Translations under genes and position numbers: made by a program
Shown here: one piece after another, positions 1-64,000 of the stretch
How the letters are laid out: every line of letters begins with the position of its first letter
Numbering within the stretch: position 1 is the first letter of the stretch
Notes under the pieces: generated by a model
Told to the model about the DNA's origin: nothing
Seen by the model: the letters and a program-made list of their open reading frames with translations, nothing else
The model's database searches: none
Virus record (IMG/VR): IMGVR_UViG_3300031998_000083
Span: 556-64,555 of that record
Reading direction: 5' to 3' (one strand)
Length of the DNA stretch: 64,000 nt
Source of the DNA: a virus
Lineage: Duplodnaviria; Caudoviricetes

Positions 1-65
1 ATCACTACGAAGAGCAGGCTGATGAGCAGCCTGTGTCTCTCCACGAAATTCTGAATCTTTTTCAT
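1..65 (-). CDS. 5' part (truncated by window) of probable major capsid protein; MKKIQNFVERHRLLISLLFVV...
   Basis: ATG at 65-63 after an A-rich initiation region; directly downstream of the scaffold-like gene; frame open to the window edge. Identity with the MCP at the right edge is inferred from gene order. Confidence 0.6.
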   Translation of the reverse strand, partial: MKKIQNFVERHRLLISLLFVV

Positions 66-273
66 TCTCTCTTTTGTTTTAATGGGTTGTTTATTATTCA
101 TTTTCTGATATGTCTTGCTCTTACGAGTCCCCCGCGCTTCAGCTGCGTTGCGCTCATCTGCGTGCCGTTGAGGTTCTGTCCTGCATGGCGTCCGTATGGC
201 AGCATGTCGCTCCTTGTCGGATCCACGGGGTCGGGATGCCTCGGGCAGGGATCCATCACGGGACAGTCCTTCA

Positions 274-1071
274 TCATACGCCCAAGCTCTCCTGGAATGA
301 CTTCAGGCTGCCGTCGTTCTTCCTCTTCGGAGCCGTCCGCCCGCCTGCGCCTCCGCTGCCGAGGCTGGGGACGCCTGCGCTAAATTCCTTCTTTCCGTTC
401 TGGATCTTCTCGTTCAGTGCAGTGGCGCGTGCCTTCTCGGTGGCCGATGCGATGTCGCTGTCGTAGTTCTGAGCCTTCAGCACGGCCTCCCACACCTCCT
501 TGGGCACGATGCCCATCGATGCGTTGCCGATGATGCCAGGCTCCACCTCGTTGCCCTCCTCGTCCACGACGCCATAGAGCTTCTTGATAAGTCCGATGCG
601 GTCTTCGTCGCTCAGTCCCTTCTCCTGCTGCAGCTCCTTCAGGGCGTCCAGGCTCTTCTGGAAGTTCTCTCCAGCCTCCTTGTTGGCCTTGGCGGCAGCG
701 GCCTGCCGTTCCTGGTATTTGGCCAGTGCCTCGCCCATGGCCTTGCTGAACTCGGGGTTATTGGCCAGCTCACGGATGTCCGCGTCGGGGCCGATCTGCT
801 CTGCCAGGTAGGTGAAGGGGTTCTCGCCCTCCTTGGCCGCAAGCACGATCCCTGCCAGCAGCGGCGTCTTGTCAAACGCCTCGCCCAGCTGCCGGTTGCT
901 CTCGCGGTATCCCTCCAGCTCGTCGAGGTTCTTGTTGGCCAGGTCGTAGAACGCCTCCTCGTCGTCGAGGTTCAAGTCAGGATGGTTTGTGCTGTAGCGG
1001 CTGCGGTAGCGCTCCCGTGCGCTCTGCGGCTGCTGCTGTCCCTCCTGGGGGTTTTCTGTCATTTCTGCCAT
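274..1071 (-). CDS. Capsid scaffolding-like protein (acidic, coiled-coil)
   Basis: 265-aa helical, charged ORF immediately upstream of the presumed MCP start; positional inference. Confidence 0.6.
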   Translation of the reverse strand: MAEMTENPQEGQQQPQSARERYRSRYSTNHPDLNLDDEEAFYDLANKNLDELEGYRESNRQLGEAFDKTPLLAGIVLAAKEGENPFTYLAEQIGPDADIRELANNPEFSKAMGEALAKYQERQAAAAKANKEAGENFQKSLDALKELQQEKGLSDEDRIGLIKKLYGVVDEEGNEVEPGIIGNASMGIVPKEVWEAVLKAQNYDSDIASATEKARATALNEKIQNGKKEFSAGVPSLGSGGAGGRTAPKRKNDGSLKSFQESLGV

Positions 1072-1096
1072 AATATCTGTAAGTTGTTAATGATGA

Positions 1097-1528
1097 TTAG
1101 TCTCCGCATACGCGACAGTTCTCGGAGGCATTCTTGAAGAAGTGTTCCAGCGAGTTGTCGGCCTGCTTCTGCGTGTCGGGCTTGCTTTCGGGCTGGTGCT
1201 TCAGCTTCCATCCGATATCGCTCAGGGCGCTCGTCCACGACCATGCCTTCACACAGTTGTCGTCACCGGTCACGATGTAGTCGAAGCTCTCCTCGAGCTT
1301 GGTCACCTTGTCATAGGGGATCTCATTCTTCTTCAGGAGGCTCGTCACGTCCTCCACGCTGCTGTCGGTGCATACCACCACAAGGCTTGTGGCGTGCTTC
1401 TTCAGCGATGTCATGCCCTCCTTGGCCATCTCACGCGGCTTGTATGCCCCCGTGCCGTCCTTCTCAAACAGCGCGTCCTGCATCACCGCGTAGGCTTTCT
1501 TCGGGATCTTGGTTGTCTTTTCTGCCAT
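1097..1528 (-). CDS. Hypothetical protein with degenerate HAD-like pattern
   Basis: Start moved to MAEKTT (1528) because a promoter lies at 1547-1586; LVVVCT, IPYDKV and YIVTGDDN resemble phage HAD motifs, but DxD is missing. Confidence 0.55.
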   Translation of the reverse strand: MAEKTTKIPKKAYAVMQDALFEKDGTGAYKPREMAKEGMTSLKKHATSLVVVCTDSSVEDVTSLLKKNEIPYDKVTKLEESFDYIVTGDDNCVKAWSWTSALSDIGWKLKHQPESKPDTQKQADNSLEHFFKNASENCRVCGD

Positions 1529-1546
1529 GATTCGGAAATTTTGCCT

Positions 1547-1586
1547 CAAAATTAAGGGATAAAAAGGTCGGTTCTTTCATATAATT
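1547..1586 (-). promoter_or_regulatory. Late-class promoter for the head/tail-fibre operon
   Basis: AATTATATGAAAGA (1586-1573), 18-nt gap, TAATTTTG (1554-1547). Confidence 0.8.
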
Positions 1587-1618
1587 TCTTCACTCCTGCG
1601 AATTTGCGCAACGGACGG

Positions 1619-1658
1619 AATTTTATGAAAAGATGACCGCCTGCAAGGCTTATCTTTG
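1619..1658 (+). promoter_or_regulatory. Late-class promoter for the portal operon
   Basis: AATTTTATGAAAAG (1619-1632, 11/14 match), 18-nt gap, TATCTTTG (1651-1658). Confidence 0.75.
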
Positions 1659-1680
1659 CACGAAAAAGAATAAGGTATAT

Positions 1681-3720
1681 ATGACAAAGCCCGTAAAGCC
1701 CGTGAAGCCGCTGCTTACCCTCGATGATGTCCGTCCGCTGCAGAAGGGCAGCCGGCGCGATACCGTCATGGAGCGCCGGAAGAATAATCTCCAGGAAGGG
1801 AAGTACGACCAGGCGCTGCTTGCCGAGTGCGCGCGCTCATGGAACAATAAGGACAATTTCCGTCAGGAGCGCCACCGCGTACTGGAGATGATCTTCGGCA
1901 ACCAGTGGGGCGAGGTGATCCACGTCTACGGACAGGGTGACATGACCGAGGAAAAGTGGATACAGATGCAGGGCCTCACCCCGCTGAAGAACAATATCAT
2001 GATCTCGCTCTGGATGTCCGTCTTCGGCATCCACGCCAAACAGGAGACGGAGCCTGTCTGCTATGCGCGCAACCAGGCGGCAAAGGAACTGTCCGACAAC
2101 CTGTCCGCGGCCATACAGACCAACTGGCAGAGCCAGTACATGTCAGAGAAGCTTGATTCCGGATTCGCCGAATTTATCATCTCATCGGCTGCCTTTATTC
2201 GCAACACGTTTGAGGAGCGTAACGAGCTGTTCGACTCCTACAACGATTTGATGAATCCCGACGTCATGTTCTGGGAGGGCGGCAGCGACCCGACACATCA
2301 GGATATCCACATGATCGGCTGCCTGCATGATATGACGCCCGAAAACATCTACTTCCACTTCGCCAAGTCCGAGTACGGCCTGACCATCGACGACCTCGAT
2401 GAGATCTTCCATATCGGCGAGGTGGGCAACCTGAACCGTCAGACTTCCCAGCAGGTCAACGAGAAGCACAGCTACGAAAACCTGAGCTTCTACCAGCCGT
2501 CCGACCTCGGCCTCTGCCGCGTCATCGAGGTGTGGCGCGAGGAGGTGAAGCCCCGCTACCAGTGTTTCGATCCGCTGGCCACCGATCAGATAGACAAGTA
2601 TTTCCGCTGCGAGAAGGAGGATCTGAAGTATGTCATCGACATCAACCGCCAGCGCAAGGCACTGTATGAGGAGCAGGGTGTACCCGTAGAGCAGCATGCC
2701 TATATCACGGCACGGGAGATCGTGGATAAGTACTGGCAGTATTACTTCATGGCTCCCGACGGACGGATCCTCTGTGAGGGAGAGTCGCCCTACGACTATA
2801 AGAGCCATCCCTTCACCATGTCGCTCTTCCCCTACGTCAACGGTGAGATCCATTCCTTCATGGGCAGCTTTATCGACCAGCAGAAGTATATCAACCGCAT
2901 GGTGATGATCAACGACTACGCCATCCGTACCTCGGCAAAGGGTATGACGTTCCTGCCACTGTCGCTGAAGCCGGAGGGCATGAGCATTGAGGACTACGCC
3001 AGGCAGAAATCTCGATTTGATGCCGTGTTCGTATATGATGACACCAAGCGGCAGACGGGTGCCAAGCCTGAGTTCTATACCCATTCGGCATTCAATACCG
3101 GTGCCAACGATATGCTGCAGATACAGCTCAACATGATCCACGATGTGTCGGGCGTGTCGGGCGCCCTCCAGGGCAAGACGCCCGCCAGCGGCACGGCTGC
3201 CTCTCGCTACGCCATGGAGGCGAATAACGCCACCACCACCATCTACCCGCTGATCAAGAAGTTCAACGGCTTCGAGGAGCGCGTCGCCATGAAGACGCTG
3301 ATCACGCTCCAGCAGTTCTACGAGGAGGGCCGCGACATCACGCCTAAGAAGTCCGACAAACAGGTGTTCTACCGTGCCAACGCCTGCCGTAACGTCAAGG
3401 CGAACATCTCCATCAAGAACTCAGCGGCCTCAGCTGCCTTCTACCAGATGGGTAACGATGTGCTTAACATGCTCTGGGAGGGTAAGGCCATCGACGTGCG
3501 TACCTACCTGAAGAATCTCGATGCCCCGTTTGCCGACAAGATCCTACAGGACATCGACAACTACCAGAATCAGGTAATGTCGGGACAGATGCCGTCCGCT
3601 CCCGTTCAGGTGCCAGGCGCAGACCAGCAGCAGGCACAGCTCGCCACGCAGCTCCTCAACGGCCCCGGACAGCTCTACACCCGAAATGCCCCCGACCAGC
3701 CATTCACCCTACAACAGTAA
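1681..3720 (+). CDS. Portal protein (P22/podovirus-like)
   Basis: ~680-aa ORF (open from 1633; 1681 fits the promoter) with portal-like features (G.QW, 'IDQQKYINR', 'SGVSGALQG', Q-rich C-terminus); followed by connector genes. Confidence 0.8.
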   Translation: MTKPVKPVKPLLTLDDVRPLQKGSRRDTVMERRKNNLQEGKYDQALLAECARSWNNKDNFRQERHRVLEMIFGNQWGEVIHVYGQGDMTEEKWIQMQGLTPLKNNIMISLWMSVFGIHAKQETEPVCYARNQAAKELSDNLSAAIQTNWQSQYMSEKLDSGFAEFIISSAAFIRNTFEERNELFDSYNDLMNPDVMFWEGGSDPTHQDIHMIGCLHDMTPENIYFHFAKSEYGLTIDDLDEIFHIGEVGNLNRQTSQQVNEKHSYENLSFYQPSDLGLCRVIEVWREEVKPRYQCFDPLATDQIDKYFRCEKEDLKYVIDINRQRKALYEEQGVPVEQHAYITAREIVDKYWQYYFMAPDGRILCEGESPYDYKSHPFTMSLFPYVNGEIHSFMGSFIDQQKYINRMVMINDYAIRTSAKGMTFLPLSLKPEGMSIEDYARQKSRFDAVFVYDDTKRQTGAKPEFYTHSAFNTGANDMLQIQLNMIHDVSGVSGALQGKTPASGTAASRYAMEANNATTTIYPLIKKFNGFEERVAMKTLITLQQFYEEGRDITPKKSDKQVFYRANACRNVKANISIKNSAASAAFYQMGNDVLNMLWEGKAIDVRTYLKNLDAPFADKILQDIDNYQNQVMSGQMPSAPVQVPGADQQQAQLATQLLNGPGQLYTRNAPDQPFTLQQ

Positions 3721-3726
3721 GCGACC

Positions 3727-4191
3727 ATGGTAAAGACATTCGACTATACGACACTCTACGGCAAGGTCTCCCGCTCCCTCTCCATCATCGGGAAGCGAAG
3801 CACCGACGACCAGGGCAACCGTCTCTTTGCTGACATCACCCTCGGGTCGCGCGAGACAGATATCATCGAGGACTATATGCGCCAGGCGGTCATCGACCTT
3901 GCAGCCGAGATGGAGGCTCTTGTCACGGGCGAGACCGACACAACCATCACCATCACGCTGCCGTCGAACCATAACAGCGCGCTGGAGACGTTCATCAGTA
4001 AGTCGTGCGACGAGTACTGCGTGTCCTACGCCCTCTACTCATGGTTTACCGTCACCGCCCCGCGTATTGCGGAAAAGTACCTTGGCGACATGAAGCGCCA
4101 GCTCTCTGCCGTCGTGCGCCTCATCAATGAGAGGAAGGCACCGACGGGATCCGCTGACATCGTATCATCCACATTGACTGTAATCACATAA
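3727..4191 (+). CDS. Head-tail connector/ring protein paralog 1
   Basis: 154 aa; motif CDEYCVSYALYSWF shared with the next three genes; follows the portal. Confidence 0.55.
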   Translation: MVKTFDYTTLYGKVSRSLSIIGKRSTDDQGNRLFADITLGSRETDIIEDYMRQAVIDLAAEMEALVTGETDTTITITLPSNHNSALETFISKSCDEYCVSYALYSWFTVTAPRIAEKYLGDMKRQLSAVVRLINERKAPTGSADIVSSTLTVIT

Positions 4192-4202
4192 TATATATAA
4201 AT

Positions 4203-4730
4203 ATGTCAAAGACTATCACGCTTAACCTCAACAAGGCGCTGATCTTCGAGGCCGTCAAGGCCGACTCGTTCGACACTGCACGCATAGAGAAGGTGGAGGA
4301 TCCCGTAAAGCTGGCCTCTGCCGTGGCCGCACAGCAGGGAGGCGAGGCCCATCAGGAGCGCCAGATGCTCCGTTACCTGAAGGCTGCCCTCGGGAAGTTC
4401 GAGGCACAGATGGCAGAGTTTGTCGACGTGGCCGACGGCTCCATCGAGGATACGCTCTCCTCATCATCCGACACGTTCACCGTCACCATGATCGTCAATG
4501 ACCGGTACAACGACGGGCTGGCTAATCCCATGTCCTCTCTCTGTGAGGACTACCTCGTCAACCAGATGCTCTACGACTGGTGGCGCAAGAGCAAGCCCGA
4601 GTATTCGAAGAACTTTGCCGTCGATGCCATGGATGCCGTCAGCCATATCCGGCTCTGCCTGACAAAGACGGCCCCCGAAGCATCGGACAGCGACTACACC
4701 GACGTCACCGGTACCGTGACGCAGAACTAA
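4203..4730 (+). CDS. Head-tail connector/ring protein paralog 2
   Basis: 175 aa; LCEDYLVNQMLYDWW motif. Confidence 0.55.
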   Translation: MSKTITLNLNKALIFEAVKADSFDTARIEKVEDPVKLASAVAAQQGGEAHQERQMLRYLKAALGKFEAQMAEFVDVADGSIEDTLSSSSDTFTVTMIVNDRYNDGLANPMSSLCEDYLVNQMLYDWWRKSKPEYSKNFAVDAMDAVSHIRLCLTKTAPEASDSDYTDVTGTVTQN

Positions 4731-4743
4731 AAGCAGACAGACA

Positions 4744-5598
4744 ATGAGCAAGACAATCAAGATTCAGATCCTGCATGAGCTGGCCATGAACTCGGCCAAG
4801 AACGAGACCTATCAGAAGGGCGTCGTTGACAAGGCCGTCGACCCCAAGCTCATCACCGCCGCCTTCCATGAGCAGGCAGGCAACGAGGCGTACCACGAGG
4901 CGATGCTCTCGCGCTACATGTTCTCACAGATAGAGGTACTGAAGACGTTTTTTGCCGACTATCTCACAGGTGGCGGCAATGTGGCCGAGGATGCCACCAT
5001 CAGCGGCAGCGAGGAGAACGGAGTGACGGAGATCCTTCTGAGCGTGTCTGACCGCTTCAACGACGGTTATGTGAAGACCCTGGCCCGTCTGTCCCAGAAG
5101 TTCGTCGAAGACCGCATGATCTACCTCTGGTGGCACTCTGTCAGCAAGGAGTTTGCGGCCATCTACGGTGGTGCTGCCGAGGAGGACCGTGCCGGCATTA
5201 TGGCATGCTTCCTGAAGACGGCCCCGTCGGCTCCCGTCTACAAGTTCCCGACAGGAATAGAACTGCGCTACCCGGTCATCCCTGAGCGCGACGGTGTGCC
5301 TGGCTGTATCACGCCCAACGGTTCCAATACCGTCGATCCCGATATCCTCTTCTCCAATCCTTGGGTCATCGGACGCGGACAGGAGTCCGAGATCTCATAC
5401 ACCCTCACTGGCGAGGGCGGCAGCATGCCCGTTGACGATATCGTGGTACGTGCAGACAGCCCGTGCTGTCAGTGCTGCATCGGTACCGACGGACGCTGGG
5501 TTGTCCGCGGCATCTCCAATGGCTACTCCGTCGTCACGCTGTTCTCGCGCCATAACGACCAGGTGTTCGCCAAGTTTGCAGTAAGAGTGGTGAAGTAA
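4744..5598 (+). CDS. Ring protein paralog 3 with C-terminal Ig-like extension
   Basis: N-terminal half aligns by eye with 4203..4730 (MSKTI.., VSDRFNDG, FVEDRMIYLWW, CFLKTAP); beta-rich C-terminus. Confidence 0.55.
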   Translation: MSKTIKIQILHELAMNSAKNETYQKGVVDKAVDPKLITAAFHEQAGNEAYHEAMLSRYMFSQIEVLKTFFADYLTGGGNVAEDATISGSEENGVTEILLSVSDRFNDGYVKTLARLSQKFVEDRMIYLWWHSVSKEFAAIYGGAAEEDRAGIMACFLKTAPSAPVYKFPTGIELRYPVIPERDGVPGCITPNGSNTVDPDILFSNPWVIGRGQESEISYTLTGEGGSMPVDDIVVRADSPCCQCCIGTDGRWVVRGISNGYSVVTLFSRHNDQVFAKFAVRVVK

Positions 5599-5633
5599 GT
5601 ATTAAGTACGTATTAAGTAAAAGTGAAATGATC

Positions 5634-5661
5634 TTCAATTTTCAATCTTCAATCTTCAATT
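5634..5661. repeat. Heptamer array (TTCAATY)x4
   Basis: TTCAATT TTCAATC TTCAATC TTCAATT read directly. Confidence 0.9.
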
Positions 5662-5667
5662 AGAAAC

Positions 5668-6219
5668 ATGTACCCGCATCATCTTCACACAGGCCGACCT
5701 TTCCCCAAGGAGGTCATAGCATGTCCGCGTCGGGACAAACAGGTCATCGAGGTCATCATCCTGAAGCCGGAAATCGTCCACGACATCGAGGCCGACATCA
5801 CGCAGCTGGAGAGGCAGCGCAACCTGGAGTCGCCCATCATCACCGACGGCGACTACACCGTCAGGCGTCAGATTGACCGTGCCCTCAACCAGTGTGTGAG
5901 CCGCATGCAGGCATACCTTCTCCTCCCCTCTCCCTTCGTGAGAAGCATCTCCACGAACCACGCGGGCGACTGGGATGAAAAGAACATCTTCCTGGCACTG
6001 CCCCACAACTGGCCTCCACACTGCATCGATCCTTTGCGCGATGCCGTACACAACTATATCGTGAAGTCCGTCGAGTACAATGTCCTGCTGGCTCCCCTGA
6101 CCAACGATCCCTACACGGCCATGTGCCGCCAGGAGGCCGAAGAGTCGTACAACGAGATCAATGCGCTGATAAACTCACGCCTCGGTCCCATGAACATTCA
6201 TCCCTCATTCTTAGGTTAG
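5668..6219 (+). CDS. Connector/ring protein paralog 4 (divergent)
   Basis: 183 aa; 'LRDAVHNYIVKSVEY' helix pattern; in the structural operon. Confidence 0.45.
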   Translation: MYPHHLHTGRPFPKEVIACPRRDKQVIEVIILKPEIVHDIEADITQLERQRNLESPIITDGDYTVRRQIDRALNQCVSRMQAYLLLPSPFVRSISTNHAGDWDEKNIFLALPHNWPPHCIDPLRDAVHNYIVKSVEYNVLLAPLTNDPYTAMCRQEAEESYNEINALINSRLGPMNIHPSFLG

Positions 6220-6223
6220 CATT

Positions 6224-6514
6224 ATGGCAAAGAAGGCAGGACGTCCGAAGGGCGCACAGAACAAGGTAGGCAAGGATGAAAAGGAGTTCATCAAGGGCCT
6301 GCTCGGCGACTCCCAGGAGGAGTACCGCAATGCCTTCATGTACTACGCCAAGAACTCCCCCAACAATGCCGAAGACCGCAAGTTCTTCATCACCGTCCGC
6401 AACGAGCTGACAAAGCTGATCGTCCCGAAGCCCGTAGAGATCGACGCCACCATCGAGGCCTCCGACTTCGAAACCCTGCTTGGCATGTGCAACAAGTGGG
6501 ATGATGAGAAGTGA
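6224..6514 (+). CDS. Probable terminase small subunit
   Basis: Begins MAKKAGRPKGAQNK, a GRPKG..NK start typical of TerS; adjacent to TerL. Confidence 0.6.
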   Translation: MAKKAGRPKGAQNKVGKDEKEFIKGLLGDSQEEYRNAFMYYAKNSPNNAEDRKFFITVRNELTKLIVPKPVEIDATIEASDFETLLGMCNKWDDEK

Positions 6515-6515
6515 T

Positions 6516-6543
6516 TTCAATTTTCAATCTTCAATTTTCAATC
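6516..6543. repeat. Heptamer array (TTCAATY)x4 filling the gap between convergent terS and terL
   Basis: TTCAATT TTCAATC TTCAATT TTCAATC. Confidence 0.9.
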
Positions 6544-6545
6544 TA

Positions 6546-8777
6546 CTAAATGTCCGCTGCCGTTCCCGAGTGGCCCATCACCGTGCTGCCCGTATCCTCC
6601 ACCTTCCATGTAGGCAGCGGCATGCGCTGGCTCACCCACAGGCCGATGCCCGTTGACATCACGATATCGTCGTGGTTGTTCTTCCCGTCCACGTTACCCA
6701 TCGTGCCGTCCTCCTTGCGCTCATAGATCAGCAGCTCCTTGTATGCCTGCTCGTCAGGCTCCTCATACAGCTCATCCTCTATATACGATATGTAGTTGTC
6801 GATCACCTGCTCCTTGGTCAGCGTGTTCGTGTGGAAGCCGTAGACGTTGGTCACCTTCTGCGTCACCTTGTCTACCTCCGTCCTGCCGATATACAGGTTA
6901 GGATAGTAGTCTGCTATCTCGTCGATGATGGTGCCCGAGTGTTCGCCCTCCTCTTCCAGCCTGGCCTTGCGCGTGTCGGCGGTGTTCTTCTCTATCACCA
7001 GCATGGCGTCCTGGTAGAAGTGCGCCAGCTGTGCTGCCTTCCATGCCAGCATGTCGTGGCGTATGTGTCCCCGCCAGCGTGCCACCACCCTTGGGCGTCC
7101 TCCCATGTCGCGCATCATGCCGAAGCGGTCTATCACCGTCATCACCGTGAAGTCCGACGTCTTCGAGCGTCCTCCGATATCCACGCTCACCACATAGCGG
7201 TTATCCACCTTCAGGCAGTCGGGCATCTGCCATATCCTCAGCGCCTGGCCGTCGTCGAGGCGGTCAATGAGGTGTGCCGTCCTGATGGCCCTCGCGCCCT
7301 TGTCCTCTTCACCGATGATATTGCCAACGAAGATCGGAGCCTTCCTCATCTTCTGCTGCATGGCATCGACGGAGTACTTGTTGAAGATCAGGTTACCCGC
7401 GGCCATGAAGCACTCCACGTCGTCGCTGGGGAACTCGGTGGCGAAGTAGGAGTATGAACGGAACTCGTTGATCTTGTCCCGGCACCAGCTGATGGCCTCC
7501 AGCGAGGCGCCCTTCTGCCACAGCTGCCAGAAGTACTTGCCGCTCTGACGGTAGCCCTCCACCCAGTTCGGGTTATCCTTATTCAAATAGAGCCACCTGG
7601 CAAACTCCGTGGCCTTCTCCACATACGCGGGATCCTCCTCCACCTCGCGCCACGGTGTCTTGTTCCTAAAGATGCCCTGGTAGTTGGGGTTGAACTCCTG
7701 TCGGTACAGCTCGATCTTGAAGAACGGCACATACATCGCCTCCCACGCGCTGGGAATGTCGGGATCCTTCGCCTCCTGGTACATGTTATAGAAGAAGTCG
7801 CCCACGACGCGGCCTGACGACTCCATCACGATCATCGTGTCGGGACGGTTGCCGATGGTACCGTTGAGGGATGAAAGCACGCCCTCCGGCTTCTTCTGCT
7901 CCGTCTCCTTCCAGTAGGCCACCTCCGAGAGGTGCGCCATCTTCAGGTTCGCTGATCGGCTGGCGTCGTAGTTCTCATAGCTGGCCACCGTCGTGACGCT
8001 CTCCCTGACCACCTCGCCCGTGTGTGTCTTCACCACGAAGTCGGCGGGGCTGCCCTTGAAGGGCGCCGATTTCAACCGCTTACCCTTATAGCCTACACTC
8101 CATCCGGGCTGATTCTCCAGCGCCAGGTCGTACATGGCACGGATACGGATGGACGCTGCCGTCTGGTGTGCCATGATCGCCATGTTCCACCTGTGATGTC
8201 GGCAGTCCTGCATCCACTTGCCATAGAGCTGCGTCTCGGTGGATCCTCCGAACTGGCGCGCCTTGGGCATGACGATACGGATAGGCCTGCGCGCCAGTCG
8301 CATCTCCTCCTGCTTCTCCAGCAGCATCCGCTGGCCGTAGTTCAGGATATAGGGGATCACCGTGCCCTCCTCCTTGTCAACGATCTTGTAGATTATGGCA
8401 AAGTAGAAGGCGGGATCCTCCTCGCTGCGCGCAAGCATCATGGCATACACCACGTCCTGGTAGCGCTCGTCGGTGTACTCCCAGCCCATCTCGTCGGTGA
8501 TGTACTTGCGGATGGAGCCTCGCTTGACCAGCTTCTTGATGATGATGTTGTGCTTGACACAGCGCTCGGGCATGTACTGTGTCCTGATGGGTGAGTCGGG
8601 GATCTTGACCTTTATTCTCGGCCCTGGCGCCCCGCGTCCCGTCACGGGATTGAAGCCCTCGAAGATCTCCCTGTTGCGCCGGATATTCTCCTTGACGATT
8701 TCGAGGTAGATCTTCGTTGCGGCCTCATCCACGGTTAAGGTCCTATTTGAGGAAATGCTTCCACCGCCATCTGCCAT
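6546..8777 (-). CDS. terL: Terminase large subunit
   Basis: Walker A-like KARQFGGST, Walker B AHLSEVAYW, RNase H-like nuclease VSVDIGG, C-terminal HDDIVMS. Confidence 0.92.
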   Translation of the reverse strand: MADGGGSISSNRTLTVDEAATKIYLEIVKENIRRNREIFEGFNPVTGRGAPGPRIKVKIPDSPIRTQYMPERCVKHNIIIKKLVKRGSIRKYITDEMGWEYTDERYQDVVYAMMLARSEEDPAFYFAIIYKIVDKEEGTVIPYILNYGQRMLLEKQEEMRLARRPIRIVMPKARQFGGSTETQLYGKWMQDCRHHRWNMAIMAHQTAASIRIRAMYDLALENQPGWSVGYKGKRLKSAPFKGSPADFVVKTHTGEVVRESVTTVASYENYDASRSANLKMAHLSEVAYWKETEQKKPEGVLSSLNGTIGNRPDTMIVMESSGRVVGDFFYNMYQEAKDPDIPSAWEAMYVPFFKIELYRQEFNPNYQGIFRNKTPWREVEEDPAYVEKATEFARWLYLNKDNPNWVEGYRQSGKYFWQLWQKGASLEAISWCRDKINEFRSYSYFATEFPSDDVECFMAAGNLIFNKYSVDAMQQKMRKAPIFVGNIIGEEDKGARAIRTAHLIDRLDDGQALRIWQMPDCLKVDNRYVVSVDIGGRSKTSDFTVMTVIDRFGMMRDMGGRPRVVARWRGHIRHDMLAWKAAQLAHFYQDAMLVIEKNTADTRKARLEEEGEHSGTIIDEIADYYPNLYIGRTEVDKVTQKVTNVYGFHTNTLTKEQVIDNYISYIEDELYEEPDEQAYKELLIYERKEDGTMGNVDGKNNHDDIVMSTGIGLWVSQRMPLPTWKVEDTGSTVMGHSGTAADI

Positions 8778-9264
8778 ACGCGAAACCTCCCAACAGACAG
8801 TAAAGGTGCAGGCACCAGTTTATGCTTGGTATGACCATGCCTATCAGCGCAAAGGGCACGGTCTTATAACAGAACTCCCATATCTTCTCGCGCATGATAT
8901 CGTCGCCTGCAGGCCAGAAGCTCTGGCAGCAGACGCCCCACTTTGCGCCCCAAATGGCGAATATCACGCCAGAGAATCCCATCGTCACCCCGTCCATCGG
9001 CCATAACGGCCCCACGACGGGAAGGAATGTCGCCACGAAGGCGATCACCGCCGAGGCGAAGATATACAGGCGCCGCTTCATGATCCACAGCACGAACAGG
9101 TTGCCCGCCAGGTGCCACACGTTAGCATGGCTGACCATCGACAGCAGGTGATCCGCTGGCGACATGTCACCGCTGGCGTAGCCCGTCTGCCGTCCGAAGG
9201 CATACCAGGCCACCATCACAGCCGTCAGCACGGCCTTCTCTATCGTCAGCCTATGCCGTCTCAT
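8743..9264 (-). CDS. Rhomboid-family intramembrane serine protease
   Basis: HANVWHLAGN (HxxxxHxxxN), GFSG (catalytic Ser) and LHLYCLLGG (catalytic His) within hydrophobic helices. Confidence 0.85.
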   Translation of the reverse strand: MRRHRLTIEKAVLTAVMVAWYAFGRQTGYASGDMSPADHLLSMVSHANVWHLAGNLFVLWIMKRRLYIFASAVIAFVATFLPVVGPLWPMDGVTMGFSGVIFAIWGAKWGVCCQSFWPAGDDIMREKIWEFCYKTVPFALIGMVIPSINWCLHLYCLLGGFAYGRWRWKHFLK

Positions 9265-9727
9265 ACTCCACCATGCTTGCCGTTTTCCTTGCCGCTGCCC
9301 TGCGGATCGTGTCTACCTTCACGCGCTTCACCGTCTTCTCGCGCCATATCTGCCCCATGCGGTCCGTGTCGATGTAGAACCGCGGGGCAGGCTCCTGAAT
9401 GGCATGGCGTACCAGCTCATAGAGCGAGCTGTACCAGAACTTCTCGGTCTGCTTCAGCCTCAGCACGGTGTCGAGCAGGTCGTAGTACATCTGCTGCATC
9501 AGCGGACTCATCTTCTCCAGCCTGCTGTGGTCGCCTCGGGTCATCGGCGATATCACCTGCAGCGCCCATCGGGCGTCGATATAGTATCTCGGTGCCTGGT
9601 GCTTGACGGTCAGCTCGTAGGCCTCCGTCTGTGTCCGGCAGCTGTACTGCCCCACGATCTCACGGTACACCCGCATGAGGTCGTTCTTCATCTCCTCCTT
9701 GTGGTTTGTCTTGCATTTCATTGTCAC
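9251..9727 (-). CDS. Conserved phage protein with duplicated (P)APR(Y/F)YID motif
   Basis: Internal duplication QAPRYYID / PAPRFYID; overlaps the rhomboid start; SD-like AAGGAGG before two candidate ATGs. Confidence 0.7.
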   Translation of the reverse strand: MTMKCKTNHKEEMKNDLMRVYREIVGQYSCRTQTEAYELTVKHQAPRYYIDARWALQVISPMTRGDHSRLEKMSPLMQQMYYDLLDTVLRLKQTEKFWYSSLYELVRHAIQEPAPRFYIDTDRMGQIWREKTVKRVKVDTIRRAAARKTASMVEYETA

Positions 9728-9743
9728 CTCCTTGTTATTGTTG

Positions 9744-12536
9744 TTATCTCATGTTGTCCCCTCTCCGCTCCTGGCTTGTAATGATCGTACCACTCAGCCG
9801 CTCCGTCGGCAGCATCTTGATATAGAGCGCCAGCCTGTAGTAGCGTGCGGCAGCACCGAAGCGCGACTCGTCCCTATACCATTTCCGCAGGTCGCTGGAT
9901 ACATACACTTGTGTCTTTACGCAACTCAGATTGTTACCATTGTTATCCTTCTCCTGCCACATGCCAACGTTCATCAGTTCCCGTAGAGACGCCTGGCTCA
10001 CAGGGCCTGCAAGCTTTAACGGGCGTGTCAGAACAAATGCCAGCTGACGGTTTCCGACCTCATCCTCGCGCAACTTCTCATAGAGTGAGAATACCTTTCT
10101 TACAGTCACTGTCTGAGGTTCCTCTCCTTCCTCTTGTATTATCTCAGTGGTATCACCCTGCAGAAAATAGTCCGGATAGTTGTTGACGGCATTCTTTATT
10201 GTTGCTGGCAGCACAGTCTTTGATATAGTCCCGTCCTGGATATTGTAGACAAAGGCAAAATCGTACAGGCTGTTATCAACCATGATGATTCGTTGGTCAA
10301 TATAGTCGTAAGCCATGACCAAGCCGTTTGAGCTTATGTATTTGAGGAAGTTCTCATCATCATAGCACGATCCTACTACGCCAGACCAGTCTGTGCCAGT
10401 TGTCAAGTTTGGCAACTTTTCCTTATAATCAAATATTGGACCGTTCATCTGCGCGCTCACACACTTCACGCTCTCACCGACAAGTACCATCAGGCCTTTC
10501 TTTGATACGAAGTATATGGCTCCGTCTGTCTCGATGATCGATGACGGGTTAATACACACTTCGCGCGAAAGCTCGTCAGACCGCTGATATACACCCTCGT
10601 TATCCAGTCGCAATGTGGAGATGCCCCTCTCCGAGAACACGACCAGCGGGTGTATGCCGTGTTCCTCCTGTCCGAGTGCCACCGTCTGCGAAGCCATGCC
10701 GAGGATCCTGCCCCTGCCAACCGTCACATGGCCTTTGGCCGTAAACACCCAGGGATTGTCAACCTCGCTGACGATTATCTTTCCCTCCAGCAGTTCAGGC
10801 GTGTTGTTCAGTGTCGGTGCTGTCGCCACGACACCGCTCGGCCATGCGCCGTAGGAGTCGGGCAGGTGGCCGAAGTAATAGGCACCGTTCAGATACGGGT
10901 GTTCCTTCAGTGCAAGCGTGTATATCCTGTTGGTTCCCACAAACACCTCTGCCTTGAATGCCCTCGGGTCGGGATAGTAAAACCAAATGTCGCCTATCTC
11001 ATACGAAGAGCCGTCCGTCACCGACACCACCTTTGTGCCGTCCTCCGTCCTGATGTGAACGTAGAATTTCCTGTTCTGGCTGTCGGTATGTGCCGTGTAT
11101 GAGAATTTCCCGAAGCCCCAGAAGATGCTGCGCTTCACGTCGGCCAGGTGAAGGCGGTTGTTGTATGCCTTGATCACCTGTGGCCTCATGTAGGAGTTAG
11201 AGAAGTAGTCGTCGTTCTTCAGCGTCTGGTTGTTCACGAGATTCTTCAGCGCTCCGCGGTCTATCTTGCTTGTGGCGTCCTTCTGTGAGGTGTCAAGCAT
11301 CTCGTTGAAGTCCAGCTCGATGATCTTATAGAACACCGATTTCTCCAGCAGCCTGTGTGTCATCTCCCCCTCACTCAGCAGCGACGGCTGGTAGAAGGTC
11401 TGCCAGGTATTTGCATCGTTATCTACGAATGCGGGCATGCTGGCCAGCACGCCATATTGCGGCATGCATGCGTCCACGGTGCCAAGCGTCGTCGTCATGC
11501 TGTTGGGCCTGACGCAGTTGTTGATGATATTCCAGCCGCCGTTCAGATCGAAGCTCTTCACCTCCTCCGAGACGAATATATCCACTCCGCTGATGATGTC
11601 CTCCCAGTCCGAGAGGTCCTGTGCCCCGTAGTTTGTGCTGTAATACAGCTTGGCACAGTAGGGCCGGTAGGCCGTTATCCAGTAGCCGCCAGCGTCACCG
11701 TCTATCACCTTCGGGCCGTCCGTCTCAGGATCATAGGCAAAGATGTGCCAGTTGTTCAGCACCGTCGGCAGCAGAAGGAAGGGATTCGAGATTCGCGCAT
11801 GGGTTCCGTCGTAGAGCCTGACGGCAGACCGCGCCCAGAACGGGAAGGCAAACCGCTTCTTCTCCTTCACCCAGTCCAGCTGCGCCGACACGATGCCGAC
11901 AAGCGCATCCTTTCCTATCTCGTAGCCGCTATCCCACTTCCTGTCGTTCTCTGTGTCTTCGCTACCCCATACGTTGCCGGCATATTCATCTATATAGCCA
12001 GGACGTGGTATTTTAAGCAATATCTCACCGTGCATGCCAGGCACACGTCCGTACTTGTTCGGGTTTGCGTCCGTACCGCTCAGATAGCCGAAGTCACCGA
12101 GTGAGAAATCGACTCTGATGTCAGGGATCTCAGCCCCGAGGTAATTGTATGTTCCTCCCTTCCAGAGGAAATATCCCATGCCTGACGAAGAGGCCACGAT
12201 CAGCGTGTTGCCAATCGACTGTATCTGCAACGTCGCCGCATTGACGGCCATCATGTGGTTGTAGGCTGCTTCGGAGCTTGTGTCAAGCGTCCAGTAGAGC
12301 GTCGAGTTGGTGACCTTCCTCAGAATGTACCGCGTCGTATCGTTGTGGCTGTGAACATACACCAGCAGATACCCGCTTACCACCGTCATCTTCTCCTTCG
12401 GCTGCACTATCGGCTTCAGCTCCTGGTTGTCGGTGGTCAGGTTGATGCACTCTGCCAGCTCTCCGTCCTTGCAGAGGAAGTCACTCGGCGTCCTGGTGAT
12501 TCCTGCCTGATAGGTGATACGCTTCTCCTCGTTCAT
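9744..12536 (-). CDS. Tail tubular B / nozzle (stabilisation) protein
   Basis: ~930 aa, beta-rich; start 'GITRTPSD...DGEL.ECINL', YNNRLHLA, GRILGM, EVCINP patterns resemble P22 gp10/T7 gp12-like proteins. Confidence 0.7.
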   Translation of the reverse strand: MNEEKRITYQAGITRTPSDFLCKDGELAECINLTTDNQELKPIVQPKEKMTVVSGYLLVYVHSHNDTTRYILRKVTNSTLYWTLDTSSEAAYNHMMAVNAATLQIQSIGNTLIVASSSGMGYFLWKGGTYNYLGAEIPDIRVDFSLGDFGYLSGTDANPNKYGRVPGMHGEILLKIPRPGYIDEYAGNVWGSEDTENDRKWDSGYEIGKDALVGIVSAQLDWVKEKKRFAFPFWARSAVRLYDGTHARISNPFLLLPTVLNNWHIFAYDPETDGPKVIDGDAGGYWITAYRPYCAKLYYSTNYGAQDLSDWEDIISGVDIFVSEEVKSFDLNGGWNIINNCVRPNSMTTTLGTVDACMPQYGVLASMPAFVDNDANTWQTFYQPSLLSEGEMTHRLLEKSVFYKIIELDFNEMLDTSQKDATSKIDRGALKNLVNNQTLKNDDYFSNSYMRPQVIKAYNNRLHLADVKRSIFWGFGKFSYTAHTDSQNRKFYVHIRTEDGTKVVSVTDGSSYEIGDIWFYYPDPRAFKAEVFVGTNRIYTLALKEHPYLNGAYYFGHLPDSYGAWPSGVVATAPTLNNTPELLEGKIIVSEVDNPWVFTAKGHVTVGRGRILGMASQTVALGQEEHGIHPLVVFSERGISTLRLDNEGVYQRSDELSREVCINPSSIIETDGAIYFVSKKGLMVLVGESVKCVSAQMNGPIFDYKEKLPNLTTGTDWSGVVGSCYDDENFLKYISSNGLVMAYDYIDQRIIMVDNSLYDFAFVYNIQDGTISKTVLPATIKNAVNNYPDYFLQGDTTEIIQEEGEEPQTVTVRKVFSLYEKLREDEVGNRQLAFVLTRPLKLAGPVSQASLRELMNVGMWQEKDNNGNNLSCVKTQVYVSSDLRKWYRDESRFGAAARYYRLALYIKMLPTERLSGTIITSQERRGDNMR

Positions 12537-12560
12537 AGAAATAATAGTTTTATCTGGCGG

Positions 12561-12568
12561 CAAAGATA
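12561..12568 (-). promoter_or_regulatory. Bacteroidota -7 promoter element for the nozzle-rhomboid-terL operon
   Basis: TATCTTTG on the minus strand; only ATTAT of the late upstream box is present at the N18 position. Confidence 0.6.
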
Positions 12569-12747
12569 ACCATTAAAACAACACAATTATGTTAATAATC
12601 TATAAACATAGGAATTATCCGCACTTATCTGCACCAGTGGCTACCACTGCCGACGGCTGCCAATGTTGGCGGTTCCGGATGCCGTAACTTTGCACTCGGT
12701 TAGGGAAACGCCCTTTCCGCTATTTATTCACTTAACACAAAAACATT

Positions 12748-13245
12748 ATGGCACAGAAATTCAGAAAGATCCAGAACACCAACGACGAGTCGACAGCCTA
12801 CGGCAAATGGTTTGCCACGGCCGTCTACGACCAGAAATTCATCACCACCGCCGAGCTGGCCCACTACATCCAGGACCAGTGTTCGCTGAAGGAGAGCGAC
12901 ATCAAGGCTGCTCTCGACGAGCTTGGCAAGGCCATGAAGCACTACTTCCAGATGGGACAGAAGGTAAAGCTCGAGGGCATCGGCATCTTCAAGGTGGGCT
13001 TCTCCAGCATCGGCGCTGCCACCAAGGACGACTGCGGAGCCAACTCCATCACCACCCGCCGAGTGATCTTCACGCCCGAGACCGAGCGTATCGTGGTCGG
13101 CCAGAACATCAACAAGAAGGGCAAGATCAAGCAGAAGTACGTCATCGCCAAGACGCTCGTCAAGGACGTGGACTTCGAAGAGACCTTCGACACCAGTCTC
13201 AAACCCGATACCGATCCCGCCGGAGGCGAGGGAGGCAACGGCTGA
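12748..13245 (+). CDS. HU/IHF-like DNA-binding protein (long Bacteroidota type)
   Basis: 'ITTAELAHYI...SLKESDIKAAL...GQKVKLEGIGIFKVGF...RRVIFTP'; own TAACTTTG promoter near 12685. Confidence 0.85.
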   Translation: MAQKFRKIQNTNDESTAYGKWFATAVYDQKFITTAELAHYIQDQCSLKESDIKAALDELGKAMKHYFQMGQKVKLEGIGIFKVGFSSIGAATKDDCGANSITTRRVIFTPETERIVVGQNINKKGKIKQKYVIAKTLVKDVDFEETFDTSLKPDTDPAGGEGGNG

Positions 13246-13338
13246 TCATCGCAATATTGAAACTTCACGATGAGGATCTGCAGCGGCAGGTCCTCTTTTT
13301 TGTGCGCCATTAAGATATCTGTAACGGGTCGTTCTGCC

Positions 13339-13426
13339 TATCGGAACACCTCGTTTCCCTTATCGGAACAACCCGTTCCAGGCATTGGAACAACCCGCTA
13401 CAGGCATTGAAACACGACGAAGCTGG
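13339..13426. repeat. Degenerate 22-bp tandem repeat x4
   Basis: Units start at 13339, 13361, 13383 and 13405 (tatcggaaca.../cattggaaca...). Confidence 0.7.
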
Positions 13427-13433
13427 AATTTTC

Positions 13434-13652
13434 TTACGGCTCCCCGAGATAATCCACGATTACCGCCACCTGAGCGGCAGGATAGTGCTTGTCGTTGACG
13501 TTGTAGTTGGGAAACTTCCTCAGTTCGCCCATCAGATCCCTGCACCGGCGCACGTCTCGACGGAACAGCTCCACCGCCGACTCGTCCCTCGGCGTGTCCG
13601 GCCAGTATTTACGGGCCAGCTCCAGTTTGGTATAACTCCTGATCTCAAACAT
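13434..13652 (-). CDS. DUF4248-family protein
   Basis: 'FEIRSYTKLELARKYWP...Y...QVAVIVDYLGEP' family pattern. Confidence 0.8.
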   Translation of the reverse strand: MFEIRSYTKLELARKYWPDTPRDESAVELFRRDVRRCRDLMGELRKFPNYNVNDKHYPAAQVAVIVDYLGEP

Positions 13653-13791
13653 AACTTATTAGATTTTCGTTTGTGGCACTATTGCCAGGGCAAAGGTACG
13701 ACGTAAAAAGGCCGTCAGCGCGTGTTTTTGCCCGTTGTTTACGGTTATATCTGACTGATTGCCGAAAATTCTTACTACCTTTGCATCCGCT

Positions 13792-14016
13792 ATGCGAAAA
13801 ATACAATTCACCATTCGACAATACGGACGCACGGAGCTGGCACAGCTCTACTGTCCCGACATCCAGCCGGAATCGGCCTGGGTGAAGCTGAAGCTTTGGA
13901 TCAGCCAGCATCCAGGCCTCAACGGCCACCTTCACGCCCTCGGCTACGACGGCCGTTCACGCTCCTTCACACCCGCACAGGTCAGGGCTATCACCGACGC
14001 CCTGGGCGAGCCGTAA
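13792..14016 (+). CDS. DUF4248-family protein (second, divergent copy)
   Basis: 'FTIRQYGRTELAQLYCP...RSFTPAQVRAITDALGEP'; TACCTTTG at 13776-13783. Confidence 0.8.
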   Translation: MRKIQFTIRQYGRTELAQLYCPDIQPESAWVKLKLWISQHPGLNGHLHALGYDGRSRSFTPAQVRAITDALGEP

Positions 14017-14031
14017 AGAAATGGCTGTTAT

Positions 14032-14391
14032 TTAGTAAATACGGAAGATGGAAGAAATCAGAAGAGCAAGTAAGAACAAAGCAGCAAAGCCAATAATCAG
14101 CTTTAGAAAGATGAAAAAAGCTTTGGCCGGTTTGTTTATGCAATAACACACTAAACGTATGATAATAGAAGGAAGCATAAAAACCAGCATCATGGGCCAT
14201 CCCAATATACATGCTGCCAACAACATCGACACAACAAATAGAAAATTAAAGCCTGACGAAACAGTTACTGGTATTACGATGGATAAATAAATAATGACTG
14301 ATCCTATACAATAAAACCATTTATCGTGTTCTTTCAGATAGCCAATGTAACTATCTGCAAATTTATCCAACTTATCAATAACACTACCCAT
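14032..14391 (-). CDS. AT-rich small membrane protein (moron)
   Basis: 119 aa, 2-3 hydrophobic helices, low GC, own TATCTTTG (14418-14411). Confidence 0.7.
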   Translation of the reverse strand: MGSVIDKLDKFADSYIGYLKEHDKWFYCIGSVIIYLSIVIPVTVSSGFNFLFVVSMLLAACILGWPMMLVFMLPSIIIRLVCYCINKPAKAFFIFLKLIIGFAALFLLALLISSIFRIY

Positions 14392-14469
14392 AAAGCACTA
14401 ATATACGCGACAAAGATAGAGAATATTTTAATGAAAAACAAGAAAAACAAGAAATATTTCGCAAAAAGC

Positions 14470-14500
14470 TTGCAAGTTTCAGATAATTGTTGTATATTTG
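14470..14500 (+). promoter_or_regulatory. Promoter of the antirepressor operon
   Basis: TTG (14470-72), 20-nt gap, TATATTTG (14493-14500). Confidence 0.8.
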
Positions 14501-14622
14501 CACCGTCCAAAATTTATTTAGCAACAAAGCAGAGGTTAGAGATCTGCTGTGCGTGACGCATAGCTTTTTTCATATATACCTCCTTTGAATGAATGTACAA
14601 GTTTATTGTATAACCATTCCGT

Positions 14623-14696
14623 GCAGTAGTGTGTGGTAGCGGCGCAACGCCCACAAAGGCTCTTAGCTTTGTTGCAGCCTTGGACAACACTGATGC
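14623..14696 (+). ncRNA. C4/CI-like antisense RNA
   Basis: Closing stem GCAGTAGTGT/ACACTGATGC; internal GCTTTGTTGC and TTGGACAA are complementary to sites both upstream and downstream. Confidence 0.65.
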
Positions 14697-14718
14697 GCGG
14701 ATATTTTCATTTGTCCGA

Positions 14719-14955
14719 ATGAAAGCAACAAAACAAACATGCAGCGTCCAGCTCTCGCTTTTCCCCTGTCAGGGATCCAGCGTAAATGACGCAAAGAACG
14801 GCAGCACTCCCGTTGCCAAGTTGTCCACCTATTTAAAGACCCGCGAGGCCCTATGGAGGCTTATTGCATCTTATCCCAAGGGAATGCCCGTTGAAGATGC
14901 GATCCGTCGCGCCCGTGTCGACTTCACCAAGCCCAGAAAGGAGGCAGCCGTATGA
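14719..14955 (+). CDS. First ORF of the antirepressor operon (icd/kil position), 78 aa
   Basis: ATG flanked by the two antisense target boxes; stop overlaps the next ATG. Confidence 0.6.
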   Translation: MKATKQTCSVQLSLFPCQGSSVNDAKNGSTPVAKLSTYLKTREALWRLIASYPKGMPVEDAIRRARVDFTKPRKEAAV

Positions 14956-15179
14956 CTATCCAATCACTCAGAGAGGGTCTTGCGCTGATGGGCGCAACCT
15001 TCAGCGTCACGGAAAACTCTTTCTATTTTGAATTAAAAGGCGTAACCGTACTGATCGATCGGAGCCTTTCAGAGAAAGAAATGGAGGCAGCATTCTTCTT
15101 GCTGAAGCTCAACGTCCCAACATGGTTTGGTCTGGCCAAAGAGGCTATTAAGAAAGAGAAAGGAGGCGACAATGGCTAA
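14952..15179 (+). CDS. Small hypothetical protein
   Basis: AAAGGAGG at 14937-14944; ATGA coupling with the previous ORF. Confidence 0.7.
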   Translation: MTIQSLREGLALMGATFSVTENSFYFELKGVTVLIDRSLSEKEMEAAFFLLKLNVPTWFGLAKEAIKKEKGGDNG

Positions 15180-15300
15180 GATCGTACCGCTCTACTCCCC
15201 CAGGGAGACATATATGCGCCATATCGCGCGCGCGAACAATAGTATATTATATAAGGTAATCAATGAAATCCAAAATCAGAATAACAATGAACAACAATAA
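15172..15300 (+). CDS. 42-aa ORF (MAKIVPLYSP...), not in the ORF track
   Basis: AAAGGAGG at 15159-15166, ATG 15172, TAA 15298-15300, overlaps the antirepressor start. Confidence 0.5.
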   Translation: MAKIVPLYSPRETYMRHIARANNSILYKVINEIQNQNNNEQQ

Positions 15301-16168
15301 TATTAACCAGATCACAGACCAGCAGACGATGACATCCATGGACATCGCAGAGATCACTGGCAAGAACCATTTCGACGTGCTGAAGGCTATCCGGAAGATG
15401 GAGCCTGCATGGGAGAAAGTCACAGCAAGCAAATTTACTTGCCGTAAGAGAATCAATGAGTTAGCAAACGGATTTAAGAAAGAAATCCCTTACTTTGTAC
15501 TCACCAAGACCGAGTGCCTTTTCGTCGCCACCAAGTTCAATGATGAGGCCCGTGCCAAGCTTGTACTCCGCTGGGAGCAGTTAGAGAAGGAGCGTATCGC
15601 CCAACCTCAGCCTTCAACGTTCAATGTTCAACGTTCAATGTCGGGCGAAAGCACCCTCCCCGTCGATCCCCGTAACATGTCGCGCCTGCAGATCCTCCAG
15701 CTGGCCCTTGCCGCTGAGGAGGAGAACCAGCGCCTTCAGCAGCATGTGAGCGACCTCGAGGCCGACAACTACGGCATGATGATCGACCTCGGCCAGAAGG
15801 ATCAGCAGATCTACGAGCTTCAGGAGCGCACACGCTACCTCGATGCCATCATGGCCGACAGATCGACGGTCACCGCCACCCAGATAGCTCAGGACTACGG
15901 TATGGGAGCGCCCTCGTTCAATAAGCTGCTGAACGGCCTCGGCATACAGCGCAAGGTGGGTGAGCAGTGGATCCTCTACTCCGAACACCTAAACAAGGGC
16001 TATGTGGCCACCCGTATGATACCCATCCACCATGCCGGCATGCCAGACACCTACAAGCCCCTCACGTCGTGGACACAGTCCGGTCGCAGATTCCTGTACA
16101 ACAAGCTTAAGGAGCATGGCGTACTTCCCCTGGTGGAGCGCACCCAGCCGACAGCCTCAGCACAGTAA
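15287..16168 (+). CDS. Phage antirepressor: Rha-type N-terminal domain + KilAC/ANT C-terminal domain
   Basis: 'TMTSMDIAEITGKNHFDVLKAIR...ARAKLVLRWEQLE' and 'TVTATQIAQDYGM...WILY...KGY...WTQSGRRFLY'; ORF is open from 15263. Confidence 0.88.
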   Translation: MNNNNINQITDQQTMTSMDIAEITGKNHFDVLKAIRKMEPAWEKVTASKFTCRKRINELANGFKKEIPYFVLTKTECLFVATKFNDEARAKLVLRWEQLEKERIAQPQPSTFNVQRSMSGESTLPVDPRNMSRLQILQLALAAEEENQRLQQHVSDLEADNYGMMIDLGQKDQQIYELQERTRYLDAIMADRSTVTATQIAQDYGMGAPSFNKLLNGLGIQRKVGEQWILYSEHLNKGYVATRMIPIHHAGMPDTYKPLTSWTQSGRRFLYNKLKEHGVLPLVERTQPTASAQ

Positions 16169-16190
16169 CGGTTCCCCTTCATCACAAAGA

Positions 16191-16220
16191 CAGGCGGCGA
16201 TCCTCACGGACCGTCGCCTG
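16191..16220. terminator. Hairpin between the convergent antirepressor and giant genes
   Basis: CAGGCGGCG...CGTCGCCTG stem. Confidence 0.7.
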
Positions 16221-16255
16221 TAACGTTTAATTTAAAAATATTATAGAAATGAAAA

Positions 16256-19200
16256 CTATTTCTTGCTCTCTGCCCTCATCAGGATCTCCAGCGCTTCCTT
16301 GCGCCACTGACGGATATTCTTCATGATGGCCTCGTTGGCCTTCTCGTCACCGTCGGTACTGAACTGACGCTTTCCTGGAGCCAGCAAGTCAGGCTCGTTA
16401 CCCTTCTTACGGTTTCCCTTCCGGCCTGAAGGTGTGTCGTACTTACCGTTGCGGATCCAGTCGAGGCGCTTCTTGACCTCAGCCTTGGTTCTGTCGCCGG
16501 CATCGCTCTCACGGTAATCCTTCAGCTTGGCATCGAGCATCTCCTCCTCGCGGATATCCTCATACTCCATCCGCTCCTGGTACATGTGCTGATACCAGTT
16601 CTTATCGAGATCCTGCTTGGCGGTCAGGTCGGCCACTGGAGCCACACCCATACGCTGGGCTATGATCTTCGCATACTTACGCTTCTCCTCGGCACTCTCC
16701 GAACGAGCCAGGTTGTGCATCAGCTCCTTGTCGGTCAGGCGCTCCATACGCTGCTCAACAGCCTTGTCAAACTGCTGCTGGATCTTATCCATCTTCTCCT
16801 GGCGCTTGTCGTCGCCACGGAACCAGCCCATGACAGGCGCATCCTTCCAGTGCTTGTAGTTGGCATAGCGACGGGCCATCTCCTCATAGGGCAGCTTCTT
16901 GGCATCCTCCACGTTCATACCCAGCTCGTCGATATACTTGTTGCGCCAGGAACTTGTCGGGGCGTTCATCAGTCGCATGATGAAGAGGGCTATCTCCTTC
17001 GAGTTGGCCAGATCGTCGTTGCCTACATCCTTGGTGAACGGCATCCAGTCTGGATTACCGTAGTCCATACAGGCATTCCACATGTCGGTGAAGGTCTGCG
17101 GGTTCACGCCGACGGCACTCTGCATACAGATATTGAACACATCCTGAGCTGCTGCATACTTGTCGTAGCCCATCTTCTTGATCATGCCCTGTATGTCGGC
17201 CATCAGCGGCAGCGGGTTCACCTCGTAGTCGCCTCCCTGCTTCAGGGCAGCATCGATACCGGCACCCCACCCCTCTTTACGGATGGCCTTGCGCGTCTCT
17301 TCCGAGGCAGCCGTGCGGCTGATAAACTCACTGAACAGGTTGCCTGCGGCCATTCCCTCCGTAGGTCCGGCGATCATAGCCCTGACGGCAGCATCGGTCA
17401 GCATCTCCTTCTTCGTCTCGTCGTCGTCGCCCATCAGAAGGTATGGCAGGCTGGCACCGATGTTCCAGGCTGTGGTCACACCGAACATCATGTTCAGCAG
17501 ACGGGCCACGTCGTGACGGGCAGCGCGCGCATACTCCTTCTCGGCAGCCTTGCGGGCCTCAGCCTCATCAAGGTCGAACTGATCCTGCAGCTGGCGTGTC
17601 ATGAAGTTGATGCTGTCCTCTTTATAACCTTTCTGCGCCCTGTGGCTGAGGTTACGGGCAGCGTCCACCCACTGCCGGGTATAGGCCATCGAAGAGTTAC
17701 GGAACACTGACAGCATATTGGCAGCCACCGTGCGGTCTTTCTGGATCGCACTGACAAAGGCGCCCTCGCTCGATTGCTGCGTCAGGTTGTAGCCGATCTC
17801 GGCATCCTGAAGGGCGCGCTTACGGGCCACCTCGTCGGAGGCGCCGATATCCTTGTACTTCTTATAGCGAGCCTCGTAGATCGATCTGGCGCCGACGGCA
17901 CAGGTCACGCCGTCGACCAGCGCGTTGGGACTCATACCCAGACGGGTGGCCATCTGCACGACGTTGGTCTTCCACATCTTCCAGTCCGTAGGATCGTCCA
18001 TCAGACGGGTGTCGCCCACCTGGCGGCTCTTCCAGCGTTTCTTGAACACGGGCATATTCTCCATCGCCCACTTCCACGATCCGTAGGGGTTCATGCTGTT
18101 CTTCACGAAGTCGCCCAGATCGACGTCATGCAGGAAAGCTGGCGCCGACAGGATCTGCTTGAAGGCGGTATAGACGCGGAAGTTGATCTTCGCGGCCGTC
18201 ACACCCTTGGCGATATTCGAGATCGCCTTATCCACACTGCCAGGCTTGGCTTTGGGGTCGTATTTACCGGCAGCCATGCTGGCGGTGTTCTTGAATGCTT
18301 CCCATAGGGCATCTCCAGAGCCGTAGATGGTGTTCATGTTCTTCACCTTATTGCGGAAGGTGGTATAGCTCAACAGGGTGCCTATATCACGGTTCCACTC
18401 AGCCGTGGCAGCCCAGCGCTCCATGTCCTCCACATGCTCAATAATTAGACTGAGGGCATCGGTATGCAGGATATCCAGCGGAAGAGCGTTCTTTGTACGC
18501 TTGATGATATTGCCGGTAATAGTTGACGGTTTCGATTCTCTGTCTGGAACATTTACATCCTCTTCCTGATATCTTGCATCATTGATGATCCTAATAGGGA
18601 AGTAGTTGTCGATGGCAGCCATGGGCGCACCGAACATCCGTTCGTGTACCTTATTATAGGCTGTGCGCTTGCTCGGCAGATATTCATCCTGCAGCCAGTC
18701 GCCCAGCTCTTTCAGTCTGGGATCGAGGAAGTCCTTGATAGCCTCCACATTCTCCTCGTCGATTCCCATGTTACGGAGCTTCATACGTCCGTCGGCCATC
18801 TTGTCGGCCATGTAGATATAAAGCAGGTTGCCCTGGTTGAGCGTGAACGTCTTCGGGTTCTCACCGTCAAGCACCTCCACCTCCATCGTCGGGAGCCTGC
18901 GCTCCAGCTCGTAGAGGTCGCTCCAGCGCTTCACCTTGTCGCCGAACACCTCACGGGCCTTGGCATCCAGCTCTTCCTTGGCCTTCTGCTCGTTGACATA
19001 CGATCGGTCTACGGAGTCTATCCAGTTACGCATGAAGTAGTCGTACAGGTGGCCCTCGCCCTTCGCGTTACGGCCTCCGAACTGTCGGAGCATCTGCTCA
19101 AAGGTGGCCAGCGGCTGCAGGAAGAAGTTGGCAGGCTTACCCTTCTGCTTCTCCCTCATGGCGTCGGCAGGCTTGCCGGCAAGGTCGAAGTTGGCGATCT

Positions 19201-22200
19201 GCTGGATATGCTTCACACGCTCCTTGTCGCGCTCCACAAACTCCTTGGCACCCTGCATGCTCTCGCCGATGTTACCCTCCAGGCGACCGATGATGTCGCC
19301 GAACAGTCCGATACGTTCGATCTTGTTCTCCATCATCGCCTGATCGATGGCATCCAACAGCTCCTGCTGGGCCTTGTATGAGCGTCCGCTGCCCTTATAG
19401 TTCTCTACGGCAGCCTTATATACACGGTCAAGATCGGCATACTCGTCGCGGCTGGCCTCGATGTTCTCCTGGTACTGGAGCGCGATAGACAGACCCTCGT
19501 AATCCTGCTCCCACATCGGGGCCTCCTCGTCGTTACGGGCCATCTTCTCGACCACCTCGCTCATACGCTCACGGATCTTCTCGGCATCCATCCTGCCCTC
19601 GCGCGCCTGGCGGAAGGCCTGGATCATGCGCTGACCCTTCAGCTCCAGCCTGCCCTGCTTCTCCACTCCCTGGGCTGTCTTGCTCAGTTCCTTAACAGAA
19701 GAGAGTTTCGTCACGCGCTGGTCGAGGTTACGCAGCTGGTTGTCAACGAGGATATTCATGATGCTGTCAATTTCACGCTTGATATCTTTGGCACCGGTGG
19801 CGTTCTTCACCGCCGACAGCATACGCTCCATCTCTCCGCGTCGCAGGTTGTCGCCGAAGCCCATCTTCATAAACTCCTGGGCGAAGTCGGTCACAGCCTT
19901 CACAGTGGCCTTGTCGTAGGCCTTCTGCTGACTCATGGCGTGACGGATCTGCTGCAGCTCTGCAGCCACGCGGCGCATCTTGGCCGAAGGGCTGTCAGGA
20001 TAGCGACGCTCGTTCTCACGGGCTGCCTCCAGCACATCCTTATCGTCGCGCTTCTGGCGGTAGTCATCCAGCTTCGGGGCCGTCTGCCAGAGCGACTTCT
20101 CACGGTTCCACTGCACCAGACGCTTCGCATAGTCGAGGGCTGCCTCGCCCTGCTGCATCCTAGGCTTCTCGCTGGGGCCTGTAGCCGTCTCGCCGATGGC
20201 ATTGCGCTCACGCCACTTCTTCATATCGGCATCCCACTTGTTCCAGTACTGGCGCTCCTCCGCTGTCATCTCCGGCTCAGAACTGCCCGTGCGTTGGAAT
20301 TTTGGGGCCTCATCTGAAGATTTTCGCTTATTTTCTTGGTCGTTTGGAATATTTTTCGTATCTTTGCCCTCAGAAAAGGAGATGTTGTCATCGGCAGCGA
20401 CAGCCCTGCTGCCAAAAGTGTCAATAGGGGTTCCAGCGGTATTGGCAGATGACAACTTCTCCTTTTTCGTTTTACTGTTGTCAAATGCTGTCAGTACCCA
20501 CTTCTTCCCATTGTCCTCCTGGGCCAGAACTACACGATATCCATCCTTTGTAATCTCAATATTATTTCCGTTCTTACCTACGCTGCCATTATTGACAACA
20601 TCGTCCAGTACGGCAGACAGCTCATCGATATCCTTGAAGTCGTGCAATGTCTCGATGTGCTTTCTGATGATATGGGACAGGCCTTTTCCCCTGTAAGGGT
20701 TATGAGACTCGCCCCATACAAGATCGATATCGCCCACCTCGTCACGGTGGAACACACCCAACAAATCACCACCCTTCTTTTTAACTAAGAAGTCAACAGC
20801 TTCTTTAGGCTTACCCTTGAACTGATCGTAGACCTCGCCGAAGTCACCGGTACCGACAGGCTTAATATCCTTGATGTTCATCGAGGTACCGTCATCCATG
20901 ATAATCACCTGATCCTCGCGGGGAACATCCTCGGTCTCTGAGGCGAGGCTGTTTCTGCGCTCCTCCTCAGACATATTCAGGCGCTTATCGACATTACGTG
21001 CCTCTACCTCACCGGCCAGACGGTGATACAGATCCATGGCATCACTCTTGGCAGGAGCCTTGGTCTCTCTCAGACGATCTATCTGCTGGTTTATATTATC
21101 GTACTTACCTGCCAGATTAACGGCTTGATTCTGCAAATAGAAGGTGTATTCACCAACAGTCTTACCTACCAGGTCGGCATAGTCTTTCTTCTCTTCAGGA
21201 CTTGAACTCAGTATCTTGTTAATGGCATCAAGCTCAGTCTTAATGTTAGCCTTTTCGGCTTCCTTCTTGGCTATAATAGCATTGATACCCGTCTCTGAGG
21301 TGCTGGTATAAAGATTACCACCCTGTGCAAATCCCTCAATATCCTGAATGGCGTGCTGGATCTCATGCAACAGGGTGCCATAGACATTCTCGTTATTGAG
21401 CTGATTGTCGCCGAAGCGCTTCAACTCGTTATAACCTATCTTTATACCGTCCTCTCCGAAGCTGCCGGCTGTACCTCCCTGCAGGGAAGTGAAAGTTACC
21501 TTCAGATCCTTCAGTTCAGGATAGTATTTGAACAGTTCTTTATCCTCGCCCATCAGCTCACCAAGGGACATTGACACGCCTTGCTCGTCATACTCCTTTA
21601 CCTTATTGCCTGCTTCAAGATACTGCTTCCAGATCTTTTCCTTTTGTTTGCGCATCTCCCGATACTTAGCTTTCTGCTCTTCGGAGTAGCGGCTGTCAAT
21701 ACGGCCAGGGATGGCGTTTGTCAAGCTCTGGTACTTCTGCAGAAGATTATCTTCCTCCTTACCGAGTCGAGACACCTCTTGATCGTGTTCCAGGCGTGCT
21801 TGTTTGTATTTGCTGACGATATCAACGTCGGCATCGGGGATCTCGTAGCGCCACTGACCGTCGGCACCGCGCTCCCAGCCTGTAGCATACTTGATTGCCT
21901 TGGGATCCACTCCGGCTTTCTCGGAATCCTCTGCCAGGGCCAGGTTTCGGCTCCTCTCGTCGCCACCTTCGGCCTTGTCGGCAGCCTGAGTGCCCTCCTT
22001 GCCTACCATCTGGAACATGATATCATCACGTCCGCCGACGGCATCCATGGCGACCTGCTTACGGTTGGCATCCTTCTGATCTTCGGTACCGGTATTGTCA
22101 TAGGTGCGCACGTCAAGACCGGAATTCTTCAGGGCCTCAACGATCTCAGGAGAAGTGGTCTCAGGCACTACGGCCACGGCAAACTCGTTCAGATATACAG

Positions 22201-25200
22201 GACGCTCAAATTTGGTCTCAAAGTAACCCGTCGGGAACTTCTTCTGCACCGCGTTGACAAACTGCTCGATGGTCTGACGGTCCTCAGCAGACAGATCGTA
22301 ATTGTATTCCCTCTTCAAGTAACTGCTGATGTTCTTATAATGGTCAAGGGCGTCGCCCAGGATATTATCACCATTATACCAGTCGCCATTACCAAGCTTG
22401 TCAGCAATGGCGCGAAGCTTCTGGCCCCACTCCTCATGGAAAGCCTCATGCTCTTCCTTAGTGGTGTTCAGATTGGCTTTGTTCTTCCTGATACCTTCAA
22501 GTGTTTTCTCCTTGCTGGCCACCTTTGCTATCCAGTTGCCGATGCTGCTCCAGTTAGTGGCGCCATTGAGGCCTTCCTTCTTCATCAGCTTGGAAGCATT
22601 CTCCAGGGTGTTGCGTACCCACTTTTGCCGGCCCTGATAGTCGGTACCGTTGAAGAGCCATTCCTCCACACCGTAACTGTCGGCCTTATCTTGCAGCCAT
22701 TTGTCGAAGTCCTGCTGGAGATTCTGCTCCTTCACGGCCTTAGCAGCCTTGCTTATAGTCTCTTCGACATTCGGTTTGCCTTCACTGACAGCCGATCTGC
22801 GCACAGCATACTCAAAGTTATTGAGGTTATGCAGAAGCTCTCCGTACTTCTCCAGCTCTTCAAGACGAGCGCGTTGCAGGTTTGTGAACGGGGTATTCTT
22901 GTCTTCCTTGATCCTTTCCTTAAGCTTTGCTATACGCTCCTCGGCAGGCGTCACAGGTTCGCCGATGCTCTCCTTATAAGCACGGTACATCTCGGCGATC
23001 TCCTTGATCTGCTCTTCAGGTAGATTGCGTACCTCCAGATTACCTTTGTCGGTAAGCTCATCGATACGCTTTGCAACATCCTCACCATAAGGATTCTCGT
23101 TGAGTACCAGCTCTGGGTTCAGACCCTTCTCCTTCATATACCAGTAGGCAAGGCGCTCCTGTCCTGCCTCCTTATCAAGCCAGGTGTCAAAGGCCATCCT
23201 CATATAGCTGGCTACCTCTCCGGCATCCTCATTCAGGCTTCTGATATCTTTCCAGAACTTAGACATTCCCTTATCGCTCATACGCTTCTGCACCTGCGGA
23301 TAGGTAGGAGTCCAGGCATCTGCGGTAAAGGTGCCGGCATTGTTGCCTGTGCGGGAGTCTATCAGACTTGATTTCGGGATCAGGGAGATATCGCCGTAGT
23401 CTGTGTGCATGTGGTTGTTGGTGTCAACGACTGCAAGGCTCGGGTTAGCCAGTCCTCCCTGCTTCAACACCTTTCGGAGCTTATCCTCACTCAGGTTATG
23501 AACACCCATCAGGGTACGCTCGATCTCTGCCTGAGAGCGAAGCTTACCGCTGGCAGCCTGGCGCATACGCTCACGAGGATCCACACCATTGAGCATATCG
23601 GCCAGGATGCGGTCTGCAATCTGGTTGGCATTGCGGTACTTCCAGCCCATCATCTTAGCCACACCCTCCCAGAAGCGGTTGAGGATATTCTTCAGGCGCT
23701 GCATGGCGGTTACAGCCTCAGCCTTGCCAAAGACACCACCGTTCTCGGCTGCCACTTCGTTGGCGATCTCACGCAGGCGCTCGGCACCTCGCTTACCGGA
23801 GAACTGGGTGATGATCTCCTCGATGAAGTCATCCTCCCTGCCCTCTTTAGAGAGTTCAGGATAGTCACGCTTCACGCGGTCAATGATCGGCTGCACTAGC
23901 TTGTCGGTGAGCATCACACGCTTGATATCGTCCCACTCCTCGGGACTCGTCTGACGCTTCATCTCTGCCCACAGGTGGCCGTACTCATGCACCGGCGTCT
24001 CGCTCATGGCAATACGCGGATCCAGGTAGATCTTTCCCTTATAGGTATATCCGTAGGCATGGCCGTCCTTCGTCTTGAACAACATCGGGCGTCCATGCAT
24101 ATCAAACACCCTCGCCTGCATGGAGGCGGCTTCTTTCTGATCCAGCATGTCCTGCAGGCCTTCATTCTCGATGCGGTCAAGAAGATCCCAGCGTAATGAC
24201 AGCATGCCGTAGCCGTACTTCTCAGACATTGCGTTCAAGTTGTCGGCCATTACCTGGCCAAGACCTTTGACACCGTGTTTGGCAATATATTCCTGCCTGA
24301 TCTTCTCTTCTAACTCATCCACGTTCAGGCCTTCTTCATCAAGCATCTGCTCGTTGATACGCTTATAGGCCGCTACGACCTCTTCAGGAGTCAGCTTTGC
24401 CACTTTATCCTGAATATCCAGAGACTCCCGGATATTGGGATTCTTGACAATCCTTTCCTCGATCGGCCTCATATCAACGGTCTGTGCGACGCTGCCTTCA
24501 TCCACCTTCTGCTGGCGGATCGGATTGCCGTTGATGTCCTCGGTGACGGATCCGGCAGGCTTTGCGCCGATCTTCACACCCCGTTTCTCCAGCTCTGCAC
24601 GCTGGGCAGGCGTAACGACGTTGTAAGGCACCTCGATATCGGTCCCCTCCAGCTGTTTGGCGATCATGTCGGCCACCTCGCTGTCAGGCACGATGCGGTT
24701 CACCTTGCTATAGCGCGAAAGTGTCACCTGGCGCTGTCGGTCGGCAGGCAGCTGCCCGTTCACGACTCCACTGTGCCAGTCCACATTACCTACGGCGTCC
24801 TTGGCTCCTTCGGCCTTATAGCCGCTGGTCAGTTCACTCTCAGGGATCTCCACCTCTACAACAACCAGCTCGGGACGCTTATAGGCGCTGGTGAACTGAT
24901 CGTTAAGCCCGGATGTAGAGGTATGGAAATAGGGATTGTAGGCAGCAGGCACATTGCCCTGGCCCTTCTGTCCCTTGTTAAGCACGAACTTTCCGTTCTT
25001 GATAAGATCTGGACGCTCCTCGGCCTTCTCCCATACACCGATCTCAGTAGGCTCGCGCATCTCACCGTCCACCTTCGCGGACATCGGAGGATAGAGCTTA
25101 CCGTCGATCAGCTGCATAGCCCGGTAGCGCTTCACGGTCTTACCGTTGTTCAGCTCTTCAAGCTCGGCCTCATCTGTAACCTTCTGCGGCTTGATCTCCG

Positions 25201-28200
25201 CTTCGGGATCTTCAACCGCCATACGGCTGTTATAGTCATCAAGGATCCTCTGACCTTCCTTCCAGTCGGTGCTTACCTCGATGCCAGCCTGACGGAGGTG
25301 ATCCACCACGGCGTCACGCAGGGCCTTTTCCTGCTGCTCGGGAGTAACAGGCTGCCAGTCCTTGGGACGTCGAACCATGCTCTCACGGGTAAAGAAGTCG
25401 GTATTTCGGCCCTTGTTGTCCTTGAATCCGAAACGCTTGTAAAAGTCCATCAGGCGCTTGATGGAGGTGGCGCCGAAGCTGGTGTCAGGTGTCAGATCCA
25501 GCGTCCAGCCTTTCTCGTCGGCAAGCCTTGCAAGGTCTTCCATGAAGCGGGTGCCGTTGCCCTGTCCCTGACTGTCAACAATGAAATGTGTCAGCGTGAG
25601 GTGGTCGCCCAGACGCGACAGGGTGACGTTCTTAAGGCCGTACTCCTTCAGGAGGTCGGGATCATCGATGGAGATATCCCGCTCGTCAAGCTTCTGCAGG
25701 GCTGAGTCGAAGGCAGGATTGCCTTGCTCCACCCTATGCTCATCCATCTTTGCAAGGCGCTCGTCATACTTCCTGACGGCCTCATCCATCTTCTGGTAGC
25801 GGATACCGCTGTCGATCCAGTCCTGTTCCTCGCGGCGCATGGCCTCCTCGGCGGTCTTCATACGGTCGCGGATGATCATGTTGGAAATGTCTGTCGGCTT
25901 CTCGGCACCAGTAAGGACGTTGTAAATGATGTTGCGGAGATCCTGATCCGAATACTGTTCCTTCATTCCTTCCGGCAGGGACTCATGGACGGACTCGGCA
26001 AACTGCTTCAGGCTCTTTCCCTTTCCATTGGGAGCCAGCCACGGGTTGAAGCCCTTGGTGTCGCCACCGAAGCCCCGGCTGCCGAAGCCTGTCTCATCCT
26101 TCAGGCCTACGATCGTGTTGCCTCCCTGGTCATAGCTTGTGTATGCCAGGAATCCCTCTCCTGGCTTTGGCACGTCGCCAAGTGCATCGGCTATGTATTC
26201 CTCTACAGTACGCGGCTGCATAGACTCATCATCAAGGGCTATGGCAGCCTCCTCATTGCCTTTGTACAGCTTACGGAGCCGCTCGACCTTCTCCTTCCGC
26301 GTGCCATAGCCGATGGTACGCTCGGCAGCGGACGCCCTGTCGCGCTGTTCCAGGCTGATCAGATCCTCGAAATGATCTTTCCTGTATTCGTCGTAAAGTT
26401 CATTGAATGCCTTTCTGTCGCCGGACTCGTAGAGATTCCACAGCTTTTCCCTTTCCTCGTCAGTCAACACGCTGACGACCTTGTCGGCGCTCTTCTTGTT
26501 CCTGAAGACTCCCAGAAGCTTCTCTTCAGTCGTGAGATTCTTCTGCCAGACGTTGTTTTCGATGGCCTCACCGGTCTTGATGACGTTATACGACTCCCGT
26601 CTGGCCTCTCCGATGGGATTGCCGTCGGCGTCGTAGTCGCGGCGGGTGACAACTGCCTGCCCGTCATGGCTGATATGCTCAATGGTCATATCAGACCGTA
26701 TGCCGCGGCTGTCGGTGAAGCTGAAGGTGCGCCCGACGTTGTCCTGGACGGCCTTCTGGTATTTCTTCGCGGTCTTCTGGTCTACGGCTGGTAGTCCGTC
26801 AGCAGACCCAGTGCCACCCTCTCCCGTCTCGAGAGTTTGTCCGGATCCGGCTCTTCCGGCTGCTGGCTGTCCTCCAGCTGCTCCAACTTCTCCATCAGCT
26901 CCGGTCTCTGCTGCAGGAGTCTGCCTAGACGCTCCCGCGACTCCCTCAGCTGGACGTTCTTCGGATGATCCTTGTACTTCTCCGTCTGCGGGGGGTACCA
27001 TACCACTTCCTCCTCCGTGCACTGGTTCCCCGGATACACCTGGTCGAAGATGTCGCACATCTTGCTGAAGTATGCGTCGTCCCAACTCGTCCACCCTTCG
27101 TTCAGTAGCGGGGGTAACGTCTGGTATTTGTCGTGCAACATCACGTAGTCCTCGTCCGAGAGAGGCAGCTTGATCTGCTGTAAATCTTCCTTCGTTAATT
27201 CCATACTCAAAAATATCTAATAGTTCGTTTAACTTTGCATCATCAAGGGAGTAATCCCACTTCTCAGCCTCATCAGCAGAGACGCGGCCTCCTTCAGGAC
27301 GTTCTGCGGCCTTGTTGCCGCTGTTGTCGAAGCCGATGATCTCCACGTCAGGATGGAGCTTCCGCAGGTCGGCGATCTTTCCCTGATTCTCCAGGAAGGC
27401 CTCGTTCACGAAATACTCCAGAGCGAGGAACCGTCCTGTCCTGAGTCCTCTTTCAACGGTATTGTTGAACGAGGTGTAGGCATCATTGTAGACGGCTACC
27501 ACCTGAATGTCTGTCATTCCGGCCTTCTTCGCCTGCTTTATGGCTGCGTCAAGGCTCTTGACATTATTAAAGGCAGAGTCGTAGACCATTCCGCGTCCGC
27601 TAAAGTCCATGTTCCTGGTGGCGGTACTCTTGCCTGCGCCTCCTGCTCCCGTCAGCAGCGTGATGCTCGTCTTTCCGCTTGCGACGGCGTCTTTGAGCAT
27701 CTTATCGTAAATAACGGCCGTCAGCCGCTTTCCCTGTGCTTTGAAATCCGGTACGTTCTTCCCGTTATAACCTATCGGAGTAAGAGCGTCTCTGAGTTTA
27801 TCGGGATCCAGAAGATTACCATGCAACTTGATGTAAGTATCAACGATCTCGTCCATGTGTTCGTCTACCCACTTGGCCTGACTCTCTGGATCTGTTGCAA
27901 AGTTACGAATTTCTTTTGGATTTACCAAATTTATCCACGACTTTTTTGCATTATATACCTCAGAAAGTGCATTTTCGGGTACTCCGGCGGCTTTTGCTTC
28001 CTGATAAGCGACCTCTAACTGGTCAAGATCCTTGGCTCTGATGATGTTGGCGGTATGTGTAGTGAAGGCCTCAGCCAGCTTTGCCTCAGCCTCCTGGCCA
28101 CGTCTGGCAAGATCCTGCCAGTACTCAGCCTTCTGACGGGCCTCGGCCAGCTTATCCTCATGGGCTTCGAGGTCGGCCATGTCCGTAATGGATGAGGTGT

Positions 28201-31200
28201 CTGTCTTCTGAAGCTTATCATACTCCCTTGCAGCACTCTCGGCTATCTGGGCGATCATCTTACCGGCCTTCTCCTCGCCGTATTTCTCTGTCAGCTCGGC
28301 CAGGGTGTCCTCGGGCGTAGCCTTCTCGTACACCTTCTTACCCTTCTCGTCAACGGGAATACGGGAAGGAGCGGCGCTTCCGGATTCCAGCCGCCCATCA
28401 TCTTCGGCTGATGCGCTTACTTCACCGGCGGCATTTCCGCTCTGTATTTCTTTACCCTTTCCTTCCTGCTGGCCCTCAGGCTCTTGGGCTGCCTCCAAAG
28501 GAACCTCGGGCGTTTCCATTGATCCTTCGGGTGTAATCTCCTCCGGACGGTTGGCAGCATCGATCTCGTTGCTTTTCGCCTTGCGGTACTCGTCGATGTC
28601 AAATGGCTGCGGCTCTCCCAGGATTTCCGCAGCATTGCCGTTTTCGTCAGGAACCACTTCCGTCTTTGCCCACGTCATGTTTCCGTTCTCGTCGGATATG
28701 GTGCTTACCATGTAGGTCTTGCCGTCTGCCCCGACGAATGTCTCTCCGACCTCCTGTGGAACCTCAGGCGTGCCTGGTGCCAGCTCGATGGAGTCGTCGG
28801 CAACCTTCATCAGCTGTCCACGGAGTCCGTCCATACTGTCGTTGGCCTCGATCAGTCTGCGAGGATCAGTCACACCGGTCACCACTACATCATTGGGATT
28901 GACAACGTCGATCTCACCGGTATTGGCATCGCGGACGATCACGGCCCCGCTGCCGTCGGTAGATACCAGCTTGCCCTCGGGAGTGATCTGGAAGTGGCCT
29001 GCGCTGACATACACATCCCTACCCCTCGAATTGCCTGTGATCAGCATACCACTGTCAGGATGGGTGTTTCTGCGGATCTCGGCATTGGCGGCATCCACCT
29101 GCTCATCGACGGTCTTGATGGCCTGATCCATCATACCCTGCATACGGGCTGCGGCATTGAAGTACTCCTTGGCTGCCTCCAGCATCGGTCCGTCCACGTC
29201 GCGGCGCATGGCCAGCTCTGCCATCTTCTCGTCAGGATAGTCGGCAGCAGCCATCACCTCTTCGGCAAACTCCTGGCCGTACTGTGCAAGGGCCTCTTCT
29301 GCTACCTGAGCATCTACAAGGGCGAAGTGGCGCTCCTCGGGAGTGATCTTCTTTCCTTCCTCAAACCTGCGTCTGGGATTATACTCATCCTCAGGGAAGG
29401 CATTGCGGGAGATTACACCATATACATTATTAAACTGGTCGGGATCGAGGCTGGTGTCATTGGGGTTAAGGGCCTTCTGCACCATATCTGCGGCATCCAA
29501 GGGGGATATGCCGTTGGTCTCGGCGATCTCGAGGACAATAGCTTTGTGCTGCTCCTTGCTGGTGGCGTTCCACATGTTGACGGCATCATTGAGGCTGAAC
29601 TCGCTCTGACACTCCTCGCGCCACTGCTCGGCATCGCTGAAGGTATCAAACTTCAGGTCGCGCACACAGTTACCGTCCTTGTCGCGGGTCTTCACAATCA
29701 CACTGCCATCGGCATTATGTACGATATCGGCACCTGTCTCGAGTCCGGCACGGTAGACACCTCCCAGGACTCCTGCCACCTTCTGCTTCACGACGGCTGG
29801 GATCTCGGGATTGCTCATGAAAGCGTTATAGTTGTCGGCCAGCTGACGGCGCATCTGCTCACCCTCGGGAGTAAGCTTTTTCTTACCGTTCACCTCGCTG
29901 ATAGCTGCATCAGGGTGCATGCTGCTAAGAGTCTCCAGCAGGCTACGACCTTCGGCTGTGTCGCGCACATAAGCCTCCTCTTCCTTGGTGAACTTCATGC
30001 CAGAAGGTTTGGCTGACATGGCCTTACCGACGGCTTTACGCACACCGTTCTTATAGATATCGGCACCTGTCTCGAGGGTCTTGGTCAGCAGATGACCACC
30101 AGAGGCCTTCATCACTCCCAGCTTCTCCATGGCCTCCAGGGATCCCTCGAAGGGATTGGTGAAGCCTTCCTCGCCCTGTACCATCTTGGCCAGTTCCTCG
30201 GTGGCATACATCGTCTCGGCCTCAGCAGCGAAACCGGCTGCCTTGGCACCTACACGGGAGATACCGGTCAACGGCTGGGAGAGAGCCTGGGACATGGCAC
30301 CCGTAACACCGAAGGCTGCACCGGTGGCCAGACCCTCGGCGGTGGATCCAGCCAGTCGCATGGGGTCAAACTCGCTGTCGCGCATCTGACGGGCTGCCTC
30401 TGACGTGGCGTTATAGCCTCCCATGGTGAGGGAGCTGCTGATAACATGCTGCATCAGGTAGTTCTTCATCCTCGCGCCTACACTGTTCTCGAGGGCTGCA
30501 CCTACGATACTACGGGCAGCAGTCTCACTGAGGCCCTTTCCCATGAGATTCTGGATCTGGCGCTCGGCCACCTTCTTAGCCACCTGTCCTGACACCTTGC
30601 CATACAGGCCGAAGAAGGGAGCATCGGCAGCAAAGGACACACCCATCTGGGTAAGCTTCGCTCCTGTGCCTGGGTTATAGTTGGGGTTGAGACCTTCCTC
30701 GGTCATGGCCTCAGCCTGGTTCTTGATCTGACGCTGGCCCTTAGACTCGGTGATGGTGTTATAGAGCATACCGATGATGCTGTTACCCAGTCCGTTCATG
30801 ATATACTCTACGGACGATTTGGGAAGTTCGCGCTTCACCAACGTATCGGTAAGCCTGGTGGCAAGGTCCTGCTGGATCTTGGGCTTGATGATGTTCTCGA
30901 TGTATTCGGTACGGTCGATACCCATCTTATCAGCCTCCTTACCTACCTCCTCGGCAAAGGCACTGTCCTTATACAGACCTTCCATCTGCTGCTGGAGATA
31001 GTTGAGGATCTTCTCAGGATCTTTAGCCTCGTTGGCCTCGCGGACATTACCAAGGATGCCAAAGCCTCCGGCCTGTCCAATAGATCTTACGGCACTGGTA
31101 TTTTCGCGGCCCTCGTTGAAGACCTCGCTGGCTTTCTTGTCAAACTCGGCAATGGCCTTGTCTACGGCTGGAGCGACAACGGAGCTGGTAATACGGTTGA

Positions 31201-31906
31201 CACCCTGCTGCACCTCATCCTCCCACTGGCCCTGGGTTCTGACCACATGCTGGTTAGCCTCAGGGCTGCCGGTATCTACGAGCGGCTGACTGCGGCGCTC
31301 TTCCTCGCGCTGCATATTCTGGAGCTGCCGGACGGTATAGTCATTCATCCGCTCGATCTCTGCATGCTGGGCGACGGACAGATCCTGACGGAAGGAAGCA
31401 TTATAGCCGATACCATCAGGCTGATCGGTGGTACGCACCTGACCAGGAGCAAACGGTTTATATTCACGGCTCTGGCCTGTGCCACTGCCTGCGGTTCCCC
31501 AGGGAGTACCAGCGGCCTTATCCTCAGGAGCCTCAACGGCTGGAGCCTGATATGCAGCTGCCGGAGCCTGCTGGGGCTTCGGCTGGCTCTGCGGCTGCTG
31601 TTTTTTAGGCTTGACATTGGATCCGCTAGGATGACGTTTGAGGAAGTCGTCATAGGTGGCGTGATCCACTTCCTGCATCTCACCGCCTATCTTTATCCGC
31701 CTAACTGTCATATCGCGGTCAAACTGACCGTACTCAGGCACGTTCCAACCTGCACCTTTTGCGGCTTCGTATATGGAACGGCGGACATCCTTATTGTCCA
31801 TGTTCCGGTTAAAATCATCAAAAGAACCAAGGTCAAAGCCGTCATCAGTAAGATTGTCGTACATCTTACGACGATTCTCACTTCCGTATATCTTGCCGTT
31901 TTCCAT
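16256..31906 (-). CDS. Giant (5216 aa) polyvalent, probably virion-ejected protein
   Basis: Zeta-toxin-like P-loop (LTGAGGAGKST ~27625-27655), GNAT (QGQGNGT...FYKRFGF ~25410-25660), ART-like YRAM/FHTS domain (~24580-25150), HEYGH and HEIQH zincin motifs, LPD23-like TGWERGADGQWRYEI, PBECR-like DIDLVWG...GLSHIIRKH (~20480-20860). Confidence 0.9.
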   Translation of the reverse strand: MENGKIYGSENRRKMYDNLTDDGFDLGSFDDFNRNMDNKDVRRSIYEAAKGAGWNVPEYGQFDRDMTVRRIKIGGEMQEVDHATYDDFLKRHPSGSNVKPKKQQPQSQPKPQQAPAAAYQAPAVEAPEDKAAGTPWGTAGSGTGQSREYKPFAPGQVRTTDQPDGIGYNASFRQDLSVAQHAEIERMNDYTVRQLQNMQREEERRSQPLVDTGSPEANQHVVRTQGQWEDEVQQGVNRITSSVVAPAVDKAIAEFDKKASEVFNEGRENTSAVRSIGQAGGFGILGNVREANEAKDPEKILNYLQQQMEGLYKDSAFAEEVGKEADKMGIDRTEYIENIIKPKIQQDLATRLTDTLVKRELPKSSVEYIMNGLGNSIIGMLYNTITESKGQRQIKNQAEAMTEEGLNPNYNPGTGAKLTQMGVSFAADAPFFGLYGKVSGQVAKKVAERQIQNLMGKGLSETAARSIVGAALENSVGARMKNYLMQHVISSSLTMGGYNATSEAARQMRDSEFDPMRLAGSTAEGLATGAAFGVTGAMSQALSQPLTGISRVGAKAAGFAAEAETMYATEELAKMVQGEEGFTNPFEGSLEAMEKLGVMKASGGHLLTKTLETGADIYKNGVRKAVGKAMSAKPSGMKFTKEEEAYVRDTAEGRSLLETLSSMHPDAAISEVNGKKKLTPEGEQMRRQLADNYNAFMSNPEIPAVVKQKVAGVLGGVYRAGLETGADIVHNADGSVIVKTRDKDGNCVRDLKFDTFSDAEQWREECQSEFSLNDAVNMWNATSKEQHKAIVLEIAETNGISPLDAADMVQKALNPNDTSLDPDQFNNVYGVISRNAFPEDEYNPRRRFEEGKKITPEERHFALVDAQVAEEALAQYGQEFAEEVMAAADYPDEKMAELAMRRDVDGPMLEAAKEYFNAAARMQGMMDQAIKTVDEQVDAANAEIRRNTHPDSGMLITGNSRGRDVYVSAGHFQITPEGKLVSTDGSGAVIVRDANTGEIDVVNPNDVVVTGVTDPRRLIEANDSMDGLRGQLMKVADDSIELAPGTPEVPQEVGETFVGADGKTYMVSTISDENGNMTWAKTEVVPDENGNAAEILGEPQPFDIDEYRKAKSNEIDAANRPEEITPEGSMETPEVPLEAAQEPEGQQEGKGKEIQSGNAAGEVSASAEDDGRLESGSAAPSRIPVDEKGKKVYEKATPEDTLAELTEKYGEEKAGKMIAQIAESAAREYDKLQKTDTSSITDMADLEAHEDKLAEARQKAEYWQDLARRGQEAEAKLAEAFTTHTANIIRAKDLDQLEVAYQEAKAAGVPENALSEVYNAKKSWINLVNPKEIRNFATDPESQAKWVDEHMDEIVDTYIKLHGNLLDPDKLRDALTPIGYNGKNVPDFKAQGKRLTAVIYDKMLKDAVASGKTSITLLTGAGGAGKSTATRNMDFSGRGMVYDSAFNNVKSLDAAIKQAKKAGMTDIQVVAVYNDAYTSFNNTVERGLRTGRFLALEYFVNEAFLENQGKIADLRKLHPDVEIIGFDNSGNKAAERPEGGRVSADEAEKWDYSLDDAKLNELLDIFEYGINEGRFTADQAASLGRGLRDVARQIPDVTPATERRVDELGRRILQQDVRHLRPGVSGEPVHGGGSGMVPPADGEVQGSSEERPAEGVAGASRQTPAAETGADGEVGAAGGQPAAGRAGSGQTLETGEGGTGSADGLPAVDQKTAKKYQKAVQDNVGRTFSFTDSRGIRSDMTIEHISHDGQAVVTRRDYDADGNPIGEARRESYNVIKTGEAIENNVWQKNLTTEEKLLGVFRNKKSADKVVSVLTDEEREKLWNLYESGDRKAFNELYDEYRKDHFEDLISLEQRDRASAAERTIGYGTRKEKVERLRKLYKGNEEAAIALDDESMQPRTVEEYIADALGDVPKPGEGFLAYTSYDQGGNTIVGLKDETGFGSRGFGGDTKGFNPWLAPNGKGKSLKQFAESVHESLPEGMKEQYSDQDLRNIIYNVLTGAEKPTDISNMIIRDRMKTAEEAMRREEQDWIDSGIRYQKMDEAVRKYDERLAKMDEHRVEQGNPAFDSALQKLDERDISIDDPDLLKEYGLKNVTLSRLGDHLTLTHFIVDSQGQGNGTRFMEDLARLADEKGWTLDLTPDTSFGATSIKRLMDFYKRFGFKDNKGRNTDFFTRESMVRRPKDWQPVTPEQQEKALRDAVVDHLRQAGIEVSTDWKEGQRILDDYNSRMAVEDPEAEIKPQKVTDEAELEELNNGKTVKRYRAMQLIDGKLYPPMSAKVDGEMREPTEIGVWEKAEERPDLIKNGKFVLNKGQKGQGNVPAAYNPYFHTSTSGLNDQFTSAYKRPELVVVEVEIPESELTSGYKAEGAKDAVGNVDWHSGVVNGQLPADRQRQVTLSRYSKVNRIVPDSEVADMIAKQLEGTDIEVPYNVVTPAQRAELEKRGVKIGAKPAGSVTEDINGNPIRQQKVDEGSVAQTVDMRPIEERIVKNPNIRESLDIQDKVAKLTPEEVVAAYKRINEQMLDEEGLNVDELEEKIRQEYIAKHGVKGLGQVMADNLNAMSEKYGYGMLSLRWDLLDRIENEGLQDMLDQKEAASMQARVFDMHGRPMLFKTKDGHAYGYTYKGKIYLDPRIAMSETPVHEYGHLWAEMKRQTSPEEWDDIKRVMLTDKLVQPIIDRVKRDYPELSKEGREDDFIEEIITQFSGKRGAERLREIANEVAAENGGVFGKAEAVTAMQRLKNILNRFWEGVAKMMGWKYRNANQIADRILADMLNGVDPRERMRQAASGKLRSQAEIERTLMGVHNLSEDKLRKVLKQGGLANPSLAVVDTNNHMHTDYGDISLIPKSSLIDSRTGNNAGTFTADAWTPTYPQVQKRMSDKGMSKFWKDIRSLNEDAGEVASYMRMAFDTWLDKEAGQERLAYWYMKEKGLNPELVLNENPYGEDVAKRIDELTDKGNLEVRNLPEEQIKEIAEMYRAYKESIGEPVTPAEERIAKLKERIKEDKNTPFTNLQRARLEELEKYGELLHNLNNFEYAVRRSAVSEGKPNVEETISKAAKAVKEQNLQQDFDKWLQDKADSYGVEEWLFNGTDYQGRQKWVRNTLENASKLMKKEGLNGATNWSSIGNWIAKVASKEKTLEGIRKNKANLNTTKEEHEAFHEEWGQKLRAIADKLGNGDWYNGDNILGDALDHYKNISSYLKREYNYDLSAEDRQTIEQFVNAVQKKFPTGYFETKFERPVYLNEFAVAVVPETTSPEIVEALKNSGLDVRTYDNTGTEDQKDANRKQVAMDAVGGRDDIMFQMVGKEGTQAADKAEGGDERSRNLALAEDSEKAGVDPKAIKYATGWERGADGQWRYEIPDADVDIVSKYKQARLEHDQEVSRLGKEEDNLLQKYQSLTNAIPGRIDSRYSEEQKAKYREMRKQKEKIWKQYLEAGNKVKEYDEQGVSMSLGELMGEDKELFKYYPELKDLKVTFTSLQGGTAGSFGEDGIKIGYNELKRFGDNQLNNENVYGTLLHEIQHAIQDIEGFAQGGNLYTSTSETGINAIIAKKEAEKANIKTELDAINKILSSSPEEKKDYADLVGKTVGEYTFYLQNQAVNLAGKYDNINQQIDRLRETKAPAKSDAMDLYHRLAGEVEARNVDKRLNMSEEERRNSLASETEDVPREDQVIIMDDGTSMNIKDIKPVGTGDFGEVYDQFKGKPKEAVDFLVKKKGGDLLGVFHRDEVGDIDLVWGESHNPYRGKGLSHIIRKHIETLHDFKDIDELSAVLDDVVNNGSVGKNGNNIEITKDGYRVVLAQEDNGKKWVLTAFDNSKTKKEKLSSANTAGTPIDTFGSRAVAADDNISFSEGKDTKNIPNDQENKRKSSDEAPKFQRTGSSEPEMTAEERQYWNKWDADMKKWRERNAIGETATGPSEKPRMQQGEAALDYAKRLVQWNREKSLWQTAPKLDDYRQKRDDKDVLEAARENERRYPDSPSAKMRRVAAELQQIRHAMSQQKAYDKATVKAVTDFAQEFMKMGFGDNLRRGEMERMLSAVKNATGAKDIKREIDSIMNILVDNQLRNLDQRVTKLSSVKELSKTAQGVEKQGRLELKGQRMIQAFRQAREGRMDAEKIRERMSEVVEKMARNDEEAPMWEQDYEGLSIALQYQENIEASRDEYADLDRVYKAAVENYKGSGRSYKAQQELLDAIDQAMMENKIERIGLFGDIIGRLEGNIGESMQGAKEFVERDKERVKHIQQIANFDLAGKPADAMREKQKGKPANFFLQPLATFEQMLRQFGGRNAKGEGHLYDYFMRNWIDSVDRSYVNEQKAKEELDAKAREVFGDKVKRWSDLYELERRLPTMEVEVLDGENPKTFTLNQGNLLYIYMADKMADGRMKLRNMGIDEENVEAIKDFLDPRLKELGDWLQDEYLPSKRTAYNKVHERMFGAPMAAIDNYFPIRIINDARYQEEDVNVPDRESKPSTITGNIIKRTKNALPLDILHTDALSLIIEHVEDMERWAATAEWNRDIGTLLSYTTFRNKVKNMNTIYGSGDALWEAFKNTASMAAGKYDPKAKPGSVDKAISNIAKGVTAAKINFRVYTAFKQILSAPAFLHDVDLGDFVKNSMNPYGSWKWAMENMPVFKKRWKSRQVGDTRLMDDPTDWKMWKTNVVQMATRLGMSPNALVDGVTCAVGARSIYEARYKKYKDIGASDEVARKRALQDAEIGYNLTQQSSEGAFVSAIQKDRTVAANMLSVFRNSSMAYTRQWVDAARNLSHRAQKGYKEDSINFMTRQLQDQFDLDEAEARKAAEKEYARAARHDVARLLNMMFGVTTAWNIGASLPYLLMGDDDETKKEMLTDAAVRAMIAGPTEGMAAGNLFSEFISRTAASEETRKAIRKEGWGAGIDAALKQGGDYEVNPLPLMADIQGMIKKMGYDKYAAAQDVFNICMQSAVGVNPQTFTDMWNACMDYGNPDWMPFTKDVGNDDLANSKEIALFIMRLMNAPTSSWRNKYIDELGMNVEDAKKLPYEEMARRYANYKHWKDAPVMGWFRGDDKRQEKMDKIQQQFDKAVEQRMERLTDKELMHNLARSESAEEKRKYAKIIAQRMGVAPVADLTAKQDLDKNWYQHMYQERMEYEDIREEEMLDAKLKDYRESDAGDRTKAEVKKRLDWIRNGKYDTPSGRKGNRKKGNEPDLLAPGKRQFSTDGDEKANEAIMKNIRQWRKEALEILMRAESKK
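20374..20473 (+). ncRNA. Candidate antisense structured RNA inside the giant gene
   Basis: TTG-N20-TATCTTTG promoter (20336-20366); 18/19-bp closing stem, two inner hairpins, U-tract. Confidence 0.55.
26782..27204 (-). CDS. Nested out-of-frame gene (140 aa, acidic) within the giant gene
   Basis: Native G/C-ending codon usage in this frame; AT-rich region with A at -3 before the ATG; the host frame here reads as a G/A/R-rich linker. Confidence 0.7.
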   Translation of the reverse strand: MELTKEDLQQIKLPLSDEDYVMLHDKYQTLPPLLNEGWTSWDDAYFSKMCDIFDQVYPGNQCTEEEVVWYPPQTEKYKDHPKNVQLRESRERLGRLLQQRPELMEKLEQLEDSQQPEEPDPDKLSRRERVALGLLTDYQP

Positions 31907-31911
31907 CTTGT

Positions 31912-32679
31912 TTAATATAGATTACCCCTTTTGCCTGTCTGGTAACCGGGGATTGTTTTCTTGTTATTCTTGTTGTCCTTCTTATTACCGCTGCCTCCTC
32001 CGGTCTTGTTAGCCCGTATAACTGCGGCCTTCCCCTGCTGAAGGTTTTTCTTAGCCTGTGCATCGAGGGCTGACTGTTTGACAGGGCGCAAAGCTTCCTC
32101 GGTAGTCTTCTTTGATTCGATGTAATTTGTACGGGCGTCTGATGTTCTGACGGCTGCCTCAGCTTTCAGCCTGTCGTTCTCGGCCCTCAGTTTGTCGTTC
32201 TCGGCTTTCTGACGTGCCATCTCGTCACGGGTGCCGTAATAATTGACCTGGGCGTCGGTAAGCTTATCGCGTCGGGCGTCGTCTCTCAACTGCTTCTGCA
32301 GGCTATAGAGCGATGTGTTGTACTGTCGGCGGTAGTTGGCCAGGTCGTTATAGAGGTTGCGCTGCTGCTGGTATTCCTGATCCACCAGCTGATAGGGGTT
32401 GTTGAACGTCTGGGGCGCTGCGCCCTTGGTGGCATAGTAGAGGTTGCCAAGCTGACGGAGGCCGTCGAAGAGTCCCGTCCAAGCCTGCATCTTAGCCCTA
32501 TTCTGCAGCATCCTACGCTCCTGAGCCTCGCGCTCTGCGGGTGTGGGGCCGAGAAGTTCTGCCAGCGATCCAATGGCGTTGGCTGAGTCGACGACGGGAT
32601 AGGCCTGCTGTTGCTGATCCTGTGGGACTGCCTCAACTGGCTCGAGCTGCTTATTGTAATAGTTTAAGAATGTTCCCAT
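31912..32679 (-). CDS. Probable internal virion/ejection protein
   Basis: Q/A/K-rich helical 255 aa directly upstream of the giant gene. Confidence 0.55.
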   Translation of the reverse strand: MGTFLNYYNKQLEPVEAVPQDQQQQAYPVVDSANAIGSLAELLGPTPAEREAQERRMLQNRAKMQAWTGLFDGLRQLGNLYYATKGAAPQTFNNPYQLVDQEYQQQRNLYNDLANYRRQYNTSLYSLQKQLRDDARRDKLTDAQVNYYGTRDEMARQKAENDKLRAENDRLKAEAAVRTSDARTNYIESKKTTEEALRPVKQSALDAQAKKNLQQGKAAVIRANKTGGGSGNKKDNKNNKKTIPGYQTGKRGNLY

Positions 32680-32689
32680 AGTCGTACCG

Positions 32690-33427
32690 TTAAAGCGTTC
32701 CTTGTCCGTACAATGCCTGATAGATATAGGGATTCAACACCTTATAGTTGCTTCCCATCTGCTGTAGCTGTGCCGGTGTGCTGCCACCCGTCGTGGCGAC
32801 ACCTCCTCCGGCGGGACTGCCTGCGCCCATCAACTGCTGGCCAAACTTGCTGCCTGCGAAGCTGGAGATGGCGCCTTGCATCAGAGCGTTGCTCACTCCG
32901 CTGGCGGCCTGGGCTACGGCCTGCTTCTTGGCCTGATCGGTGGCAATAAGCTGCTGGTTGATGTTTGAAAGCTGCTGGCGGTAGCTTGCGTCGACCTGAT
33001 CTTTCTTGTCATCGTGGGCTGCTGAGGCCTGAGCGATCACATCGGCCTGCTTCTGGTTCTGCAGATCCTTGCTTGCTGCCACGGCTGCGTCGGTGGCTCC
33101 TCCCACGACTGCGGCGCCCCTGTTGCGTCGGTATTCCTCGTTGGCCATGTCCTTCAGCATGCGGATAGTGTTCATGCCGCTGGCCGTATCGGTCCACGAC
33201 TCATGTTTCTTGCGAAGACGCTCTGCCTCGGTCTCGGCCTTTTCCCTGGCAAGCCTTTCCTGTGCCTCCCTGTTGGCCTGGGCTGACTTGATCCCTCCGT
33301 ATGCCGTGGATCCTGCAGCGATGGCTGCCGACACAAGGGCTGCAATGGCAGAGAAGGCAATTTCTTTCTTTGGTGCTGAGCCTGGGCATGTGCTACCCAA
33401 CGGCTGACTAAGAATGTTCCATTTCAT
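32690..33427 (-). CDS. Probable ejection (pilot-like) protein
   Basis: Ala/Gly-rich hydrophobic N-terminal segment followed by coiled coil; start reassigned downstream of the promoter. Confidence 0.55.
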   Translation of the reverse strand: MKWNILSQPLGSTCPGSAPKKEIAFSAIAALVSAAIAAGSTAYGGIKSAQANREAQERLAREKAETEAERLRKKHESWTDTASGMNTIRMLKDMANEEYRRNRGAAVVGGATDAAVAASKDLQNQKQADVIAQASAAHDDKKDQVDASYRQQLSNINQQLIATDQAKKQAVAQAASGVSNALMQGAISSFAGSKFGQQLMGAGSPAGGGVATTGGSTPAQLQQMGSNYKVLNPYIYQALYGQGTL

Positions 33428-33454
33428 AATTGCGCAATATTGAATATTCGGCCT

Positions 33455-33494
33455 CAAAGTTACGCAGAAATAGGCTTGTGTCTTTCATATAATT
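33455..33494 (-). promoter_or_regulatory. Late-class promoter for the ejection operon
   Basis: AATTATATGAAAGA (33494-33481), 18-nt gap, TAACTTTG (33462-33455). Confidence 0.85.
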
Positions 33495-33612
33495 TAGATA
33501 CGCGCCGTAAAGCGGGATTTTTTATTGAGAAAGTGTTAATCGGTCAGTTAAAAGTATTATCTTTGCAGCAACAATGTTTTCTAGTTTGACATAGACTTTA
33601 ATTATCCAAAGA

Positions 33613-33643
33613 AAGGAGGCCCGTCGTGATGACGAGCCTCCTT
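33613..33643. terminator. Hairpin terminator downstream of the integrase
   Basis: AAGGAGGC-C-CGTC/GACG-A-GCCTCCTT followed by a T-run. Confidence 0.75.
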
Positions 33644-33713
33644 CTCTTTTGTTCAAATAAGCAGATTCAAACCTGCTTATTTTATCATTTTCGTCGAAAT
33701 AAGCAAAAATCGC

Positions 33714-35165
33714 CTATTCTGCCACCCTTAATTTTACTTCTTTTGCCTTTGCGAACTCCGCTGCTGCCATGATCGCACGCTCCTCATTGTCGAGCTTCAG
33801 GTATTTGCGGAGCATCTTCTCCGAGCTGTGGCCAGTGATGACCATGATCGATGATAGCGACACCTTATTCTTATAGGCATTGGTGGCGAACGTCCGTCGG
33901 GCTGTGTGCGTCTTGATACACTCATAGAAGCTTTTCTTCGTTGGCACCTCCATCGTACCGTGCAACTCCTTGATGCCAGCGTTCTCACGCCAGCCCAGCA
34001 GACGGCCTATCACCTTGATACGCTCGTTCAGGTCCTGGTCGTAGATCTTCGGCAGCTTGCCACCGTATTTCTGGAGTATCGCCCTCACGCGGATGTCAAG
34101 CGGTATGTATATCCACTTCTGCGTCTTGGCCTGCTGGAGGTAAATGTATTCGTTGCCGTCGGAGAGGGTACGGATCATATCCTCGTTGATGCGTTTGTAG
34201 TCCGATACGCGCTGGCCTGTCAGGCAGCCGACGGTGAAGATATCCTTCGCCTCGTTCAGCAGCTGGGGTGTGCGCCGTGTCAGCTGATCCTTCATCGCTG
34301 CGCGTTCCTCGTCGCTGGGTGCCAGCTTCATCAGGCGCTTGATGGTTTTCTCGTCCTCAAAGTCCGTCTGGTACATCTCCTGCAGCCTATCCTCGGTCAG
34401 ATAGACATTCTCCACCTCCTGAGAGTCTGCTGAGAAGCGGGCGCTCTCGAAGTCGTCGCGCGTCGTCAGCTTCATGTCCTTGGCGGCATAGAGAAAGATC
34501 TTCAAGTTCTTCACATGCTTGCCGATGGTGTTGGGCGAATAGGGCTGCTTCTCGCCTTTCTTATTCTTCTTCTCCAAGAAGAACCGTCTCCAGTCGTCGT
34601 AGAAGTCCATTGTGATATCGTCGAAGTCAACGATCTTGTGGCGTTTCTTCTGGTAGGCCTCCAGCTGTGCCAGCGTACCTTTATAGGTCTTGATGGTGCC
34701 AGGTGTGATGGTGCGGGTACTCTTCTGCTTCAGCCGCTCCCCACTCTCGCACTCGTCGATATACGTTCTGATCCAGTCCATCAGCTTTACGCGCTTCTCT
34801 TCCTCAGCCCTCACGATGATTTCTTCCTGCTGACGCTCCACCTCTTTTAATATATCCTCACGGAGTATCTCGTCGATGGTCTTCTTTACCACCTGCATAT
34901 CCGTGATGCCGGCAGTGATCATGGTGTCAAGCGAGACTTTAACCGTCCAAAGCTTGTTTGCCAGCGAATCCCTGAGTACGATGGCGCTGCCACCTTTCAG
35001 GGCCTGCTCGGCTTTCTTAAGTACGTTATCGATGAAGTCCCAGTCCGCTGCATTGAGTGTCGCACCGAGCGCGACTGTCTTATTGAGTTTCGGCCTTTTA
35101 TATAGTCGGGCATACAAGTTGACGGTCCCATCATCCTTGCTCCCCCTTGCGAAGATCTGTGTCAT
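33714..35165 (-). CDS. int: Tyrosine integrase
   Basis: SAM-like domain; catalytic motifs GQRVSD (R), HTARRTFAT (HxxR), GHSS and Y in LRKYLK. Confidence 0.95.
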   Translation of the reverse strand: MTQIFARGSKDDGTVNLYARLYKRPKLNKTVALGATLNAADWDFIDNVLKKAEQALKGGSAIVLRDSLANKLWTVKVSLDTMITAGITDMQVVKKTIDEILREDILKEVERQQEEIIVRAEEEKRVKLMDWIRTYIDECESGERLKQKSTRTITPGTIKTYKGTLAQLEAYQKKRHKIVDFDDITMDFYDDWRRFFLEKKNKKGEKQPYSPNTIGKHVKNLKIFLYAAKDMKLTTRDDFESARFSADSQEVENVYLTEDRLQEMYQTDFEDEKTIKRLMKLAPSDEERAAMKDQLTRRTPQLLNEAKDIFTVGCLTGQRVSDYKRINEDMIRTLSDGNEYIYLQQAKTQKWIYIPLDIRVRAILQKYGGKLPKIYDQDLNERIKVIGRLLGWRENAGIKELHGTMEVPTKKSFYECIKTHTARRTFATNAYKNKVSLSSIMVITGHSSEKMLRKYLKLDNEERAIMAAAEFAKAKEVKLRVAE

Positions 35166-35214
35166 ATATGAATGAATAATGTGTTACTGGGTGCAAAGAT
35201 ACAAATTTTTTAAT

Positions 35215-35470
35215 TTTGTAGCGCATTTGTAGCGCATTATTTGTAGCGCATTTAACTTCATTTAATTTTTCGGATTTCCTTTACAAATAAGCATCTTGTT
35301 GAATATCAATAACTTACAATAATATTTCGCCTTTATAATCAGATTAATGTAAATAAAAATAAGAGGTGCGCCAGGCACCTCCCAGTAAATTCGCAGAACT
35401 CCGATAAACAAAGGGTTCTGCGAATTTCTTTACTCCAGAAAATAACGATTTGTAGCGCATTTGTAGCGCA
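35215..35470. mobile_element. attP-like site
   Basis: TTTGTAGCGCA direct repeats at 35215, 35226, 35240, 35449 and 35460; IHF consensus TATCAATAACTTA at 35304; hairpin 35387-35427. Confidence 0.75.
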
Positions 35471-35472
35471 CT

Positions 35473-35590
35473 AAAAAAGCAGAGCCAACCGACTCTGCCC
35501 GTAACTACTTAACTTGCGCTGCATGCCTCACGGCAAAACACAAACTTCATTCATTCATTTCGAAAATTAGATGTACGTTCAAAATATCGG
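35473..35590 (-). ncRNA. Candidate sRNA beside attP
   Basis: TACCTTTG (35601-35594), no convincing ORF, terminator GCAGAG...CTCTGC followed by T6. Confidence 0.45.
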
Positions 35591-35675
35591 CTGCAAAGGT
35601 AGCCATTTATCCGAAACAAAAGTGTTAATATAACATAATATACCGCCAAACGCCCTGTGTGCGCTCCCGTAGCAA

Positions 35676-35715
35676 AATTATATGAAAGACACAAAGCTTA
35701 TTCCTCGTAACTTTG
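35676..35715 (+). promoter_or_regulatory. Late-class promoter for the lysis cassette
   Basis: AATTATATGAAAGA (35676-35689), 18-nt gap, TAACTTTG (35708-35715). Confidence 0.85.
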
Positions 35716-35739
35716 CCAAAAATATAATAAAGTATATCA

Positions 35740-36231
35740 ATGGAAGAGTTAAGAACTGTCGTCGTGACCGTTATCGGTGCTATCCTGACAATGCTGGCAC
35801 CCATACAGAATTTCATGTACGCCATGGTGCTGCTGTTTTCGCTCAACTTCATCTTCGGCATCGTGGCGGCGAGAGTCAACAAGGAGGGATGGAAGACAAA
35901 GAAGGCCCTCATGTTTTTTGTTTACTGCGCTATTTTCTTCGTAACGGCCTGTGCAGTATTCATCATCGGCCACTTTATGGGGGAACACCAGCAGGCCATC
36001 ACCGTCGTTAAGATCCTATGCTATCTGGCCGTCTATGTGTTCGGCACAAACATCTTCCGGAACCTGTGCCAGATCGTACCGCAAAACTCAACCTGGTACA
36101 AGCTCTTCGACCTCTGCTATTACATGTTGTCGGTGAAGTTCATCGAGAAGTTCCCGTTCATCAAGAAACGTCAGGAAGATCTTGCAGGCGCCAGTTCGCA
36201 CAATACCATTCTCGACAAGGACGATAACTGA
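35740..36231 (+). CDS. Holin
   Basis: Multi-TM 163-aa protein directly before the endolysin. Confidence 0.75.
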   Translation: MEELRTVVVTVIGAILTMLAPIQNFMYAMVLLFSLNFIFGIVAARVNKEGWKTKKALMFFVYCAIFFVTACAVFIIGHFMGEHQQAITVVKILCYLAVYVFGTNIFRNLCQIVPQNSTWYKLFDLCYYMLSVKFIEKFPFIKKRQEDLAGASSHNTILDKDDN

Positions 36232-36232
36232 T

Positions 36233-36700
36233 ATGAGGCGTATTGACAGGATCTTCGTACATTGCACGGCTTCGTGGCAGGAGACGACCACCGAGGAAAG
36301 CCTGCGGGCAGAGTTCAGGAAGAACGGCTGGCGCAATCCTGGCTACCATTATGTAGTGAAACCCGACGGTAACATCATCGAGATGCTGGCCGAGAACAGG
36401 GTGGCCAACGGTGTGAAGAACTACAATCAGAACAGCATCCACGTCGCATGGATCGGCGGACTGATAAAAGCTGGCGGCAAGATCCTCCCGTGCGACAATC
36501 GCAAGCCTCAGCAGAAGCAGGCGCTCTTCGACCTGCTGACCAAGCTGAAGCTGAAATATCGCAACGCCATCATCCTCGGACACCGCGATATCTCGCCCGA
36601 CCTGAACCATAATGGCATCGTGGATCCATGGGAGCGTATCAAGCAGTGTCCCTGCTTCGACGCGATGGTGGAATATATGGACATCAACAAAATAGGATAG
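36233..36700 (+). CDS. Endolysin, N-acetylmuramoyl-L-alanine amidase (amidase_2/T7 type)
   Basis: IFVHCTA, GYHYVV, GHRD and K.CPCFD zinc-amidase motifs. Confidence 0.93.
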   Translation: MRRIDRIFVHCTASWQETTTEESLRAEFRKNGWRNPGYHYVVKPDGNIIEMLAENRVANGVKNYNQNSIHVAWIGGLIKAGGKILPCDNRKPQQKQALFDLLTKLKLKYRNAIILGHRDISPDLNHNGIVDPWERIKQCPCFDAMVEYMDINKIG

Positions 36701-36703
36701 CTT

Positions 36704-37309
36704 ATGTCACCACAACAGCTGTTTGGATATTACCAGAGGCAGGTCACCGACCGAAGCGGATGCGGCGGTCCTGTGATCTTCATGTGTCTGTTGATTGCAT
36801 TCTTTCTTGTGGGATGCAGGACGATTACCAACGAGGAGACCAATACGGAGAGTCACCGCATAGAAAGCCTGGTGGATAAAGTGGACAGCCTCATCAGCAA
36901 GACTGCCACCGTGAAGCAGGATTCCGTCTGGCGCGAGACCATCATCAAGGAGCTGCAGAGCATCCGCGAGAAGAGCGACACCAGCCACACCATCGTCGTC
37001 GACACAGCCGGCAAGGTCATCAAGGAGACGATCGTCATCAACAATACCAGGGAGGTGACCAGCGAGAGCGACCGTCAGGAGATTGTCGGCATGATCCACC
37101 GTCTGGAAAAGCTCGACTCTACCCTATCCGTACAGAACACTCAGATCAGCAAGCTCGACTCGCTCCTGAAGGAGAAGACCAAAGAGACCACCATCGAGAA
37201 GAAACAGCCGTGGAAATCGTTTACTCAGCATGTAAAAGGTATCATCATAGGGATCCTGTTAAGCGTAATAGCGTTCCTTGTTCTTCGCTTGAAGAAGCTC
37301 CTGCCGTGA
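36704..37309 (+). CDS. Probable unimolecular spanin
   Basis: Lipobox FLVGC, coiled coil and C-terminal TM helix; last gene of the lysis cassette. Confidence 0.65.
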   Translation: MSPQQLFGYYQRQVTDRSGCGGPVIFMCLLIAFFLVGCRTITNEETNTESHRIESLVDKVDSLISKTATVKQDSVWRETIIKELQSIREKSDTSHTIVVDTAGKVIKETIVINNTREVTSESDRQEIVGMIHRLEKLDSTLSVQNTQISKLDSLLKEKTKETTIEKKQPWKSFTQHVKGIIIGILLSVIAFLVLRLKKLLP

Positions 37310-37457
37310 GGCAGTTCCATTTTCCTAAATTTTAATTAAACATTCTTTACAGGAATCGACTCTGCTACGGCGGTTGCAGGCTACCTTATATTCATAATGT
37401 TATAATTTGTTTTGTTATGGTTAATAGGTATTTGGTTTATAAATTAGTTAGCAATCC

Positions 37458-37497
37458 GATCCCCGCCCTCCGAGATGGAAAGCGGGGATCTTCTTTT
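37458..37497. terminator. Terminator between the lysis and early operons
   Basis: GATCCCCGC...GCGGGGATC followed by a T-rich tail. Confidence 0.75.
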
Positions 37498-37512
37498 CTC
37501 CCGTGCTGACTG

Positions 37513-37686
37513 TTACTCAGGCTTCACGAAGAGGTTGCACGCCTCGATGATGGCAGCACCAACGATGACGATGGCCGAGTTGATGGCCGTGGCGTACTCA
37601 GGCGAGGTGTAGGTGACCACTGCCACGCCTACAGTCTGTAGCGCTCCGACGATACCGGAGATCAATGCGAATGTTTTCTTGCTCAT
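37513..37686 (-). CDS. 57-aa two-helix membrane protein (not in the ORF track)
   Basis: MSKKTFALISGIVGALQTVGVAVVTYTSPEYATAINSAIVIVGAAIIEACNLFVKPE; typical codons and A-rich leader. Confidence 0.75.
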   Translation of the reverse strand: MSKKTFALISGIVGALQTVGVAVVTYTSPEYATAINSAIVIVGAAIIEACNLFVKPE

Positions 37687-37731
37687 TGTTTAATAGTTTA
37701 AAGGGTTAATAACTCTGCCTTGAAGGCTATA

Positions 37732-38070
37732 TTACTCGAACTTGAACTTTTTCAATCCTGTTTCATTAAACATGACAGACATTCCGATGGCTGTTGCAGC
37801 ATCAAACTCAACCTTACACCCCTTGGAATGAAGCCATCCGCTCATCATAAAGATAATATCATAGGGATGATCCTCGTTTGTAAGCTCTGCCAGATCCCTG
37901 TGCATGTGCTGGTGAGTGGTAGCCTCAGCAGGCAGACCGTTCTTCATTGGATTAAACACTTCAAAGTTGCATACTTTTAGGAATTCCTCTATCTTTTCAA
38001 ACTTTTCTGCGGTTTCTTTTAAATCATGGCCACTGATTGGGCCACTGATGTAGACTCTCTGTTTCTTCAT
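37732..38070 (-). CDS. DUF4406 / nucleoside deoxyribosyltransferase-like protein
   Basis: RVYISGPISG, FNP, GWLHSKGC..E pattern. Confidence 0.8.
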   Translation of the reverse strand: MKKQRVYISGPISGHDLKETAEKFEKIEEFLKVCNFEVFNPMKNGLPAEATTHQHMHRDLAELTNEDHPYDIIFMMSGWLHSKGCKVEFDAATAIGMSVMFNETGLKKFKFE

Positions 38071-38477
38071 ATCGTTTTATTCTTTGGTTTAAACTCTGTC
38101 TCGGGGCTGGCGTGCTGACCTTTTTGGAAGGTGCCAGGATATCCTTTGCGCTTCGACGCCACATGCGCCATCAGCCGTCGTTCCTCCCACACTCCCTTTA
38201 GCCATTCCTCATCCTTCTGCAGTCCGAGTTCTCTGGCTTTGCGGATCATCGTGCGAGGCGACACACCGAGGCAGCCTGCCAGCTCGTCGTTGAGCATCGT
38301 ATCAAAGTTAGCCTTAAGAAAGTCCAACATATCTTTGTTCCAGAAGATCCTTGTGGCGTGGTGGTCGTGCGTCACAACGCGGCCCATCTTATCGCTGAAG
38401 AATGTCCGTGCCGGCTTAATGGGATGGTACTTCCTATACTGCTCCCTCCATATCGCGCGCTGCTCCTGCTGTGTCAT
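38067..38477 (-). CDS. Hypothetical protein with HTH
   Basis: 'LAGCLGVSPRTMIRKARELGL' and 'FQKG' motifs; coupled to neighbouring genes. Confidence 0.65.
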   Translation of the reverse strand: MTQQEQRAIWREQYRKYHPIKPARTFFSDKMGRVVTHDHHATRIFWNKDMLDFLKANFDTMLNDELAGCLGVSPRTMIRKARELGLQKDEEWLKGVWEERRLMAHVASKRKGYPGTFQKGQHASPETEFKPKNKTI

Positions 38478-38917
38478 GATAACTCCATTGCTTTTCGAAA
38501 ATTGTCAATAAACTCATTATCTATCCATCCTGCAATGCCGTTATCTTCAGTTTTCACTTCTTCCCGATGCTGTTGAAGATATTCACATGTACTGTTAATC
38601 GTCTTCTCCTTCTGCCAGTTGGCAAAATGGATGGCAACTTCCTTAAACTCTTCATTCGTCAGTGTCGCAACTGGCAGAAGTCGATCGTAATTAAAATAGG
38701 AATATTCATTCCATAGTTTTATTAGTTCCTCACTGAAATTATCACTTGGAATATATTCAGATAAAGAGGTAATTTTGCACACAAGCCTCATGTATATATC
38801 ATGGAGTGCGATAAAGATTGACTGGGTACCAGTTCCATTGTTCTTGCGTTCCTCGGCAATCTTAATTAATTCGTTTCCCAATTCTTCTTTTAGTAAATCA
38901 GCATCTATTAATTTCAT
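38474..38917 (-). CDS. Hypothetical phage protein
   Basis: MKLIDAD start; AT-rich; coupled. Confidence 0.65.
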   Translation of the reverse strand: MKLIDADLLKEELGNELIKIAEERKNNGTGTQSIFIALHDIYMRLVCKITSLSEYIPSDNFSEELIKLWNEYSYFNYDRLLPVATLTNEEFKEVAIHFANWQKEKTINSTCEYLQQHREEVKTEDNGIAGWIDNEFIDNFRKAMELS

Positions 38918-38919
38918 AA

Positions 38920-39483
38920 CTAATCAAATAATGATAATTCTATTGTCTTTACGTTTGCTTTCTTATGTGATAGCTTTGTGAGTGAGGGTGTCCTATTTTG
39001 TGGGACAGGTTCCGCTAACACGGTATTTGTCGTATGTGATTGACATGTGACTGGAGCCTCAGCGTTAGGCTGTCTGCGATCATGTGCCCTTCGCCATAAT
39101 TGGTAAAGCTCTTCAAGGTATTCCGTCTGCAGATGATTGTGCGCCTCATCCCAGTGGGATTCCTTGAACTGCTGCACAAGAGTAGACACATATACCTGGG
39201 CCGCATATTCCTCAGGAGCCAGACAGTCTTTCGGGGAAACTTTTGGCTCGATTCGGGAAATCTCACGCGGTTCTGCCTCAACTTTTGGGGAATTTGGGGA
39301 AATTATCGGGGAATTTCCCTTAACTTCATCCGCTGAGGCGAACACATGCTGCGGCATGAAGAGGGCTACGGGATGGTGGCCGTCTAGCGGAATACGGACG
39401 GGAGTCATGCCCGCAAATCCGCTTCCGTCCACCACCTCGCCCTCAACTGTGCGTCCGTACCAGTTCACATACACCTTGCTCAT
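38920..39483 (-). CDS. Hypothetical protein
   Basis: Contiguous in the early operon. Confidence 0.6.
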   Translation of the reverse strand: MSKVYVNWYGRTVEGEVVDGSGFAGMTPVRIPLDGHHPVALFMPQHVFASADEVKGNSPIISPNSPKVEAEPREISRIEPKVSPKDCLAPEEYAAQVYVSTLVQQFKESHWDEAHNHLQTEYLEELYQLWRRAHDRRQPNAEAPVTCQSHTTNTVLAEPVPQNRTPSLTKLSHKKANVKTIELSLFD

Positions 39484-39484
39484 C

Positions 39485-41392
39485 TTATTTCTTCAAGAGT
39501 ATAACCTTCTCAAACAACGGTTTGCTTGGGTCATAGACATTCTTGCTGTCCTTGACGATCTTATAGCACTTGATGACCACACCCTTTTCGTACACCTCCA
39601 CGATACTCATTTCGGCATCCTTGTAGAGCCTGTAACTATTTCCTTTGCTGATAAGCTTCGGCTTCGACAACGACGGCAGAGAAACAATCCAGGCACCTTC
39701 TCCGGCCTTGGGCGTCATGCTGTCCTTAGTATAGACATACGGGCTTCCCGTTGACGGCATAACAACGGGGTAATCCTTGTTATCCACATGGTATTTGTTT
39801 TCGCCTGTCTTATGGAGGTGGCCTGTATAGACAATTACGTTACTATACATGCTGAACAACTTGTTCAAGAACCAAAATTCGATACCGGTAAGCGTGTTAG
39901 AACCCTTGTTGTACTTACCGCCCTCGTTTGTGTCCTTATCTCCATCAGGACTGATTACTGCATAAGACCATCCGCCATTCTTTGGGAGGTTGTCATCCAA
40001 CGGCTCGTCGTTTCCTGTTCTGTGCGGCAAGCAGTGGTGCATGTTAATCTGAATCTTGCAGCCCGTATTGTTCTCCAAGATTTCCTTCAACCAAATTAAG
40101 GTATTCGGTGAATAATACTGATAGTTGTACGGCTCATCAGCCTTTGAATAACCCGTGTCCTTGACGAACTCCACCATGCGCTTGATATACGGATCGTCGG
40201 CGTTGATGTCGATGATGTGTCGGGCGTGAATAACCCTGTCGTGCCATGTGTTGGTTACGCCCCAATTATCGTCGCCGTAGTCAATGGACAAGAAGATGTA
40301 GATGTCGTCGTCTTTCTTCAGCCAGTAGTTCAGCTTGCTATAGCCGTTACGTCCGTGACCACTACCGCTGTCCCACATCACAAGCTTATCCTTTACGGTA
40401 TTCCAGTTGCTGTTGACATACTGCTTGGCGCAACGGATAGCCTCGTCACTGATGCCGTTCTTATTGCTATCCCATATCGACTTGCCTGTGTAACCGCCTT
40501 TCCTGGCGTAGAGATCCACATAGTCGCAATATGAGAAGAAGCGCATATCCGACTGTCCTTCGGCCTTGTCCTTTCCGCTTTCAAGTTCAAAGGTGAATCG
40601 GCATCTACCGTTGGCAGGAATGGCGTTGATCTGCTGACCTGTAGGCCACAGGGTTAATCTCTGTTGGACGCTTGCGTTGTAGCCAACTATACATTCGGAG
40701 TTCTTTCCGCCAGTGATTACGTCACCATTACGACTCTCGAAGATGCCGTAATAGTCATGGTTGCCGAGACAGGAGAAGAACCGCAATCCGCACTTCTGCC
40801 AATATTCAACGTCGTACATTTCCGTAAACTCCTTATAGTCGGCATCGCATACACATTCAGGGTGCTTGTCCGCCTCGTTGGTCTGTGATTCGGCCACGTC
40901 GCCGTAGGACGCAACGAACTTAATTTCCTTGTCGGCAGCGCAGATGTCCATTGCAGCCTTAAAATCTGCCTCGTCGCCCCAATCACCACTTGGGTCTGAC
41001 GGGGTTTGCTTGCACATGTGGATGTCGCCCATCGAGCAGAACTTGTACTTGTATGCCCCCAAATCCTTTACTGTTGGTTCCGGCTCTGGTTGAGGATCTT
41101 CATCAACGATGGTTACAGGACACCAGATCTGACCGACATTGCCGTCAAAGTTAAGATGTGGCTTTTCGTTATCCCTGATGGAAATCACAAAGTCCGTGGT
41201 GTCCTCATGCACCATTGCATCAAAGACAAGTCTCTCAGTCTGCTGGTCGCAGATACGATTATAACCACTCTTTTCTCTTCTCTCATGCACACAGGCATAG
41301 CACTTGTGGTCGAACTCAGCCACAAGCCTTACTGTCTCGTTGGCCCGACCTTTAATCTCAGGGCCAACCAATTTGATTTGATTCTCACTCAT
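39485..41392 (-). CDS. Calcineurin-like metallophosphoesterase (635 aa)
   Basis: GDIH, YGD, GNHDY, MHH and GHLH motifs in the canonical order. Confidence 0.85.
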   Translation of the reverse strand: MSENQIKLVGPEIKGRANETVRLVAEFDHKCYACVHERREKSGYNRICDQQTERLVFDAMVHEDTTDFVISIRDNEKPHLNFDGNVGQIWCPVTIVDEDPQPEPEPTVKDLGAYKYKFCSMGDIHMCKQTPSDPSGDWGDEADFKAAMDICAADKEIKFVASYGDVAESQTNEADKHPECVCDADYKEFTEMYDVEYWQKCGLRFFSCLGNHDYYGIFESRNGDVITGGKNSECIVGYNASVQQRLTLWPTGQQINAIPANGRCRFTFELESGKDKAEGQSDMRFFSYCDYVDLYARKGGYTGKSIWDSNKNGISDEAIRCAKQYVNSNWNTVKDKLVMWDSGSGHGRNGYSKLNYWLKKDDDIYIFLSIDYGDDNWGVTNTWHDRVIHARHIIDINADDPYIKRMVEFVKDTGYSKADEPYNYQYYSPNTLIWLKEILENNTGCKIQINMHHCLPHRTGNDEPLDDNLPKNGGWSYAVISPDGDKDTNEGGKYNKGSNTLTGIEFWFLNKLFSMYSNVIVYTGHLHKTGENKYHVDNKDYPVVMPSTGSPYVYTKDSMTPKAGEGAWIVSLPSLSKPKLISKGNSYRLYKDAEMSIVEVYEKGVVIKCYKIVKDSKNVYDPSKPLFEKVILLKK

Positions 41393-41394
41393 AA

Positions 41395-41505
41395 CTATCT
41401 CTTTTTAACCAGGTAATATATAACCACGACGATCATAATAATACTTAACACAAATGCCGTCAATGAATACGGCCATGGAAGTTCTGCCAGTCTAAATGTT
41501 GTCAT
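41395..41505 (-). CDS. 36-aa single-TM peptide (not in the ORF track)
   Basis: MTTFRLAELPWPYSLTAFVLSIIMIVVVIYYLVKKR; stop 2 nt before the phosphoesterase start; GAGGAG upstream. Confidence 0.55.
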   Translation of the reverse strand: MTTFRLAELPWPYSLTAFVLSIIMIVVVIYYLVKKR

Positions 41506-41584
41506 ACTATTCCTCCTCATTAATATAAATACTGTTTATTGCCGAAAAATCTCCCAATTTCCGAAGCTTATTAAGTTCTTTAAT

Positions 41585-42193
41585 TCATAACTTTATTAAA
41601 TCATGATAAAGGTTACATAAAAGCGCTCCTTTCCCAGTACTCTTACTATAACAACAAAGATCTTTAAGCGCCTCCATCTGTTCTTTACTCGGCTTCCACC
41701 TATTCTGAGGCACGAGGTGTTTGAGCCAACTATGTAAATCTCTATCCCCTTGAAAGGCTTCTATATCAACCTTGCATACAATTTGTTCAAGCCTTTGATA
41801 GAAAGCTTCATCTTCTTTGCTCCACTCCTGCTTTGGCTGAACCCTGTCTTTTACATTACTTACCCAACAAATTGCACTTTGTAGATCTACGCTAAGAGCA
41901 TCAGAACCTATTAATTTCTTAATAATAGCATTACTTATTGTTTCATCCTCTTCACTCCACTCGAAAGGCATTGTACTTGACGGATTAGACTTTCTCTTCA
42001 CCACCGGCTCGTTAGTAATAGCCTCCTCCAGCGACGGACCTTCCTTTTTGTTGACGGCCCTTACAATGCTGTCACCTGTGTAGATCAAACCTTGATTTAG
42101 AAGGGCGTACAAAATATTGACCCTCAACGGGTGACCATCCTTTAATTGCTGTATCATCGAAACGATGAATTTCTCAATGTCGATCTTTGTCAT
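41585..42193 (-). CDS. Hypothetical phage protein (WSEED/WKPS repeats)
   Basis: Recurrent 'EWSEEDE' and 'WKPSKEQMEAL' motifs. Confidence 0.65.
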   Translation of the reverse strand: MTKIDIEKFIVSMIQQLKDGHPLRVNILYALLNQGLIYTGDSIVRAVNKKEGPSLEEAITNEPVVKRKSNPSSTMPFEWSEEDETISNAIIKKLIGSDALSVDLQSAICWVSNVKDRVQPKQEWSKEDEAFYQRLEQIVCKVDIEAFQGDRDLHSWLKHLVPQNRWKPSKEQMEALKDLCCYSKSTGKGALLCNLYHDLIKL

Positions 42194-42684
42194 ACCTTTA
42201 TGCTTCTTGTTTGTTCGTTATTACTGTTGTTGATGATCCATCTGCGGAGGGTGCGGATGTGCGGGGCGATGATCCAGCCGCGGCCGTAGTAGCCTGACGA
42301 ACACTCGCTGATGGCTGAGGCCGTGTCGGTGACGGGACACTTGCGGGCGATGCGGCGCCAGTGGTACACAGTATCGCCGAAGCATGAACGGCAGCGCTTC
42401 GTACCCAGCAGAACGTCGCGCAGGTCGCAGTCGATGAGCATTGCCAGGAAGCGGTCGTTGTCGTCGCAGAGTTCCAGACGGGGATCGTTACGGTGGACCA
42501 CCACGACGTCGCGCACATATCCGTTCCTGTTCGGCACTCTCAGGTAGTACTGCAGTTGCAGCAGCCTGATCGTGGTCTTCACCTCCTCTTCCGTCAGGTT
42601 CTTCACCGGAGCCGTCATCAGGATATAAGCCACGTTCGACTGGATCTCAGGATCCTCAGGGTTGAATGGTGGAATTTGTATCAT
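42190..42684 (-). CDS. Hypothetical protein
   Basis: Coupled ORF with typical codon usage. Confidence 0.6.
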   Translation of the reverse strand: MIQIPPFNPEDPEIQSNVAYILMTAPVKNLTEEEVKTTIRLLQLQYYLRVPNRNGYVRDVVVVHRNDPRLELCDDNDRFLAMLIDCDLRDVLLGTKRCRSCFGDTVYHWRRIARKCPVTDTASAISECSSGYYGRGWIIAPHIRTLRRWIINNSNNEQTRSIKV

Positions 42685-42690
42685 ATAATA

Positions 42691-43287
42691 CTATTCTATT
42701 AATTCAAACTCATAAACGAAAACCCACGGATTACGCTCCCACGTTCCTTTACCACTAACGCGGTTGATAAATTCTGCGAAACAGTCACGCACTGGTGACA
42801 GCTGATAGTAGCCGTACTTTGATTTCTTGTCGATGAACCTATAGGACTTCGCCCTATCATTAGGATTCCTGTCTATATATGGGTAGTATTCTTTAATTCC
42901 TTCACGCAAACAATCCTCGTCGCTGATGCTCTGAAGACGTTGCACGTCAACCTTGCGGATGATAATTCTGTGCGGCATGAGGTCGGCACGGACAAACATC
43001 TTGTTCTCATATCCAGCAGAACTCTCACATGTATGCTCTAACCATTCAGGAGCAAGAAATCCTCTCTTGTTCAGGTCGTGGTATGACTGAGCGATGGCCA
43101 CTTTATCATAGGAACATAGAGGTGTATGCTCCTTGATACACTCCACAAGTTCCTTGTTATGAATATGTGACTCCATTTGTGCCATCCTCAATGTGGATTC
43201 TGTCACAATGCGTCGTGTCATTGTTTTACTTTCTTCCAACACAGCTTGGGTTAAGCCGAACCTGTCATTGAACATAATCTTCTTCAT
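42691..43287 (-). CDS. Conserved phage protein (KTMTRR...NPWVFVYEF; ASCH/PUA-like)
   Basis: Family motifs recognised by eye. Confidence 0.6.
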   Translation of the reverse strand: MKKIMFNDRFGLTQAVLEESKTMTRRIVTESTLRMAQMESHIHNKELVECIKEHTPLCSYDKVAIAQSYHDLNKRGFLAPEWLEHTCESSAGYENKMFVRADLMPHRIIIRKVDVQRLQSISDEDCLREGIKEYYPYIDRNPNDRAKSYRFIDKKSKYGYYQLSPVRDCFAEFINRVSGKGTWERNPWVFVYEFELIE

Positions 43288-43808
43288 AATCCTATCACTT
43301 CTTTAATGTAACTGTCAATCTTCGCCTCGTAGTCGCGGAGCTTGTGGCTCATCTCGCGGTAGATCTGAAGGTCGTAGCCCTTGCGCTGGCTGAACTTCTT
43401 ACGTTCATGCCAGGTGTTGCGCCACTCCTCAACGAGCAGGAAGAAGGCGTAGGCTGCCGGATCCTTAACAGGACGGCCTGGGTGACTGTCTATAAACTCG
43501 CGGTCGGCCTTGATCTTCTTGTCGAGCGCACTCTCCAGCGCCAACGACGCCACCAGGTCGTCATGGTTGCGCCCACCGCTGTAGTACTTGTGCATGGCCT
43601 TGCGCACCTCCCACATCTGAAAGACGAAGCGCTGCGCTTTGGTCAGCGATTCCACGGCCTCAACGTCGGCCTTCAGCGTTGTCAGGGCCATACCTGGCTT
43701 GGCGCGCATGGCATTCAGCTCGATGTAGGCCAGCCGGCGGTCGCTGGTGGAGTAACACGGGGCCAGCTTCCCAGGCTCCCAGATATGGAACATTACCTTG
43801 AATGGCAT
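43284..43808 (-). CDS. Hypothetical protein
   Basis: Coupled ORF with typical codon usage. Confidence 0.6.
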   Translation of the reverse strand: MPFKVMFHIWEPGKLAPCYSTSDRRLAYIELNAMRAKPGMALTTLKADVEAVESLTKAQRFVFQMWEVRKAMHKYYSGGRNHDDLVASLALESALDKKIKADREFIDSHPGRPVKDPAAYAFFLLVEEWRNTWHERKKFSQRKGYDLQIYREMSHKLRDYEAKIDSYIKEVIGL

Positions 43809-43814
43809 AGGCGT

Positions 43815-45059
43815 TTAGTCGTTAATAAACATCGGCATGAGCAGCATTGTAATCTCCTCGTTGTCCGGCTGGGGCTGAGGCTGTATGATGACAGCGCGTG
43901 ACTGATCCTGATACAGGAATAACACTTTTTCCGTTGAGAGGGCCTTTAGTGTCTGCGACACAGCCACTACATTCATGCCGATGCGCAGACTGATGGAGGA
44001 ACAACCGTCGAATGGTTCGCATTCGCAGGGAAGCGCCTCGTCACCGGCCACCTCGAAGTCGGCATTTTCCGATTTGAGTTTCAATGTGGTCTTGTCGATC
44101 CTCATCTCCACTAAGTTAGACCGGTTAGTGAAGAAGGATAGGCGGCCACAGGACTTGATAAGAGCCTTGCGGTCAACAGTCATCTTGAATACATGGGATT
44201 CGGGAATGACACTCCAGTACGTCGGGTATTTCCCTTCAATGGGATTGAAGGAGATCGTGAGCGTATCGTCGATGACGATGCGGCACTGGGGCTTGCGCAC
44301 AGTAGACAGGTACTTCTCCTCACGGCCGTCGAGGTTTGTACGGGTATACTCCTTCATCAGTTCCTTCTGGTACTCCACATCGACATCGCCGGTGGATGGC
44401 AGCACCTTCAGGAGCGTCTTCACGACGGCGTAGGGGATAATGAACGACGTGCCTACGAAAAGATCTCCATAATTGACAGGATTCTTGCGCACACGCACCA
44501 ACTTGTGGCCGTCGGAAGAGACGTAGTCCGAGAACTGGTCCGTAAGGTTGACATAGACGCCGTTCATGACAGGCCTCAGCTCGTCCTGTGCCATAGCAAA
44601 GCTGCAGCGACTAAGGACGGATTTCAGGCAGGGAGCCTCGTACTCCAGCAGCCAGCCGTCGTCAGCCTTGACGTCGGGAGCCGGTGCCTTGAAGTCGAAG
44701 AACTCCGAGGCGTTCTGGTAGAGGGGCAGGCGGAAAGAACCGATGGAGTGATGCACGACGACCTGATACTCCAGCACCTCGAAGCGCAGGGGCTGTTCGT
44801 CGAGGGACTTCAGGGGATTGATAATGTCAGAGTAGTAGATTGCGATAGGCCGTGGCTCAACAGGATGCCCGTCGAGTGCTACCTTCTCTTCCATCCATAC
44901 ATAGCCGTTGGAGGCGTGGACTGTCATCAGCCCTTTCTCTTCATCGAAGGAGAACACAAAGTGCTTGAACACCTGTATCTCCTGCTTGGTAATGGCACAG
45001 CGGACGTGTTGTAATGCCCGCAGTAAACTGTTGCGTGATACGATAAATTCCATATTCAT
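43815..45059 (-). CDS. dnaN: DNA polymerase III beta sliding clamp homolog
   Basis: 'FAMAQDELRPVMNGVY', 'VSSDGHKL', 'IEGKYPTYWSVIP', 'LLMPM' C-terminus. Confidence 0.9.
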   Translation of the reverse strand: MNMEFIVSRNSLLRALQHVRCAITKQEIQVFKHFVFSFDEEKGLMTVHASNGYVWMEEKVALDGHPVEPRPIAIYYSDIINPLKSLDEQPLRFEVLEYQVVVHHSIGSFRLPLYQNASEFFDFKAPAPDVKADDGWLLEYEAPCLKSVLSRCSFAMAQDELRPVMNGVYVNLTDQFSDYVSSDGHKLVRVRKNPVNYGDLFVGTSFIIPYAVVKTLLKVLPSTGDVDVEYQKELMKEYTRTNLDGREEKYLSTVRKPQCRIVIDDTLTISFNPIEGKYPTYWSVIPESHVFKMTVDRKALIKSCGRLSFFTNRSNLVEMRIDKTTLKLKSENADFEVAGDEALPCECEPFDGCSSISLRIGMNVVAVSQTLKALSTEKVLFLYQDQSRAVIIQPQPQPDNEEITMLLMPMFIND

Positions 45060-45066
45060 TCTTGTT

Positions 45067-45282
45067 TTATTGTTCCTGCTGCTCGTCAAAATTTAAGCTT
45101 AAGTTGCGTGGGGGGGGGTAAAGCTCGATCTTCGGATTGGTGTAGGCACTCTTCCTGTGATTGTGGTAGCCGTACTTCAGCTTGACGTCCCTCGCCATCT
45201 GGAGGGAGAGCGGAGGCGTCACCACCTCGCGCTGTCCCGTCAGACGGTTACGGGCTGTGATACAGAACTTCGGACTGCTCAT
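45067..45282 (-). CDS. Small hypothetical protein
   Basis: 'ITARNRLTGQREVVT' phage motif. Confidence 0.6.
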   Translation of the reverse strand: MSSPKFCITARNRLTGQREVVTPPLSLQMARDVKLKYGYHNHRKSAYTNPKIELYPPPRNLSLNFDEQQEQ

Positions 45283-45512
45283 ACCGTATGCTTAACAAAT
45301 TGAGACTTCAGCATCTTATCCTTCAGGTCGTAGTCCTTGTGGTGGACCCAGTAGGCCTCGCCCGTCGGATCACCGTTATCGTCGAGCGGCTGGAGCTTCA
45401 TGCGACCCATACGGTCAAACTCCTGTACGATGCAGAAGTCGGACTTCACCAGGGATGTCTGGTCTGTGACGTACATCCCGATCTGCAGTTTCAAATATTC
45501 CTTGCCTGTCAT
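45279..45512 (-). CDS. Small hypothetical protein
   Basis: GAAGGAGG upstream; coupled. Confidence 0.6.
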   Translation of the reverse strand: MTGKEYLKLQIGMYVTDQTSLVKSDFCIVQEFDRMGRMKLQPLDDNGDPTGEAYWVHHKDYDLKDKMLKSQFVKHTV

Positions 45513-45976
45513 TTCTTATCCTCCTTCTTTGATGAAACATACTCAAACACGTCCATGATGTTCGTCTCGCTGACGGAGCTGATGACGTAATCGATCATCG
45601 TGCCACCCATCACCTCGTCGATGTTCTTACGGGCGCCCTCGAAGGATCCTGCCTGAACAAGATACGTCACCTTGGTCTTCTTCTCCTTATTGGTCTTCTC
45701 GTCGATGGTGATAAACTGGAGCTTGGCCTTGTACCACTTGTCGGCCATCTCGTCGTCGGAGAAGAATATCTCCTTGAACGGAGCGCGGTCGATCTCCACC
45801 ACGTCATACTCTCCACTGATGTAGCTGGCCATCTCGTCGATGATACGCTCCTCGGCCTCGCTGAAGCTCAGGGCATCCACTACATACTGTTCCTTCACTT
45901 TTTTCTGCAGGCCATCCTCCATCACCTTCTCATAGCGGATGTCACAGATAAACCAGTCTGCTGTCCTACTTCTCAT
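45509..45976 (-). CDS. DUF4494-family protein
   Basis: 'WFICDIRYEK...YVVDALSFSEAEERI...WYKAKLQFITIDEK...YLVQA'. Confidence 0.85.
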   Translation of the reverse strand: MRSRTADWFICDIRYEKVMEDGLQKKVKEQYVVDALSFSEAEERIIDEMASYISGEYDVVEIDRAPFKEIFFSDDEMADKWYKAKLQFITIDEKTNKEKKTKVTYLVQAGSFEGARKNIDEVMGGTMIDYVISSVSETNIMDVFEYVSSKKEDKK

Positions 45977-46754
45977 AATGATTTCTATTTTGATCGTTAA
46001 TACTTATACCGTAGGCCTCGGCCAGCTGACGGATAGCGTCGCTGCCGTAGGAGTCCTTGGTAAGGTTGATAAACTCTCGGACGGTCATCTGACCGTTCTC
46101 GATATCGATAGAGTGTTCGCGGGCAAAGGCCTTGCGGCCTGCCTTACATGAACCTGTGAGTATATGGTGCCAGCGATATAGTTCCTTGACAGGGAGCTTG
46201 CTGTCAGGATCAAGGAATGTGTTCCTGAATCGGAATATCCTGTCCTCCAGCGGCATCTGTTCGTTGTACTTCTCCGAAGCTTCATCATACGCTTCACGCA
46301 ATGTCTCACCGTGAGCAAAGAAATCGCCCACTCTCGCAATGTAGATCGGTGTCAGTGTGAAGTCCTTGTTGAGTATGCTTCCCTTTGCATGGTTGCCAAG
46401 AACAGAGTCTATCAGCGTTGGCACACCATCGATCATATAGACCTTCTGACCGTTGAACTCAGGTATACCAGAGCCATCGCCATAGCCATCGCCATCGCCA
46501 TCGCCATAGCCATCGCCATCGCCAGAGCCATCGCCATCGCCAGAGCCATCGCCAGAGCCATCGCCATCGCCAGAGCCATCGCCATAGCCATAGCCAGAGC
46601 CAGAGCCAGAGCCATCGCCATAGCCATCGCCATCGCCATCGCCAGAGCCATCGCCAGAGCCATCGCCAGAGCCATCGCCATCGCCATCGCCATAGCCATC
46701 GCCATAGCTTACGGCAAGGAACTCCTTAATCTGTTCGTCTAATTGTTTCTCCAT
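45966..46754 (-). CDS. Gly-Asp/Tyr/Ser dipeptide-repeat protein
   Basis: ~40 G-X dipeptides followed by a globular domain (FAHGETLREA, HHILTGSCKAGR). Confidence 0.85.
   Translation of the reverse strand: MEKQLDEQIKEFLAVSYGDGYGDGDGDGSGDGSGDGSGDGDGDGYGDGSGSGSGYGYGDGSGDGDGSGDGSGDGDGSGDGDGYGDGDGDGYGDGSGIPEFNGQKVYMIDGVPTLIDSVLGNHAKGSILNKDFTLTPIYIARVGDFFAHGETLREAYDEASEKYNEQMPLEDRIFRFRNTFLDPDSKLPVKELYRWHHILTGSCKAGRKAFAREHSIDIENGQMTVREFINLTKDSYGSDAIRQLAEAYGISINDQNRNHYEK
46468..46708. repeat. 6-bp unit array (GCCATC/GCCATA/GCCAGA)
   Basis: Directly visible; encodes the GD/GY/GS tract. Confidence 0.95.
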
Positions 46755-47047
46755 ACTCTTACACTCTCAATCGACTTGATAGCTTCGTCGCTACATGGAA
46801 TGACTTCAATGACCTGCTCCACAACGTGGCTTGGTACCACCACAGAGAACTTGCAACTTTCGGGTTCTTTCACACCTTCTGTTGCCAACTGGCTCAGACT
46901 GGCAGCACCTCTCCAGTACCAGAGACGACGGCTGTTTTCAAGTTTCACCTCAACACCTGCCGGTGTGTAAAGTTTGTCTTTTAATGTTCCAAAGAACACT
47001 CCGGCTCTTGATGCGCGGATGATCACTTTTTTTCCGATTAATTCCAT
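46739..47047 (-). CDS. DUF6948-like protein
   Basis: 'VIIRASRAGVFFG...RRLWYWRGAASLSQLATEG...EVIPCSDEA'. Confidence 0.75.
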   Translation of the reverse strand: MELIGKKVIIRASRAGVFFGTLKDKLYTPAGVEVKLENSRRLWYWRGAASLSQLATEGVKEPESCKFSVVVPSHVVEQVIEVIPCSDEAIKSIESVRVWRNN

Positions 47048-47071
47048 AATGTTACTTGAATTTAATTAATA

Positions 47072-47560
47072 CTATTCGGGCTTCTTCCCGATTACCTTGT
47101 AAAACTTCTCTCTTTCGCGCTGCTCGGCGGCCTTGGTGATCTCGACGTGAGCGGAAGCGATAAGCTTGCGGCGCCAGACGTCTACATTTCCGACGTATTC
47201 TGCCACAAGCTTCCTGAACTCATCAAGACTTCTTACTACGGTATACCTGTACCCTGCAGCCTCAAACATATTTTGATAGTCCTTCTGACTCTGCGACAGT
47301 CTTCCAGTCTTTGTTTTCATCTCTATGCCAAGACCCATGAAAGATAGAGGACATCCACTCGGCATAAAGAGTAACAGATCCGGCACTCCAGCTACGGCTC
47401 CCTCGGCCTTGTGGATGCCCTGACGACGGCGGTCGGTCGTGGTGTGTCCGCTCCCCTCGTTGATGGGATGCGTCAGCAGCATGGCATACTGTGGATACTG
47501 CGCCCTGAACCATGCGACACATTGCTGCTGTAGTCTACTCTCTTCGTGATTCATAATCAT
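47072..47560 (-). CDS. VRR-NUC (PD-D/ExK) nuclease
   Basis: 'ESRLQQQCVAWFR...GVPDL...IEMKTKTGRLSQSQK'. Confidence 0.88.
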   Translation of the reverse strand: MIMNHEESRLQQQCVAWFRAQYPQYAMLLTHPINEGSGHTTTDRRRQGIHKAEGAVAGVPDLLLFMPSGCPLSFMGLGIEMKTKTGRLSQSQKDYQNMFEAAGYRYTVVRSLDEFRKLVAEYVGNVDVWRRKLIASAHVEITKAAEQREREKFYKVIGKKPE

Positions 47561-47805
47561 ACTTTCTGTTTGTTCAACTTCTTAACAGCCTCAGCCAGCT
47601 TATGTTCGGCCTTCCTGAGTTTCTTCTTCAGGTCGTCGATCGTTGCCTGCTGTTTCTTGATGGTACCTTCATTCTCGCCAAGCTCGAACTGGTACTTGTT
47701 GTAGTGACCTTTCAGCAGCTTATGAAGGTGTACGTTTGCAGCCTGCAGCTCGTTTAGATTCTTCTGCAGCTCGTTCCAAGTCTTTGTCTTAATAATCTTG
47801 ATCAT
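47557..47805 (-). CDS. Coiled-coil hypothetical protein
   Basis: Coupled ORF. Confidence 0.6.
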   Translation of the reverse strand: MIKIIKTKTWNELQKNLNELQAANVHLHKLLKGHYNKYQFELGENEGTIKKQQATIDDLKKKLRKAEHKLAEAVKKLNKQKV

Positions 47806-47808
47806 ACT

Positions 47809-48678
47809 CTATTTCATGTTTGGTTTCCAATTCTTGTCTGCGTTGTAGGCATCCATCCAGCTTACTACCGTTGTCTGCTGAGGCTGCATGGCCTCGTCGG
47901 CTGCCTGCGCTGCCTGCTGGGAGATCTTCCTCTTCCTGAGGTTGGCTCTCTCGAGGTATGCCTGGAAGTTCTTCGGCTCGAAGATGAACTGGAAGCGGGC
48001 GATGAATCCCGTCTTGTTCTCCCCCAGCGAGAACGGCTCCGTCAGGATCTGCTCAAACACCAGGTCGATGCTCTGCATGCCGAAGCGCCTGATACACTCC
48101 ATCACCATCATCCTCGTCGGCATCGTCAGGCGGATGCACTCGGGCAGCTTTCCGGCGAACGTCTTGTTATATCTCTTTTTCACTTCTAAGGCCACGTCTT
48201 CGCTCTCTCCCTCCTTCTTGTAAGAACTGTAAGGGCTTACAAGAATATTATCTTCCTTCTTCCTTCTTCCTTCTATTGTAGATATGTGTGTCGTGCCATC
48301 AGTAGTGCCAAGAGTAATGCCATCAGTAGTGCCAAGAGTAATGCCATCAGTCGAACCGAATAAGCTTTCCTGTGCGTCGTAACTATCATAGTCGCAGACC
48401 GTTACCACACTAAATCTGTTGTTCCCCCTAACGATTATCTCGCCGTAAGAAATAAGCCTTCTAAGCACTCTGTCTATCGTCCGGAGGCTCATGCCCGTCA
48501 GTTCCGACATCTCCGGACGGGTGATCGGGCATGACCCCCGACGGATGATCTGACCCTCGTAGCGCCCTTCGGTGACGTAGGCGCGCTCCTTCAGGAAGTG
48601 ATAGAGGTGTACCATCGTTGAATCCTTATACCATGGACGCTCCGACAGGTTGCGCTGCTGTTTGTACCATCCGCTCAT
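47809..48678 (-). CDS. Replication initiator (lambda O/DnaD-like)
   Basis: wHTH N-terminus (RGSCPITRPEMSELTG, NNRFSVVTVCDYD), internal iterons, C-terminal 'FQFIFEPKNF'; start MSGWYK overlaps the upstream stop. Confidence 0.8.
   Translation of the reverse strand: MSGWYKQQRNLSERPWYKDSTMVHLYHFLKERAYVTEGRYEGQIIRRGSCPITRPEMSELTGMSLRTIDRVLRRLISYGEIIVRGNNRFSVVTVCDYDSYDAQESLFGSTDGITLGTTDGITLGTTDGTTHISTIEGRRKKEDNILVSPYSSYKKEGESEDVALEVKKRYNKTFAGKLPECIRLTMPTRMMVMECIRRFGMQSIDLVFEQILTEPFSLGENKTGFIARFQFIFEPKNFQAYLERANLRKRKISQQAAQAADEAMQPQQTTVVSWMDAYNADKNWKPNMK
48241..48351. repeat. Probable origin: 24-bp iterons x2.4 plus adjacent CTTC-rich tract
   Basis: GCCATCAGTAGTGCCAAGAGTAAT at 48295 and 48319, partial at 48343, inside the rep gene. 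Confidence 0.7.
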
Positions 48679-48953
48679 GCTGCCTGTGCGCCTGCTGAGG
48701 GTTTCACTCTCACCTGGATGAACTTCTCGCCGTCGGTGTGCTTGTACATCGGGCAGATCCACTTCGTGCTGGCCACCATCACCTGATAGGGGAAGTGGGC
48801 GTTGCCGGTGTTCGGCTGCACGGTACACTGTGCCAGGATGGGGTTGCAGCCGTACCTGTGAAGGTTCGAGTGCAGACAGTCCATACAGCACACCACGTCG
48901 GTGTTCTTCTTCTCCTCCTTGTTGTTGACTCTCTTACAGTTAGTCCTTGTCAT
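48675..48953 (-). CDS. Cys-rich small protein
   Basis: CxxC...C motifs; strong AAAGGAGG SD. Confidence 0.7.
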   Translation of the reverse strand: MTRTNCKRVNNKEEKKNTDVVCCMDCLHSNLHRYGCNPILAQCTVQPNTGNAHFPYQVMVASTKWICPMYKHTDGEKFIQVRVKPSAGAQAA

Positions 48954-49131
48954 ATATGCCTCCTTTGAATGAATGTATTTTCACTTCTATCATGTGTACC
49001 CTTCTCAGCAGCCCCTCGAAGGCCTGTATGCCTATATTGGCCACTGTGCGGTGAAGCTCCGAGTAGAGCCTCAGCCTTTCGGCCTCCAGCTCATACCTCG
49101 CCCGTTCCCGTCTTGCCGTCACCTGTCTCAT
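48940..49131 (-). CDS. Small hypothetical protein
   Basis: Coupled ORF. Confidence 0.55.
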   Translation of the reverse strand: MRQVTARRERARYELEAERLRLYSELHRTVANIGIQAFEGLLRRVHMIEVKIHSFKGGIYDKD

Positions 49132-49358
49132 CTCAGCTCCTCATGATGTTGCTCCCACCAGTGGGCTATCTCCCTCTCCGACGGACGGGTGCCGTTCTTC
49201 AGCTTTGTCAGGGTGTCCTTCGCATAGTCGTATTCCTCACAGCTCATGCGCAGTATCACCTGCTCGGTATAGTCGCAGTCGCCAGCCCAGCCCAGCAGGG
49301 CGAAGAAGCCTATCGTCATGGCCACGGCGGCCAGCAGTTGTAGTCTGTACTTGTTCAT
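49128..49358 (-). CDS. Small exported/membrane protein
   Basis: Signal-like N-terminus. Confidence 0.6.
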   Translation of the reverse strand: MNKYRLQLLAAVAMTIGFFALLGWAGDCDYTEQVILRMSCEEYDYAKDTLTKLKNGTRPSEREIAHWWEQHHEELR

Positions 49359-49371
49359 AGTTCTAAAGTCT

Positions 49372-49692
49372 TTAACGTCTGATTCTGATCCTTATATTCC
49401 CGCTCTCGATGGCCTCGCGCACCTTTGCCTTGTCGAAGAGGACACGGCCCTCGATGGTGACAGGCTCGGGCAGGATGCCCTTCTTGCGGTAGTTCAGCAG
49501 CGTGGGCTGCGACACATGCAGCAGCGCAGCCAGCTCCTCCCTCGAGTAGTATTTCGGCTCGTCGCGCTCCTCTATGCGCTGCATGCCCCAGGCAATGAAG
49601 CTCTCGAAGCATTTGCGCAGGTCTTCTGCGTTCACCACCACCTGTATGTTGGCGGCGTTCGGCGAGTGTATGATATCGTTCAGGCTCATCAT
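49372..49692 (-). CDS. Excisionase-like HTH protein
   Basis: 'YYSREELAALLHVSQPTLLNYRKKG...GRVLF'. Confidence 0.8.
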   Translation of the reverse strand: MMSLNDIIHSPNAANIQVVVNAEDLRKCFESFIAWGMQRIEERDEPKYYSREELAALLHVSQPTLLNYRKKGILPEPVTIEGRVLFDKAKVREAIESGNIRIRIRR

Positions 49693-49697
49693 ATCCT

Positions 49698-49832
49698 TTA
49701 TGCCAATGTTACCGTGAACGACTTGATCTTACGCTTCTCCACCCTGCGGCCTAAGCTGCCGTAGTCCGGAGCCTCAACGACGTCGTGCTTCATCGTCCCG
49801 TCGTTATTCAATACGATTACCCTATACATCAT
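49698..49832 (-). CDS. 44-aa ORF (MMYRVIVLNNDG...)
   Basis: Fills the gap; start overlaps the upstream stop. Confidence 0.5.
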   Translation of the reverse strand: MMYRVIVLNNDGTMKHDVVEAPDYGSLGRRVEKRKIKSFTVTLA

Positions 49833-50077
49833 TTTAAAGCCCTTTCTCTTATGGATTTTAATCTGTCAAAATTTTCCTTCGAATCCTCATAACGGTAGAG
49901 TGATGCGGTATCAATCGTGCAGGGTGAATAGCGCTTTGATTTTTCCTCCCAGACATTGCATTTTGCCCTGTCATTCCAGCCTACTACCACCATCGTTATA
50001 ACAAAATCTCCCTGTCGGTTCTTCTTTGTGGTTCCGATTGGCAGCATTGTGTGGTCATACATATCACCTTTACTCAC
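49829..50077 (-). CDS. Hypothetical protein
   Basis: 82-aa ORF in the early operon. Confidence 0.55.
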   Translation of the reverse strand: MSKGDMYDHTMLPIGTTKKNRQGDFVITMVVVGWNDRAKCNVWEEKSKRYSPCTIDTASLYRYEDSKENFDRLKSIRERALK

Positions 50078-50138
50078 GTTCAGTCCTCCTGTTTGTTTCG
50101 TTTTATTATCTTAGTCCCTTACTCAGCAAATTCAGTGA

Positions 50139-50213
50139 ATTTGGTTACCAAATTCGGCGGTTTTGGTCACCAAATTCGGCGGTTTTGGTCACCAAATTCG
50201 CCGATTTTGGTCA
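50139..50213. repeat. 22-bp tandem repeat x3.4 with internal palindrome TTTGGTNACCAAA
   Basis: Units at 50139, 50161 and 50183, partial at 50205. Confidence 0.9.
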
Positions 50214-50348
50214 GACGCTCTGCCCTCCTCTTACGGTTAAGCCTTACGACCTCCTGTATCTTCCGGTGCAGATCTATGGTCTCCCTGACGTGCGCCATAT
50301 CGAGGACGGGCAGATCCACATAGTTGAAATCCGTGTTTTTACTTGCTT

Positions 50349-50744
50349 TCATGCCTCGTCCTCCTCTTCTTTATCTTCAATCTCACCATCCTGAATCTTA
50401 TCAATCAGGTCAGGATCCATAGCCCAGTAACGCTTTGCACGTCTCAAACACTTACGCCAGAACTTGATAAAGTCCATGATGCCATCCATATAATCCACCT
50501 CGTAATACTTACGGGTGTCTGGATCACGCAGAACAACGCGCTCATGACTGCTGCCATCATCGTAACGGTAGCTTAAAATACCATTCTCAACTTTGATATC
50601 ACCCAGCTTGAACGACGTAAATGGATCCTCGTAGAGTACTGCCACCTCTTCACCTGTCTCCTTCCGGAAAGCTTCAAGCTCCTCCTTAAACTTGTCAAGA
50701 GCTTTCAGGTGGCTCTTCTTAATGAAAATGTTTAAATCTGCCAT
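50349..50744 (-). CDS. Hypothetical protein (first gene after cro)
   Basis: 131 aa with an A/T-rich leader. Confidence 0.7.
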   Translation of the reverse strand: MADLNIFIKKSHLKALDKFKEELEAFRKETGEEVAVLYEDPFTSFKLGDIKVENGILSYRYDDGSSHERVVLRDPDTRKYYEVDYMDGIMDFIKFWRKCLRRAKRYWAMDPDLIDKIQDGEIEDKEEEDEA

Positions 50745-50778
50745 AATGAATGAATGTTTAAGTTACTAATAATTGTCT

Positions 50779-50970
50779 TTAAGGAATGACCTTGGTGGTT
50801 TCGATGCCTCCGTATTCGGCCAGCACCTTCTTCCTGGTCAGCTTGGCGTCTTCCGAGTTCGATGTGTAATTCAGAGCGGCGTAGAGCGTTGTCCTGCCGA
50901 TCTTCAGGGCGCTGCAGATGCTGTCAGCCTTGCCCCTAGGAATCACGATAACTTTTCTTCTTATTGCCAT
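50779..50970 (-). CDS. Cro-like HTH repressor
   Basis: 'ICSALKIGRTTLYAALNY'; divergent from cI. Confidence 0.75.
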   Translation of the reverse strand: MAIRRKVIVIPRGKADSICSALKIGRTTLYAALNYTSNSEDAKLTRKKVLAEYGGIETTKVIP

Positions 50971-51016
50971 AACAATTTTTATATTATAAATATTTTGAAA
51001 TCTCAGTAAAAATTCG

Positions 51017-51088
51017 TATCTTTGCACTCTGTACCGCTGTCGGAACACTTTCGGAACTAATTCGGAATAGGTTCGCAGTGCAAAGGTA
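51017..51088. promoter_or_regulatory. Face-to-face cI/cro promoters with three TCGGAA repeats
   Basis: TATCTTTG (+, 51017-24) and TACCTTTG (-, 51088-81); TCGGAA at 51040, 51051 and 51062. Confidence 0.7.
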
Positions 51089-51158
51089 AGAAATAATTTC
51101 TTATATTACTATATATTATTCAATAATTTAATAATATTTATAATATAACATTTCTTGT

Positions 51159-52121
51159 ATGAATAAAAAAGATCGATTTAACAAGGCATACAATTTCTTG
51201 AAATACGAAGGTGTTATCAAGAAACAGAGTGACGTTGCCAAAGCAATGAAAGCGTCGCAGTCGAATGTATCAAGTGCATTAAATGGAAAGGAGTCCGTCC
51301 TTACAGACAACTTCTTGATGCGCTTCTCTAGCGCTTTCAAGCAGATATCGCTAGACTGGCTTCTCAATGAGCAAGGACCGATGACAACGATCGTTCCGGA
51401 GTTCAAGGACGAGAATAAGCCTCAGATACTGGAAGGCAATGCTGACAAGGATGTGATAGCCGAGCAGTTTAAGATGACCGAGCGTATCAGGGAGCTGATC
51501 CATGAGACGGGCCATCTGCCTAAGACGTTCGCGCTAGAGGCAAACATCGAGGTAAACAACTTCCTCCGTAAGATGAAGGGAGAGTATGTGTGGTCGGTGG
51601 CCGACGTACATAAGATCTGCGACAACTTCCGAGTGCGAAAGAGCTGGCTTGTGGACGGTGAGGGGCAGAAATACCGGCTGCCCGACGAGGTGCTGGAGAC
51701 CATGCCTGCCCGTCGCTCCTACGACAAGAACGTAGGCATACCGTATTATAATGTGGACTTTGCTATGGGGTTTGATCCTGGCGTCAACGACCAGACGATC
51801 AATCCGCAGTACATGATAGACTTCGCCCCTTACAACCGTGCCGACTGCTGGTGTAATGCCAGCGGCGACTCCATGGCGCCAACGATAGCCAACGGCGATC
51901 TGATAGCCATCAAGGAGGTGCGCGACCCGTCATCATGCCTCATCAACGACGAGATCTACGCCATTGTCACCACCAACGACCTGCGAACCATCAAGCGCGT
52001 CCGCGACAATGGCGATACGGTGACGCTCATTCCTGACAATAAGGAATACTCCGAGCAGACCATCAGCAAGGAGCTGATCCTGAAGGTCTATAAGGTGATG
52101 GGGAGCATGAAGATGTTTTAA
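51159..52121 (+). CDS. CI-like repressor: two XRE HTH domains + S24 peptidase
   Basis: HTH1 ending LDWLLNEQG, HTH2 ending SWLVDGEG; S24 motifs SGDSMAP and TIKRV. Confidence 0.88.
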   Translation: MNKKDRFNKAYNFLKYEGVIKKQSDVAKAMKASQSNVSSALNGKESVLTDNFLMRFSSAFKQISLDWLLNEQGPMTTIVPEFKDENKPQILEGNADKDVIAEQFKMTERIRELIHETGHLPKTFALEANIEVNNFLRKMKGEYVWSVADVHKICDNFRVRKSWLVDGEGQKYRLPDEVLETMPARRSYDKNVGIPYYNVDFAMGFDPGVNDQTINPQYMIDFAPYNRADCWCNASGDSMAPTIANGDLIAIKEVRDPSSCLINDEIYAIVTTNDLRTIKRVRDNGDTVTLIPDNKEYSEQTISKELILKVYKVMGSMKMF

Positions 52122-52528
52122 GGCTTCTCCATACCGCAACAGGGGCAGACGATCCGACGGATAGCTGGGGCCATGCGCTGGCCGAGGAATCCCTGCAGGT
52201 ATGCCGGAGGCTCCCCGTAGTTCATCACGTCGTAGGCAGCCGTAATCTCATCCACTATATGCTTCGTCTCGTGCATGACGGTGTTGAAGAACTCCCCCCA
52301 GTTCCATGCACGCCCTATCAGCGTGATGCTCCTGCGTCGCGCTGGGTTACTCCACGTATAGCCGCGGTTCCACTCCTGCGTCATCAGGTGCCAGGTCTTC
52401 CCGATGTCCTCCTGCGGGCAGCCCAGCCTCACCATGGCCTCAGCCACGGCAGGCATGTCCTGTTCCAGCGGCACGTAGATCACCGTCGCCAGCCAGTACC
52501 CGTCGATATCGATTGTCTGCCAGATCAC
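52118..52528 (-). CDS. HExxH metallopeptidase-like protein
   Basis: VMHETKH followed by GEPPAYL.G. Confidence 0.7.
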   Translation of the reverse strand: MIWQTIDIDGYWLATVIYVPLEQDMPAVAEAMVRLGCPQEDIGKTWHLMTQEWNRGYTWSNPARRRSITLIGRAWNWGEFFNTVMHETKHIVDEITAAYDVMNYGEPPAYLQGFLGQRMAPAIRRIVCPCCGMEKP

Positions 52529-52932
52529 GCCATTTCCTCCCAGGGCACTTCCACCTTCTTACCTATGCAGTCGGCCAGCCATCGGCAGAAGGCGATGCCG
52601 TCGTAGCCGTCGGGATCGTCCAGCACGTCCTTGACATACTTTGCCAGGTGGTCCATGTCGGGCACGCTGTCGCCGAGGTAGTCGGCCAGTCCCATGTTGG
52701 CCACGAACACATGGTCGTGTCCCTTCAGGTTCTTGATCTCCACCTTCGAGTCCTTCAGCAGCCGCTCCACCTCCTGTTTTGTCAGCGCTTTGATGGGCCT
52801 GCCGTCCTCGCCCTGCATGCGGCTGACGGCAAACTCGCACAGGGCTGCGCTGAAGTGGCAGCCGTGTCTCCGCTTGTACTCCCTGAGTCCTTCCGGTGTC
52901 AGGTCGAGTATTGTCATGATGTCTTCGTACAT
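52525..52932 (-). CDS. Conserved phage protein of unknown function
   Basis: 'HGCHFSAALCEFAVSRM...ANMGLADYLG...DDPDGYDG...WLAD'. Confidence 0.75.
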   Translation of the reverse strand: MYEDIMTILDLTPEGLREYKRRHGCHFSAALCEFAVSRMQGEDGRPIKALTKQEVERLLKDSKVEIKNLKGHDHVFVANMGLADYLGDSVPDMDHLAKYVKDVLDDPDGYDGIAFCRWLADCIGKKVEVPWEEMA

Positions 52933-53010
52933 ATTTCAGCTTGTAATTCGTACATATTTCAGATAGGAAAATCAAAGGGGCGAGGCTCCTCTCCCCGCCC
53001 CTCCTGTAGT

Positions 53011-53466
53011 CTACATGCCTTGCATGTGCTGTCTAAGCTCCTGCATCTGGCGGTCAAGCTCCTGGAGCTTCTGCTCGTTCTTCTTTCGGAGTTCCTCGCG
53101 CTCCTCCCAGGTGCCCTCGTTACGATGCCATGCCCGGCCTCCACGACGGAAGTAGCTGCCGCCCCTCTCGTCCATGTCGCCACGGTAGCCTCCGCGGCCA
53201 TAGCCAGAGCCGCCGCCGTCCATACCTGAACCGCTGCGGTAGCTTCCGCTGCCTCCCTCACGGCTGATGCCGCTCAGGGCGTCCACGAACTGGTCGCCGT
53301 AGTCCTTCAGCTCGTCGGCCATCTGCTCGATCTCGGGGCCGCATCCGTCGCTGATCTCGTCGATGAAGTCGCGCAGCTTCTTCTTCACCTCGCGGGCCGA
53401 CAGCTTGCGTGTCTTGATGATCATTACGTTCTCGCTCATGTCTCTTGCGTTTTTAGTGGAGATCAC
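53011..53466 (-). CDS. Gly/Arg-rich small protein
   Basis: Helix, RGG-rich linker, coiled coil. Confidence 0.65.
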   Translation of the reverse strand: MISTKNARDMSENVMIIKTRKLSAREVKKKLRDFIDEISDGCGPEIEQMADELKDYGDQFVDALSGISREGGSGSYRSGSGMDGGGSGYGRGGYRGDMDERGGSYFRRGGRAWHRNEGTWEEREELRKKNEQKLQELDRQMQELRQHMQGM

Positions 53467-53990
53467 GGTCTCTTCTTCAGCAGCTCCAGTATCTCCTGTT
53501 GCGACTGCTGGATCTGTGCCGTCTGCTCCTTCAGCTCCCCGTACTGGGTCTTCAGGTTCTCGATGGTCTGGTCGCGCTCCTGGTCCTGTGCATACTTGCG
53601 GTTAAGCTGCTTGCGGATCGCGTCGTAGTCCTTGCGGGCGCTCTCATGCCAAGGGGTCTTGGCGATATGCTCCGCACTGGCCTTGTCGAGGTTGGCGACC
53701 TCCGTATCCATCAGTTCCGGACTCTCGGTGATGATCGTCGAGCCTCCGCGGTCCACTGCGCCTGTCGCGGGCACGTTGCGGAAAGTCCGCTGTCCTGTAG
53801 GTGTGGTCACGATGATATCCACCACCATCTCATGCTGCTGCCCGAAGGCGATTGACGCCAGCACCTGGTTAGGCTGCGCGTCCCTTGGTCTCGGCTGGCT
53901 CACGCTCTCCACCACTCCGTCCGTCACCGTCACATGGTCGCCCATGTCGAGAATGGTCAGATGGGCACCTTTAGCTAAATTTGAAAACAT
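53463..53990 (-). CDS. Conserved phage protein with C-terminal coiled coil
   Basis: 'MFSNLAKG..L.ILD' start; coupled. Confidence 0.75.
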   Translation of the reverse strand: MFSNLAKGAHLTILDMGDHVTVTDGVVESVSQPRPRDAQPNQVLASIAFGQQHEMVVDIIVTTPTGQRTFRNVPATGAVDRGGSTIITESPELMDTEVANLDKASAEHIAKTPWHESARKDYDAIRKQLNRKYAQDQERDQTIENLKTQYGELKEQTAQIQQSQQEILELLKKRP

Positions 53991-54073
53991 AATCTCCTGT
54001 TGTTTTTGTTACCTTTTTGATGAACTCTCTCAGAAAGGCCAGCAGGCGGCGGCAGTACCACCGCCAGCCGGTC

Positions 54074-55057
54074 CTATTTTGCTGCCGGGGTCTCGGTTGT
54101 CGCGCCCGTGCCGGTAGTGCCGTTGGTGTAGCCAAGCAGGCGTGCCACGAGCAGCGTGCCGATGAAGTCGCTGCCGATGGTTGCGATGCCTGTCGGTACG
54201 GCCTGGTACTGGTTGTTGGGCAGGGTGATCGTGGGAGGCTGGCAGCGCTTGATGGCCTCAACCTCTGAGTAGATGGCGTTCAGGCGGGCATCCGTCTGTG
54301 CCTGGCTCTGTCCGACGAGACCAGCAATGTACTGGTTCTGCTTCATCTGCGAGATCTCACCGTCCTTGGCAAGTGCGAGTGCGGTCAGCTCCTGGATCTT
54401 CGCGTTCTTGTCCTCGAGCTTGTCGTTGTACATCTGCTGGAGGATGGCGCGGTAGCCCTCGGTCTGGTTGTCCACGATGCGCTGGGTGTTCTCGTTGCCT
54501 GCGTTGATCAGGGCGTTGGTCTGCTGGCACATGGCCAGTGCCTGGTCCTTGCAGCAGTTGCAGAACTGGAGGGCGATGTCGCTCTGTCCCTTCTGGAGGG
54601 CCATCTGCAGCTGCATCACGCTCATGTTGTTCTGGGCTGCAAGCTGCACCATGGCGAGGTTGATGTTGGCAAGACCAGCCTGGATGGCGTCGGTGGAGGT
54701 ATTGAAGGCCTGTGCCAGCTCCACTACGCGGTTGCCTACGCCGGTGACATGCTCCATCAGTAGGTCGTTGCCGTGGTTGTTGTTCGCCATGTTGGCCAGG
54801 TAGGCCGTGGCTGCCGCGTCGCTGCCGCCACCACCGAAACCTCCGAAGCCGTTGCCGTAGCCGAACATGTTGGCCACGATGCCAAGGCCGAAGAGGCCGA
54901 GAACGCCGTCCCACATGCCGTTACCGCCGAAGATGCCTCCGTTGTTGCCCTTGTTCTGGTTGCCCATCACGGCAGCGAAGTCGGCAGGACTCCATCCGCT
55001 GCGGCCACCGAAACCGCCTTCAGAGGATCCCAAACTGATAATTTTCTCTTCTGTCAT
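54074..55057 (-). CDS. Gly-rich membrane-segment / CxCC coiled-coil phage protein
   Basis: GG-rich region plus TM segment, 'QFCNCCKDQ', Q/N-rich helices. Confidence 0.8.
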   Translation of the reverse strand: MTEEKIISLGSSEGGFGGRSGWSPADFAAVMGNQNKGNNGGIFGGNGMWDGVLGLFGLGIVANMFGYGNGFGGFGGGGSDAAATAYLANMANNNHGNDLLMEHVTGVGNRVVELAQAFNTSTDAIQAGLANINLAMVQLAAQNNMSVMQLQMALQKGQSDIALQFCNCCKDQALAMCQQTNALINAGNENTQRIVDNQTEGYRAILQQMYNDKLEDKNAKIQELTALALAKDGEISQMKQNQYIAGLVGQSQAQTDARLNAIYSEVEAIKRCQPPTITLPNNQYQAVPTGIATIGSDFIGTLLVARLLGYTNGTTGTGATTETPAAK

Positions 55058-55125
55058 TTTCTTGAAATTTGAGTAGTTGATAATAAGATGTTAATTCTCT
55101 CGGGTGTCATTGGCCTTTGACACCG

Positions 55126-55168
55126 CAAAGATACCTAATTCTCCCTAATCACCCTAATAATCCCTACT
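55126..55168 (-). promoter_or_regulatory. Promoter with upstream CCCTAAT direct repeats
   Basis: TATCTTTG (55133-55126); CCTAAT/CCCTAAT at 55134, 55143 and 55152, CCCTAC at 55162. Confidence 0.55.
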
Positions 55169-55179
55169 CTACCCACTGC

Positions 55180-55413
55180 TCAAAACGTGCAGTCCATGAT
55201 CATCTTCCCGATGATCTTATATATCTTTCTCTCGCAAATACCGTACTTTTCGGAAAGATGTGCTATAATGTAGGTGGTCTTGTGACCCATGCCCTTCATC
55301 ATGTCAAACTCCTCTGTCATCGGCAAATGCTGGTAATAATCCATGCCGATGCCGCGTTCGTGCAGCAATTTCATGATCTCTTTGCCAATTTTTATTAATT
55401 CTTTCACTTTCAT
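55180..55413 (-). CDS. 77-aa protein with C-terminal HTH
   Basis: 'IIAHLSEKYGICERKIYKII'; start MKVKEL. Confidence 0.75.
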   Translation of the reverse strand: MKVKELIKIGKEIMKLLHERGIGMDYYQHLPMTEEFDMMKGMGHKTTYIIAHLSEKYGICERKIYKIIGKMIMDCTF

Positions 55414-55461
55414 TAGTGCAAAATGTTGGTTGATTAATATATTTTTCCTACCTTTGCACCC

Positions 55462-55590
55462 GCACCACCATACATCAGCCATAGCCTCACCTGCAGAGAA
55501 CGGGCAACTGTCCCCCGATCCGCTGCTGGTGAGGCAATGTGTAATAAGTTGGTGGTGCTTCTTATTATTGGGTCGGGGGATTTTTCTATT
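55462..55590 (+). ncRNA. Candidate pseudoknotted ncRNA
   Basis: TACCTTTG promoter (55449-56); three long complementary pairs; U-tract. Confidence 0.6.
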
Positions 55591-55620
55591 CTTTTTGGCC
55601 TCATCTCCCCGACTCCGCTG

Positions 55621-55660
55621 CAAAGATACAGCGTTTCTCCTGTCACTCTTTCATATAATT
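55621..55660 (-). promoter_or_regulatory. Late-class promoter
   Basis: AATTATATGAAAGA (55660-55647), 18-nt gap, TATCTTTG (55628-55621). Confidence 0.85.
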
Positions 55661-55697
55661 CCCATGCGCGATATAAATAATGTACGCGGGAATCAAT

Positions 55698-55726
55698 AAA
55701 AAAAGGAGTCCCATTTCTGAGACTCC
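55698..55726 (-). terminator. Terminator of the LRR moron
   Basis: GGAGTC/GACTCC stem followed by T7 on the minus strand. Confidence 0.65.
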
Positions 55727-55759
55727 CAAATATAATGGATGGTATAACTGGTTTCCGTT

Positions 55760-57547
55760 TTATTCCCCTGATTTCTCCTGGTTCATAATAATGTCACTTA
55801 GTGTCACATGATCAGCGGCATTCACCTTGCCATCGCCATTCAGGTCACCATTGATGAGTGACAACTTGATTTCTTTTGTCGCCTTATCAGAATCCATGTA
55901 TCCTTCCTTTGAGGCATAGACACTGACATTATACAAGCCTCCGAGCTCTACTTCTGTTCCTGTATCCTGCTTTATGTCTGCGCTTGTAATCTGGTATCTG
56001 AACCTTACGCCTTCCGTCTCGCAGGCAAAGCTGATCTTTCCGTCCTTGAACTTGATGGTTGGTGTGGCGCACTTCTGATCGCCAGTGGCAGCGATAGCCA
56101 CCACGTCCTTAAAGTCCTTCCACGGTCCAACGGCTTTATATTTGTCTATGGATCCTGCCGGCACATGCAGCGTCACATAGTCTATATATGAGTTTTCAAA
56201 AGCCGTCCTGTCAGTCTCTGGCACTTCCTCTGCATAACAGTACACATCATTGAGCTTGTTGATATTTGCAAAGGTTTTCTCGCCTATCTTGGCCACATTT
56301 TTGCTTATATCAAACCTTGTAATTGTATTGCGCCCATTAAAGGCGTTGTCAGCAATCTTTGTCACCTTATAGCTTACTCCATCAAACTCCACGGCATCGG
56401 CTATTGTTACCTCACCGCTGGCATTGTCATTACCTATCACCTCAGCGAGTTCGTTGTCCGCATCAGTCACCTGATAAGTTACGCCATCGACGTTTTTCTT
56501 TGAGTAACCGAATGTACCTCTAACGTTAACGTCCTTTCCTGGCATGGTCTCTGGTATCTTACTCCATCCGGAAAAAGTAAATCCCTTTTTTGTTGGATCA
56601 GATTCTTGATTTATCATATCTCCATATTTATATAAATAGTTTTTATAAATCTGGTTATCTACATAATATGTTAAAACAAAATCTGTATTGTCAAGTCCTA
56701 CAAAATTTTTAAATTTTTTGTTCTTCTCTTTGAAAGCTTCTATTAAATTGTCGTGAATATGCACAGTGGCGTTTGAAACATCATCTGAAAAACTAATTAT
56801 ATAATCTCCATAATAGTAAATATCTGACAATTTGCTGCATCCGGAAAAATTATCACGAATCATTGGTTCAAGATAATCATCGTTCTCTATTGATATTGAT
56901 AGGGTAACAAGATTGCTACAATTAGAAAAAGAACCGACCATTCCACCCATTTCTTTAACACTATTCGGAATGGTCAAAGATGTCAAGCCGCTGCAACACG
57001 CAAAAGCACCTTCGTCAATGCACTTTACACCTTTTGGTATAGTAACAGATGTTATATCTGAGCATCCATAAAAAGAATAACGTGATATACTACTAATATT
57101 TTCTGGTATAACAAGATCTTTCACCTCTTGCCCGTTCAAAAAAAGTTTTATAGAATTGCTTCCAGGAGCGCTTTGCTTGTCAGTACCTAACCAAGATTTA
57201 ATGTCTGATATGTATATTTTTTGTAGTTTTTTACATTCTGACAATCCAAATCTGCCAAGACTTTTGATACTACTTGGTATGGTCACAGATAAAAGATTTG
57301 TTACATCCATCAGCACGTAATCACCAACTGATGTTACTATATATGTCTGGCCATTGTAAACTACATGACCCGGAATAATCAAATCACTTATATATGGTAG
57401 TCTGGTAATTTCAGCTTCAAGTTTAGAAGAATCAAACTTATAGTTTATTCCATCAATCTCACCGTAACTTATTTCTCCAGCCTTAACGCTACAAACTCTA
57501 AAAAACGAGAAAACACACAAAATTAAAACAAAGACTCTATTGTTCAT
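55760..57547 (-). CDS. Secreted BspA-type LRR surface protein with InlB-B repeat and dockerin-like tail
   Basis: Signal peptide; LRR_5 repeats (I...AF..CSGLTSLTIP); 'PTKKGFTFSGW'; 'GDLNGDGKVNAAD'; own promoter at 57582-57575. Confidence 0.88.
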   Translation of the reverse strand: MNNRVFVLILCVFSFFRVCSVKAGEISYGEIDGINYKFDSSKLEAEITRLPYISDLIIPGHVVYNGQTYIVTSVGDYVLMDVTNLLSVTIPSSIKSLGRFGLSECKKLQKIYISDIKSWLGTDKQSAPGSNSIKLFLNGQEVKDLVIPENISSISRYSFYGCSDITSVTIPKGVKCIDEGAFACCSGLTSLTIPNSVKEMGGMVGSFSNCSNLVTLSISIENDDYLEPMIRDNFSGCSKLSDIYYYGDYIISFSDDVSNATVHIHDNLIEAFKEKNKKFKNFVGLDNTDFVLTYYVDNQIYKNYLYKYGDMINQESDPTKKGFTFSGWSKIPETMPGKDVNVRGTFGYSKKNVDGVTYQVTDADNELAEVIGNDNASGEVTIADAVEFDGVSYKVTKIADNAFNGRNTITRFDISKNVAKIGEKTFANINKLNDVYCYAEEVPETDRTAFENSYIDYVTLHVPAGSIDKYKAVGPWKDFKDVVAIAATGDQKCATPTIKFKDGKISFACETEGVRFRYQITSADIKQDTGTEVELGGLYNVSVYASKEGYMDSDKATKEIKLSLINGDLNGDGKVNAADHVTLSDIIMNQEKSGE

Positions 57548-57626
57548 AAACCCACTATTTAGTTATACTGTTTGCAAAAATAGCAATAATGCTGTTATGT
57601 TGTTATTTTTATTAAATAAAATTAAG

Positions 57627-57660
57627 AAAAATGCGGCATACTCTCACAAGCTTGCCGCAT
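57627..57660 (-). terminator. Terminator after the tail fibre gene
   Basis: ATGCGGCA/TGCCGCAT stem followed by a T-run. Confidence 0.7.
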
Positions 57661-57690
57661 TAAGTATAACTAAATGATGTAAAATATAAA

Positions 57691-59694
57691 TTATTCTATT
57701 TTCCTAATATTAGGAGCTAACAATATAGTCCCTATATCTGTAGGATTGTCTGCGTTTCCATCTACAAATTTGACAGTTATATAATATTTTGTCTGTGAAA
57801 CCACCTCAATTATTATTGGGAAATTCTGAAGTGTACACATATTTGTAGGATATCCACTTCCACTGTCTCTGTTAAGCGTTAAGAAGCATGCAATTTTTGC
57901 TTTAGGTGGCTGTATCATAGAAGATAGGCATTCAAAAATATACTTACCAGGATCCAGAGTAATTTCTCCAATTGATACTATAAACGTAGAACTAACAGGC
58001 TGACCGTCTGATGTCGTAACTTTAAATAGCTTATTTGCAGCAGAAGAAATAACACAATTACTATCAGTATTACCACTCCACCCGCCTAAAGTGCTATACA
58101 ATTCTTTAACAAGGTTCTCCTTGTTCTCAATTATAACAGCATTGTCAGAGCAACCAAGTTTTGGAACAGAATCATCGACGTAAAAAACAATTCTATAACC
58201 ATTGTTTCCACTATCTCCACTTGCTGCATAAATAAAATATGAGAGATCATAAGCGTTATTTATCTTACTTGACAAAATAGCGCAAGTTCCATAACAATTA
58301 CCCGTAGCATTTATAAATATACCATCATCTTTTAAAACACCAAAAAAGTCTTTTATGATAAAATTGCTGAATGCTCCTCTTAAAGTAATAGCGTTTAGGA
58401 CATCTTCACAACCGTTACCATCAAAGGACGTAGAAAGAAAATCCATCAAATCATAAGCAGTTGTAGCATGATCACAACAACAATTTCTAACTGAAGAATA
58501 TTTGAAAAATTTAAGATAATATCCCGTTGTTACATTTTTGGCAAAACATTTATCAAGAACAATAGATGTAGATGCTGATATATATATTCCAACACCTGTA
58601 CTATATACTATAACGTCTTGAATACGCGAAAAGTATAAAGTTAGATTAATACCATATTGCGTTGTATAGGCTATAAATAAATTTTTTAAACATATTCTGC
58701 TTTTAATATAGTTACTATCGTCATTTATACCCTTTGACGCTAAATTGTTTCCGTTAATTGTTATGCCTTCTATTGTTATAAAGTTCCCTCTTAATCGGAA
58801 AACCGAATCAATACTTTCTATTGCTTTAATTTCTCCGTTACCAGTCTCATAGCCATCCAGGTGACCGTTTAAGTATCCTTTTGGAGTGCTTGTAGTTTCA
58901 TCATGACAGCCTTTTATGATAGTGGAATCAGGAACGTCTAATTGGGAGCCAATAGCATATATCTTGTTTCCAAAATAGATCGGAAAAGGTAAATATAAAA
59001 CTTTCTGAATAGCTGTTGCGTCATCTGTCACACCGTCTCCAACTGCACCAAACCATTCAGGATATGCTTCTGACACAATCCAAGTACCTGCTATTGTGAC
59101 GTTGGTTTCTAAAATTTTTACCAATCCTGCCTTGATGCCAGTATTTGTGCCTGTAATGGTTTTATCACCTGAGATACTTCCACCGTCAAACTCCAGCACA
59201 CAATTAGCAGGGATCGTGATGTTCTCACCAAGCACAAAGTCATACTGAATGACAAAGATGGTGTTGGCGTTGGGAACACGGCTACCGACCTCGCCCTTGT
59301 AGAACATGTCCTGTGTGAGGGTGTTGACCAAAACCTCTGGTTCGCCCTCGGCGGCAGTGTTGACCATGTTCTTCTTCAGCACGATACGGCCCATGCCGTT
59401 ATAGGGGTAGTCGCCGGTGGATCCTGTGGTGGATGGCTTGTCGTGCCACATGAGCCATGCGTTGTAGTCGCCGCTCACCTGCTTCCAGTCCTGCGTGTTC
59501 GGTGTGATGATGTCACCGCCGTCCCATGTTGCGGGTGCCGACACGTTATCGTCAATCTTCGACTCCCACACAGCGCCGAAGAGACTGACCTGATCGAGCT
59601 GGTCGTAGCCTCCTTGCTTATTAGGATTGAAGTCACCCAGATAATTCTCGGTCTTAAACAACCGCTGTCTGATAATTCCAGTATTCTCTTCCAT
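57691..59694 (-). CDS. Tail fibre/spike with pectate-lyase-like beta-helix
   Basis: 'EWFGAVGDGVTDDATAIQ' beta-helix cap; N-terminal 'GMGRIVLKKN...IPANCVLEFDGG'. Confidence 0.82.
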   Translation of the reverse strand: MEENTGIIRQRLFKTENYLGDFNPNKQGGYDQLDQVSLFGAVWESKIDDNVSAPATWDGGDIITPNTQDWKQVSGDYNAWLMWHDKPSTTGSTGDYPYNGMGRIVLKKNMVNTAAEGEPEVLVNTLTQDMFYKGEVGSRVPNANTIFVIQYDFVLGENITIPANCVLEFDGGSISGDKTITGTNTGIKAGLVKILETNVTIAGTWIVSEAYPEWFGAVGDGVTDDATAIQKVLYLPFPIYFGNKIYAIGSQLDVPDSTIIKGCHDETTSTPKGYLNGHLDGYETGNGEIKAIESIDSVFRLRGNFITIEGITINGNNLASKGINDDSNYIKSRICLKNLFIAYTTQYGINLTLYFSRIQDVIVYSTGVGIYISASTSIVLDKCFAKNVTTGYYLKFFKYSSVRNCCCDHATTAYDLMDFLSTSFDGNGCEDVLNAITLRGAFSNFIIKDFFGVLKDDGIFINATGNCYGTCAILSSKINNAYDLSYFIYAASGDSGNNGYRIVFYVDDSVPKLGCSDNAVIIENKENLVKELYSTLGGWSGNTDSNCVISSAANKLFKVTTSDGQPVSSTFIVSIGEITLDPGKYIFECLSSMIQPPKAKIACFLTLNRDSGSGYPTNMCTLQNFPIIIEVVSQTKYYITVKFVDGNADNPTDIGTILLAPNIRKIE

Positions 59695-59713
59695 AATCGT
59701 ATGTTTTTATTTG

Positions 59714-60502
59714 TCATTCACTTTCTTCTTCAAGGGTCTTGTACACACCGGAATAGTTGTGATTCTCGTCGATCTCGATGCTTGTCAGCACCCTGTCGCC
59801 CACCAGCTCGCTGATCTCCGCGAACCTCTCGGCGTCGAGCGGCGTGTTGTCGGTCTGAACATAGGTCCAGTCGCCGTTCCGCTTCTCATAATATACCTCC
59901 TCAATGTTTTCGTGGTCGCAATAGACAAGCGACATTTCACCCTTCACGTCGTTCTTGTATTTCACGATGTAAGAGTGCTTGCTGTTTCCCGTCACCTTGT
60001 TGACGACATAACCGATCTTCAATGTCTCGATCTGTGCAGCCGTCAGGGCTGTGATGTCGCTGACCTCCATCGCAATGACCATCTTCTGAACTTTGTCCGA
60101 CGTGATGCCGCTGGTGATGGCGGCCCACTCTTCATCCGTGAAGTTATCACGCTTGATGGCCACCTCAAACACCCACTGATACTGTGTGGCGCCGGCAGGC
60201 AGCGTATAGCGGTAACGGCTGTAGACGTCGTTGCCGTTCTCGTCTGGAGTCACCAGGTATGCCCAGTCGTTGGCGTTGGCATCCTCGATGGCCTCGATAT
60301 CTGCCATCGTGGTATATGTGCCCTTGAAGTCGGGATCGGCCTCGGCCACCTTCTTCCGTACATAGTCCTTCGTGGCGATATCAAAGAACGGTATAGGCGT
60401 CTTCAGGTCGTCTACCCACTCAGGCTCTTGCCCTGGCTGCTGCACCTCTTTCTTAAGGGTGCCAATGCCGTTGGTATCCTCTACAAACTTGTAATGGTTC
60501 AT
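59714..60502 (-). CDS. Tail-associated structural protein
   Basis: 'ATKDYV' and 'WAAITSGIT' fibre-type motifs. Confidence 0.6.
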   Translation of the reverse strand: MNHYKFVEDTNGIGTLKKEVQQPGQEPEWVDDLKTPIPFFDIATKDYVRKKVAEADPDFKGTYTTMADIEAIEDANANDWAYLVTPDENGNDVYSRYRYTLPAGATQYQWVFEVAIKRDNFTDEEWAAITSGITSDKVQKMVIAMEVSDITALTAAQIETLKIGYVVNKVTGNSKHSYIVKYKNDVKGEMSLVYCDHENIEEVYYEKRNGDWTYVQTDNTPLDAERFAEISELVGDRVLTSIEIDENHNYSGVYKTLEEESE

Positions 60503-61122
60503 GACTGTGCTGATTGTGGTTGTACGTTTGTCACTCCAAAGATGGCATATACCCAGCCGTCCTCGTCGCGCTCAAAGCCGGTGATGGGGCCGCGGTTCCC
60601 GTAGTAGGCGTACCACCAGCCGTCATCCTCGCGCTGGATCGATATCAGGTTGCAGTTCAGGAAGATGTCGTGTCCGTCGAGCGTGCCTGGTGCGATCTTG
60701 CTGATGTCTACGGCACCGCGGGCGATGTTCCTGCCCTCCACGGACTCAGGGGCGAGATGTTCGCTCTGAATGGCCTCGTGGCCGATGTTCAGTCCCGTGA
60801 TCGTGTGCTGATGGATATGTCGGCCTTGGATGGTCCTGTCGGCAATGCTCCTGCCCTCGATGGTCTTGTCGGCGATATGTTTGCCCTGAATGGTCTTGTC
60901 GGCAATATTCCTGCCTTGGATGGTCTTGTCGGCGATCTTGCCGCCAGTCACGGCCTTGTCGGCAATATTCCTGCCTTGGATGGTCTTGTCGGCAATCTTC
61001 TCCGTCGTGACGGCAAAGTCCACGATATGGCGGCCCTGGATGGCTCCGTTGGCGATGTCGCGCGTCTGCACCAGCACCCGCCAGTCTCCTATATGTTGGT
61101 CGTATTCAAACAGCCTCTGCAT
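60499..61122 (-). CDS. Fibre-like protein with 10-aa repeats (TIQGRNIADK)
   Basis: 30-bp repeats at ~60690-61065. Confidence 0.75.
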   Translation of the reverse strand: MQRLFEYDQHIGDWRVLVQTRDIANGAIQGRHIVDFAVTTEKIADKTIQGRNIADKAVTGGKIADKTIQGRNIADKTIQGKHIADKTIEGRSIADRTIQGRHIHQHTITGLNIGHEAIQSEHLAPESVEGRNIARGAVDISKIAPGTLDGHDIFLNCNLISIQREDDGWWYAYYGNRGPITGFERDEDGWVYAIFGVTNVQPQSAQS

Positions 61123-61129
61123 GGTCGTG

Positions 61130-61399
61130 TCAGTTTAGGATGAAACACTTTGTCACCTCCACGGGGGTGGCGAGACGGATCACCGTCTCATGCTTTACGT
61201 GGAAATCTATCTGGAAGCCGGTATCGCTCCTGGGCGTCTGCCCGTAGTTGGCGTACCCGCCGTCGCTTTCTTTCTTCAGGGTCACCACGGGCGCACGGCT
61301 GGCAAGCTCGATCCTTGCCGTCGCGCACTCGTCGATGGTGATGTCTTCGCTGATATAGGCGTTAGCCTCAGCATCGAATGTGAATGTAGGGGTTATCAT
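61130..61399 (-). CDS. Small beta-rich structural protein
   Basis: In the head/tail operon. Confidence 0.6.
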   Translation of the reverse strand: MITPTFTFDAEANAYISEDITIDECATARIELASRAPVVTLKKESDGGYANYGQTPRSDTGFQIDFHVKHETVIRLATPVEVTKCFILN

Positions 61400-61410
61400 G
61401 ATTCACTTTC

Positions 61411-62094
61411 TTATTGTACGGTTCTTACAGCGTCAGGGTCAAGGTAGCGCTGCGATAATGCAAGCAGGGTGGACGCCACGTCATCCTTGAAGGCCGTCAT
61501 GGCAAGGCCTGCTATCTGGTAGATCAGCGAGGCCTCCAGCTGTGACGGCACACTGACGTCAGTCGTGGGATGGTCTGCGTCAACGTTGGTAAGGCTGGGC
61601 TTGCGGATGAATACAAACCTCAGCGTGTCATTATCGGCCTTGGCGCAGTACATCTCCAGTATCTTCTTGCCGCTGGCGTTGTAGGTCAGGATATTCACGG
61701 GTCTGTCCCATGATCCCCTGGCATACTCGTCCTGCTGCATGAGGTAAACCTGGGACGTGTCAGGCTCCGGCACGGGGAAATGAGACCACGACGAGAGCCG
61801 GGCCTCAACGATGCGGAGAAGGTCTGTGGGAAGTATCAGGGTGGCGACAAGGCTTGTGCCGTTGATGGAGAAGCTGTTGGTCAGTGCCGTACCCGTCAGC
61901 GTCTCGAGCATGTCGTCATCGAGTCTGTCAATCGGTGCATTCTCAAGGACGTACTGCAGCGCATAGCCGATTTTGTCGATGATGACCGACGTCAGGTTCT
62001 TCTCGTCCTCGCTCACGCGGAGGAAGTCCGAGTCGTTCTGCATCAGCTCGTCGATGGTGGCCCTCACCCGTTTCACTATCTCCGATACCGTCAT
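61411..62094 (-). CDS. Head-tail adaptor-like protein
   Basis: 'EIVKRVRATIDE', 'LPTDLLRIVEARL', 'ASLIYQIAG' patterns. Confidence 0.6.
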   Translation of the reverse strand: MTVSEIVKRVRATIDELMQNDSDFLRVSEDEKNLTSVIIDKIGYALQYVLENAPIDRLDDDMLETLTGTALTNSFSINGTSLVATLILPTDLLRIVEARLSSWSHFPVPEPDTSQVYLMQQDEYARGSWDRPVNILTYNASGKKILEMYCAKADNDTLRFVFIRKPSLTNVDADHPTTDVSVPSQLEASLIYQIAGLAMTAFKDDVASTLLALSQRYLDPDAVRTVQ

Positions 62095-62097
62095 CCC

Positions 62098-62622
62098 TTA
62101 TCCTTTCTTGATGGTGGGGTTGATGCCGTGTTCCTTCAGCACCCTGCGGGCCTCGGACTCTTTCTGCACGGGAATGTTCCACTCCCTGGCGATATACTGG
62201 ATGGCCTCGCCCAGGTTGTTGAAGGTCATGGCCTGTGTGCCGTCGCCCTCTGCGGTAGTCTCTGGATCCGTCTCGTGTTCTGGTGCGTTTGCGGGTTCCT
62301 GTGTCTGGGGCGGCTCCGGCTTGGGTGCCGGCTCTGTCTTTGCGGCCTGCGGTCTCACGGCGACTTTCCTTGCGGCTTTGGCGGCAGCGGCCTTGCGGTC
62401 ACTCTCCTCTTCCACCGTGCGCTCAAGCACGATATCCTTGTCCTTGAACATCTGGCTGTTCTCGATGGCGCGCTGCTTGAACGGGTCGTTGGTGTAACAC
62501 TTTGCAGGTACGCCGTTGTAGGTGTTGCCGTCGACGAAGGCCACCCTCACGCCTACGCCCTTGTATTTCAGCGTGACCTCGAAGGTGTTCTGCTTCAGTC
62601 TGAGTTGATAAATCTTCAGCAT
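62098..62622 (-). CDS. Hypothetical virion-associated protein
   Basis: Follows the MCP; low-complexity linker. Confidence 0.6.
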   Translation of the reverse strand: MLKIYQLRLKQNTFEVTLKYKGVGVRVAFVDGNTYNGVPAKCYTNDPFKQRAIENSQMFKDKDIVLERTVEEESDRKAAAAKAARKVAVRPQAAKTEPAPKPEPPQTQEPANAPEHETDPETTAEGDGTQAMTFNNLGEAIQYIAREWNIPVQKESEARRVLKEHGINPTIKKG

Positions 62623-62708
62623 AATGTATTACTTTAGCTTTTTGAAAATATGGGGTGGCCGCATGGCCGGGAGCCGGTACGCAGCCACCCCGAAGAAAGG
62701 AGGTCCGT

Positions 62709-64000
62709 TTAGACGTTGCCGGTGTACACAACCCACTGGTCGGAATCCTCGTCCCACTGCCATACCTTGTCACCGTCGAGTACGACGCCAGTGTACTCAG
62801 ACCAGCTGTCGGTCTCGTAGATGTAGTACTTTCCTTCCTCGTAGGTCACGGTGTCTGGAGCGGTACCGACCACGATATCCTGAGTAGGAGCGATGATGTC
62901 GCCCTCTGCGGGATCGGCGGGCAGTGCGCTCACCTTCGTCACCTCGCCGTCCTCGGAGAGCAGGCCGTCGAAGGAGATGATCATGCCGTCCGTCGGGTTG
63001 CTGGGGATGGCGTCCACCAACTCGATAGGCTCGGTGTCGTCGCTGATGTTCTTGTCGATGATCTGGTCAGAGGGACCGACGAGCAGCGAGTTCTGTCCGC
63101 GGAGTGCCAGGGCGCCGATCTCAATATAGGTATAGCGCATGGCCTCGCGTGCATCGTTGCCGGCCTTGTTCAGGTCGATGTTCGACTCCTTCTTCACCTT
63201 ATGGTAGTAGCGGGCGATCTGGAGGGGCACTGCGACGCAGAAGTCCTCATAGCCGATCTCATCCATCATCGGGGCGTATGTGATATGCAGCGTACCGAAG
63301 TTGGAGACGAGGTCGCGCACCACGATGCCGTAGTCGGTCTTCTTGTGGTCGTACTTGGCGTCCATGTGCTTGATGATCTCCTCCATGTTGGCAATCTCGG
63401 CCACCTTGTTCTTACCGCACAGCAGGTAGGCCTCGGTGGTCTCGGCATACTTGGTGAACATGATCTTGCCGATGGCGGTGATGTGTGCGTACTTGAACTT
63501 GCCTTCGATGCCCAGCGTGTTCGTCAGCTGGCGGAGGATACCCTCGGAGGTATATACATACTCCTCGTTGCCGTCCTTCGTGCGCATGAGGTAGCGGGTC
63601 TGAACGCCGTCCCACAGGTCGCGCTCGAACTTCTTGGAGAAGTTGGCCAGTGCCTGGTCGCGCATCTCGTCGAATCCCCACGGGGTCTTCTTCAGGATCT
63701 CACGCTCATGGTCGGTGATAAGGATATTGAAGAGGCGCTTCTGCAGATATACACGGGTCGAGCGGGGCTGGCTGTTGTCGGGAGATACGATCTTCTGCGA
63801 CTCGGAGCCTGCATAGCTGGAGACATACAGCTCGGTGTTGGCGGGGATGGCAGGCACGAGGTAGTCGCGCATGTAGTCGCTCATGGTTCCCTCCACCTTT
63901 GCCTTACCGTTCAGCGGACGGAGCGTCACCTCGTCCTCGTCGGCTGCGCTGACATACAGCACAAGGTCGCCGCTGGTCTTGGTGGTGCTGCCCCTCTGGT
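62709..64000 (-). CDS. Major capsid protein (5'-truncated by the window)
   Basis: Frame open to 64000; 'YLQKRLFNILIT', 'FERDLWDG', 'GILRQL', 'SNFGTLHI', 'EAMRYTYIE' resemble an HK97-fold Bacteroidota MCP. Confidence 0.8.
   Translation of the reverse strand, partial: QRGSTTKTSGDLVLYVSAADEDEVTLRPLNGKAKVEGTMSDYMRDYLVPAIPANTELYVSSYAGSESQKIVSPDNSQPRSTRVYLQKRLFNILITDHEREILKKTPWGFDEMRDQALANFSKKFERDLWDGVQTRYLMRTKDGNEEYVYTSEGILRQLTNTLGIEGKFKYAHITAIGKIMFTKYAETTEAYLLCGKNKVAEIANMEEIIKHMDAKYDHKKTDYGIVVRDLVSNFGTLHITYAPMMDEIGYEDFCVAVPLQIARYYHKVKKESNIDLNKAGNDAREAMRYTYIEIGALALRGQNSLLVGPSDQIIDKNISDDTEPIELVDAIPSNPTDGMIISFDGLLSEDGEVTKVSALPADPAEGDIIAPTQDIVVGTAPDTVTYEEGKYYIYETDSWSEYTGVVLDGDKVWQWDEDSDQWVVYTGNV

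Follow-up and report, generated by a model that had tools for sequence, protein, structure and literature searches.

The window, as the whole 64-kb stretch of DNA analysed here is called, belongs to a temperate phage of 64 kb whose hosts are rumen Prevotella-type bacteria, and it carries four exact copies and one 11/14 copy of a 14-mer, AATTATATGAAAGA (hereafter the box), each standing before a block of genes. The exact copy of promoter P1 (1573..1586, minus strand) is followed after 18 nt by the -7 element TAATTTTG (1547..1554, minus strand) and heads a capsid/tail operon comprising genes encoding proteins of 143 aa (1528-1097, minus strand) and 265 aa (1071-274, minus strand), a 614-aa SU10-type major capsid protein (from 101 over the record ends to 62709) and an SU10 adaptor (62094-61411), as well as fibre-like genes reaching 55760. 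Promoter P5, with the 11/14 copy AATTTTATGAAAAG (1619..1632, plus strand) and the -7 element TATCTTTG (1651..1658, plus strand), leads into the portal operon, in which the portal gene (1681-3720; Pfam P22_portal, 1.2e-20) is followed by five further genes ending at 6514. The ejection operon lies downstream of P2 (exact box at 33481..33494 and -7 element TAACTTTG at 33455..33462, minus strand) and includes a weakly T7_gp14-like gene extending to 32690 (E 4.5e-4, below the cut-off), a 255-aa gene (32679-31912), and a gene encoding a protein of 5216 aa (31906-16256). P3 (exact box at 35676..35689 and -7 element TAACTTTG at 35708..35715, plus strand) precedes the lysis cassette, composed of a holin-like gene (35740-36231; E 4e-4, below the cut-off), an amidase gene (36182-36700; Amidase_2, 2.6e-17), and a third gene (36704-37309); P2 and P3 resemble each other in the spacer as well. 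Finally, P4 (exact box at 55647..55660 and -7 element TATCTTTG at 55621..55628, minus strand) is followed by a structured leader of ~190 nt, a gene encoding a 77-aa helix-turn-helix (HTH) protein, and a five-gene block (55057-52118). The original prediction had placed the boxes at these same coordinates, before the capsid, ejection, lysis, unknown five-gene, and portal operons, which is borne out by the gene content; it is from gene content, too, that these promoters are presumed to be late, and no sequencing run recorded as RNA contained this phage. Terminase operons are normally late, and the one in this phage has a promoter different from the box class.

The Bacteroidota housekeeping promoter is composed of a -33 TTTG and a -7 TAnnTTTG element (excerpts of PMC2483708). 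All five box promoters share the layout [AATTWTRTGAAARR]-N18-[TAnnTTTG], with a perfect match to the host -7 element at 5/5 of them, whereas the -33 element differs: TTTG or TTG ~19-21 nt upstream of the -7 element is found at none of the five, and GAAA or AAAG belonging to the box lies there instead. The predicted distance of exactly 18 nt and the location of the box in place of the host -33 TTTG thus hold at every site. Other promoters of the window (51017+, 14493+, and 14418-) have TTTG or TTG at N19-20. Among the 51 TAnnTTTG sites in the window, five (1554-, 1651+, 33462-, 35708+, and 55628-) have the box exactly 18 nt upstream, and the other 46 are without it. TAnnTTTG sites were also compared in pairs, and those with upstream 14-mers agreeing in at least 11 of 14 positions were counted per offset: offsets 18-20 yielded 10 pairs, and offsets 0-12, offsets 24-60, and downstream offsets yielded 0-1. 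With up to three mismatches allowed, AATTATATGAAAGA matched the window 15 times, compared with a mean of 4.58 in shuffled sequences, and none of 100 shuffles reached at least 15 matches; the whole 64,555-bp record contains no further exact copy. The box is 14-19 bp long and asymmetric, with no dyad, and both in the window and in the related clade it occurs in a single orientation relative to the -7 element. The sequences that flank the five copies show no relationship to each other.

A site at ~12561-12568 had been regarded as a degenerate sixth member. We rejected its assignment as a weak copy of the box class, as it has a separate word of its own, TTAACA-N21-TAnnTTTG, which is conserved in the relatives G001, G002, and G003.

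The box is kept at equivalent promoters in IMG/VR relatives and Prevotellaceae prophages. The pattern RTGAAARR-N18-TANNTTTG gave 14 matches in five IMG/VR relatives and none with the reversed control, and a relaxed box pattern applied to 15 sources of the clade gave 45 matches, with TAnnTTT[GA] found at N18 in 35, at N17 in two, and absent in eight. The clade therefore contains 37 distinct promoters with the box at N18 or N17, so that the motif, which the original prediction had proposed to look for in related genomes, recurs with its spacing at the same promoters. Sites orthologous to P2 are present in G001, G002, G003, and G004, and P4 has counterparts in G001 (as a variant), G002, G003, and L067, while the portal promoter box of the P5 type is conserved in 14/14 portal promoters of the relatives. 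Across these 14 phages, the mean information content at the portal promoter was 1.46 bits for the box and 1.91 bits for the -7 box, compared with 0.57 bits for the spacer and 0.48 bits for the upstream region. Within a single phage, the two divergent boxes agree with one another, even in cases of differences between phages. The phages that conserve the box show portal identities of 62-92%, and their flanks have diverged.

The composite motif was found only twice in 201 host-family genomes (no control matches), compared with five times in the window phage alone, and five host metagenome-assembled genomes (MAGs) gave 10 matches, eight of them on prophage contigs, with two in the control. The box alone matched 12 times in three host MAGs, again with eight matches on prophage contigs. 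Equal abundance of the motif at host promoters, which would have spoken for a host class, was checked and not seen, and the near absence of the composite motif from host-family genomes supports, at the sequence level, the assignment of the box promoters to a phage-specific class rather than to a host promoter class. These data also bear on the idea that the box is recognized by a factor of the host (a regulator or an alternative form of the holoenzyme), which the phage would simply exploit. Box types do follow host groups in a few cases (the Prevotellaceae clade, the phages of B. salyersiae and B. koreensis, and the phage of B. fragilis), but the two matches in 201 genomes, the concentration of MAG matches on prophage contigs, and contig G211, which stems from samples of the same type and carries Prevotella-phage-like genes but has a different box, make this explanation very improbable.

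G211 is one of several more distant examples. Together with the Bacteroides phages BS-TP4, BKO1-TP3, and BF1-TP2, it has its own unrelated box at the equal N18 distance before equivalent operons, with 3-4 sites per clade: the boxes of BS-TP4 and BKO1-TP3 precede the ejection, portal, capsid, and lysis operons, that of BF1-TP2 precedes the ejection, gp71, capsid, and portal operons, and that of G211 precedes the portal, capsid, and 939-aa genes. The -7 box is imperfect at one BF1-TP2 site and one BKO1-TP3 site. That distant clades show the same layout with different words is difficult to reconcile with the notion that the box has no regulatory meaning and that the identical 14-mers are remnants of a promoter cassette recently copied within the genome. 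Although the similar spacers of P2 and P3 would fit such copying, the unrelated flanks of the five copies and the conservation of the box over 62-92% portal identity, with diverged flanks, do not; this reading is contradicted by the comparative data, and we give it hardly any credence.

In BS-TP4, BKO1-TP3, and BF1-TP2, an inverted box overlaps the divergent promoter of a gene of the APRFY family, and in G211 the -7 box of the APRFY-family gene is preceded, at a distance of only 9 nt, by a degenerate copy. Both arrangements look repressive, and they raise the question of whether the box acts as an operator through which the promoters are negatively controlled: the -7-only promoters would be intrinsically active, and a phage protein over the -33 region would keep them shut until late. 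The overlap of the box with the region that RNA polymerase must contact and the perfect -7 boxes could be accommodated in this way. However, G002, G004, and G005 keep the box with no homologue of the CI-like repressor of the window phage, and therefore the box is not the operator of that repressor. Moreover, a fixed orientation and an exact N18 register are typical of activation or recruitment and not of occlusion, and the lack of a -33 TTG at the five promoters fits activator dependence, so that we consider negative control unlikely.

The predicted lack of an evident sigma or Q-like gene was supported: searches with Sigma70_r2 and Sigma70_r4_2 in six frames of the record gave no matches at E<=10, whereas the controls were detected, and neither a sigma nor a Q-type protein was found with Pfam and PHROGs among the ~60 ORFs scanned. 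MotA-family activators and AsiA-family anti-sigma proteins were likewise not found among the ORFs scanned with Pfam, PHROGs, and NCBIfam, which comprised all but a few small ones. Phage sigma factors usually come with their own -10 element. These observations weigh against the proposal that, in the manner of phiEco32 and 7-11 phages, a very divergent phage sigma-like protein replaces the host primary sigma factor, with its melting part reading the -7 element and its C-terminal part reading the box as a -35-like element. Strict spacing (N18 in 35 of 37 promoters) and the asymmetry of the box, as expected for a -35-type element, are in its favor, as is the SU10-type capsid and adaptor module, which the window phage has in common with phiEco32 and 7-11 phages (Kuravirus type). 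In phiEco32-like phages, the late promoters are phage-specific, including the -10 element, and occupy equivalent genome positions, and they are read by phage-encoded sigma factors that are only ~15% alike (excerpts of PMC8948821). The promoters described here similarly occupy equivalent positions with lineage-specific sequences, but the window phage retains the full host consensus TAnnTTTG at -7, a box of 14-19 bp exceeds the length of a -35 element, and no sigma domain was found in six frames or among the ORFs scanned with Pfam, PHROGs, and NCBIfam; a divergent sigma factor thus appears about as unlikely as an operator.

We consider it probable, on the strength of the sequence comparisons, that the 14-mer acts as the upstream element by which a promoter class private to the phage is recognized, and that this class drives the virion, ejection, and lysis operons. 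By analogy, the box promoters would most likely represent an activator-dependent late class akin to the T4 middle or Mu late promoters. The MotA box of T4 is positioned near -30, and region 4 of sigma is remodelled there by a phage protein. T4 middle promoters combine this box with a sigma-70 -10 element and are served by the MotA activator and the AsiA co-activator in a process termed sigma appropriation (excerpts of PMC6755090 and PMC2988021). As in T4, the downstream element remains that of the host, and the upstream one has given way to an asymmetric box, exclusive to the phage and set at a constant distance (N18 in 35/37, N17 in two), which is predicted to define phage promoters that host RNA polymerase reads as one temporal class. 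Unlike in T4, no MotA or AsiA homologue appeared in the family scans, the box has a greater length (14-19 bp), the host geometry is the Bacteroidota -33/-7 arrangement, and the regulon would be a late one, made up of the genes for the virion and for lysis in a temperate podovirus-like phage. In phage Mu, the activator sites extend from -51 to -33, and the Mor and C sites are dyad-symmetric. The dispersed Mu late promoters lys, I, P, and mom have no usable upstream element and require a small phage HTH activator (excerpts of PMC4287176 and PMC4461284). The window phage resembles Mu in having several dispersed promoters, and it encodes a 77-aa protein with an HTH remotely similar to that of Mor, but its box has no dyad, and the 77-aa protein is without the N-terminal half of Mor and does not track the box.

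Among Bacteroidota phages, the crAss-like phi14:2 has tripartite middle promoters in which two blocks resemble -35/-10 elements and which the E. coli sigma-70 holoenzyme alone transcribes in vitro, and in this phage host RNA polymerase transcribes both the middle and the late genes, using promoters that contain an additional conserved block (excerpts of 10.1101/2020.03.07.982082). There, too, a motif recurs before portal and structural genes in relatives; in contrast, the upstream host element is replaced here and not supplemented, and the window phage belongs to another family (temperate, with a P22-type portal and an SU10-type capsid). Lambda-type Q antitermination differs in employing one late promoter and a read-through terminator instead of five dispersed promoters. 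At P1, P2, P3, and P5, only ~16-27 nt separate the -7 box from the ATG, which leaves no room for a terminator, and a hairpin leader is present only after P4. No description of the box promoter class was found in the literature searched.

The original prediction had attributed the late regulon to a phage activator or to modified host RNA polymerase. The relatives and the host-genome test support its phage-specific box class; the reader, however, was not tied to any protein, as no protein residues tracked the A/G variant of the box above controls and family searches with candidate factors gave no matches. Of the three factors it had named, the HTH protein encoded at 38067 is unlikely to be the reader, as only one of five relatives has a homologue and all five use the box. 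The 77-aa protein (55180-55413, minus strand), a candidate regulator of the late region, showed remote similarity to Mor: its match to Pfam Mor was below the cut-off (E 0.024; 15.1 bits, cut-off 24.9), 28/101 members of its family matched Pfam Mor at E<=0.01 (best 9.1e-5), hhalign gave a probability of 72-74% for Mu Mor over 23-24 columns and 9.8% for Mu C, and a homologue is named 'Mor family' in one source. It accompanies the downstream five-gene module across unrelated phages, and G211 encodes an HTH of this type with an identical recognition helix beside a different portal and capsid box. For these reasons, the 77-aa protein is disfavored; it is probably not the box reader, and we assign it only a slim chance of that role. 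An HTH of this type was not found in BS-TP4.

The third factor, the duplicated-APRFY protein (9251..9727, minus strand; 158 aa, basic, pI 9.5), has an internal YEL..APR(Y/F)YID repeat and stays a candidate. It is, besides DUF4494, the only non-structural family common to all distant private-box clades. Its gene sits where the small terminase subunit would be, and the protein is a candidate for either the box reader or that subunit. As the reader, it is a tentative choice, and an unrecognized protein of the early operon is an equally tentative one. The acidic DUF4494 protein (45509..45976, minus strand; pI 4.7), the best conserved among the non-structural proteins of the phage group, is a speculative co-factor candidate.

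In the mechanism that we propose, the intact -7 element would be read by the primary-sigma form of host RNA polymerase, and since the normal -33 contact would be impossible, the box promoters would be weak or silent in the lysogen. A phage DNA-binding protein made earlier would bind the box at about -44 to -31 and, in fixed register with sigma at -7, would provide the missing upstream contact, either by class-II activation or as a sigma-appropriation-like adaptor, as in T4 middle or Mu late promoters. Box and factor would form a pair specific to each phage lineage. As points against this mechanism, the terminase operon has a promoter of another kind, and a perfect -7 element might permit basal transcription with no activator.

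A broader and rather doubtful extension is that temperate podovirus-like Bacteroidales phages, with rhomboid and terminase genes, a giant ejected protein, and an SU10-type capsid, share a modular late switch in which the basic two-repeat APR(F/Y)Y protein (9251-9727) would replace the sigma/-33 contact. The fast evolution of this protein would yield an orthogonal box/reader pair in each lineage, the acidic and very conserved DUF4494 protein might be its polymerase-binding partner, and the APRFY gene would control itself through the inverted or mis-spaced boxes at its own promoter. If true, this switch would amount to a Bacteroidota version of sigma appropriation in which the proteins involved are unrelated.

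The window contains four exact copies of the phage 14-mer (the box), at 1573-1586 (-), 33481-33494 (-), 35676-35689 (+) and 55647-55660 (-), here P1 to P4, and one copy matching at 11 of 14 positions at 1619-1632 (+), P5, each where the original prediction had placed it. Among the 51 TAnnTTTG sites in the window, 5 are preceded by a box ending exactly 18 nt upstream and 46 are without one. With up to three mismatches allowed, the 14-mer is matched 15 times, compared with a mean of 4.58 in shuffled sequences (0 of 100 shuffles reached 15), and upstream 14-mers agree at 11 or more of 14 positions in 10 pairs of TAnnTTTG sites at offsets 18-20, compared with 0-1 pairs at other offsets; the box is real and far beyond chance. 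The Bacteroidota -7 box is located at approximately -12 to -5, which places the phage box at approximately -44 to -31. Its bases GAAA or AAAG occupy the expected place of the host TTTG, the -7/-33 consensus being TAnnTTTG/TTTG (PMC2483708).

P5 heads an operon comprising the P22-type portal gene and five further genes, and the divergent P1 precedes genes encoding 143-aa and 265-aa proteins, the 614-aa SU10-type major capsid protein, an adaptor and fibre-like proteins, down to 55760. The capsid ORF (SU10_MCP) is split by the record ends and runs on the minus strand from 101 across them to 62709. The final gene of the P1 operon (55760-57547), which lacks homologues in five relatives, probably encodes the receptor-binding protein; its product contains BspA-type leucine-rich repeats and a Listeria-Bacteroides repeat and has a dockerin-like end. 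P2 precedes genes for a T7 gp14-like internal protein (weak match), a 255-aa protein and a 5216-aa giant protein, P3 precedes the lysis cassette (holin-like protein and amidase), and P4 precedes a leader of ~190 nt, a gene for a 77-aa helix-turn-helix (HTH) protein and a five-gene block. The genes downstream of the five boxes thus agree with the earlier assignment of capsid, ejection, lysis, portal and unknown five-gene operons, and gene function suggests that these operons are late. Q-type antitermination was rejected as a reading of the box, since four of the five promoters leave no room for a terminator. TTAGGG-like repeats at 55134-55175 (-) lie directly 5' of the -7 box at 55133 that heads the five-gene block.

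The window (bases 556-64555) comes from one record of 64,555 bp (52% G+C) whose ends overlap by 103 bp at 102/103 identity, which indicates a circular or terminally redundant genome of ~64.45 kb; despite this overlap, the record is listed in IMG/VR as linear with a completeness of 81%. The gene content points to a temperate podovirus-like phage, including, in addition to the genes of the box operons, a terminase (weak match), a rhomboid protease, a tyrosine integrase, a Rha/KilAC antirepressor, a CI-like HTH/S24 repressor, and a long leftward early operon encoding an O/DnaD-like initiator, VRR-NUC, DUF6948, DUF4494 and a beta clamp. The phage-encoded DnaN-type sliding clamp (43815-45089) is present in just one of five relatives. 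Repeats of TTTGTAGCGCAT beside the integrase gene, at 35211-35250 and 35450-35470, are probably arm-type recombinase sites or an attachment region. Prophage relatives were found in Prevotellaceae MAGs, and all 10 of the 10 listed runs with phage DNA (query 1-6000) were DNA metagenomes, the best labelled bovine gut. A search of the window against Rfam returned no family at gathering scores.

In five host MAGs (~16 Mb), the composite pattern of box plus -7 element was matched 10 times, 8 times on prophage contigs and twice elsewhere, compared with 2 matches of the reversed control. In three MAGs, the box alone gave 12 matches, 8 of which lay on prophage contigs. A sample of 201 genomes from the family to which one host MAG belongs contained the composite pattern twice, in two genomes (control, 0), compared with five matches in the 64.5-kb phage alone. 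These counts show that, in the genomes searched, the composite motif does not represent a class of host promoters and, in line with the phage specificity originally predicted, is not equally common at host promoters.

A search with the portal protein yielded 10 IMG/VR loci and four close Prevotellaceae prophages, and two divergent boxes are kept upstream of the portal gene in every locus containing that region. The paired boxes of one phage are alike even where phages differ (TATG versus TGTG, together with the bases immediately upstream). Five relatives retrieved in full contain 14 matches to RTGAAARR-N18-TANNTTTG (reversed control, 0), which precede the portal, capsid, ejection, lysis and HTH blocks orthologous to those of the window. 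A relaxed box pattern gave 45 matches in 15 sources, with TAnnTTT[GA] at N18 in 35, at N17 in 2 and absent in 8, that is, 37 distinct promoters; conservation across these sources extends 5 nt 5' of the box, with A at -5 and purines from -3 to -1. For the portal promoters of 14 phages, information content per position was 1.46 bits in the box, 0.57 in the spacer, 0.48 upstream and 1.91 in the -7 box. The exact composite pattern occurs in just four IMG/VR stretches, two of which (L001 and L003) are counterparts of P1 and P2 as judged by downstream coding sequence; a third (L004) precedes an ATG-started ORF, and the match in L002 looked like chance. Comparison of 33000-37000 with deposited phages at the DNA level gave two matches, both short and weak. 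The reading of the box as an operator of the CI-type repressor was rejected, since relatives retain the box without the repressor.

The nearest deposited phages are the Bacteroides phages BS-TP4, BKO1-TP3 and BF1-TP2 (portal identity 33-35%), with which the window shares the giant protein, the rhomboid protease, the terminase, the APRFY family (in the window, the 158-aa product of 9251-9727 (-)) and DUF4494. BS-TP4 and BKO1-TP3 carry GTAAAAAGATAAAC-type boxes ending ~18 nt 5' of TAnnTTTG, which in BS-TP4 precede the portal gene, the capsid operon and a lysis-region operon, and in BKO1-TP3 additionally the ejection operon, with an imperfect -7 box there. In BF1-TP2, GATTTTTATYGTTAT-N18 precedes the ejection operon, gp71, the capsid operon, where the -7 box matches at 7 of 8 positions, and the portal gene, where it is weak; in the IMG/VR contig G211 (portal 40% identical), TCAAATACGG-type boxes precede the portal gene, the capsid operon and a gene for a 939-aa protein. 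The distant relatives thus use different words within one layout: the architecture belongs to the family as a whole, and each lineage has its own private word. At 60997-61056 of BF1-TP2 (L063/L064), two box promoters face each other and overlap, each box lying 3' of the predicted start of the other. An UP-element-like AT tract read by the polymerase alone was rejected as an explanation of the box, which covers -33 and whose words in the distant clades are not AT tracts.

These comparisons give good support to a phage-private class of predicted late promoters, the best reading of which, from sequence, is a class that would depend on an activator. The -7 element would be held by the host polymerase, and a phage protein bound at the box would provide the missing upstream contact, in strict register with the -7 element. 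Such a mechanism would resemble that of T4 middle promoters (PMC6755090, PMC2988021); no MotA or AsiA was found among the ORFs scanned with Pfam, PHROGs or NCBIfam, and the box promoters are not members of that class. It would likewise resemble that of the late promoters of Mu (PMC4461284, PMC4287176), to which the box promoters do not belong either: the site lacks dyad symmetry, and the Mor-like protein does not track it. In phiEco32 and 7-11 (PMC8948821), late promoters are lineage-specific and lie at equivalent genome positions, a feature in common with the present phages; here, however, the -7 element of the host is retained, and the searches found no sigma factor. The tripartite promoters of phi14:2 (bioRxiv 10.1101/2020.03.07.982082) retain a -35-like block and are read by the holoenzyme alone, unlike the box promoters.

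Regarding the putative activator, sigma70 regions 2 and 4_2 had no match in six frames at E ≤ 10, in agreement with the earlier statement that no sigma gene is evident. Scans of the candidate factors against Pfam, PHROGs and NCBIfam gave nothing useful, and PDB sequence and profile searches with the HTH, DUF4494 and APRFY families returned chance-level matches alone. Phages with the TATG and TGTG box variants differ by 0-5 fixed residues per protein, which is not above control partitions. Two of the three proteins originally put forward as activators are now disfavoured. The HTH protein at 38067 has a homologue in just one of five relatives. The other, the 77-aa HTH protein (55180-55413, -), belongs to a family of 611 clusters at E ≤ 1e-3, with a remote Mor-type HTH as its best assignment. 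Together with its downstream genes, it moves through many otherwise unrelated IMG/VR phages, in most of which it follows a tail gene and has no box promoter. The recognition helix of the HTH in one relative (G002) is very unlike that in another (G001), yet the box core is identical, and in G211 the helix is as in the window and the box is different. This independent travel and these mismatches make the 77-aa protein an unlikely reader of the box.

The module to which this gene belongs spans 52118-55413, with further genes at 54074, 53463, 52525 and 52118, one of them encoding DUF7841. The gene sits 3' of a conserved structured leader, opposed by a conserved antisense host-type promoter, which suggests a tightly controlled regulator. 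In the window, the leader of ~190 nt (55413-55628, -) has a hairpin at 55572-55615, and the predicted antisense promoter, TACCTTTG, lies at 55449-55456 (+). All 12 of the HTH loci examined, most of which lack P4, retain both the leader and the antisense promoter; Rfam gave no match.

In a full comparison, DUF4494 and the APRFY family, the latter including the third protein originally proposed, were the only non-structural families common to the window, BS-TP4 and BF1-TP2. DUF4494 (45509-45976), the best-conserved non-structural gene of the phage group, encodes an acidic protein (pI 4.7) with 50-55% identity to its Bacteroides-phage homologues, compared with 33-35% for the portals, and the ESM Atlas gave a sub-threshold DUF1543 lead for it (0.81). 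The APRFY protein of the window is basic (pI 9.5) and contains a weak internal repeat (z = 3.2), identity within the family is 25-35% between clades, and the ESM Atlas matches of the protein were unnamed phage clusters. The APRFY-family gene is never preceded by a correctly spaced box. In the clade of the window, the gene lies 3' of the 939-aa gene, downstream of a TTAACA-N21 promoter; in BS-TP4, BKO1-TP3 and BF1-TP2, the gene and the capsid promoter are arranged divergently, with an inverted box overlapping the promoter of the gene; and in G211, the -7 box of the gene is preceded at 9 nt by a degenerate copy of the box. Such placement of boxes would suit an activator that controls its own synthesis and is produced ahead of the late genes; a small terminase subunit is an equally good fit, given the location of the gene beside those for the rhomboid protease and the terminase. 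The operon that contains the 939-aa, APRFY, rhomboid and terminase genes carries a conserved word of its own, TTAACA-N21-TAnnTTTG (12530-12610, -), common to relatives G001, G002 and G003, and this promoter may represent a separate, "middle" class with one copy per genome.

Outside supplementary files, a literature search found no account of the box promoter class, of DUF4494, or of promoters of BS-TP4-type phages; the word "promoter" is absent from the paper on the latter phages, and the word "motif" from the preprint on Bacteroidales prophage induction. The replacement of a -35 element by an activator box is a classic principle, and the value of the present case lies not in a new principle but in a well-documented example at the level of a family. 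Cultured relatives with the same layout (BS-TP4, BKO1-TP3 and BF1-TP2) are usable for testing, and the private boxes suggest orthogonal promoter/activator sets for Bacteroides and Prevotella engineering. The identity of the factor would reveal how RNA polymerase, which carries an unusual primary sigma factor in Bacteroidota, is redirected. To our knowledge, almost nothing is known about late-gene timing in temperate gut and rumen Bacteroidales phages, and since the late regulon can be read from sequence, the promoter design would give a direct handle on it.

Follow-up and report, generated by a model that had tools for sequence, protein, structure and literature searches.

A six-helix rhomboid gene in the packaging operon and a signal-like capsid leader in a family of gut Bacteroidales phages

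The DNA analysed here, hereafter the window, is a 64,000-nucleotide stretch of a tailed-phage record (IMG/VR IMGVR_UViG_3300031998_000083), and it contains a packaging operon with the gene order P3fam, rhomboid, terL. The rhomboid gene (8743 to 9264, minus strand) encodes a 173-residue protein with six transmembrane helices, terL (6546 to 8777, minus strand) encodes a large terminase of 743 residues, and P3fam (9251 to 9727, minus strand) encodes a 158-residue protein with an internal repeat, possibly the small terminase. P3fam runs 14 nt into the start of the rhomboid gene, and the rhomboid stop and the terL start share 35 nt, an overlap that a sequence-only reading of the window had already pointed out. 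TerL was identified by a weak match to a PHROG terminase family together with approximately 38% identity (tblastn) to terminase-like genes of three cultured Bacteroides phages, BF1-TP2, BS-TP4, and BKO1-TP3, in which the rhomboid gene and terL follow one another in the same order. P3fam matched phrog_27246, annotated as function unknown, and only viral hypothetical proteins in the protein atlas.

Among 88 related loci, the end of the rhomboid gene lies between -136 and +12 nt from the terL start in about two thirds. A rule that the rhomboid always travels with terL was nevertheless dropped: in about 28 loci it is found roughly 3 kb away and on the other strand, and it is also apart from terL in the genomes L296 and G001, the constant neighbor being P3fam, which adjoins the rhomboid in 137 of the 146 loci having both genes. 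P3fam was itself rejected as a partner in a rhomboid module, as 131 loci without a rhomboid still have P3fam directly upstream of terL. An apparent fusion of the two genes in one locus (L346) came from an over-extended open reading frame. Among relatives of like gene order, the rhomboid is a gene that is either present in or absent from the slot between P3fam and terL.

The gene for the major capsid protein (MCP) begins at a conserved ATG at position 65 on the minus strand, its start (1 to 65, leader MKKIQNFVERHRLLISLLFVV...) being placed by alignment with relatives beginning MKK(I/F)QNF; an alternative ATG lies at 101. The reading frame exits the window after 21 codons, and 555 further bases of the record, ahead of the window, extend it to 218 residues. 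The two ends of the record share 103 nt with one mismatch (the record is circularly permuted), so the remainder of the gene was placed at the far end of the window, where the C-terminal 429 codons occupy 62709 to 63998 (minus strand), as supported by blastp to MCP homologs and by matches to the SU10_MCP Pfam family. Two homologs (L009 and L013), 96–98% identical, have a full length of 614 residues. In the cultured phages BF1-TP2 and BS-TP4 the capsid protein is gp56 and gp11, respectively. The SU10_MCP family (PF17236) is matched by nine of ten members of the MCP family (best 2.9e-35), with the close homolog L013 scoring 35.3 bits against a cut-off of 24.1, and the MCP profile matches the capsid chain of PDB 9in6 (2.7e-9). 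On these matches, together with the position of the gene, the reading frame from 65 is assigned as an SU10-type major capsid protein of HK97 fold, and the sequence-only reading, which had guessed that it encoded the capsid protein, was therefore right. Directly upstream is a 59-residue reading frame (98 to 277, minus strand) that is a leaderless, basic paralog of the linker following the MCP leader, with 51–59% identity to MCP residues 45–96; most close relatives have a counterpart of 54–65 residues. A gene for a 265-residue protein (274 to 1071, minus strand) matches phrog_22323, annotated as function unknown, and is called scaffold-like by its position before the MCP gene, a position filled by a gene of about 250 codons in all relatives. 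Divergent from the capsid operon is a 695-residue P22-type portal (1633 to 3720, plus strand; Pfam P22_portal, 1.3e-20; PHROG portal, 4.6e-43).

A six-frame search of the entire record with profiles for prohead proteases of the S78 (PF04586), S49 (PF01343), ClpP (PF00574), and S77 (PF03420) types had no match at E ≤ 1, whereas the same profile searches were positive in control genomes. This agrees with the earlier statement that no HK97/ClpP/S49-type protease is recognizable. In known tailed phages, cytoplasmic capsid maturation employs soluble prohead proteases or none, and P22-like phages need no such protease. Because the head module here is P22-like, with a P22-type portal and a scaffold-like gene, the missing protease is no argument for a role of the rhomboid. 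Leaderless relatives without a rhomboid share this layout.

In the MCP leader, a basic n-region precedes some 20 uncharged residues that close with ...TGGTGICLA, and EG comes next after the predicted cut; a disordered acidic linker of about 65 residues then leads to the HK97-type core. In the AlphaFold2 model of the MCP, residues 8–37 are helical and disorder extends to about residue 110. Across the family, which has 1051 members, the consensus runs from the basic n-region through some 20 uncharged residues to a Gly-rich, helix-breaking segment that precedes (M/L/V)-A. The basic-then-hydrophobic N-terminus noticed in the sequence-only reading proved to be present in about 117 of the 141 full-length sequences that represent the clusters. 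These come from gut Bacteroidales phages and prophages, and the leader is common on its own account, with or without a rhomboid. At least 10 gains and losses of the leader are seen in the tree of cluster representatives. In the window it is confined to the MCP, the other structural proteins having none.

Leader composition was examined in 210 distinct leaders aligned on a predicted cut that was anchored heuristically; Ala is found at P1 in 90%, a figure that is partly a product of the way the anchor was constructed. The uncharged stretch has a median length of 20 residues and a mean Kyte-Doolittle hydropathy of 2.1–3.0 over 15 residues, with an acidic flank; median charge is +3 in the n-region and -4 in the 30 residues following the site. 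P3 is A, L, V, or G, P4 is mostly A, V, L, or M, Gly is enriched at P5–P7, and P2' is mostly G, A, D, or T, so not hydrophobic. With this heuristic anchoring, the leader has the n/h/c layout of a signal peptide and follows its -3/-1 rule, a pattern also compatible with signal peptidase I. Most Bacteroidetes substrates of signal peptidase I have Gln at +1, the Q-rule (PMC5837995), which the leaders do not follow (Gln in 2 of 210). A lipoprotein signal was rejected, since the family does not conserve the Cys that lies close to the leader's end. By charge rules, the orientation is predicted to be N-in/C-out and would export the capsid core, an awkward outcome for a capsid built in the cytoplasm. 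In known bacterial rhomboid substrates the N-terminus lies in the periplasm; the canonical substrate is a type I/III single-pass protein with a small P1, hydrophobic P4 and P2', and helix-destabilizing residues near the site (PMC2941825). Judged by charges only, the leader departs from the canonical topology of periplasmic N-terminus and cytoplasmic C-terminus, though there is published precedent for loop-back cleavage of a type II protein (PMC2941825).

The 173-residue protein matches the rhomboid family (PF01694) with 32.1 bits, the cut-off being 22.6, and a six-frame search of the whole record found it as the single rhomboid (30.9 bits). The GFSG motif spans residues 96–99, with the predicted catalytic Ser98 in TM4, His153 in TM6, and H51xxxN55 in TM2. 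Residues H46, H51, N55, G96, S98, H153, and G160 are invariant across 14 and also across 21 aligned phage homologs, the identity among the 21 being only 26–62%. By these sequence measures the gene is intact and under selection. The AlphaFold2 model (pLDDT 91, pTM 0.87) gave GlpG or iRhom structures as all of its top 38 Foldseek matches in the PDB, with probability 1.0, although the best E-value was only 2.5e-3 and TM-scores were 0.5–0.58. The intact rhomboid with GFSG serine and histidine described from the sequence is thus upheld, and the residues and GlpG-like fold show a minimal six-helix serine protease that is predicted to be catalytically competent. The bias of Lys and Arg predicts both termini in the cytoplasm, and the protein is predicted to sit in the inner membrane with the active site towards the periplasmic face.

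GlpG of E. coli and H. influenzae (S54, PF01694; PDB 2IC8, 2NR9, 5F5J) is the best structural match and shares the six-helix core, the GxSG serine on TM4, the TM6 histidine, the TM2 HxxxN, and the N-in/C-in arrangement. The phage protein differs in being phage-encoded within a packaging operon, in its small size without a cytoplasmic domain, in its low sequence identity (14–18%), and in a short L1 loop without the WR motif that is usual in rhomboids. Membership in the rhombosortases was considered and dropped: the TIGR03902 model gave no match to the window rhomboid, and its relatives score 13–30 bits, far under the equivalog cut-off of 84.

Rhomboid and leader-bearing MCP are found together in 27 loci of the A6 set and 26 of the A8 set, and the leader is present in all N-terminally complete MCPs of rhomboid-carrying loci, across lineages only 20–25% identical, with the sole exception of L296, where an intact rhomboid lies beside a leaderless MCP. 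In a clade whose rhomboid and MCP genes lie over 10 kb apart, nine of nine near-complete records have the rhomboid. A leaderless sister clade, on the other hand, has it in none of 80 loci and none of 42 whole records (21 of these at least 90% complete); its head module differs from that of the rhomboid-plus group only in the missing rhomboid gene between P3fam and terL, which supports a clean loss from this slot. The phage rhomboid is therefore nearly confined to genomes with a leader-bearing MCP. The converse does not hold. Two genomes have the leader without a phage rhomboid, G067, which is 59 kb long with terminal repeats and 100% complete, and G058, which is 93% complete; in addition, no phage-type rhomboid was found within 10 kb of 33 leader-bearing prophage MCPs from Muribaculaceae and relatives. 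Whole-record searches missed the divergent L296 rhomboid, so the key negative records, G067 and G058 among them, were rechecked with an HMM built from 76 rhomboids (E ≤ 1); negatives outside these records carry that caveat. Searches with the queries P0052 and P0153 against IMG/VR, and with P0038 and the L296 rhomboid against metagenomes, returned no match. The leader is far more widespread than the phage rhomboid and does not depend on it, and since it occurs in genomes without one, the phage enzyme is not an obligatory release enzyme. The co-occurrence anticipated from the sequence thus held in one direction, the rhomboid nearly always accompanying the leader, while the leader is often found without a rhomboid, L296 breaks the pattern, and a test on independent pairs had only three contrasts (sign test, p ~0.5) and was without power.

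The reading preferred here, at a probability of about 0.4, is that the phage rhomboid is an accessory protease tied to the capsid leader. In one option it would cut the leader off capsid subunits held at the membrane; in another it would clear the many leader peptides left over from such cutting. In either, it would supplement host enzymes (a host rhomboid or signal peptidase I), which would do this job in relatives without a phage rhomboid gene. This reading draws support from the intact enzyme and its predicted topology, from the conserved, MCP-only leader, from the association of the two across genomes, from the rarity of Gln at +1, and from the loop-back precedent. It is weakened by L296, by leaders without a rhomboid, by the small number of independent contrasts, by a -3/-1 pattern that would suit signal peptidase I as well, by the N-in topology with its export of the capsid core, and by the non-hydrophobic P2'. 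The sequence-only reading had gone further, proposing membrane-tethered capsid subunits released by the phage rhomboid. Its components have fared well, in that the enzyme is intact, the reading frame encodes the MCP, the leader is conserved and MCP-only, and the rhomboid is nearly exclusive to genomes with a leader-bearing MCP; the release step itself has to contend with leaders lacking a phage rhomboid (G067, G058, and the prophages), with L296, with the N-in topology, and with a count of only three pairs. It is unlikely that, throughout a large group of Bacteroidales phages, the leader tethers capsid subunits to the inner membrane and a rhomboid, of phage or host, releases them. The pairing nonetheless hints at a membrane step in capsid building that has not been described before.

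With about three independent contrasts, shared descent could by itself yield the rhomboid-leader pattern. The leader would then be processed by signal peptidase I or another host protease, if cut at all, and the rhomboid would cleave a different single-pass membrane protein, of phage or host origin, such as one acting in lysis, superinfection exclusion, or transport, as AarA acts on TatA. This is quite possible, if doubtful. It would accommodate the frequency of leaders without a phage rhomboid, the persistence of the L296 rhomboid beside a leaderless MCP, and a leader whose predicted orientation is wrong and whose recognition motif is only partial for a rhomboid substrate (PMC2941825), and the window does encode other small membrane proteins (14032 to 14391, 37513 to 37686, and 41395 to 41520, all minus strand). 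However, none of these or any other membrane protein is linked to the rhomboid, close genomes with and without it differ in the head module only by the rhomboid itself, and a leaderless MCP with a rhomboid is found in one genome, never in a lineage. The rhomboid gene also lies in the packaging and head module, far from the lysis genes (approximately 35.7–37.3 kb).

Quite improbable is an explanation in which the hydrophobic N-terminus never enters a membrane, serving as an internal assembly or scaffolding segment that, like a delta domain, is buried in the procapsid, and in which the rhomboid is irrelevant. In its favor, an N-in signal spanning the membrane is at odds with capsid assembly and DNA packaging, both of which take place in the cytoplasm. 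The family also has a scaffold-like gene of its own and lacks a prohead protease, and members without a leader assemble from the same module. Against it stands the complete signal-peptide make-up of the segment (n/h/c regions, high hydropathy, acidic flank), which does not resemble the coiled coils of the HK97 delta domains. The restriction of the rhomboid to leader-bearing genomes would also be left unexplained. A catalytically dead pseudoprotease of the iRhom or derlin kind, acting as a membrane chaperone or adaptor, is hardly credible: iRhom structures among the fold matches and the short L1 loop without a WR motif would suit it, but it was rejected because all 21 divergent sequences keep the catalytic Ser and His, and likewise the oxyanion His/Asn, without variation.

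Several known systems resemble the proposed accessory protease and leader in part. The maturation proteases of tailed phages include HK97 gp4 (S78), lambda C (S49), and T4 gp21 (S77), and T4 proheads can begin on the inner membrane. If the hypothesis holds, an N-terminal capsid segment would likewise be removed during head assembly, but the candidate enzyme is membrane-embedded rather than packaged in the prohead, and S78, S49, and S77 enzymes were not found. In Providencia stuartii, the rhomboid AarA matures TatA, which is N-out and loses 8 residues while keeping its helix (PMC3712462, PMC2941825). As in the proposed phage pair, maturation removes a short N-terminal segment adjoining a single transmembrane helix, and P1 is small; the phage leader, however, is predicted to be N-in, would have to lose the whole helix, and has a P2' that is not hydrophobic. 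The rhombosortase/GlyGly-CTERM system (TIGR03902) couples a rhomboid-family enzyme to one class of sorting signal, made up of a Gly-rich motif, a transmembrane helix, and a basic cluster. In the capsid leader this order is mirrored, with basic cluster, helix, and Gly-rich stretch at the N-terminus rather than the C-terminus. Sec/signal peptidase I signals of Bacteroidetes (PMC5837995, PMC10653852) are like the leader in their n/h/c regions, a small or aliphatic -3, Ala at -1, and an acidic start of the mature protein; the leader differs in its rare Gln at +1 and in its cargo, a capsid protein that acts in the cytoplasm. Signal peptides have been predicted on capsid proteins of P. gingivalis phages, where their removal was ascribed to prohead proteases (PMC10367356).

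A literature search turned up no paper about phage rhomboids and capsids or about this pairing. If the link is real, head assembly would gain a membrane step from the pairing of a secretion-type capsid leader with an intramembrane protease that the virus encodes, and such membrane-gated assembly would be without counterpart among known tailed phages. Viral rhomboids would thereby have their first class of natural substrates, and rhomboid biology a rare defined substrate in bacteria. If the link is false, a signal-like leader on a cytoplasmic shell protein and the target of the rhomboid would still call for explanation. Three members of the family, the Bacteroides phages named above, are in culture, and the idea is therefore open to ordinary proteomics and phage genetics.

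The proposal that the window encodes an intact rhomboid is borne out. The 173-residue protein (8743-9264, minus strand), the only rhomboid of the whole record, has a Pfam score of 32.1 bits against a gathering score of 22.6. The residues H46, H51, N55, G96, S98, H153 and G160, which correspond to the HxxxN of TM2, the GxSG of TM4 and the histidine of TM6 in rhomboid proteases, are invariant in alignments of 14 and 21 phage homologues, down to 25% identity. For an AlphaFold model built from the 21-sequence alignment (pLDDT 91, pTM 0.87), the best 38 PDB matches (probability 1.0, TM-score 0.5-0.58, best E 2.5e-3) are without exception chains of GlpG or iRhom. Because Lys plus Arg counts are 2-13 in both termini and in loops 2-3 and 4-5, but 0-3 in the remaining loops, the protein is predicted to have the GlpG topology, with its active site facing the periplasm. 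A rhombosortase identity was considered and rejected. Bacteroides has a rhomboid of its own, as found in a control search.

The ORF that starts at 65 on the minus strand had been taken for the major capsid protein, and this identification holds: Pfam SU10_MCP is matched by nine of ten family members, and the family profile matches the capsid chain of PDB 9in6. Full homologues at 96-98% identity are 614 residues long. The N-terminus reads MKKIQNFVERHR-LLISLLFVVMAVLTGGTGICLA-EGAAVVDPDP..., and an AlphaFold model of moderate quality (pLDDT 63.5) places a single helix over this signal-peptide-like leader, followed by disorder to about residue 110 and then a folded core. In some 210 distinct leaders, the median net charge is +3 in the n-region and -4 in the 30 residues that come after the leader. 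The uncharged stretch is typically 20 residues long (interquartile range 18-25), and glycines are enriched 5-7 residues ahead of the (M/V/L)-Ala leader end. Among the structural proteins of the window, only the capsid protein carries such a leader. The absence of a recognisable prohead protease was likewise upheld, none being present after searches for S78, S49, ClpP and S77. Capsid proteins of Porphyromonas gingivalis phages have predicted signal peptides, whose removal was assumed to be the work of prohead proteases (PMC10367356); a literature search found no paper linking phage rhomboids with capsids.

Immediately upstream of the capsid gene lies an ORF of 54-65 residues (98-277, minus strand, 59 residues in the window; L004:10384-10560, L005:12992-13156, L008:17975-18172, L010:16648-16827 and L013:18464-18643 in related loci). 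Basic and without a leader, it is a paralogue of the capsid linker (DP.P..DPV.P...AGQ.L.GTQ.S.TQ.RRG.L), begins precisely where the leader would end, and may be either a leftover of leader-cassette insertion or a small mimic of the mature capsid N-terminus.

Scanned with the rhomboid alignment, IMG/VR yielded 74 loci, in which every capsid protein with a visible N-terminus bears the leader, in lineages only 20-25% identical. The cultured Bacteroides phages BF1-TP2, BS-TP4 and BKO1-TP3 share the gene order P3fam (a small conserved protein), rhomboid, terL, and have leader-bearing capsid proteins. In GenBank their terL homologue is called 'tail spike protein' (PQ571263.1, L001, 20034-22061; PQ571277.1, L002, 20013-22109). 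When 1.84 billion cluster representatives were searched by profile, 1051 members of the capsid family emerged; among the best 150, 141 are full length, with the leader present in 117 and absent from 24, and a capsid tree of representatives requires at least 10 changes of leader state.

Co-occurrence was sampled through the capsid protein, not through the rhomboid. In one leaderless clade, none of 80 loci, all leaderless, has a rhomboid within 10 kb, nor has any of 42 whole records (21 of them at least 90% complete; three complete records were re-searched with a custom HMM of 76 rhomboids). Its leader-bearing sisters comprise 27 loci with leader and rhomboid and two (L243, L246) with the leader only; the L246 record (59 kb, terminal repeats, 100% complete) has no rhomboid at E<=1. 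A further leader-bearing clade has a rhomboid within 10 kb in 26 loci, and in a related clade, where it and the capsid gene are over 10 kb apart, 22 of 32 records are positive, including all nine that are at least 90% complete. Another branch has 10 loci with both and eight with the leader but no rhomboid, one of these in a 93% complete record. None of 44 loci with distant, leaderless capsid genes of the SU10 type has a rhomboid. Among 79 prophage loci of Muribaculaceae, Paramuribaculum and relatives, 33 encode a leader-bearing capsid protein and 46 a leaderless one; no phage-type rhomboid lies within 10 kb of any of them. Such same-family capsid prophages are very common (509 tblastn-confirmed matches; L422-L501, from GTDB genomes, mostly Muribaculaceae/Paramuribaculum); their packaging module is a different one, and in some a longer leader is preceded by a 20-25-residue amphipathic segment.

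The association of leader and rhomboid is thus real in the raw counts; co-evolution is not demonstrated. The expected co-occurrence stands in that the rhomboid is nested within leader-bearing phages, but the leader itself occurs far more widely. The sequence-only reading, in which membrane-tethered capsid subunits are released by the phage rhomboid, is therefore supported only in part, as the enzyme cannot be obligatory for the fate of the leader. A tree of 70 dereplicated capsid proteins whose gene context is known has leader and rhomboid appearing jointly once and being lost jointly once, the rhomboid lost alone two or three times, and the leader missing once beside a kept rhomboid; no more than three independent contrasts result (p about 0.5). 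The best reading, to which we give a probability of roughly 0.4, is of the rhomboid as an accessory, leader-linked protease, which would cut the leader or clear its remnants, in addition to host enzymes. Its main rival, that common ancestry accounts for the pairing and the rhomboid acts on a different substrate, is only a little less probable.

In canonical bacterial rhomboid substrates the N-terminus is periplasmic, and the recognition motif combines a small P1 with hydrophobic P4 and P2' (PMC2941825). The capsid leader has a small P1 and glycines that break the helix, but its predicted orientation is N-in, and small or polar residues usually occupy P2'. Cleavage of the type II protein Star has been argued to be feasible if a flexible stretch allows the site to loop back (PMC2941825), and the Gly-rich stretch and disordered linker of the capsid protein would permit such looping. 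The -3/-1 pattern is just as compatible with signal peptidase I. Most Bacteroidetes substrates of that enzyme expose Gln after the cut (PMC5837995); among 210 leaders, the residue after the predicted cut is Gln in just 2. An N-in signal with an acidic flank should send the capsid core out of the cytoplasm, against cytoplasmic packaging, a problem common to every model.

Gene maps show a constant head-module order, with the rhomboid as a clean presence/absence gene in the slot between P3fam and terL; P3fam is kept in 131 loci without it. P3fam belongs to no known family; its constant position immediately upstream of either terL or the rhomboid marks it as a candidate for the small terminase or a late regulator. 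The sole locus with a rhomboid, intact but very divergent, beside a leaderless capsid gene is L296 (8113-11470), whose capsid gene shares 69% identity with the leaderless clade while the adjoining scaffold and P3fam genes are at 39% and the portal at 48%, which suggests a recent capsid-gene swap. In the close relative G001, the whole record of L013 (terL 93% identical), the rhomboid lies at 13223-13750, about 18 kb from terL, and the genes upstream of terL are unrelated, reflecting either rearrangement or an assembly chimera.

The window takes in bases 556-64555 of an IMG/VR virus record of 64,555 bp. Within it, a minus-strand string of closely packed genes encodes a 939-residue protein (9744-12563, phrog_32516), P3fam (9251-9727, 158 residues, internal repeat ..APR(Y/F)YID..), the rhomboid and the 743-residue large terminase (6546-8777). 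The P22-type portal (1633-3720) is on the plus strand, and a 150-residue gene from 1549 is the first of a minus-strand run, including a scaffold-like gene (274-1071, 265 residues), toward the capsid ORF, which exits the window and was finished with the extra 555 record bases and the far window end. The two ends of the record share 103 nt that differ at a single position (63896-63998 against record bases 1-103, L003:1-103), and the capsid gene runs across their junction; given this overlap the genome is circularly permuted and essentially complete, whereas IMG/VR labels it linear and 81% complete. A likely lysis cassette (35740-37309) is closed by a 201-residue protein (36704-37309, plus strand) that, with its N-terminal lipobox-like FLVGC and C-terminal TM helix, looks like a unimolecular spanin.

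Follow-up and report, generated by a model that had tools for sequence, protein, structure and literature searches.

The preliminary description of this phage DNA recognised, ahead of an antirepressor operon, a small antisense RNA lying between two of its own target sites. The question raised by the locus is whether such a switch is present, whether the RNA is a relative of the c4 RNA of phage P1 or only an analogue, and how it would act on the operon. To our knowledge, c4-type RNAs have been studied in enterobacterial phages only. The window, the whole stretch of DNA analysed here, comprises 64,000 nt and corresponds to positions 556-64,555 of the record IMGVR_UViG_3300031998_000083 (Caudoviricetes).

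Source phage and host

The parent record is an IMG/VR phage contig of 64.5 kb that includes portal and terminase genes. An integrase gene is found on the minus strand (33714-35165) and a gene for a CI/S24-type repressor at 51159-52121, and the records related to the window phage are classed as proviruses. The window phage is temperate. As both an integrase and a CI/S24-type repressor are encoded in addition to the antirepressor module, this module represents a second immunity layer, in keeping with the secondary immunity system that had been suggested.

The host belongs to the Bacteroidota, as previously assigned, given the promoter boxes (see below), the relatives of the portal protein and the Bacteroidota-type genes that flank one related locus. 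Only three isolated phages are related via the portal, and all three are temperate Bacteroides phages. The flanking genes encode HU-HIG and DUF4248 proteins, families that are typical of Bacteroidota. A Firmicutes host, hinted at by strong Shine-Dalgarno (SD) motifs and by the binning of one related locus (L006), was rejected on the three grounds given above. Locus L006, a close copy of the one studied here, comes from a 1.9-kb contig that had been assigned to a Butyrivibrio MAG, which was taken as a binning error.

Organisation of the antirepressor operon

A Bacteroidota-type promoter is located on the plus strand at 14470-14500, and consists of TTG (14470-72), a 20-nt spacer and TATATTTG (14493-500). 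A corresponding TTG-N~20-TAnnTTTGCA box is present 190-252 nt before the ATG of the first open reading frame, ORF1, in 14 of the 14 related loci with enough upstream sequence. When the loci were inspected by eye for a second promoter just before the RNA, no consistent TAnnTTTG box was found across them.

Downstream, the three short ORFs (14719-15300, overlapping) and the antirepressor gene are arranged on the plus strand as originally reported. ORF1 (14719-14955, 78 aa) is conserved and occupies the place of icd in P1. It has 80 homologues, from metagenomes, and gave no lead in Pfam, PHROG or the Atlas; AlphaFold modelled it with low confidence (pLDDT 64), and a Foldseek search of the PDB returned no match. 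The start of ORF2 (14952-15179, 75 aa) overlaps the ORF1 stop, and the start of ORF3 (15172-15300, 42 aa) overlaps the ORF2 stop, with AAGGAGG ahead of the ATG in each case. ORF2 homologues lie downstream of ORF1 in L010, L014 and L017. The antirepressor gene (15263-16168), which overlaps ORF3, encodes a Rha N-terminal domain and a KilAC/ANT domain (PF09669, 5e-16; PF03374, 7e-23; phrog_63, 1e-45), and all related loci that extend far enough encode a homologue downstream, in the same orientation. The stop/start overlaps suggest that translation is coupled from ORF1 through ORF2 and ORF3 to the antirepressor gene.

Extent and fold of the antisense RNA

An antisense RNA of the c4-2 type was located on the plus strand at 14617-14704, as judged by a match to the Rfam family c4-2, by its fold and by covariation. 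A stem-closed RNA had been placed at 14623-14696; it is indeed present, but its extent is slightly wider, with the closing stem formed by 14618-25 and 14695-702. Within this lie an inner stem (14627-32/14688-93), hairpin 1 (14633-54) and hairpin 2 (14656-81). The seed b', GCTTTGTTGC (14666-75), is in the loop of hairpin 2, and the seed a', TTGGACAA (14680-87), falls mostly in the junction; the bases of both are mostly unpaired in the predicted ensemble. The predicted fold comprises four helices and has an energy of -36.9 kcal/mol (z -3.1). The minimum-energy fold shows the RNA as a self-contained structure without base pairs to the leader, immediately preceded by a small AT-rich hairpin (14595-14613). 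By eye, L004, L006, L008 and L013 have a hairpin of another sequence in the slot of the AT-rich hairpin.

The closing stem is followed by a U-rich tail, UAUUUUCAUUU (14702-14712), at which transcription may terminate to give the 3' end of the RNA. A U-run 3' of the closing stem is found in all related loci, and it also forms part of the Rfam c4-2 consensus.

Alignment of 12 distinct relatives gave paired bases in 96% of cells, with double (compensatory) changes in 20 of the 27 pairs, as compared with 29-46% of cells paired in slid-partner controls; the alignment used for this count had been fitted to the model, which favours structure. The frequent G-U pairs are compatible with the plus strand only, and thus define the strand of the RNA.

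Relationship to the c4-2 family

Comparison with the Rfam C4 families, which had been put forward as a check, was informative for one family and negative for the other. A permissive scan of window positions 13500-16500, up to an E value of 10, returned a single meaningful match, to c4-2 (RF02944), which belongs with C4 to clan CL00128. All 79 model positions are covered, with a score of 30.8 bits that is below the gathering cut-off of 41 bits, and the E value is 9e-4 over 3 kb and 4.6e-6 for the whole record. The C4 model itself (RF01695) gave no match at the locus; its sole match, elsewhere, scored 13.6 bits, and P1 c4, included as a control for this search, was recovered at 68.8 bits. No Rfam family reached its gathering cut-off anywhere in the window.

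The RNA shares with c4-2 both stems of the four-helix fold, the hairpin 1 motif GGUAGCGG..AACGCC, a hairpin 2 with a variable loop and the U-tail, and in both cases a small ORF and an antirepressor gene follow, in phages with Bacteroidota-type promoters. It differs in that its hairpin 1 has a 2-nt insertion, its hairpin 2 loop is longer, and its a' word is UUGGACAA rather than UGACA, UAGGA or UAAGC.

A covariance model, R1, was built from the window RNA and two close loci. Of approximately 20 loci fetched, 13 have an RNA identified by R1 immediately before the ORF1 homologue. The RNAs that precede the ORF1 homologues in L009, L020, L011 and L012 score 51.9, 50.9, 50.7 and 47.4 bits, respectively, against RF02944 and are thus above the cut-off. 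R1 also recovers these RNAs, together with those of L041, L042, L044 and L046 (E values 1e-9 to 1e-5), and c4-2 RNAs of unrelated IMG/VR phages, which score 48-71 bits in Rfam, are found by R1 with E values of 1e-8 to 1e-5. As RNAs at the same position in relatives pass the cut-off and the finding is reciprocal, the window RNA is assigned, from sequence and predicted structure, to c4-2 as a diverged member and is a distant relative of the c4 RNAs of P1 and P7. The analogy to P1 c4 that had been drawn from the layout therefore stands, but the full-length match to a member of the C4 clan makes the RNA a relative rather than a mere analogue. Annotation pipelines will miss this diverged subgroup, since it falls below the Rfam cut-off.

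Family c4-2 was catalogued in 2017 by Weinberg et al. (PMC5737381), whose main text says only that it is likely to be distantly homologous to an RNA already known. The preliminary description had known of no characterised example in Bacteroidota. It is correct in that no experimental study of a Bacteroidota c4-2 RNA was found in the literature searched, but the novelty was overstated, as the RNA family was already on record. The three Bacteroides phages nearest by portal are without c4-2, and INPHARED holds no record with ORF1 or c4-2-like DNA.

Complementarity of the seeds to two target sites

On direct reading of the sequence, the promoter, the first target site, the seeds and the second target site were all found where the preliminary description had placed them. 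Site 1, on the plus strand at the start of the transcript, is made up of a1, GTCCAA (14505-10), and b1, GCAACAAAGC (14521-30), the latter being a perfect 10-nt complement of b'. Site 2, on the same strand, is made up of a2, TTGTCCGA (14711-18), which forms 8 bp with its seed, one G-U pair included, and b2, GCAACAAA (14725-32), which also forms 8 bp with its seed. Elements a2 and b2 flank the ATG of ORF1 (14719-21) on either side. In a comparison of G-U pairs with A-C mismatches, the seed-flanking positions were found to lie outside the duplex.

The complementarity is well beyond chance. In 5000 shuffles, the RNA region had a perfect 10-nt complement in the leader 4 times and a perfect 8-nt complement in the start region 118 times. 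The predicted duplex with site 1 has an energy of -24.3 kcal/mol, equalled by none of 1000 shuffled targets, and that with site 2 has an energy of -18.3 kcal/mol, equalled by 9 of 1000. In the 64 kb, the pattern TTGTCC-N0-14-GCAACAAA has no occurrences other than site 2 and, as its reverse complement, the seeds (expected number, 0.00).

Covariation of seeds and targets across related loci

The covariation of seeds with targets, also named as a check beforehand, was clear: 15 loci contain 14 different seeds, and each seed finds its match in both the leader and the start region of the same locus. Among RNAs of the c4-2 type alone, eleven different b' seeds are found, each with a matching b1 and b2. 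Thus, b' and b1 are GCTTTGTTGC and GCAACAAAGC in the window, GCAGTGTTTC and GAAACACTGC in L013, GCGTTGATC and GATCAACGC in L014, TGCTTAGACTA and TAGTCTAAGCA (present twice) in L012, CGCAGTAACA and TGTTACTGCG in L009, and GCATTTGGA and TCCAAATGC in L020. The a' word alternates among loci between TTGGACAA, TGACA and TAAGCA, and a1 and a2 switch along with it.

The longest perfect complement averages 9.5 nt for cognate versus 5.7 nt for non-cognate combinations in the leader, and 10.3 nt versus 6.0 nt in the start region. Mean duplex energies are -32 versus -21 kcal/mol in the leader and -23 versus -14 kcal/mol in the start region. In L004, L006 and L008, pairing in the start region is weaker or needs a bulge. 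An alignment of ORF1 homologues revealed that approximately the first 8 residues, which contain b2, are hypervariable and the remainder is conserved. This covariation is the pattern that would be expected if pairing is selected while the seeds diversify into specificity groups. Together with the positions of the motifs and the shuffle tests, it bears out the target-antisense-target layout.

Three co-changing copies of an 8-10 bp word would likewise be expected if b1, b2 and the inverted b' were DNA operators, bound by a phage protein whose specificity changes with them, and if the RNA fold were incidental; the location of the locus between divergent genes is also consistent with operators. Several observations nevertheless make this very improbable. 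The b' word always occupies a hairpin loop, the supporting stem has compensatory changes, and the fold is that of a catalogued RNA family. Pairing tolerates G-U, as seen for a2 in the window and b1 in L006. Site 2 covers a start codon and lies inside the first codons rather than at a promoter, and no DNA-binding gene co-varies with the seeds in the loci examined.

Proposed mode of action

Taken together, the features of the locus indicate that a diverged c4-2 antisense RNA probably silences the operon of ORF1 and the antirepressor gene by pairing with its targets. The evidence demonstrates the sequences and their fold, the relationship to the family and the covariation; the mode of action outlined here is proposed from the anatomy of the locus, the covariation and the precedent of P1. 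A single promoter would direct synthesis of one transcript that includes, in order, site 1, a terminator-like hairpin, a spacer, the RNA, site 2, ORF1 to ORF3 and the antirepressor gene. The RNA would be freed from it through processing and/or termination at its own U-tail. P1 c4 is processed by RNase P. The loop seed b' and the junction seed a' would then pair with b2 and a2, so that the start codon of ORF1 is covered and its translation blocked. Via translational coupling, a block at ORF1 would turn the antirepressor off, and the CI-type repressor would remain active. Translational repression is hence the most likely mechanism, and a likely one in its own right. With different b' seeds and matching targets in each phage, each would respond to its own RNA alone.

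The leader and the upstream target site

The same seeds would also bind site 1 in the 5' leader. The leader, with its upstream target sites, ends in a predicted intrinsic terminator, T1, identified by a terminator scan on the plus strand at 14546-14570 as 8 bp (14546-64) with the loop TGA, followed by U6. All 10 leaders examined retain the hairpin and U-run. Compensatory changes affect 4 of the 8 pairs, and the many G-U pairs of the hairpin are compatible with the plus strand only. As T1 is between the promoter and the RNA, efficient termination there, if it occurs, would limit synthesis of the RNA. Site 1 may permit titration through a short leader RNA, feed back on the leader terminator or mediate activation of the kind described for IsrK.

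Feedback on the terminator was assessed by blocking a1-b1, which led to the full terminator in the predicted folds of 4 of the 10 leaders and caused no change in that of the window. Control of an attenuator by the c4-2 RNA is therefore a weak idea, the window not being among the leaders altered by masking.

The folds of these leaders also bear on a purely intramolecular arrangement, in which the leader, the seeds and a2-b2 are alternative partners within one transcript, and the switch controls either whether transcription stops at the leader hairpin or whether the start codon is accessible, with no diffusible RNA and no function in immunity. Since the RNA and both targets are on one transcript, intramolecular and intermolecular pairing look alike to sequence analysis. 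Every part lies within one transcription unit, as this arrangement would require, and the effect of masking a1-b1 in 4 of the 10 leaders agrees with it, as does the long helix by which RNAalifold joins the 5' leader to the seed region in L007-type relatives, which are not of the c4-2 type. For the window, however, the terminator was unchanged by masking, and the RNA is predicted to be self-closed and unpaired with the leader. Four closed helices and a U-tail are characteristic of a released RNA, and the homologue in P1, c4, acts in trans (PMC8546580). Moreover, the provirus G009 has three cassettes with three different seeds, an arrangement that fits orthogonal, diffusible regulators. An exclusively intramolecular switch is hence considered unlikely.

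Under the preferred explanation of a released repressing RNA, transcripts that stop at the leader terminator would yield a short a1-b1 RNA that may titrate or remodel the system and so set its threshold, by analogy with IsrK. In Salmonella Gifsy-1, a stop at the terminator produces the short IsrK RNA, and read-through gives a long RNA with a processed RNA complementary to IsrK, orf45 and the coupled antirepressor gene anrP (PMC4825925). Experiments established that short IsrK works in trans and activates translation of orf45-anrP (PMC4825925). The IsrK-STnc1160-orf45-anrP region thus resembles the window in having a terminator-ended leader with sequences complementary to a downstream processed RNA, and a small ORF whose translation is coupled to that of an antirepressor gene, the coupling in the window being deduced from the overlaps.

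It is conceivable, though rather doubtful, that the short leader RNA of the window likewise activates translation of ORF1 and the antirepressor gene, through binding to either the c4-2 RNA or the read-through transcript. The Gifsy-1 precedent and the conservation of the leader hairpin with its U-run are in favour, and the leader of P1, which scores 51 bits with the Rfam model c4-a1b1, also scores 35 bits with isrK, a value below the cut-off. Neither the IsrK (RF01394) nor the c4-a1b1 (RF03163) model, however, finds a match up to an E value of 10 in window positions 13500-16500, and bona fide c4-2 loci of the L040 type do not have a leader terminator. Such activation would complement rather than replace repression, as the c4-2 RNA can repress and the leader RNA relieve.

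Comparison with P1 immI

The order of elements in the P1 record AF234172 is promoters, a1, b1, c4 (77 nt), a2, b2, icd and the overlapping ant1, and the order in the window is identical. Like the window leader, P1 has a hairpin and U-run between b1 and c4, and in both cases the seeds are complementary to a site upstream of the RNA as well as to a second one where translation of the first ORF begins. The small first ORF is in each case followed by an overlapping antirepressor gene, with coupling deduced from the overlaps. Like the switch in P1 and P7, that of the window would be a second immunity layer besides the main repressor. Seed differences were reportedly found by Citron and Schuster in 1990 to give specificity between P1 and P7.

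There are also differences. In P1, a2 precedes the icd ATG (48470) by 41-47 nt and b2 does so by 11-18 nt, b2 adjoining the ribosome-binding site of icd, whereas a2 and b2 in the window bracket the ATG. The promoter type and the phylum of the host differ, and ORF1 has no detectable likeness to Icd or to other known proteins. The U-rich tail after the closing stem, with the possible termination there, is a further difference.

The switch in the window is therefore real, but largely an expected regulator. The RNA family and the regulatory design of P1 immI and IsrK are known already, and given the P1 and IsrK precedents, the leader terminator is not new either; it suggests a short a1-b1 RNA in the window too. 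What is new is the subgroup that the Rfam threshold excludes, the clean series in which both target sites covary with the seeds, and a possible target in a replication gene (see below). The whole P1 immI design, comprising upstream site, leader terminator, RNA, start-codon site, small ORF and antirepressor gene, exists also in Bacteroidota phages of gut or rumen origin, and persists despite the different translation initiation and promoters of Bacteroidota hosts. The seed and target pairs listed above would provide ready orthogonal RNA-target pairs for testing in Bacteroides, and offer a way to read the immunity groups of these phages from their RNAs.

A spacer antisense to a replication-module gene

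Directly after the leader terminator, the plus-strand spacer includes a segment (14570-14597), here called anti-TIR, that is identical at 27 of 28 positions to the plus strand at 48950-48977 (E value 5.6e-8), 34 kb away. The minus strand at 48950-48977 bears AAAGGAGG and the ATG (48953) of a minus-strand ORF (48675-48953), which overlaps the start of a DnaD-like or replication-O-like gene (47809-48678). Given this identity, a plus-strand leader RNA is antisense to the translation start of ORF 48675-48953 from -24 to +4, and the 5' UTR, SD and ATG of this ORF constitute the proposed trans target.

In the provirus G003, the same spacer slot has a different sequence, which matches at 20 of 20 positions (26 of 28 when extended; E value 1.3e-5) the 5' UTR and ATG of a small minus-strand gene adjoining the DnaD-like gene of that provirus. 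The target proteins of the two spacers are unrelated to each other. No match between spacer and a translation start was found in G002, G004 and G005 or in four more distant complete c4-2 phages (G006-G009), and two of the complete or near-complete relatives other than G003 were without any such spacer match. A pattern search with the leader hairpin for more cases returned only G003 and chance matches in coding DNA.

The argument for a function of the spacer is thus from two independent cases in the same slot and directed at the same module, in a small sample. On this basis, it is tentatively suggested that the immunity transcript may have targets of two kinds, with the spacer acting as a trans antisense over the SD and start codon of a replication-module gene. 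The P4 CI RNA is a processed immunity RNA, in which seqB pairs with seqA and seqC on its own operon, and it shuts off the replication operon in cis through premature transcription termination. The action proposed for 14570-14597 on a replication-module gene resembles this shut-off, but its target is 34 kb away, on the other strand and at a translation start. If the suggestion is correct, one transcript would restrain both the antirepressor and phage replication, joining the logic of P1 c4 to that of P4 CI, and a functional spacer match would represent a new coupling of antirepressor control with replication control.

A minus-strand ORF of 19 aa (14573-14514) was also considered as a gene and rejected, as its ATG is lost in L013 and its frame is not conserved in L004 and L006. 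It is read as a by-product of the copied SD and ATG.

A putative second antisense RNA type and multiple c4-2 copies

In four related loci, the promoter and the operon running from ORF1, the 78-aa small ORF, to the Rha/KilAC antirepressor gene are the same as in the other loci, but the place of the c4-2 antisense RNA (Rfam RF02944) is taken by a different RNA (L007:2267-2500, L016:2286-2515, L019:2264-2490 and L021:1081-1310), which had no Rfam match at E <= 0.1. This RNA includes only one seed of 12-16 nt, e.g. CCATCTGTAAGC, complementary to two sites, one at the 5' end of the transcript and the other over the ATG of ORF1. Seed and sites covary among the loci (CTGTAAGC/GCTTACAG versus CTGTTAGC/GCTAACAG), and RNAalifold predicted a long intramolecular helix between the leader and the seed region.

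A complete 44.9-kb provirus, G009 (IMGVR_UViG_3300045988_186183), encodes three c4-2 RNAs (25402-25477, 28507-28584 and 43358-43435), and the scores of all three exceed the Rfam cut-off. A separate promoter box and leader terminator accompany each RNA, and their b' loop seeds differ (CGCGATATG, GCGAAAAGAA and GCAATAATA). For the second (28507-28584), no target at a start codon is obvious.

The a1-b1 leader of phage P1 (L080:81-162, AF234172 48230-48311) gave a match of 35 bits to Rfam isrK, below the cut-off of that family, and, like the leader in the window, ends in a terminator-type hairpin followed by a U-run. Together, these features connect the leader of P1 with IsrK of Salmonella and with the terminator in the window's leader.

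Genetic context and additional sequence features

A 5216-aa ORF on the minus strand (16256-31906) is convergent with the antirepressor gene. As the equivalent position in a related locus (L025:6518-7950) is also occupied by a large protein, of >3862 aa with an InPase domain, the neighbourhood of the antirepressor gene is conserved.

Shine-Dalgarno sites are generally little used in Bacteroidota, the host phylum. AAGGAGG-N3-9-ATG was found 11 times in the whole window, with 1.2 expected, a strong Shine-Dalgarno signal. The majority of these sites, which include 14938-54, 15160-74, 48951-65 (minus) and 9719-33 (minus), are at internal, coupled gene starts.

Opposite the leader, a 19-aa minus-strand ORF (14514-14573) lies behind a copied Shine-Dalgarno sequence and ATG. 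Its counterpart in provirus G003 is 22 aa. As its ATG is lost in related locus L013 and the reading frame is not conserved, this ORF probably arose only as a side effect of the antisense segment.

In a short contig (L006, JAFSQI010000022.1, 1951 bp), the leader, RNA and ORF1 are nearly identical to those of the window. Binning assigned it to a Butyrivibrio MAG from goat reticulum; its promoter box is of the Bacteroidota type, and the Butyrivibrio placement is probably a binning error.

Follow-up and report, generated by a model that had tools for sequence, protein, structure and literature searches.

Several kinds of small RNA or immunity gene resemble the locus described here. The OOP RNA of phage lambda, which is antisense to cII, and the sar RNA of phage P22 are short cis-antisense RNAs, each with its own constitutive promoter and a structured, terminated transcript. 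In type I toxin-antitoxin (TA) systems with a convergent 3' overlap, such as txpA/RatA and bsrG/SR4 of Bacillus subtilis, the toxin is a small membrane peptide. Type III TA systems (ToxIN, CptIN, TenpIN) feature tandem RNA repeats that are located upstream of the toxin, are encoded on its strand, and are processed by it. For toxins of the BECR fold, protein immunity genes have been described, i.e. those for colicin D/E5 immunity, CdiI, and BECR-Imm2 (bioRxiv 10.64898/2026.08.28.747851). Finally, structured cis-antisense RNAs occur in Bacteroides (the DonS family and others; Ryan et al. 2020, PMC7366714).

All coordinates below refer to the window, the whole 64,000-nt stretch of DNA that was analyzed; the IMG/VR phage contig from which it comes is only slightly longer (64.5 kb). 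Positions 20336-20475 very probably constitute a real, independent antisense RNA gene, judging from sequence comparisons. As with OOP and sar, a promoter and a short structured RNA lie antisense to a phage gene; unlike them, the unit shares its DNA with linker codons far within a 15.6-kb gene, folds into a three-way junction that covaries and has conserved loops, and is tied to a single superfamily of protein domains in more than one phylum. As in type I TA, the RNA is convergent to, and overlaps the 3' side of, the coding region of a predicted toxin, to whose mRNA it is complementary by construction, and there is no protein antitoxin; however, its partner is a BECR-fold domain that usually resides in a polyprotein, not a small hydrophobic peptide. 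An endoribonuclease neutralized by a structured RNA, as in type III TA, would fit the conserved loops and closed fold, but there is one unit only, on the opposite strand and with its own promoter, and the toxin fold differs too. Like the BECR immunity genes, the putative antidote is encoded immediately behind the toxin domain and travels with it; those genes encode proteins, whereas an RNA gene on the other strand holds that position here. The Bacteroides cis-antisense RNAs share with the present unit a promoter of the sigma-ABfr type, a length of ca. 80-130 nt, and extensive structure, but they face chromosomal susC-like or small-ORF genes, and none is reported inside phage polyvalent genes (PMC7366714).

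The giant gene and the antisense unit

The gene that hosts the unit encodes a polyvalent virion protein, a term applied to this 5216-aa ORF in the sense of Iyer et al. (2017, PMC5512222). Pfam models for PBECR5, LPD23, and PBECR1 matched the protein, and there was also a weak Zeta_toxin match. A P22-like portal protein, a T7 gp14-like internal protein, an integrase, and a Rha/ANT antirepressor are encoded nearby. Homologues of the giant protein numbered 1323 at E ≤ 0.001, and a relative of the gene was found in a metagenome-assembled genome (MAG) of the Prevotellaceae. A near-DNA search of the phage collection returned no matches. The sequencing runs listed as containing window DNA were DNA runs, from bovine gut, or unclassified ones, with no RNA run among them.

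The PBECR1 match (62.2 bits, compared to a cut-off of 27.6) covers residues 1119-1213 of the protein's second half, a domain of ca. 95 residues that lies about 3700 codons into the ORF. Few effector domains of polyvalent proteins are commoner than PBECR RNases, which account for up to 26% of them, and the active-site pattern of these RNases comprises a His and a Thr/Ser in the last strand (PMC5512222). PBECR1 is a predicted RNase, and in the window's domain the His of the helix (..RKH..) and the Thr of the last strand (WVLTAFD) are both retained; in alignment A5, H48 was invariant and T104 nearly so. On the minus strand, WVLTAFD is followed directly by the linker NSKTKKEKLSSANTAGTPIDTFGSRAVAADDNISFSEGKDTKN..., whose peptide is kept in the giant homologues even when the flanking domains are different.

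A sequence-only reading of the window had described a low-complexity linker in this place and, on the plus strand, a TTG-N20-TATCTTTG promoter at 20336-20366, two arms (20374-20392 and 20448-20466) complementary at 18 of 19 positions, two enclosed hairpins, and a terminal U-tract. Minus-strand translation and the Pfam match bore out the linker, and every nucleotide element was found where that reading had placed it, with the second hairpin (loop GGGGTTCCAGCGG) delimited as in Table 1. TAnnTTTG is the consensus -7 box of the primary sigma factor of Bacteroidota (quoted in PMC7366714); it occurs 51 times in the window v. 20.6 expected. Where the sigma-ABfr -33 element has TTTG, ca. 20 nt upstream, the window reads CTTG, and among the units the first T is mostly C.

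The plus strand of 20367-20480 was predicted to fold into a three-way junction at -44.6 kcal/mol (z = -4.81), and none of 200 shuffled sequences was as good; the junction itself spans 20373-20467. The minus strand folds less well (-37.9 kcal/mol, z = -4.20). With 22-nt arms at 91%, the inverted repeat is the best in quality in the 64-kb window, and an 18/19 inverted repeat within 200 nt would be expected by chance ca. 0.003 times in 64 kb, a rough figure that assumes uniform base composition. Read on the minus strand, the T-run supplies KTKK codons. A scan for consensus terminators made no call; the U-run is preceded by a long, A/U-rich stem that closes a multibranch fold. From the promoter geometry and the T-run, we infer a transcript whose 5' end would lie at 20372-20374 and whose 3' end would fall within the T-run.

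Table 1. Coordinates of the giant gene, the antisense unit, and its parts in the window
Feature	Coordinates	Strand	Basis or remark
Giant polyvalent virion protein gene, host of the unit	16256..31906	-	5216 aa; ORF list
-33-like element TTTTCTTG, TTG at 20336-20338	20331..20338	+	TTG conservation at N20
-7 box TATCTTTG, Bacteroidota sigma-ABfr type TAnnTTTG	20359..20366	+	conserved beyond coding needs
Predicted small RNA, ca. 100 nt	20373..20475	+	fold; covariance model R1 score 115 bits
Closing stem, 5' arm	20373..20392	+	fold, inverted repeat
Hairpin 1, 7 bp, loop ACAGCCC (20400-20406)	20393..20413	+	covariation
Junction strand AAAAG	20414..20418	+	fold
Hairpin 2, 8 bp, loop GGGGUUCCAGCGG, conserved AGGGG (20426-20430)	20419..20447	+	covariation
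Closing stem, 3' arm	20448..20467	+	fold, inverted repeat, covariation
T-run TTTTTCGTTTT, probable 3' end/termination signal	20463..20475	+	sequence
PBECR1 RNase-like domain coding region	20468..20752	-	Pfam PF18809, E 7.6e-17

The RNA is described neither in Rfam nor in the papers that were searched. Rfam 15, including the skipping-rope RNA (RF02924), gave no match at the gathering threshold, and only chance-level miRNA or sRNA matches appeared at E values up to 10. ARAGORN called no tRNA gene in the window. The proposal that the RNA is a tRNA-like decoy was rejected because neither program found a tRNA feature. Among the papers found on polyvalent proteins, on PBECR, or on BECR toxins, none mentions an antisense RNA, and a term search of papers on BECR and RelE/ParE-type toxins yielded no protein immunity partner of PBECR.

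Promoter motif and fold among relatives

The promoter motif, the fold, the strand that folds, and the linkage to PBECR modules were established by comparison among relatives. Antisense TAnnTTTG was present at this place in 47 of the 57 distinct PBECR1 linkers; resampling of synonymous codons produced a mean of 2.9 and a maximum of 9. At eight loci, the equivalent sense-strand CAAAnnTA was found in 10/10 linkers, where it survives replacement of G by N, of D by V, and of T by either K or N. More widely, the motif persists across G/N/D/S, D/V/G/S/H, and T/K/N/M/I/S replacements. Among 120 proteins, five residues (D, V, G, S, and H) occur directly after Lys, where E, K, and Q were never seen. One place further on, the choice is confined to T, K, N, M, I, and S, which can all be encoded by codons starting with A; the replacements are limited to what CAAAnnTA allows. 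Codons were predicted from this rule for three further proteins, and the DNA agreed (e.g. DKGT = GAC AAA GGT AC). The apparent peptide motif S-x-G-K-D-T-K-N ... Q-E-N is the imprint of a predicted promoter on the opposite strand.

In full-length giant genes, all 11 PBECR1 ends had the motif 122-149 nt downstream and in one phase. An IMG/VR scan anchored on PBECR1 added 80 loci. Overall, the motif occurs in two codon phases, the G-K-D-T type and, at IMG/VR loci, the A-K-I type (GCA AAG ATA). The upstream T-T-G is conserved at 82, 95, and 80%, respectively, at a fixed N20 spacing (46 distinct units) while the encoded peptides differ, and AGAA is located 5-6 nt downstream of the box in the units. 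Loci with G+C > 0.6 lack TAnnTTTG, and low-GC phages have an antisense TTGACT-N17-TGgTAGAAT, a sigma-70 promoter, in the same position and orientation; the promoter type shifts with the G+C class of the host. Other scans yielded little: those anchored on the downstream domain gave three (IMG/VR), one (genome), and four (metagenome) loci, several of them duplicates; an IMG/VR scan with a 53-aa linker alignment gave pattern matches, none of which was confirmed by tblastn; and nearly all matches to a degenerate DNA pattern for S-x-G-K-D-T-K were at chance level. Five proteins longer than 5000 aa (P0006, P0007, P0017, P0039, and P0044) were compared at the protein level only.

Reckoned from the predicted start, most relatives have a closing stem that begins ca. 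6 nt past the box, encloses two inner hairpins, and ends before the T-run; T-rich tails lie 3' of the closing stem. The closing-stem sequences are wholly different among lineages (e.g. GGAATCC/GGATTCC and GAAACGTCAG/CTGACGTTTC). Paired with their own 3' arms, the 5' arms reached -20.3 kcal/mol, compared to -14.3 kcal/mol with the arms of other lineages (0/10000 permutations). In hairpin 1, GGCAGC/GCTGCC of the window is replaced by GGGAAC/GTTCCC at locus L005 with pairing intact, and these differences are non-synonymous (S to N, AA to VP). The loops are conserved among lineages whose stems have diverged.

RNAalifold, applied to six sequences, returned 30 pairs, 15 of them compensatory. The covariance model R1 found 24 loci, from which 17 distinct rows were used for pairing counts. 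In these rows, 90.3% of the paired cells were complementary v. 70.1% after shuffling and 45-61% after sliding, and compensatory changes were present at 27 of 30 base pairs, a count reached by 0/500 shuffles; as the alignment was fitted to R1, both counts lean towards structure. By part, the compensatory changes affected 14/15 pairs of helices 1 and 2, 6/7 of hairpin 1, and 7/8 of hairpin 2. G-U pairs outnumber A-C pairs 65 to 14; this excess, together with the promoter and the T-run, identifies the plus strand as the one that folds. Covariation was relied on because the closed-fold criterion by itself discriminates poorly, being satisfied by 42/45 units and by 187/450 random segments; combined with a T-run, the figures were 22/45 and 16/450. 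For pairing between the two hairpin loops (CCC in hairpin 1, GGG in hairpin 2), there is no more than a hint: 95% was paired, and one pair had two compensatory cells.

Persistence outside coding DNA and association with PBECR modules

At five loci (L069, L096, L105, L109, and L093), the ORF ends directly after PBECR1, and a convergent promoter-like box in the non-coding DNA faces the ORF end. L069 and L096 exhibit a clear three-way-junction RNA in this non-coding DNA, and the two differ from one another by compensatory changes; at L093, the non-coding DNA contains an AGGGGTT..GGGGTT motif that resembles the hairpin 2 loop of class A. RNA and ORF overlap in such solo PBECR1 genes, over the final codons of the ORF and the region of its 3' end.

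A scan of 11 giant genes detected one to four units per gene, with exactly one in the window's gene, where neither the PBECR5 domain nor the other linkers had a unit. The extra units, all of which share the closed architecture, are located behind MuF_C, which has been classed as a PBECR family (Iyer et al., PMC5512222), behind a domain that is probably PBECR3-like, or, in one case (L035, residue 3381), behind a domain of unknown family. The PBECR3-like assignment is putative: the matches to PBECR3 were weak, and hhalign to PBECR1 gave E = 0.001 at a probability of 20% with the same order of motifs. At L004, the unit is retained and PBECR1 has been lost. The RNA sequence classes differ strongly among PBECR subfamilies, a pattern that co-inheritance alone could explain.

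R1 was also run on 151 genomes from the family of the Prevotellaceae MAG. The one match, behind an ECF sigma gene, was a false positive, and these genomes contained no stand-alone chromosomal copy of the RNA. On the antisense strand of bbp10, the gene for a PBECR1-containing structural protein of Bordetella phage BPP-1, no convincing promoter or terminator was found. That strand has an AT-rich patch with TACAAT.

Because the promoter, the covariation, the choice of strand, the persistence in non-coding DNA, and the further units all point the same way, there is good support, at the level of sequence, for the RNA gene and for its link to PBECR modules, and we consider it likely that the RNA is functionally coupled to these modules. 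The antisense host-type promoter, the ca. 100-nt three-way-junction RNA, and the PBECR linkage proposed by the sequence-only reading stood up to comparison; the tRNA-like character did not, nor did the type III-like layout, since known type III RNAs are tandem repeats upstream on the toxin's strand and a single convergent unit is present here. The anatomy agrees about equally well with antisense action of the type I or OOP kind.

Candidate functions of the RNA

The arrangement would be that of a self-contained small-RNA gene overprinted, in antisense, on the disordered-linker codons behind PBECR1. The host's RNA polymerase, carrying the primary sigma factor of Bacteroidota, would recognize TTG-N20-TATCTTTG and start ca. 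7 nt downstream, making the plus-strand RNA independently of the phage's late transcription. The first bases of the transcript would pair with its last to close a three-way junction of ca. 95 nt, inside which two hairpins would present the conserved loops (ACAGCCC, AGGGG...), and the U-run would follow. The unit is co-inherited with PBECR-fold modules, whether in polyproteins or at ORF ends.

Whether this RNA is a dedicated antidote or regulator of the PBECR RNase module is a tentative matter, to which we assign slightly less than even chances. The role is favored because the RNA sits where other BECR toxins have a protein immunity gene; the RNA would occupy that place in a polyprotein that has no room for such a gene. 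It might act as a structure-specific inhibitor, i.e. a pseudo-substrate immunity RNA that binds the RNase domain; taken by itself, this mode is rather unlikely, and we rank it as somewhat more likely than pairing with the mRNA. Most of the probability that remains beyond these two modes belongs to other roles. The conserved loops over diverged stems, the non-coding motif at L093, and the closed RNA ends speak for binding of the domain; the built-in complementarity and the overlap of the ORF 3' end in solo genes speak for antisense action of the type I or OOP kind. Counted against the antidote reading were the A/U-rich, multibranched closing helix with no terminator call, the PBECR5 domain lacking a unit, the class differences between subfamilies, the units at L035 and L004, and the model-fitted alignment.

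If each PBECR module had a dedicated RNA, this would account for the safe production of these enzymes by phages. Should the inhibitor reading be true, the RNA would be the first case of an RNA serving as the immunity factor of a BECR toxin, toxin and antidote would be nested within one ORF on opposite strands, every RNase module of the shuffling polyprotein would come with its own antidote, and the RNA might be bound by the protein and carried into the virion. The supposedly free linker is constrained by an RNA fold, which bears on annotation and on how linker conservation is read. Intergenic searches for RNA motifs cannot see the unit because it lies inside a coding region, so that disordered linkers may conceal further RNA genes.

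Pure cis-antisense regulation, in the manner of type I TA or lambda OOP, is an unlikely explanation, though the strongest of the alternatives. RatA/txpA, SR4/bsrG, and OOP/cII provide precedents. The RNA would pair with the giant mRNA 3' of the RNase region, a double-strand RNase would cut the duplex, and the truncated message would give rise to a tagged, degraded protein or to lower expression; the toxic module would thereby be kept silent in lysogens, or its synthesis would be timed. Complementarity is perfect by construction, a host-type promoter would work in a lysogen of this integrase-encoding phage, the RNA overlaps the end of solo PBECR1 ORFs, and the stable mirror fold of the sense strand (z = -4.2) would permit loop-loop kissing. 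However, with the domain ca. 3700 codons into a late ORF, leaky synthesis in lysogens seems a small risk, and cleavage 3' of the domain leaves its translation unprevented. Nor does self-complementary pairing need loops conserved over diverged stems or the motif at L093.

It is improbable that the RNA is real and has a job unrelated to the RNase, for instance in regulating host or phage genes in trans, in diverting a host defence as a decoy, or as a passenger in the virion. Disordered linkers would then be safe sites for overprinting, and the RNA would accompany PBECR modules by descent. Conserved loops and a closed, stable fold would suit such a role, as would the units behind domains unnamed by Pfam and the L004 unit without PBECR1; yet the association spans PBECR1, MuF_C, and probably a PBECR3-like domain, different promoter types, and both polyprotein and solo contexts, and the other linkers of the window's gene yielded no unit.

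That there is no RNA gene at all, and that the promoter-like motif is a by-product of a DNA-level joint for domain shuffling or of a sense mRNA structure that paces translation, is very improbable: the motif-bearing linker does lie between different domain pairs with nucleotide identity above that of its flanks, and the sense strand folds well too, but the free nn positions, the two codon phases, and the fixed TTG spacing fit a promoter and not mere homology, the promoter type follows the host's G+C class, G-U pairs are far in excess of A-C, the T-run is exclusive to the antisense strand, and the unit persists in untranslated DNA.

Antisense units behind PBECR1 and behind a second domain

In the PBECR1 linkers of three low-GC phages (L071, L095 and L110), the antisense strand carries TTGACT-N17-TGgTAGAAT, a sigma-70 promoter that comes close to the consensus and has the extended form of the -10 element; this sequence is kept in all three while the encoded peptides vary. 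A separate class of antisense unit, with the promoter TTGTTGTACCTTTG and the peptide SGAKVQQNPE, lies behind a conserved domain of about 150 residues that has no Pfam name. The motifs of this domain (in order, ..AGTKHSLFRHYG..DDILRIP..YTV..FYTNKK) follow a PBECR1-like order, and its matches to PBECR3 are weak.

In one of the relatives from which that domain was aligned, L004 (7796-7902, protein P0016), PBECR1 has been lost, and only the remnant ..MTAFD is left behind a different upstream domain. The whole antisense unit is retained despite this loss. The remnant and the complete unit together therefore place a recombination joint inside the last strand of PBECR1.

Locations of features in the window RNA and in relatives (L-numbers, loci; A-numbers, alignments)
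Feature	Location	Orientation	Remark
Sigma-70 promoter in PBECR1 linker	L071:1057-1180; L095 and L110 ~1063-1190	antisense	near-consensus
Conserved domain of ~150 aa without Pfam name	L007, L009, L033, L004, e.g. L007:7233-7772		alignment A7
Small RNA of ~80 nt, three-way junction	L069:1013-1092; L096:1016-1098	convergent to ORF	intergenic DNA
Candidate loop-loop pairing	A6 columns 42-45 with 86-88; window region around 20405-20406 with 20427-20430

Inner hairpins, solo genes and cultured phages

Within the window RNA, CCC in the loop of hairpin 1 could pair with GGG in the loop of hairpin 2, and one candidate C-G pair between these loops is replaced in A6 by G-C (L064) and by U-A (L045).

At L069 and L096, the PBECR1 domain is the end of the ORF. 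Read on the sense strand, one hairpin of the RNA region is followed by a T-run, an arrangement that might end the mRNA.

Among cultured phages, the antisense strand behind PBECR1 of Bordetella phage BPP-1 bbp10 (L117) was inspected; no clear antisense unit was found, and an AT-rich patch there contains TACAAT. PBECR1 lies within structural proteins of both BPP-1 and Pseudomonas phage Itty13 (L118), which are possible laboratory models.

Regulatory sequences elsewhere in the window

TAnnTTTG, the -7 box of the primary Bacteroidota sigma factor, occurs 51 times in the whole window against 20.6 expected, and many copies are located at gene starts (e.g. 12561, 14411, 33455, 35194 and 51017); the phage therefore depends on host-type promoters.

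Two 46-nt arms at 50122-50214, 76% complementary and spaced by 1 nt, are made of ACCAAATTCGGCGGTTTTGGT-like repeat units; this array could be operator or origin-like. The gene at 51159 is preceded by a TATCTTTG box (51017) that lies between the arms of a 44-nt AT-rich inverted repeat (77%); this stretch, 50958-51169, may be a regulatory region.
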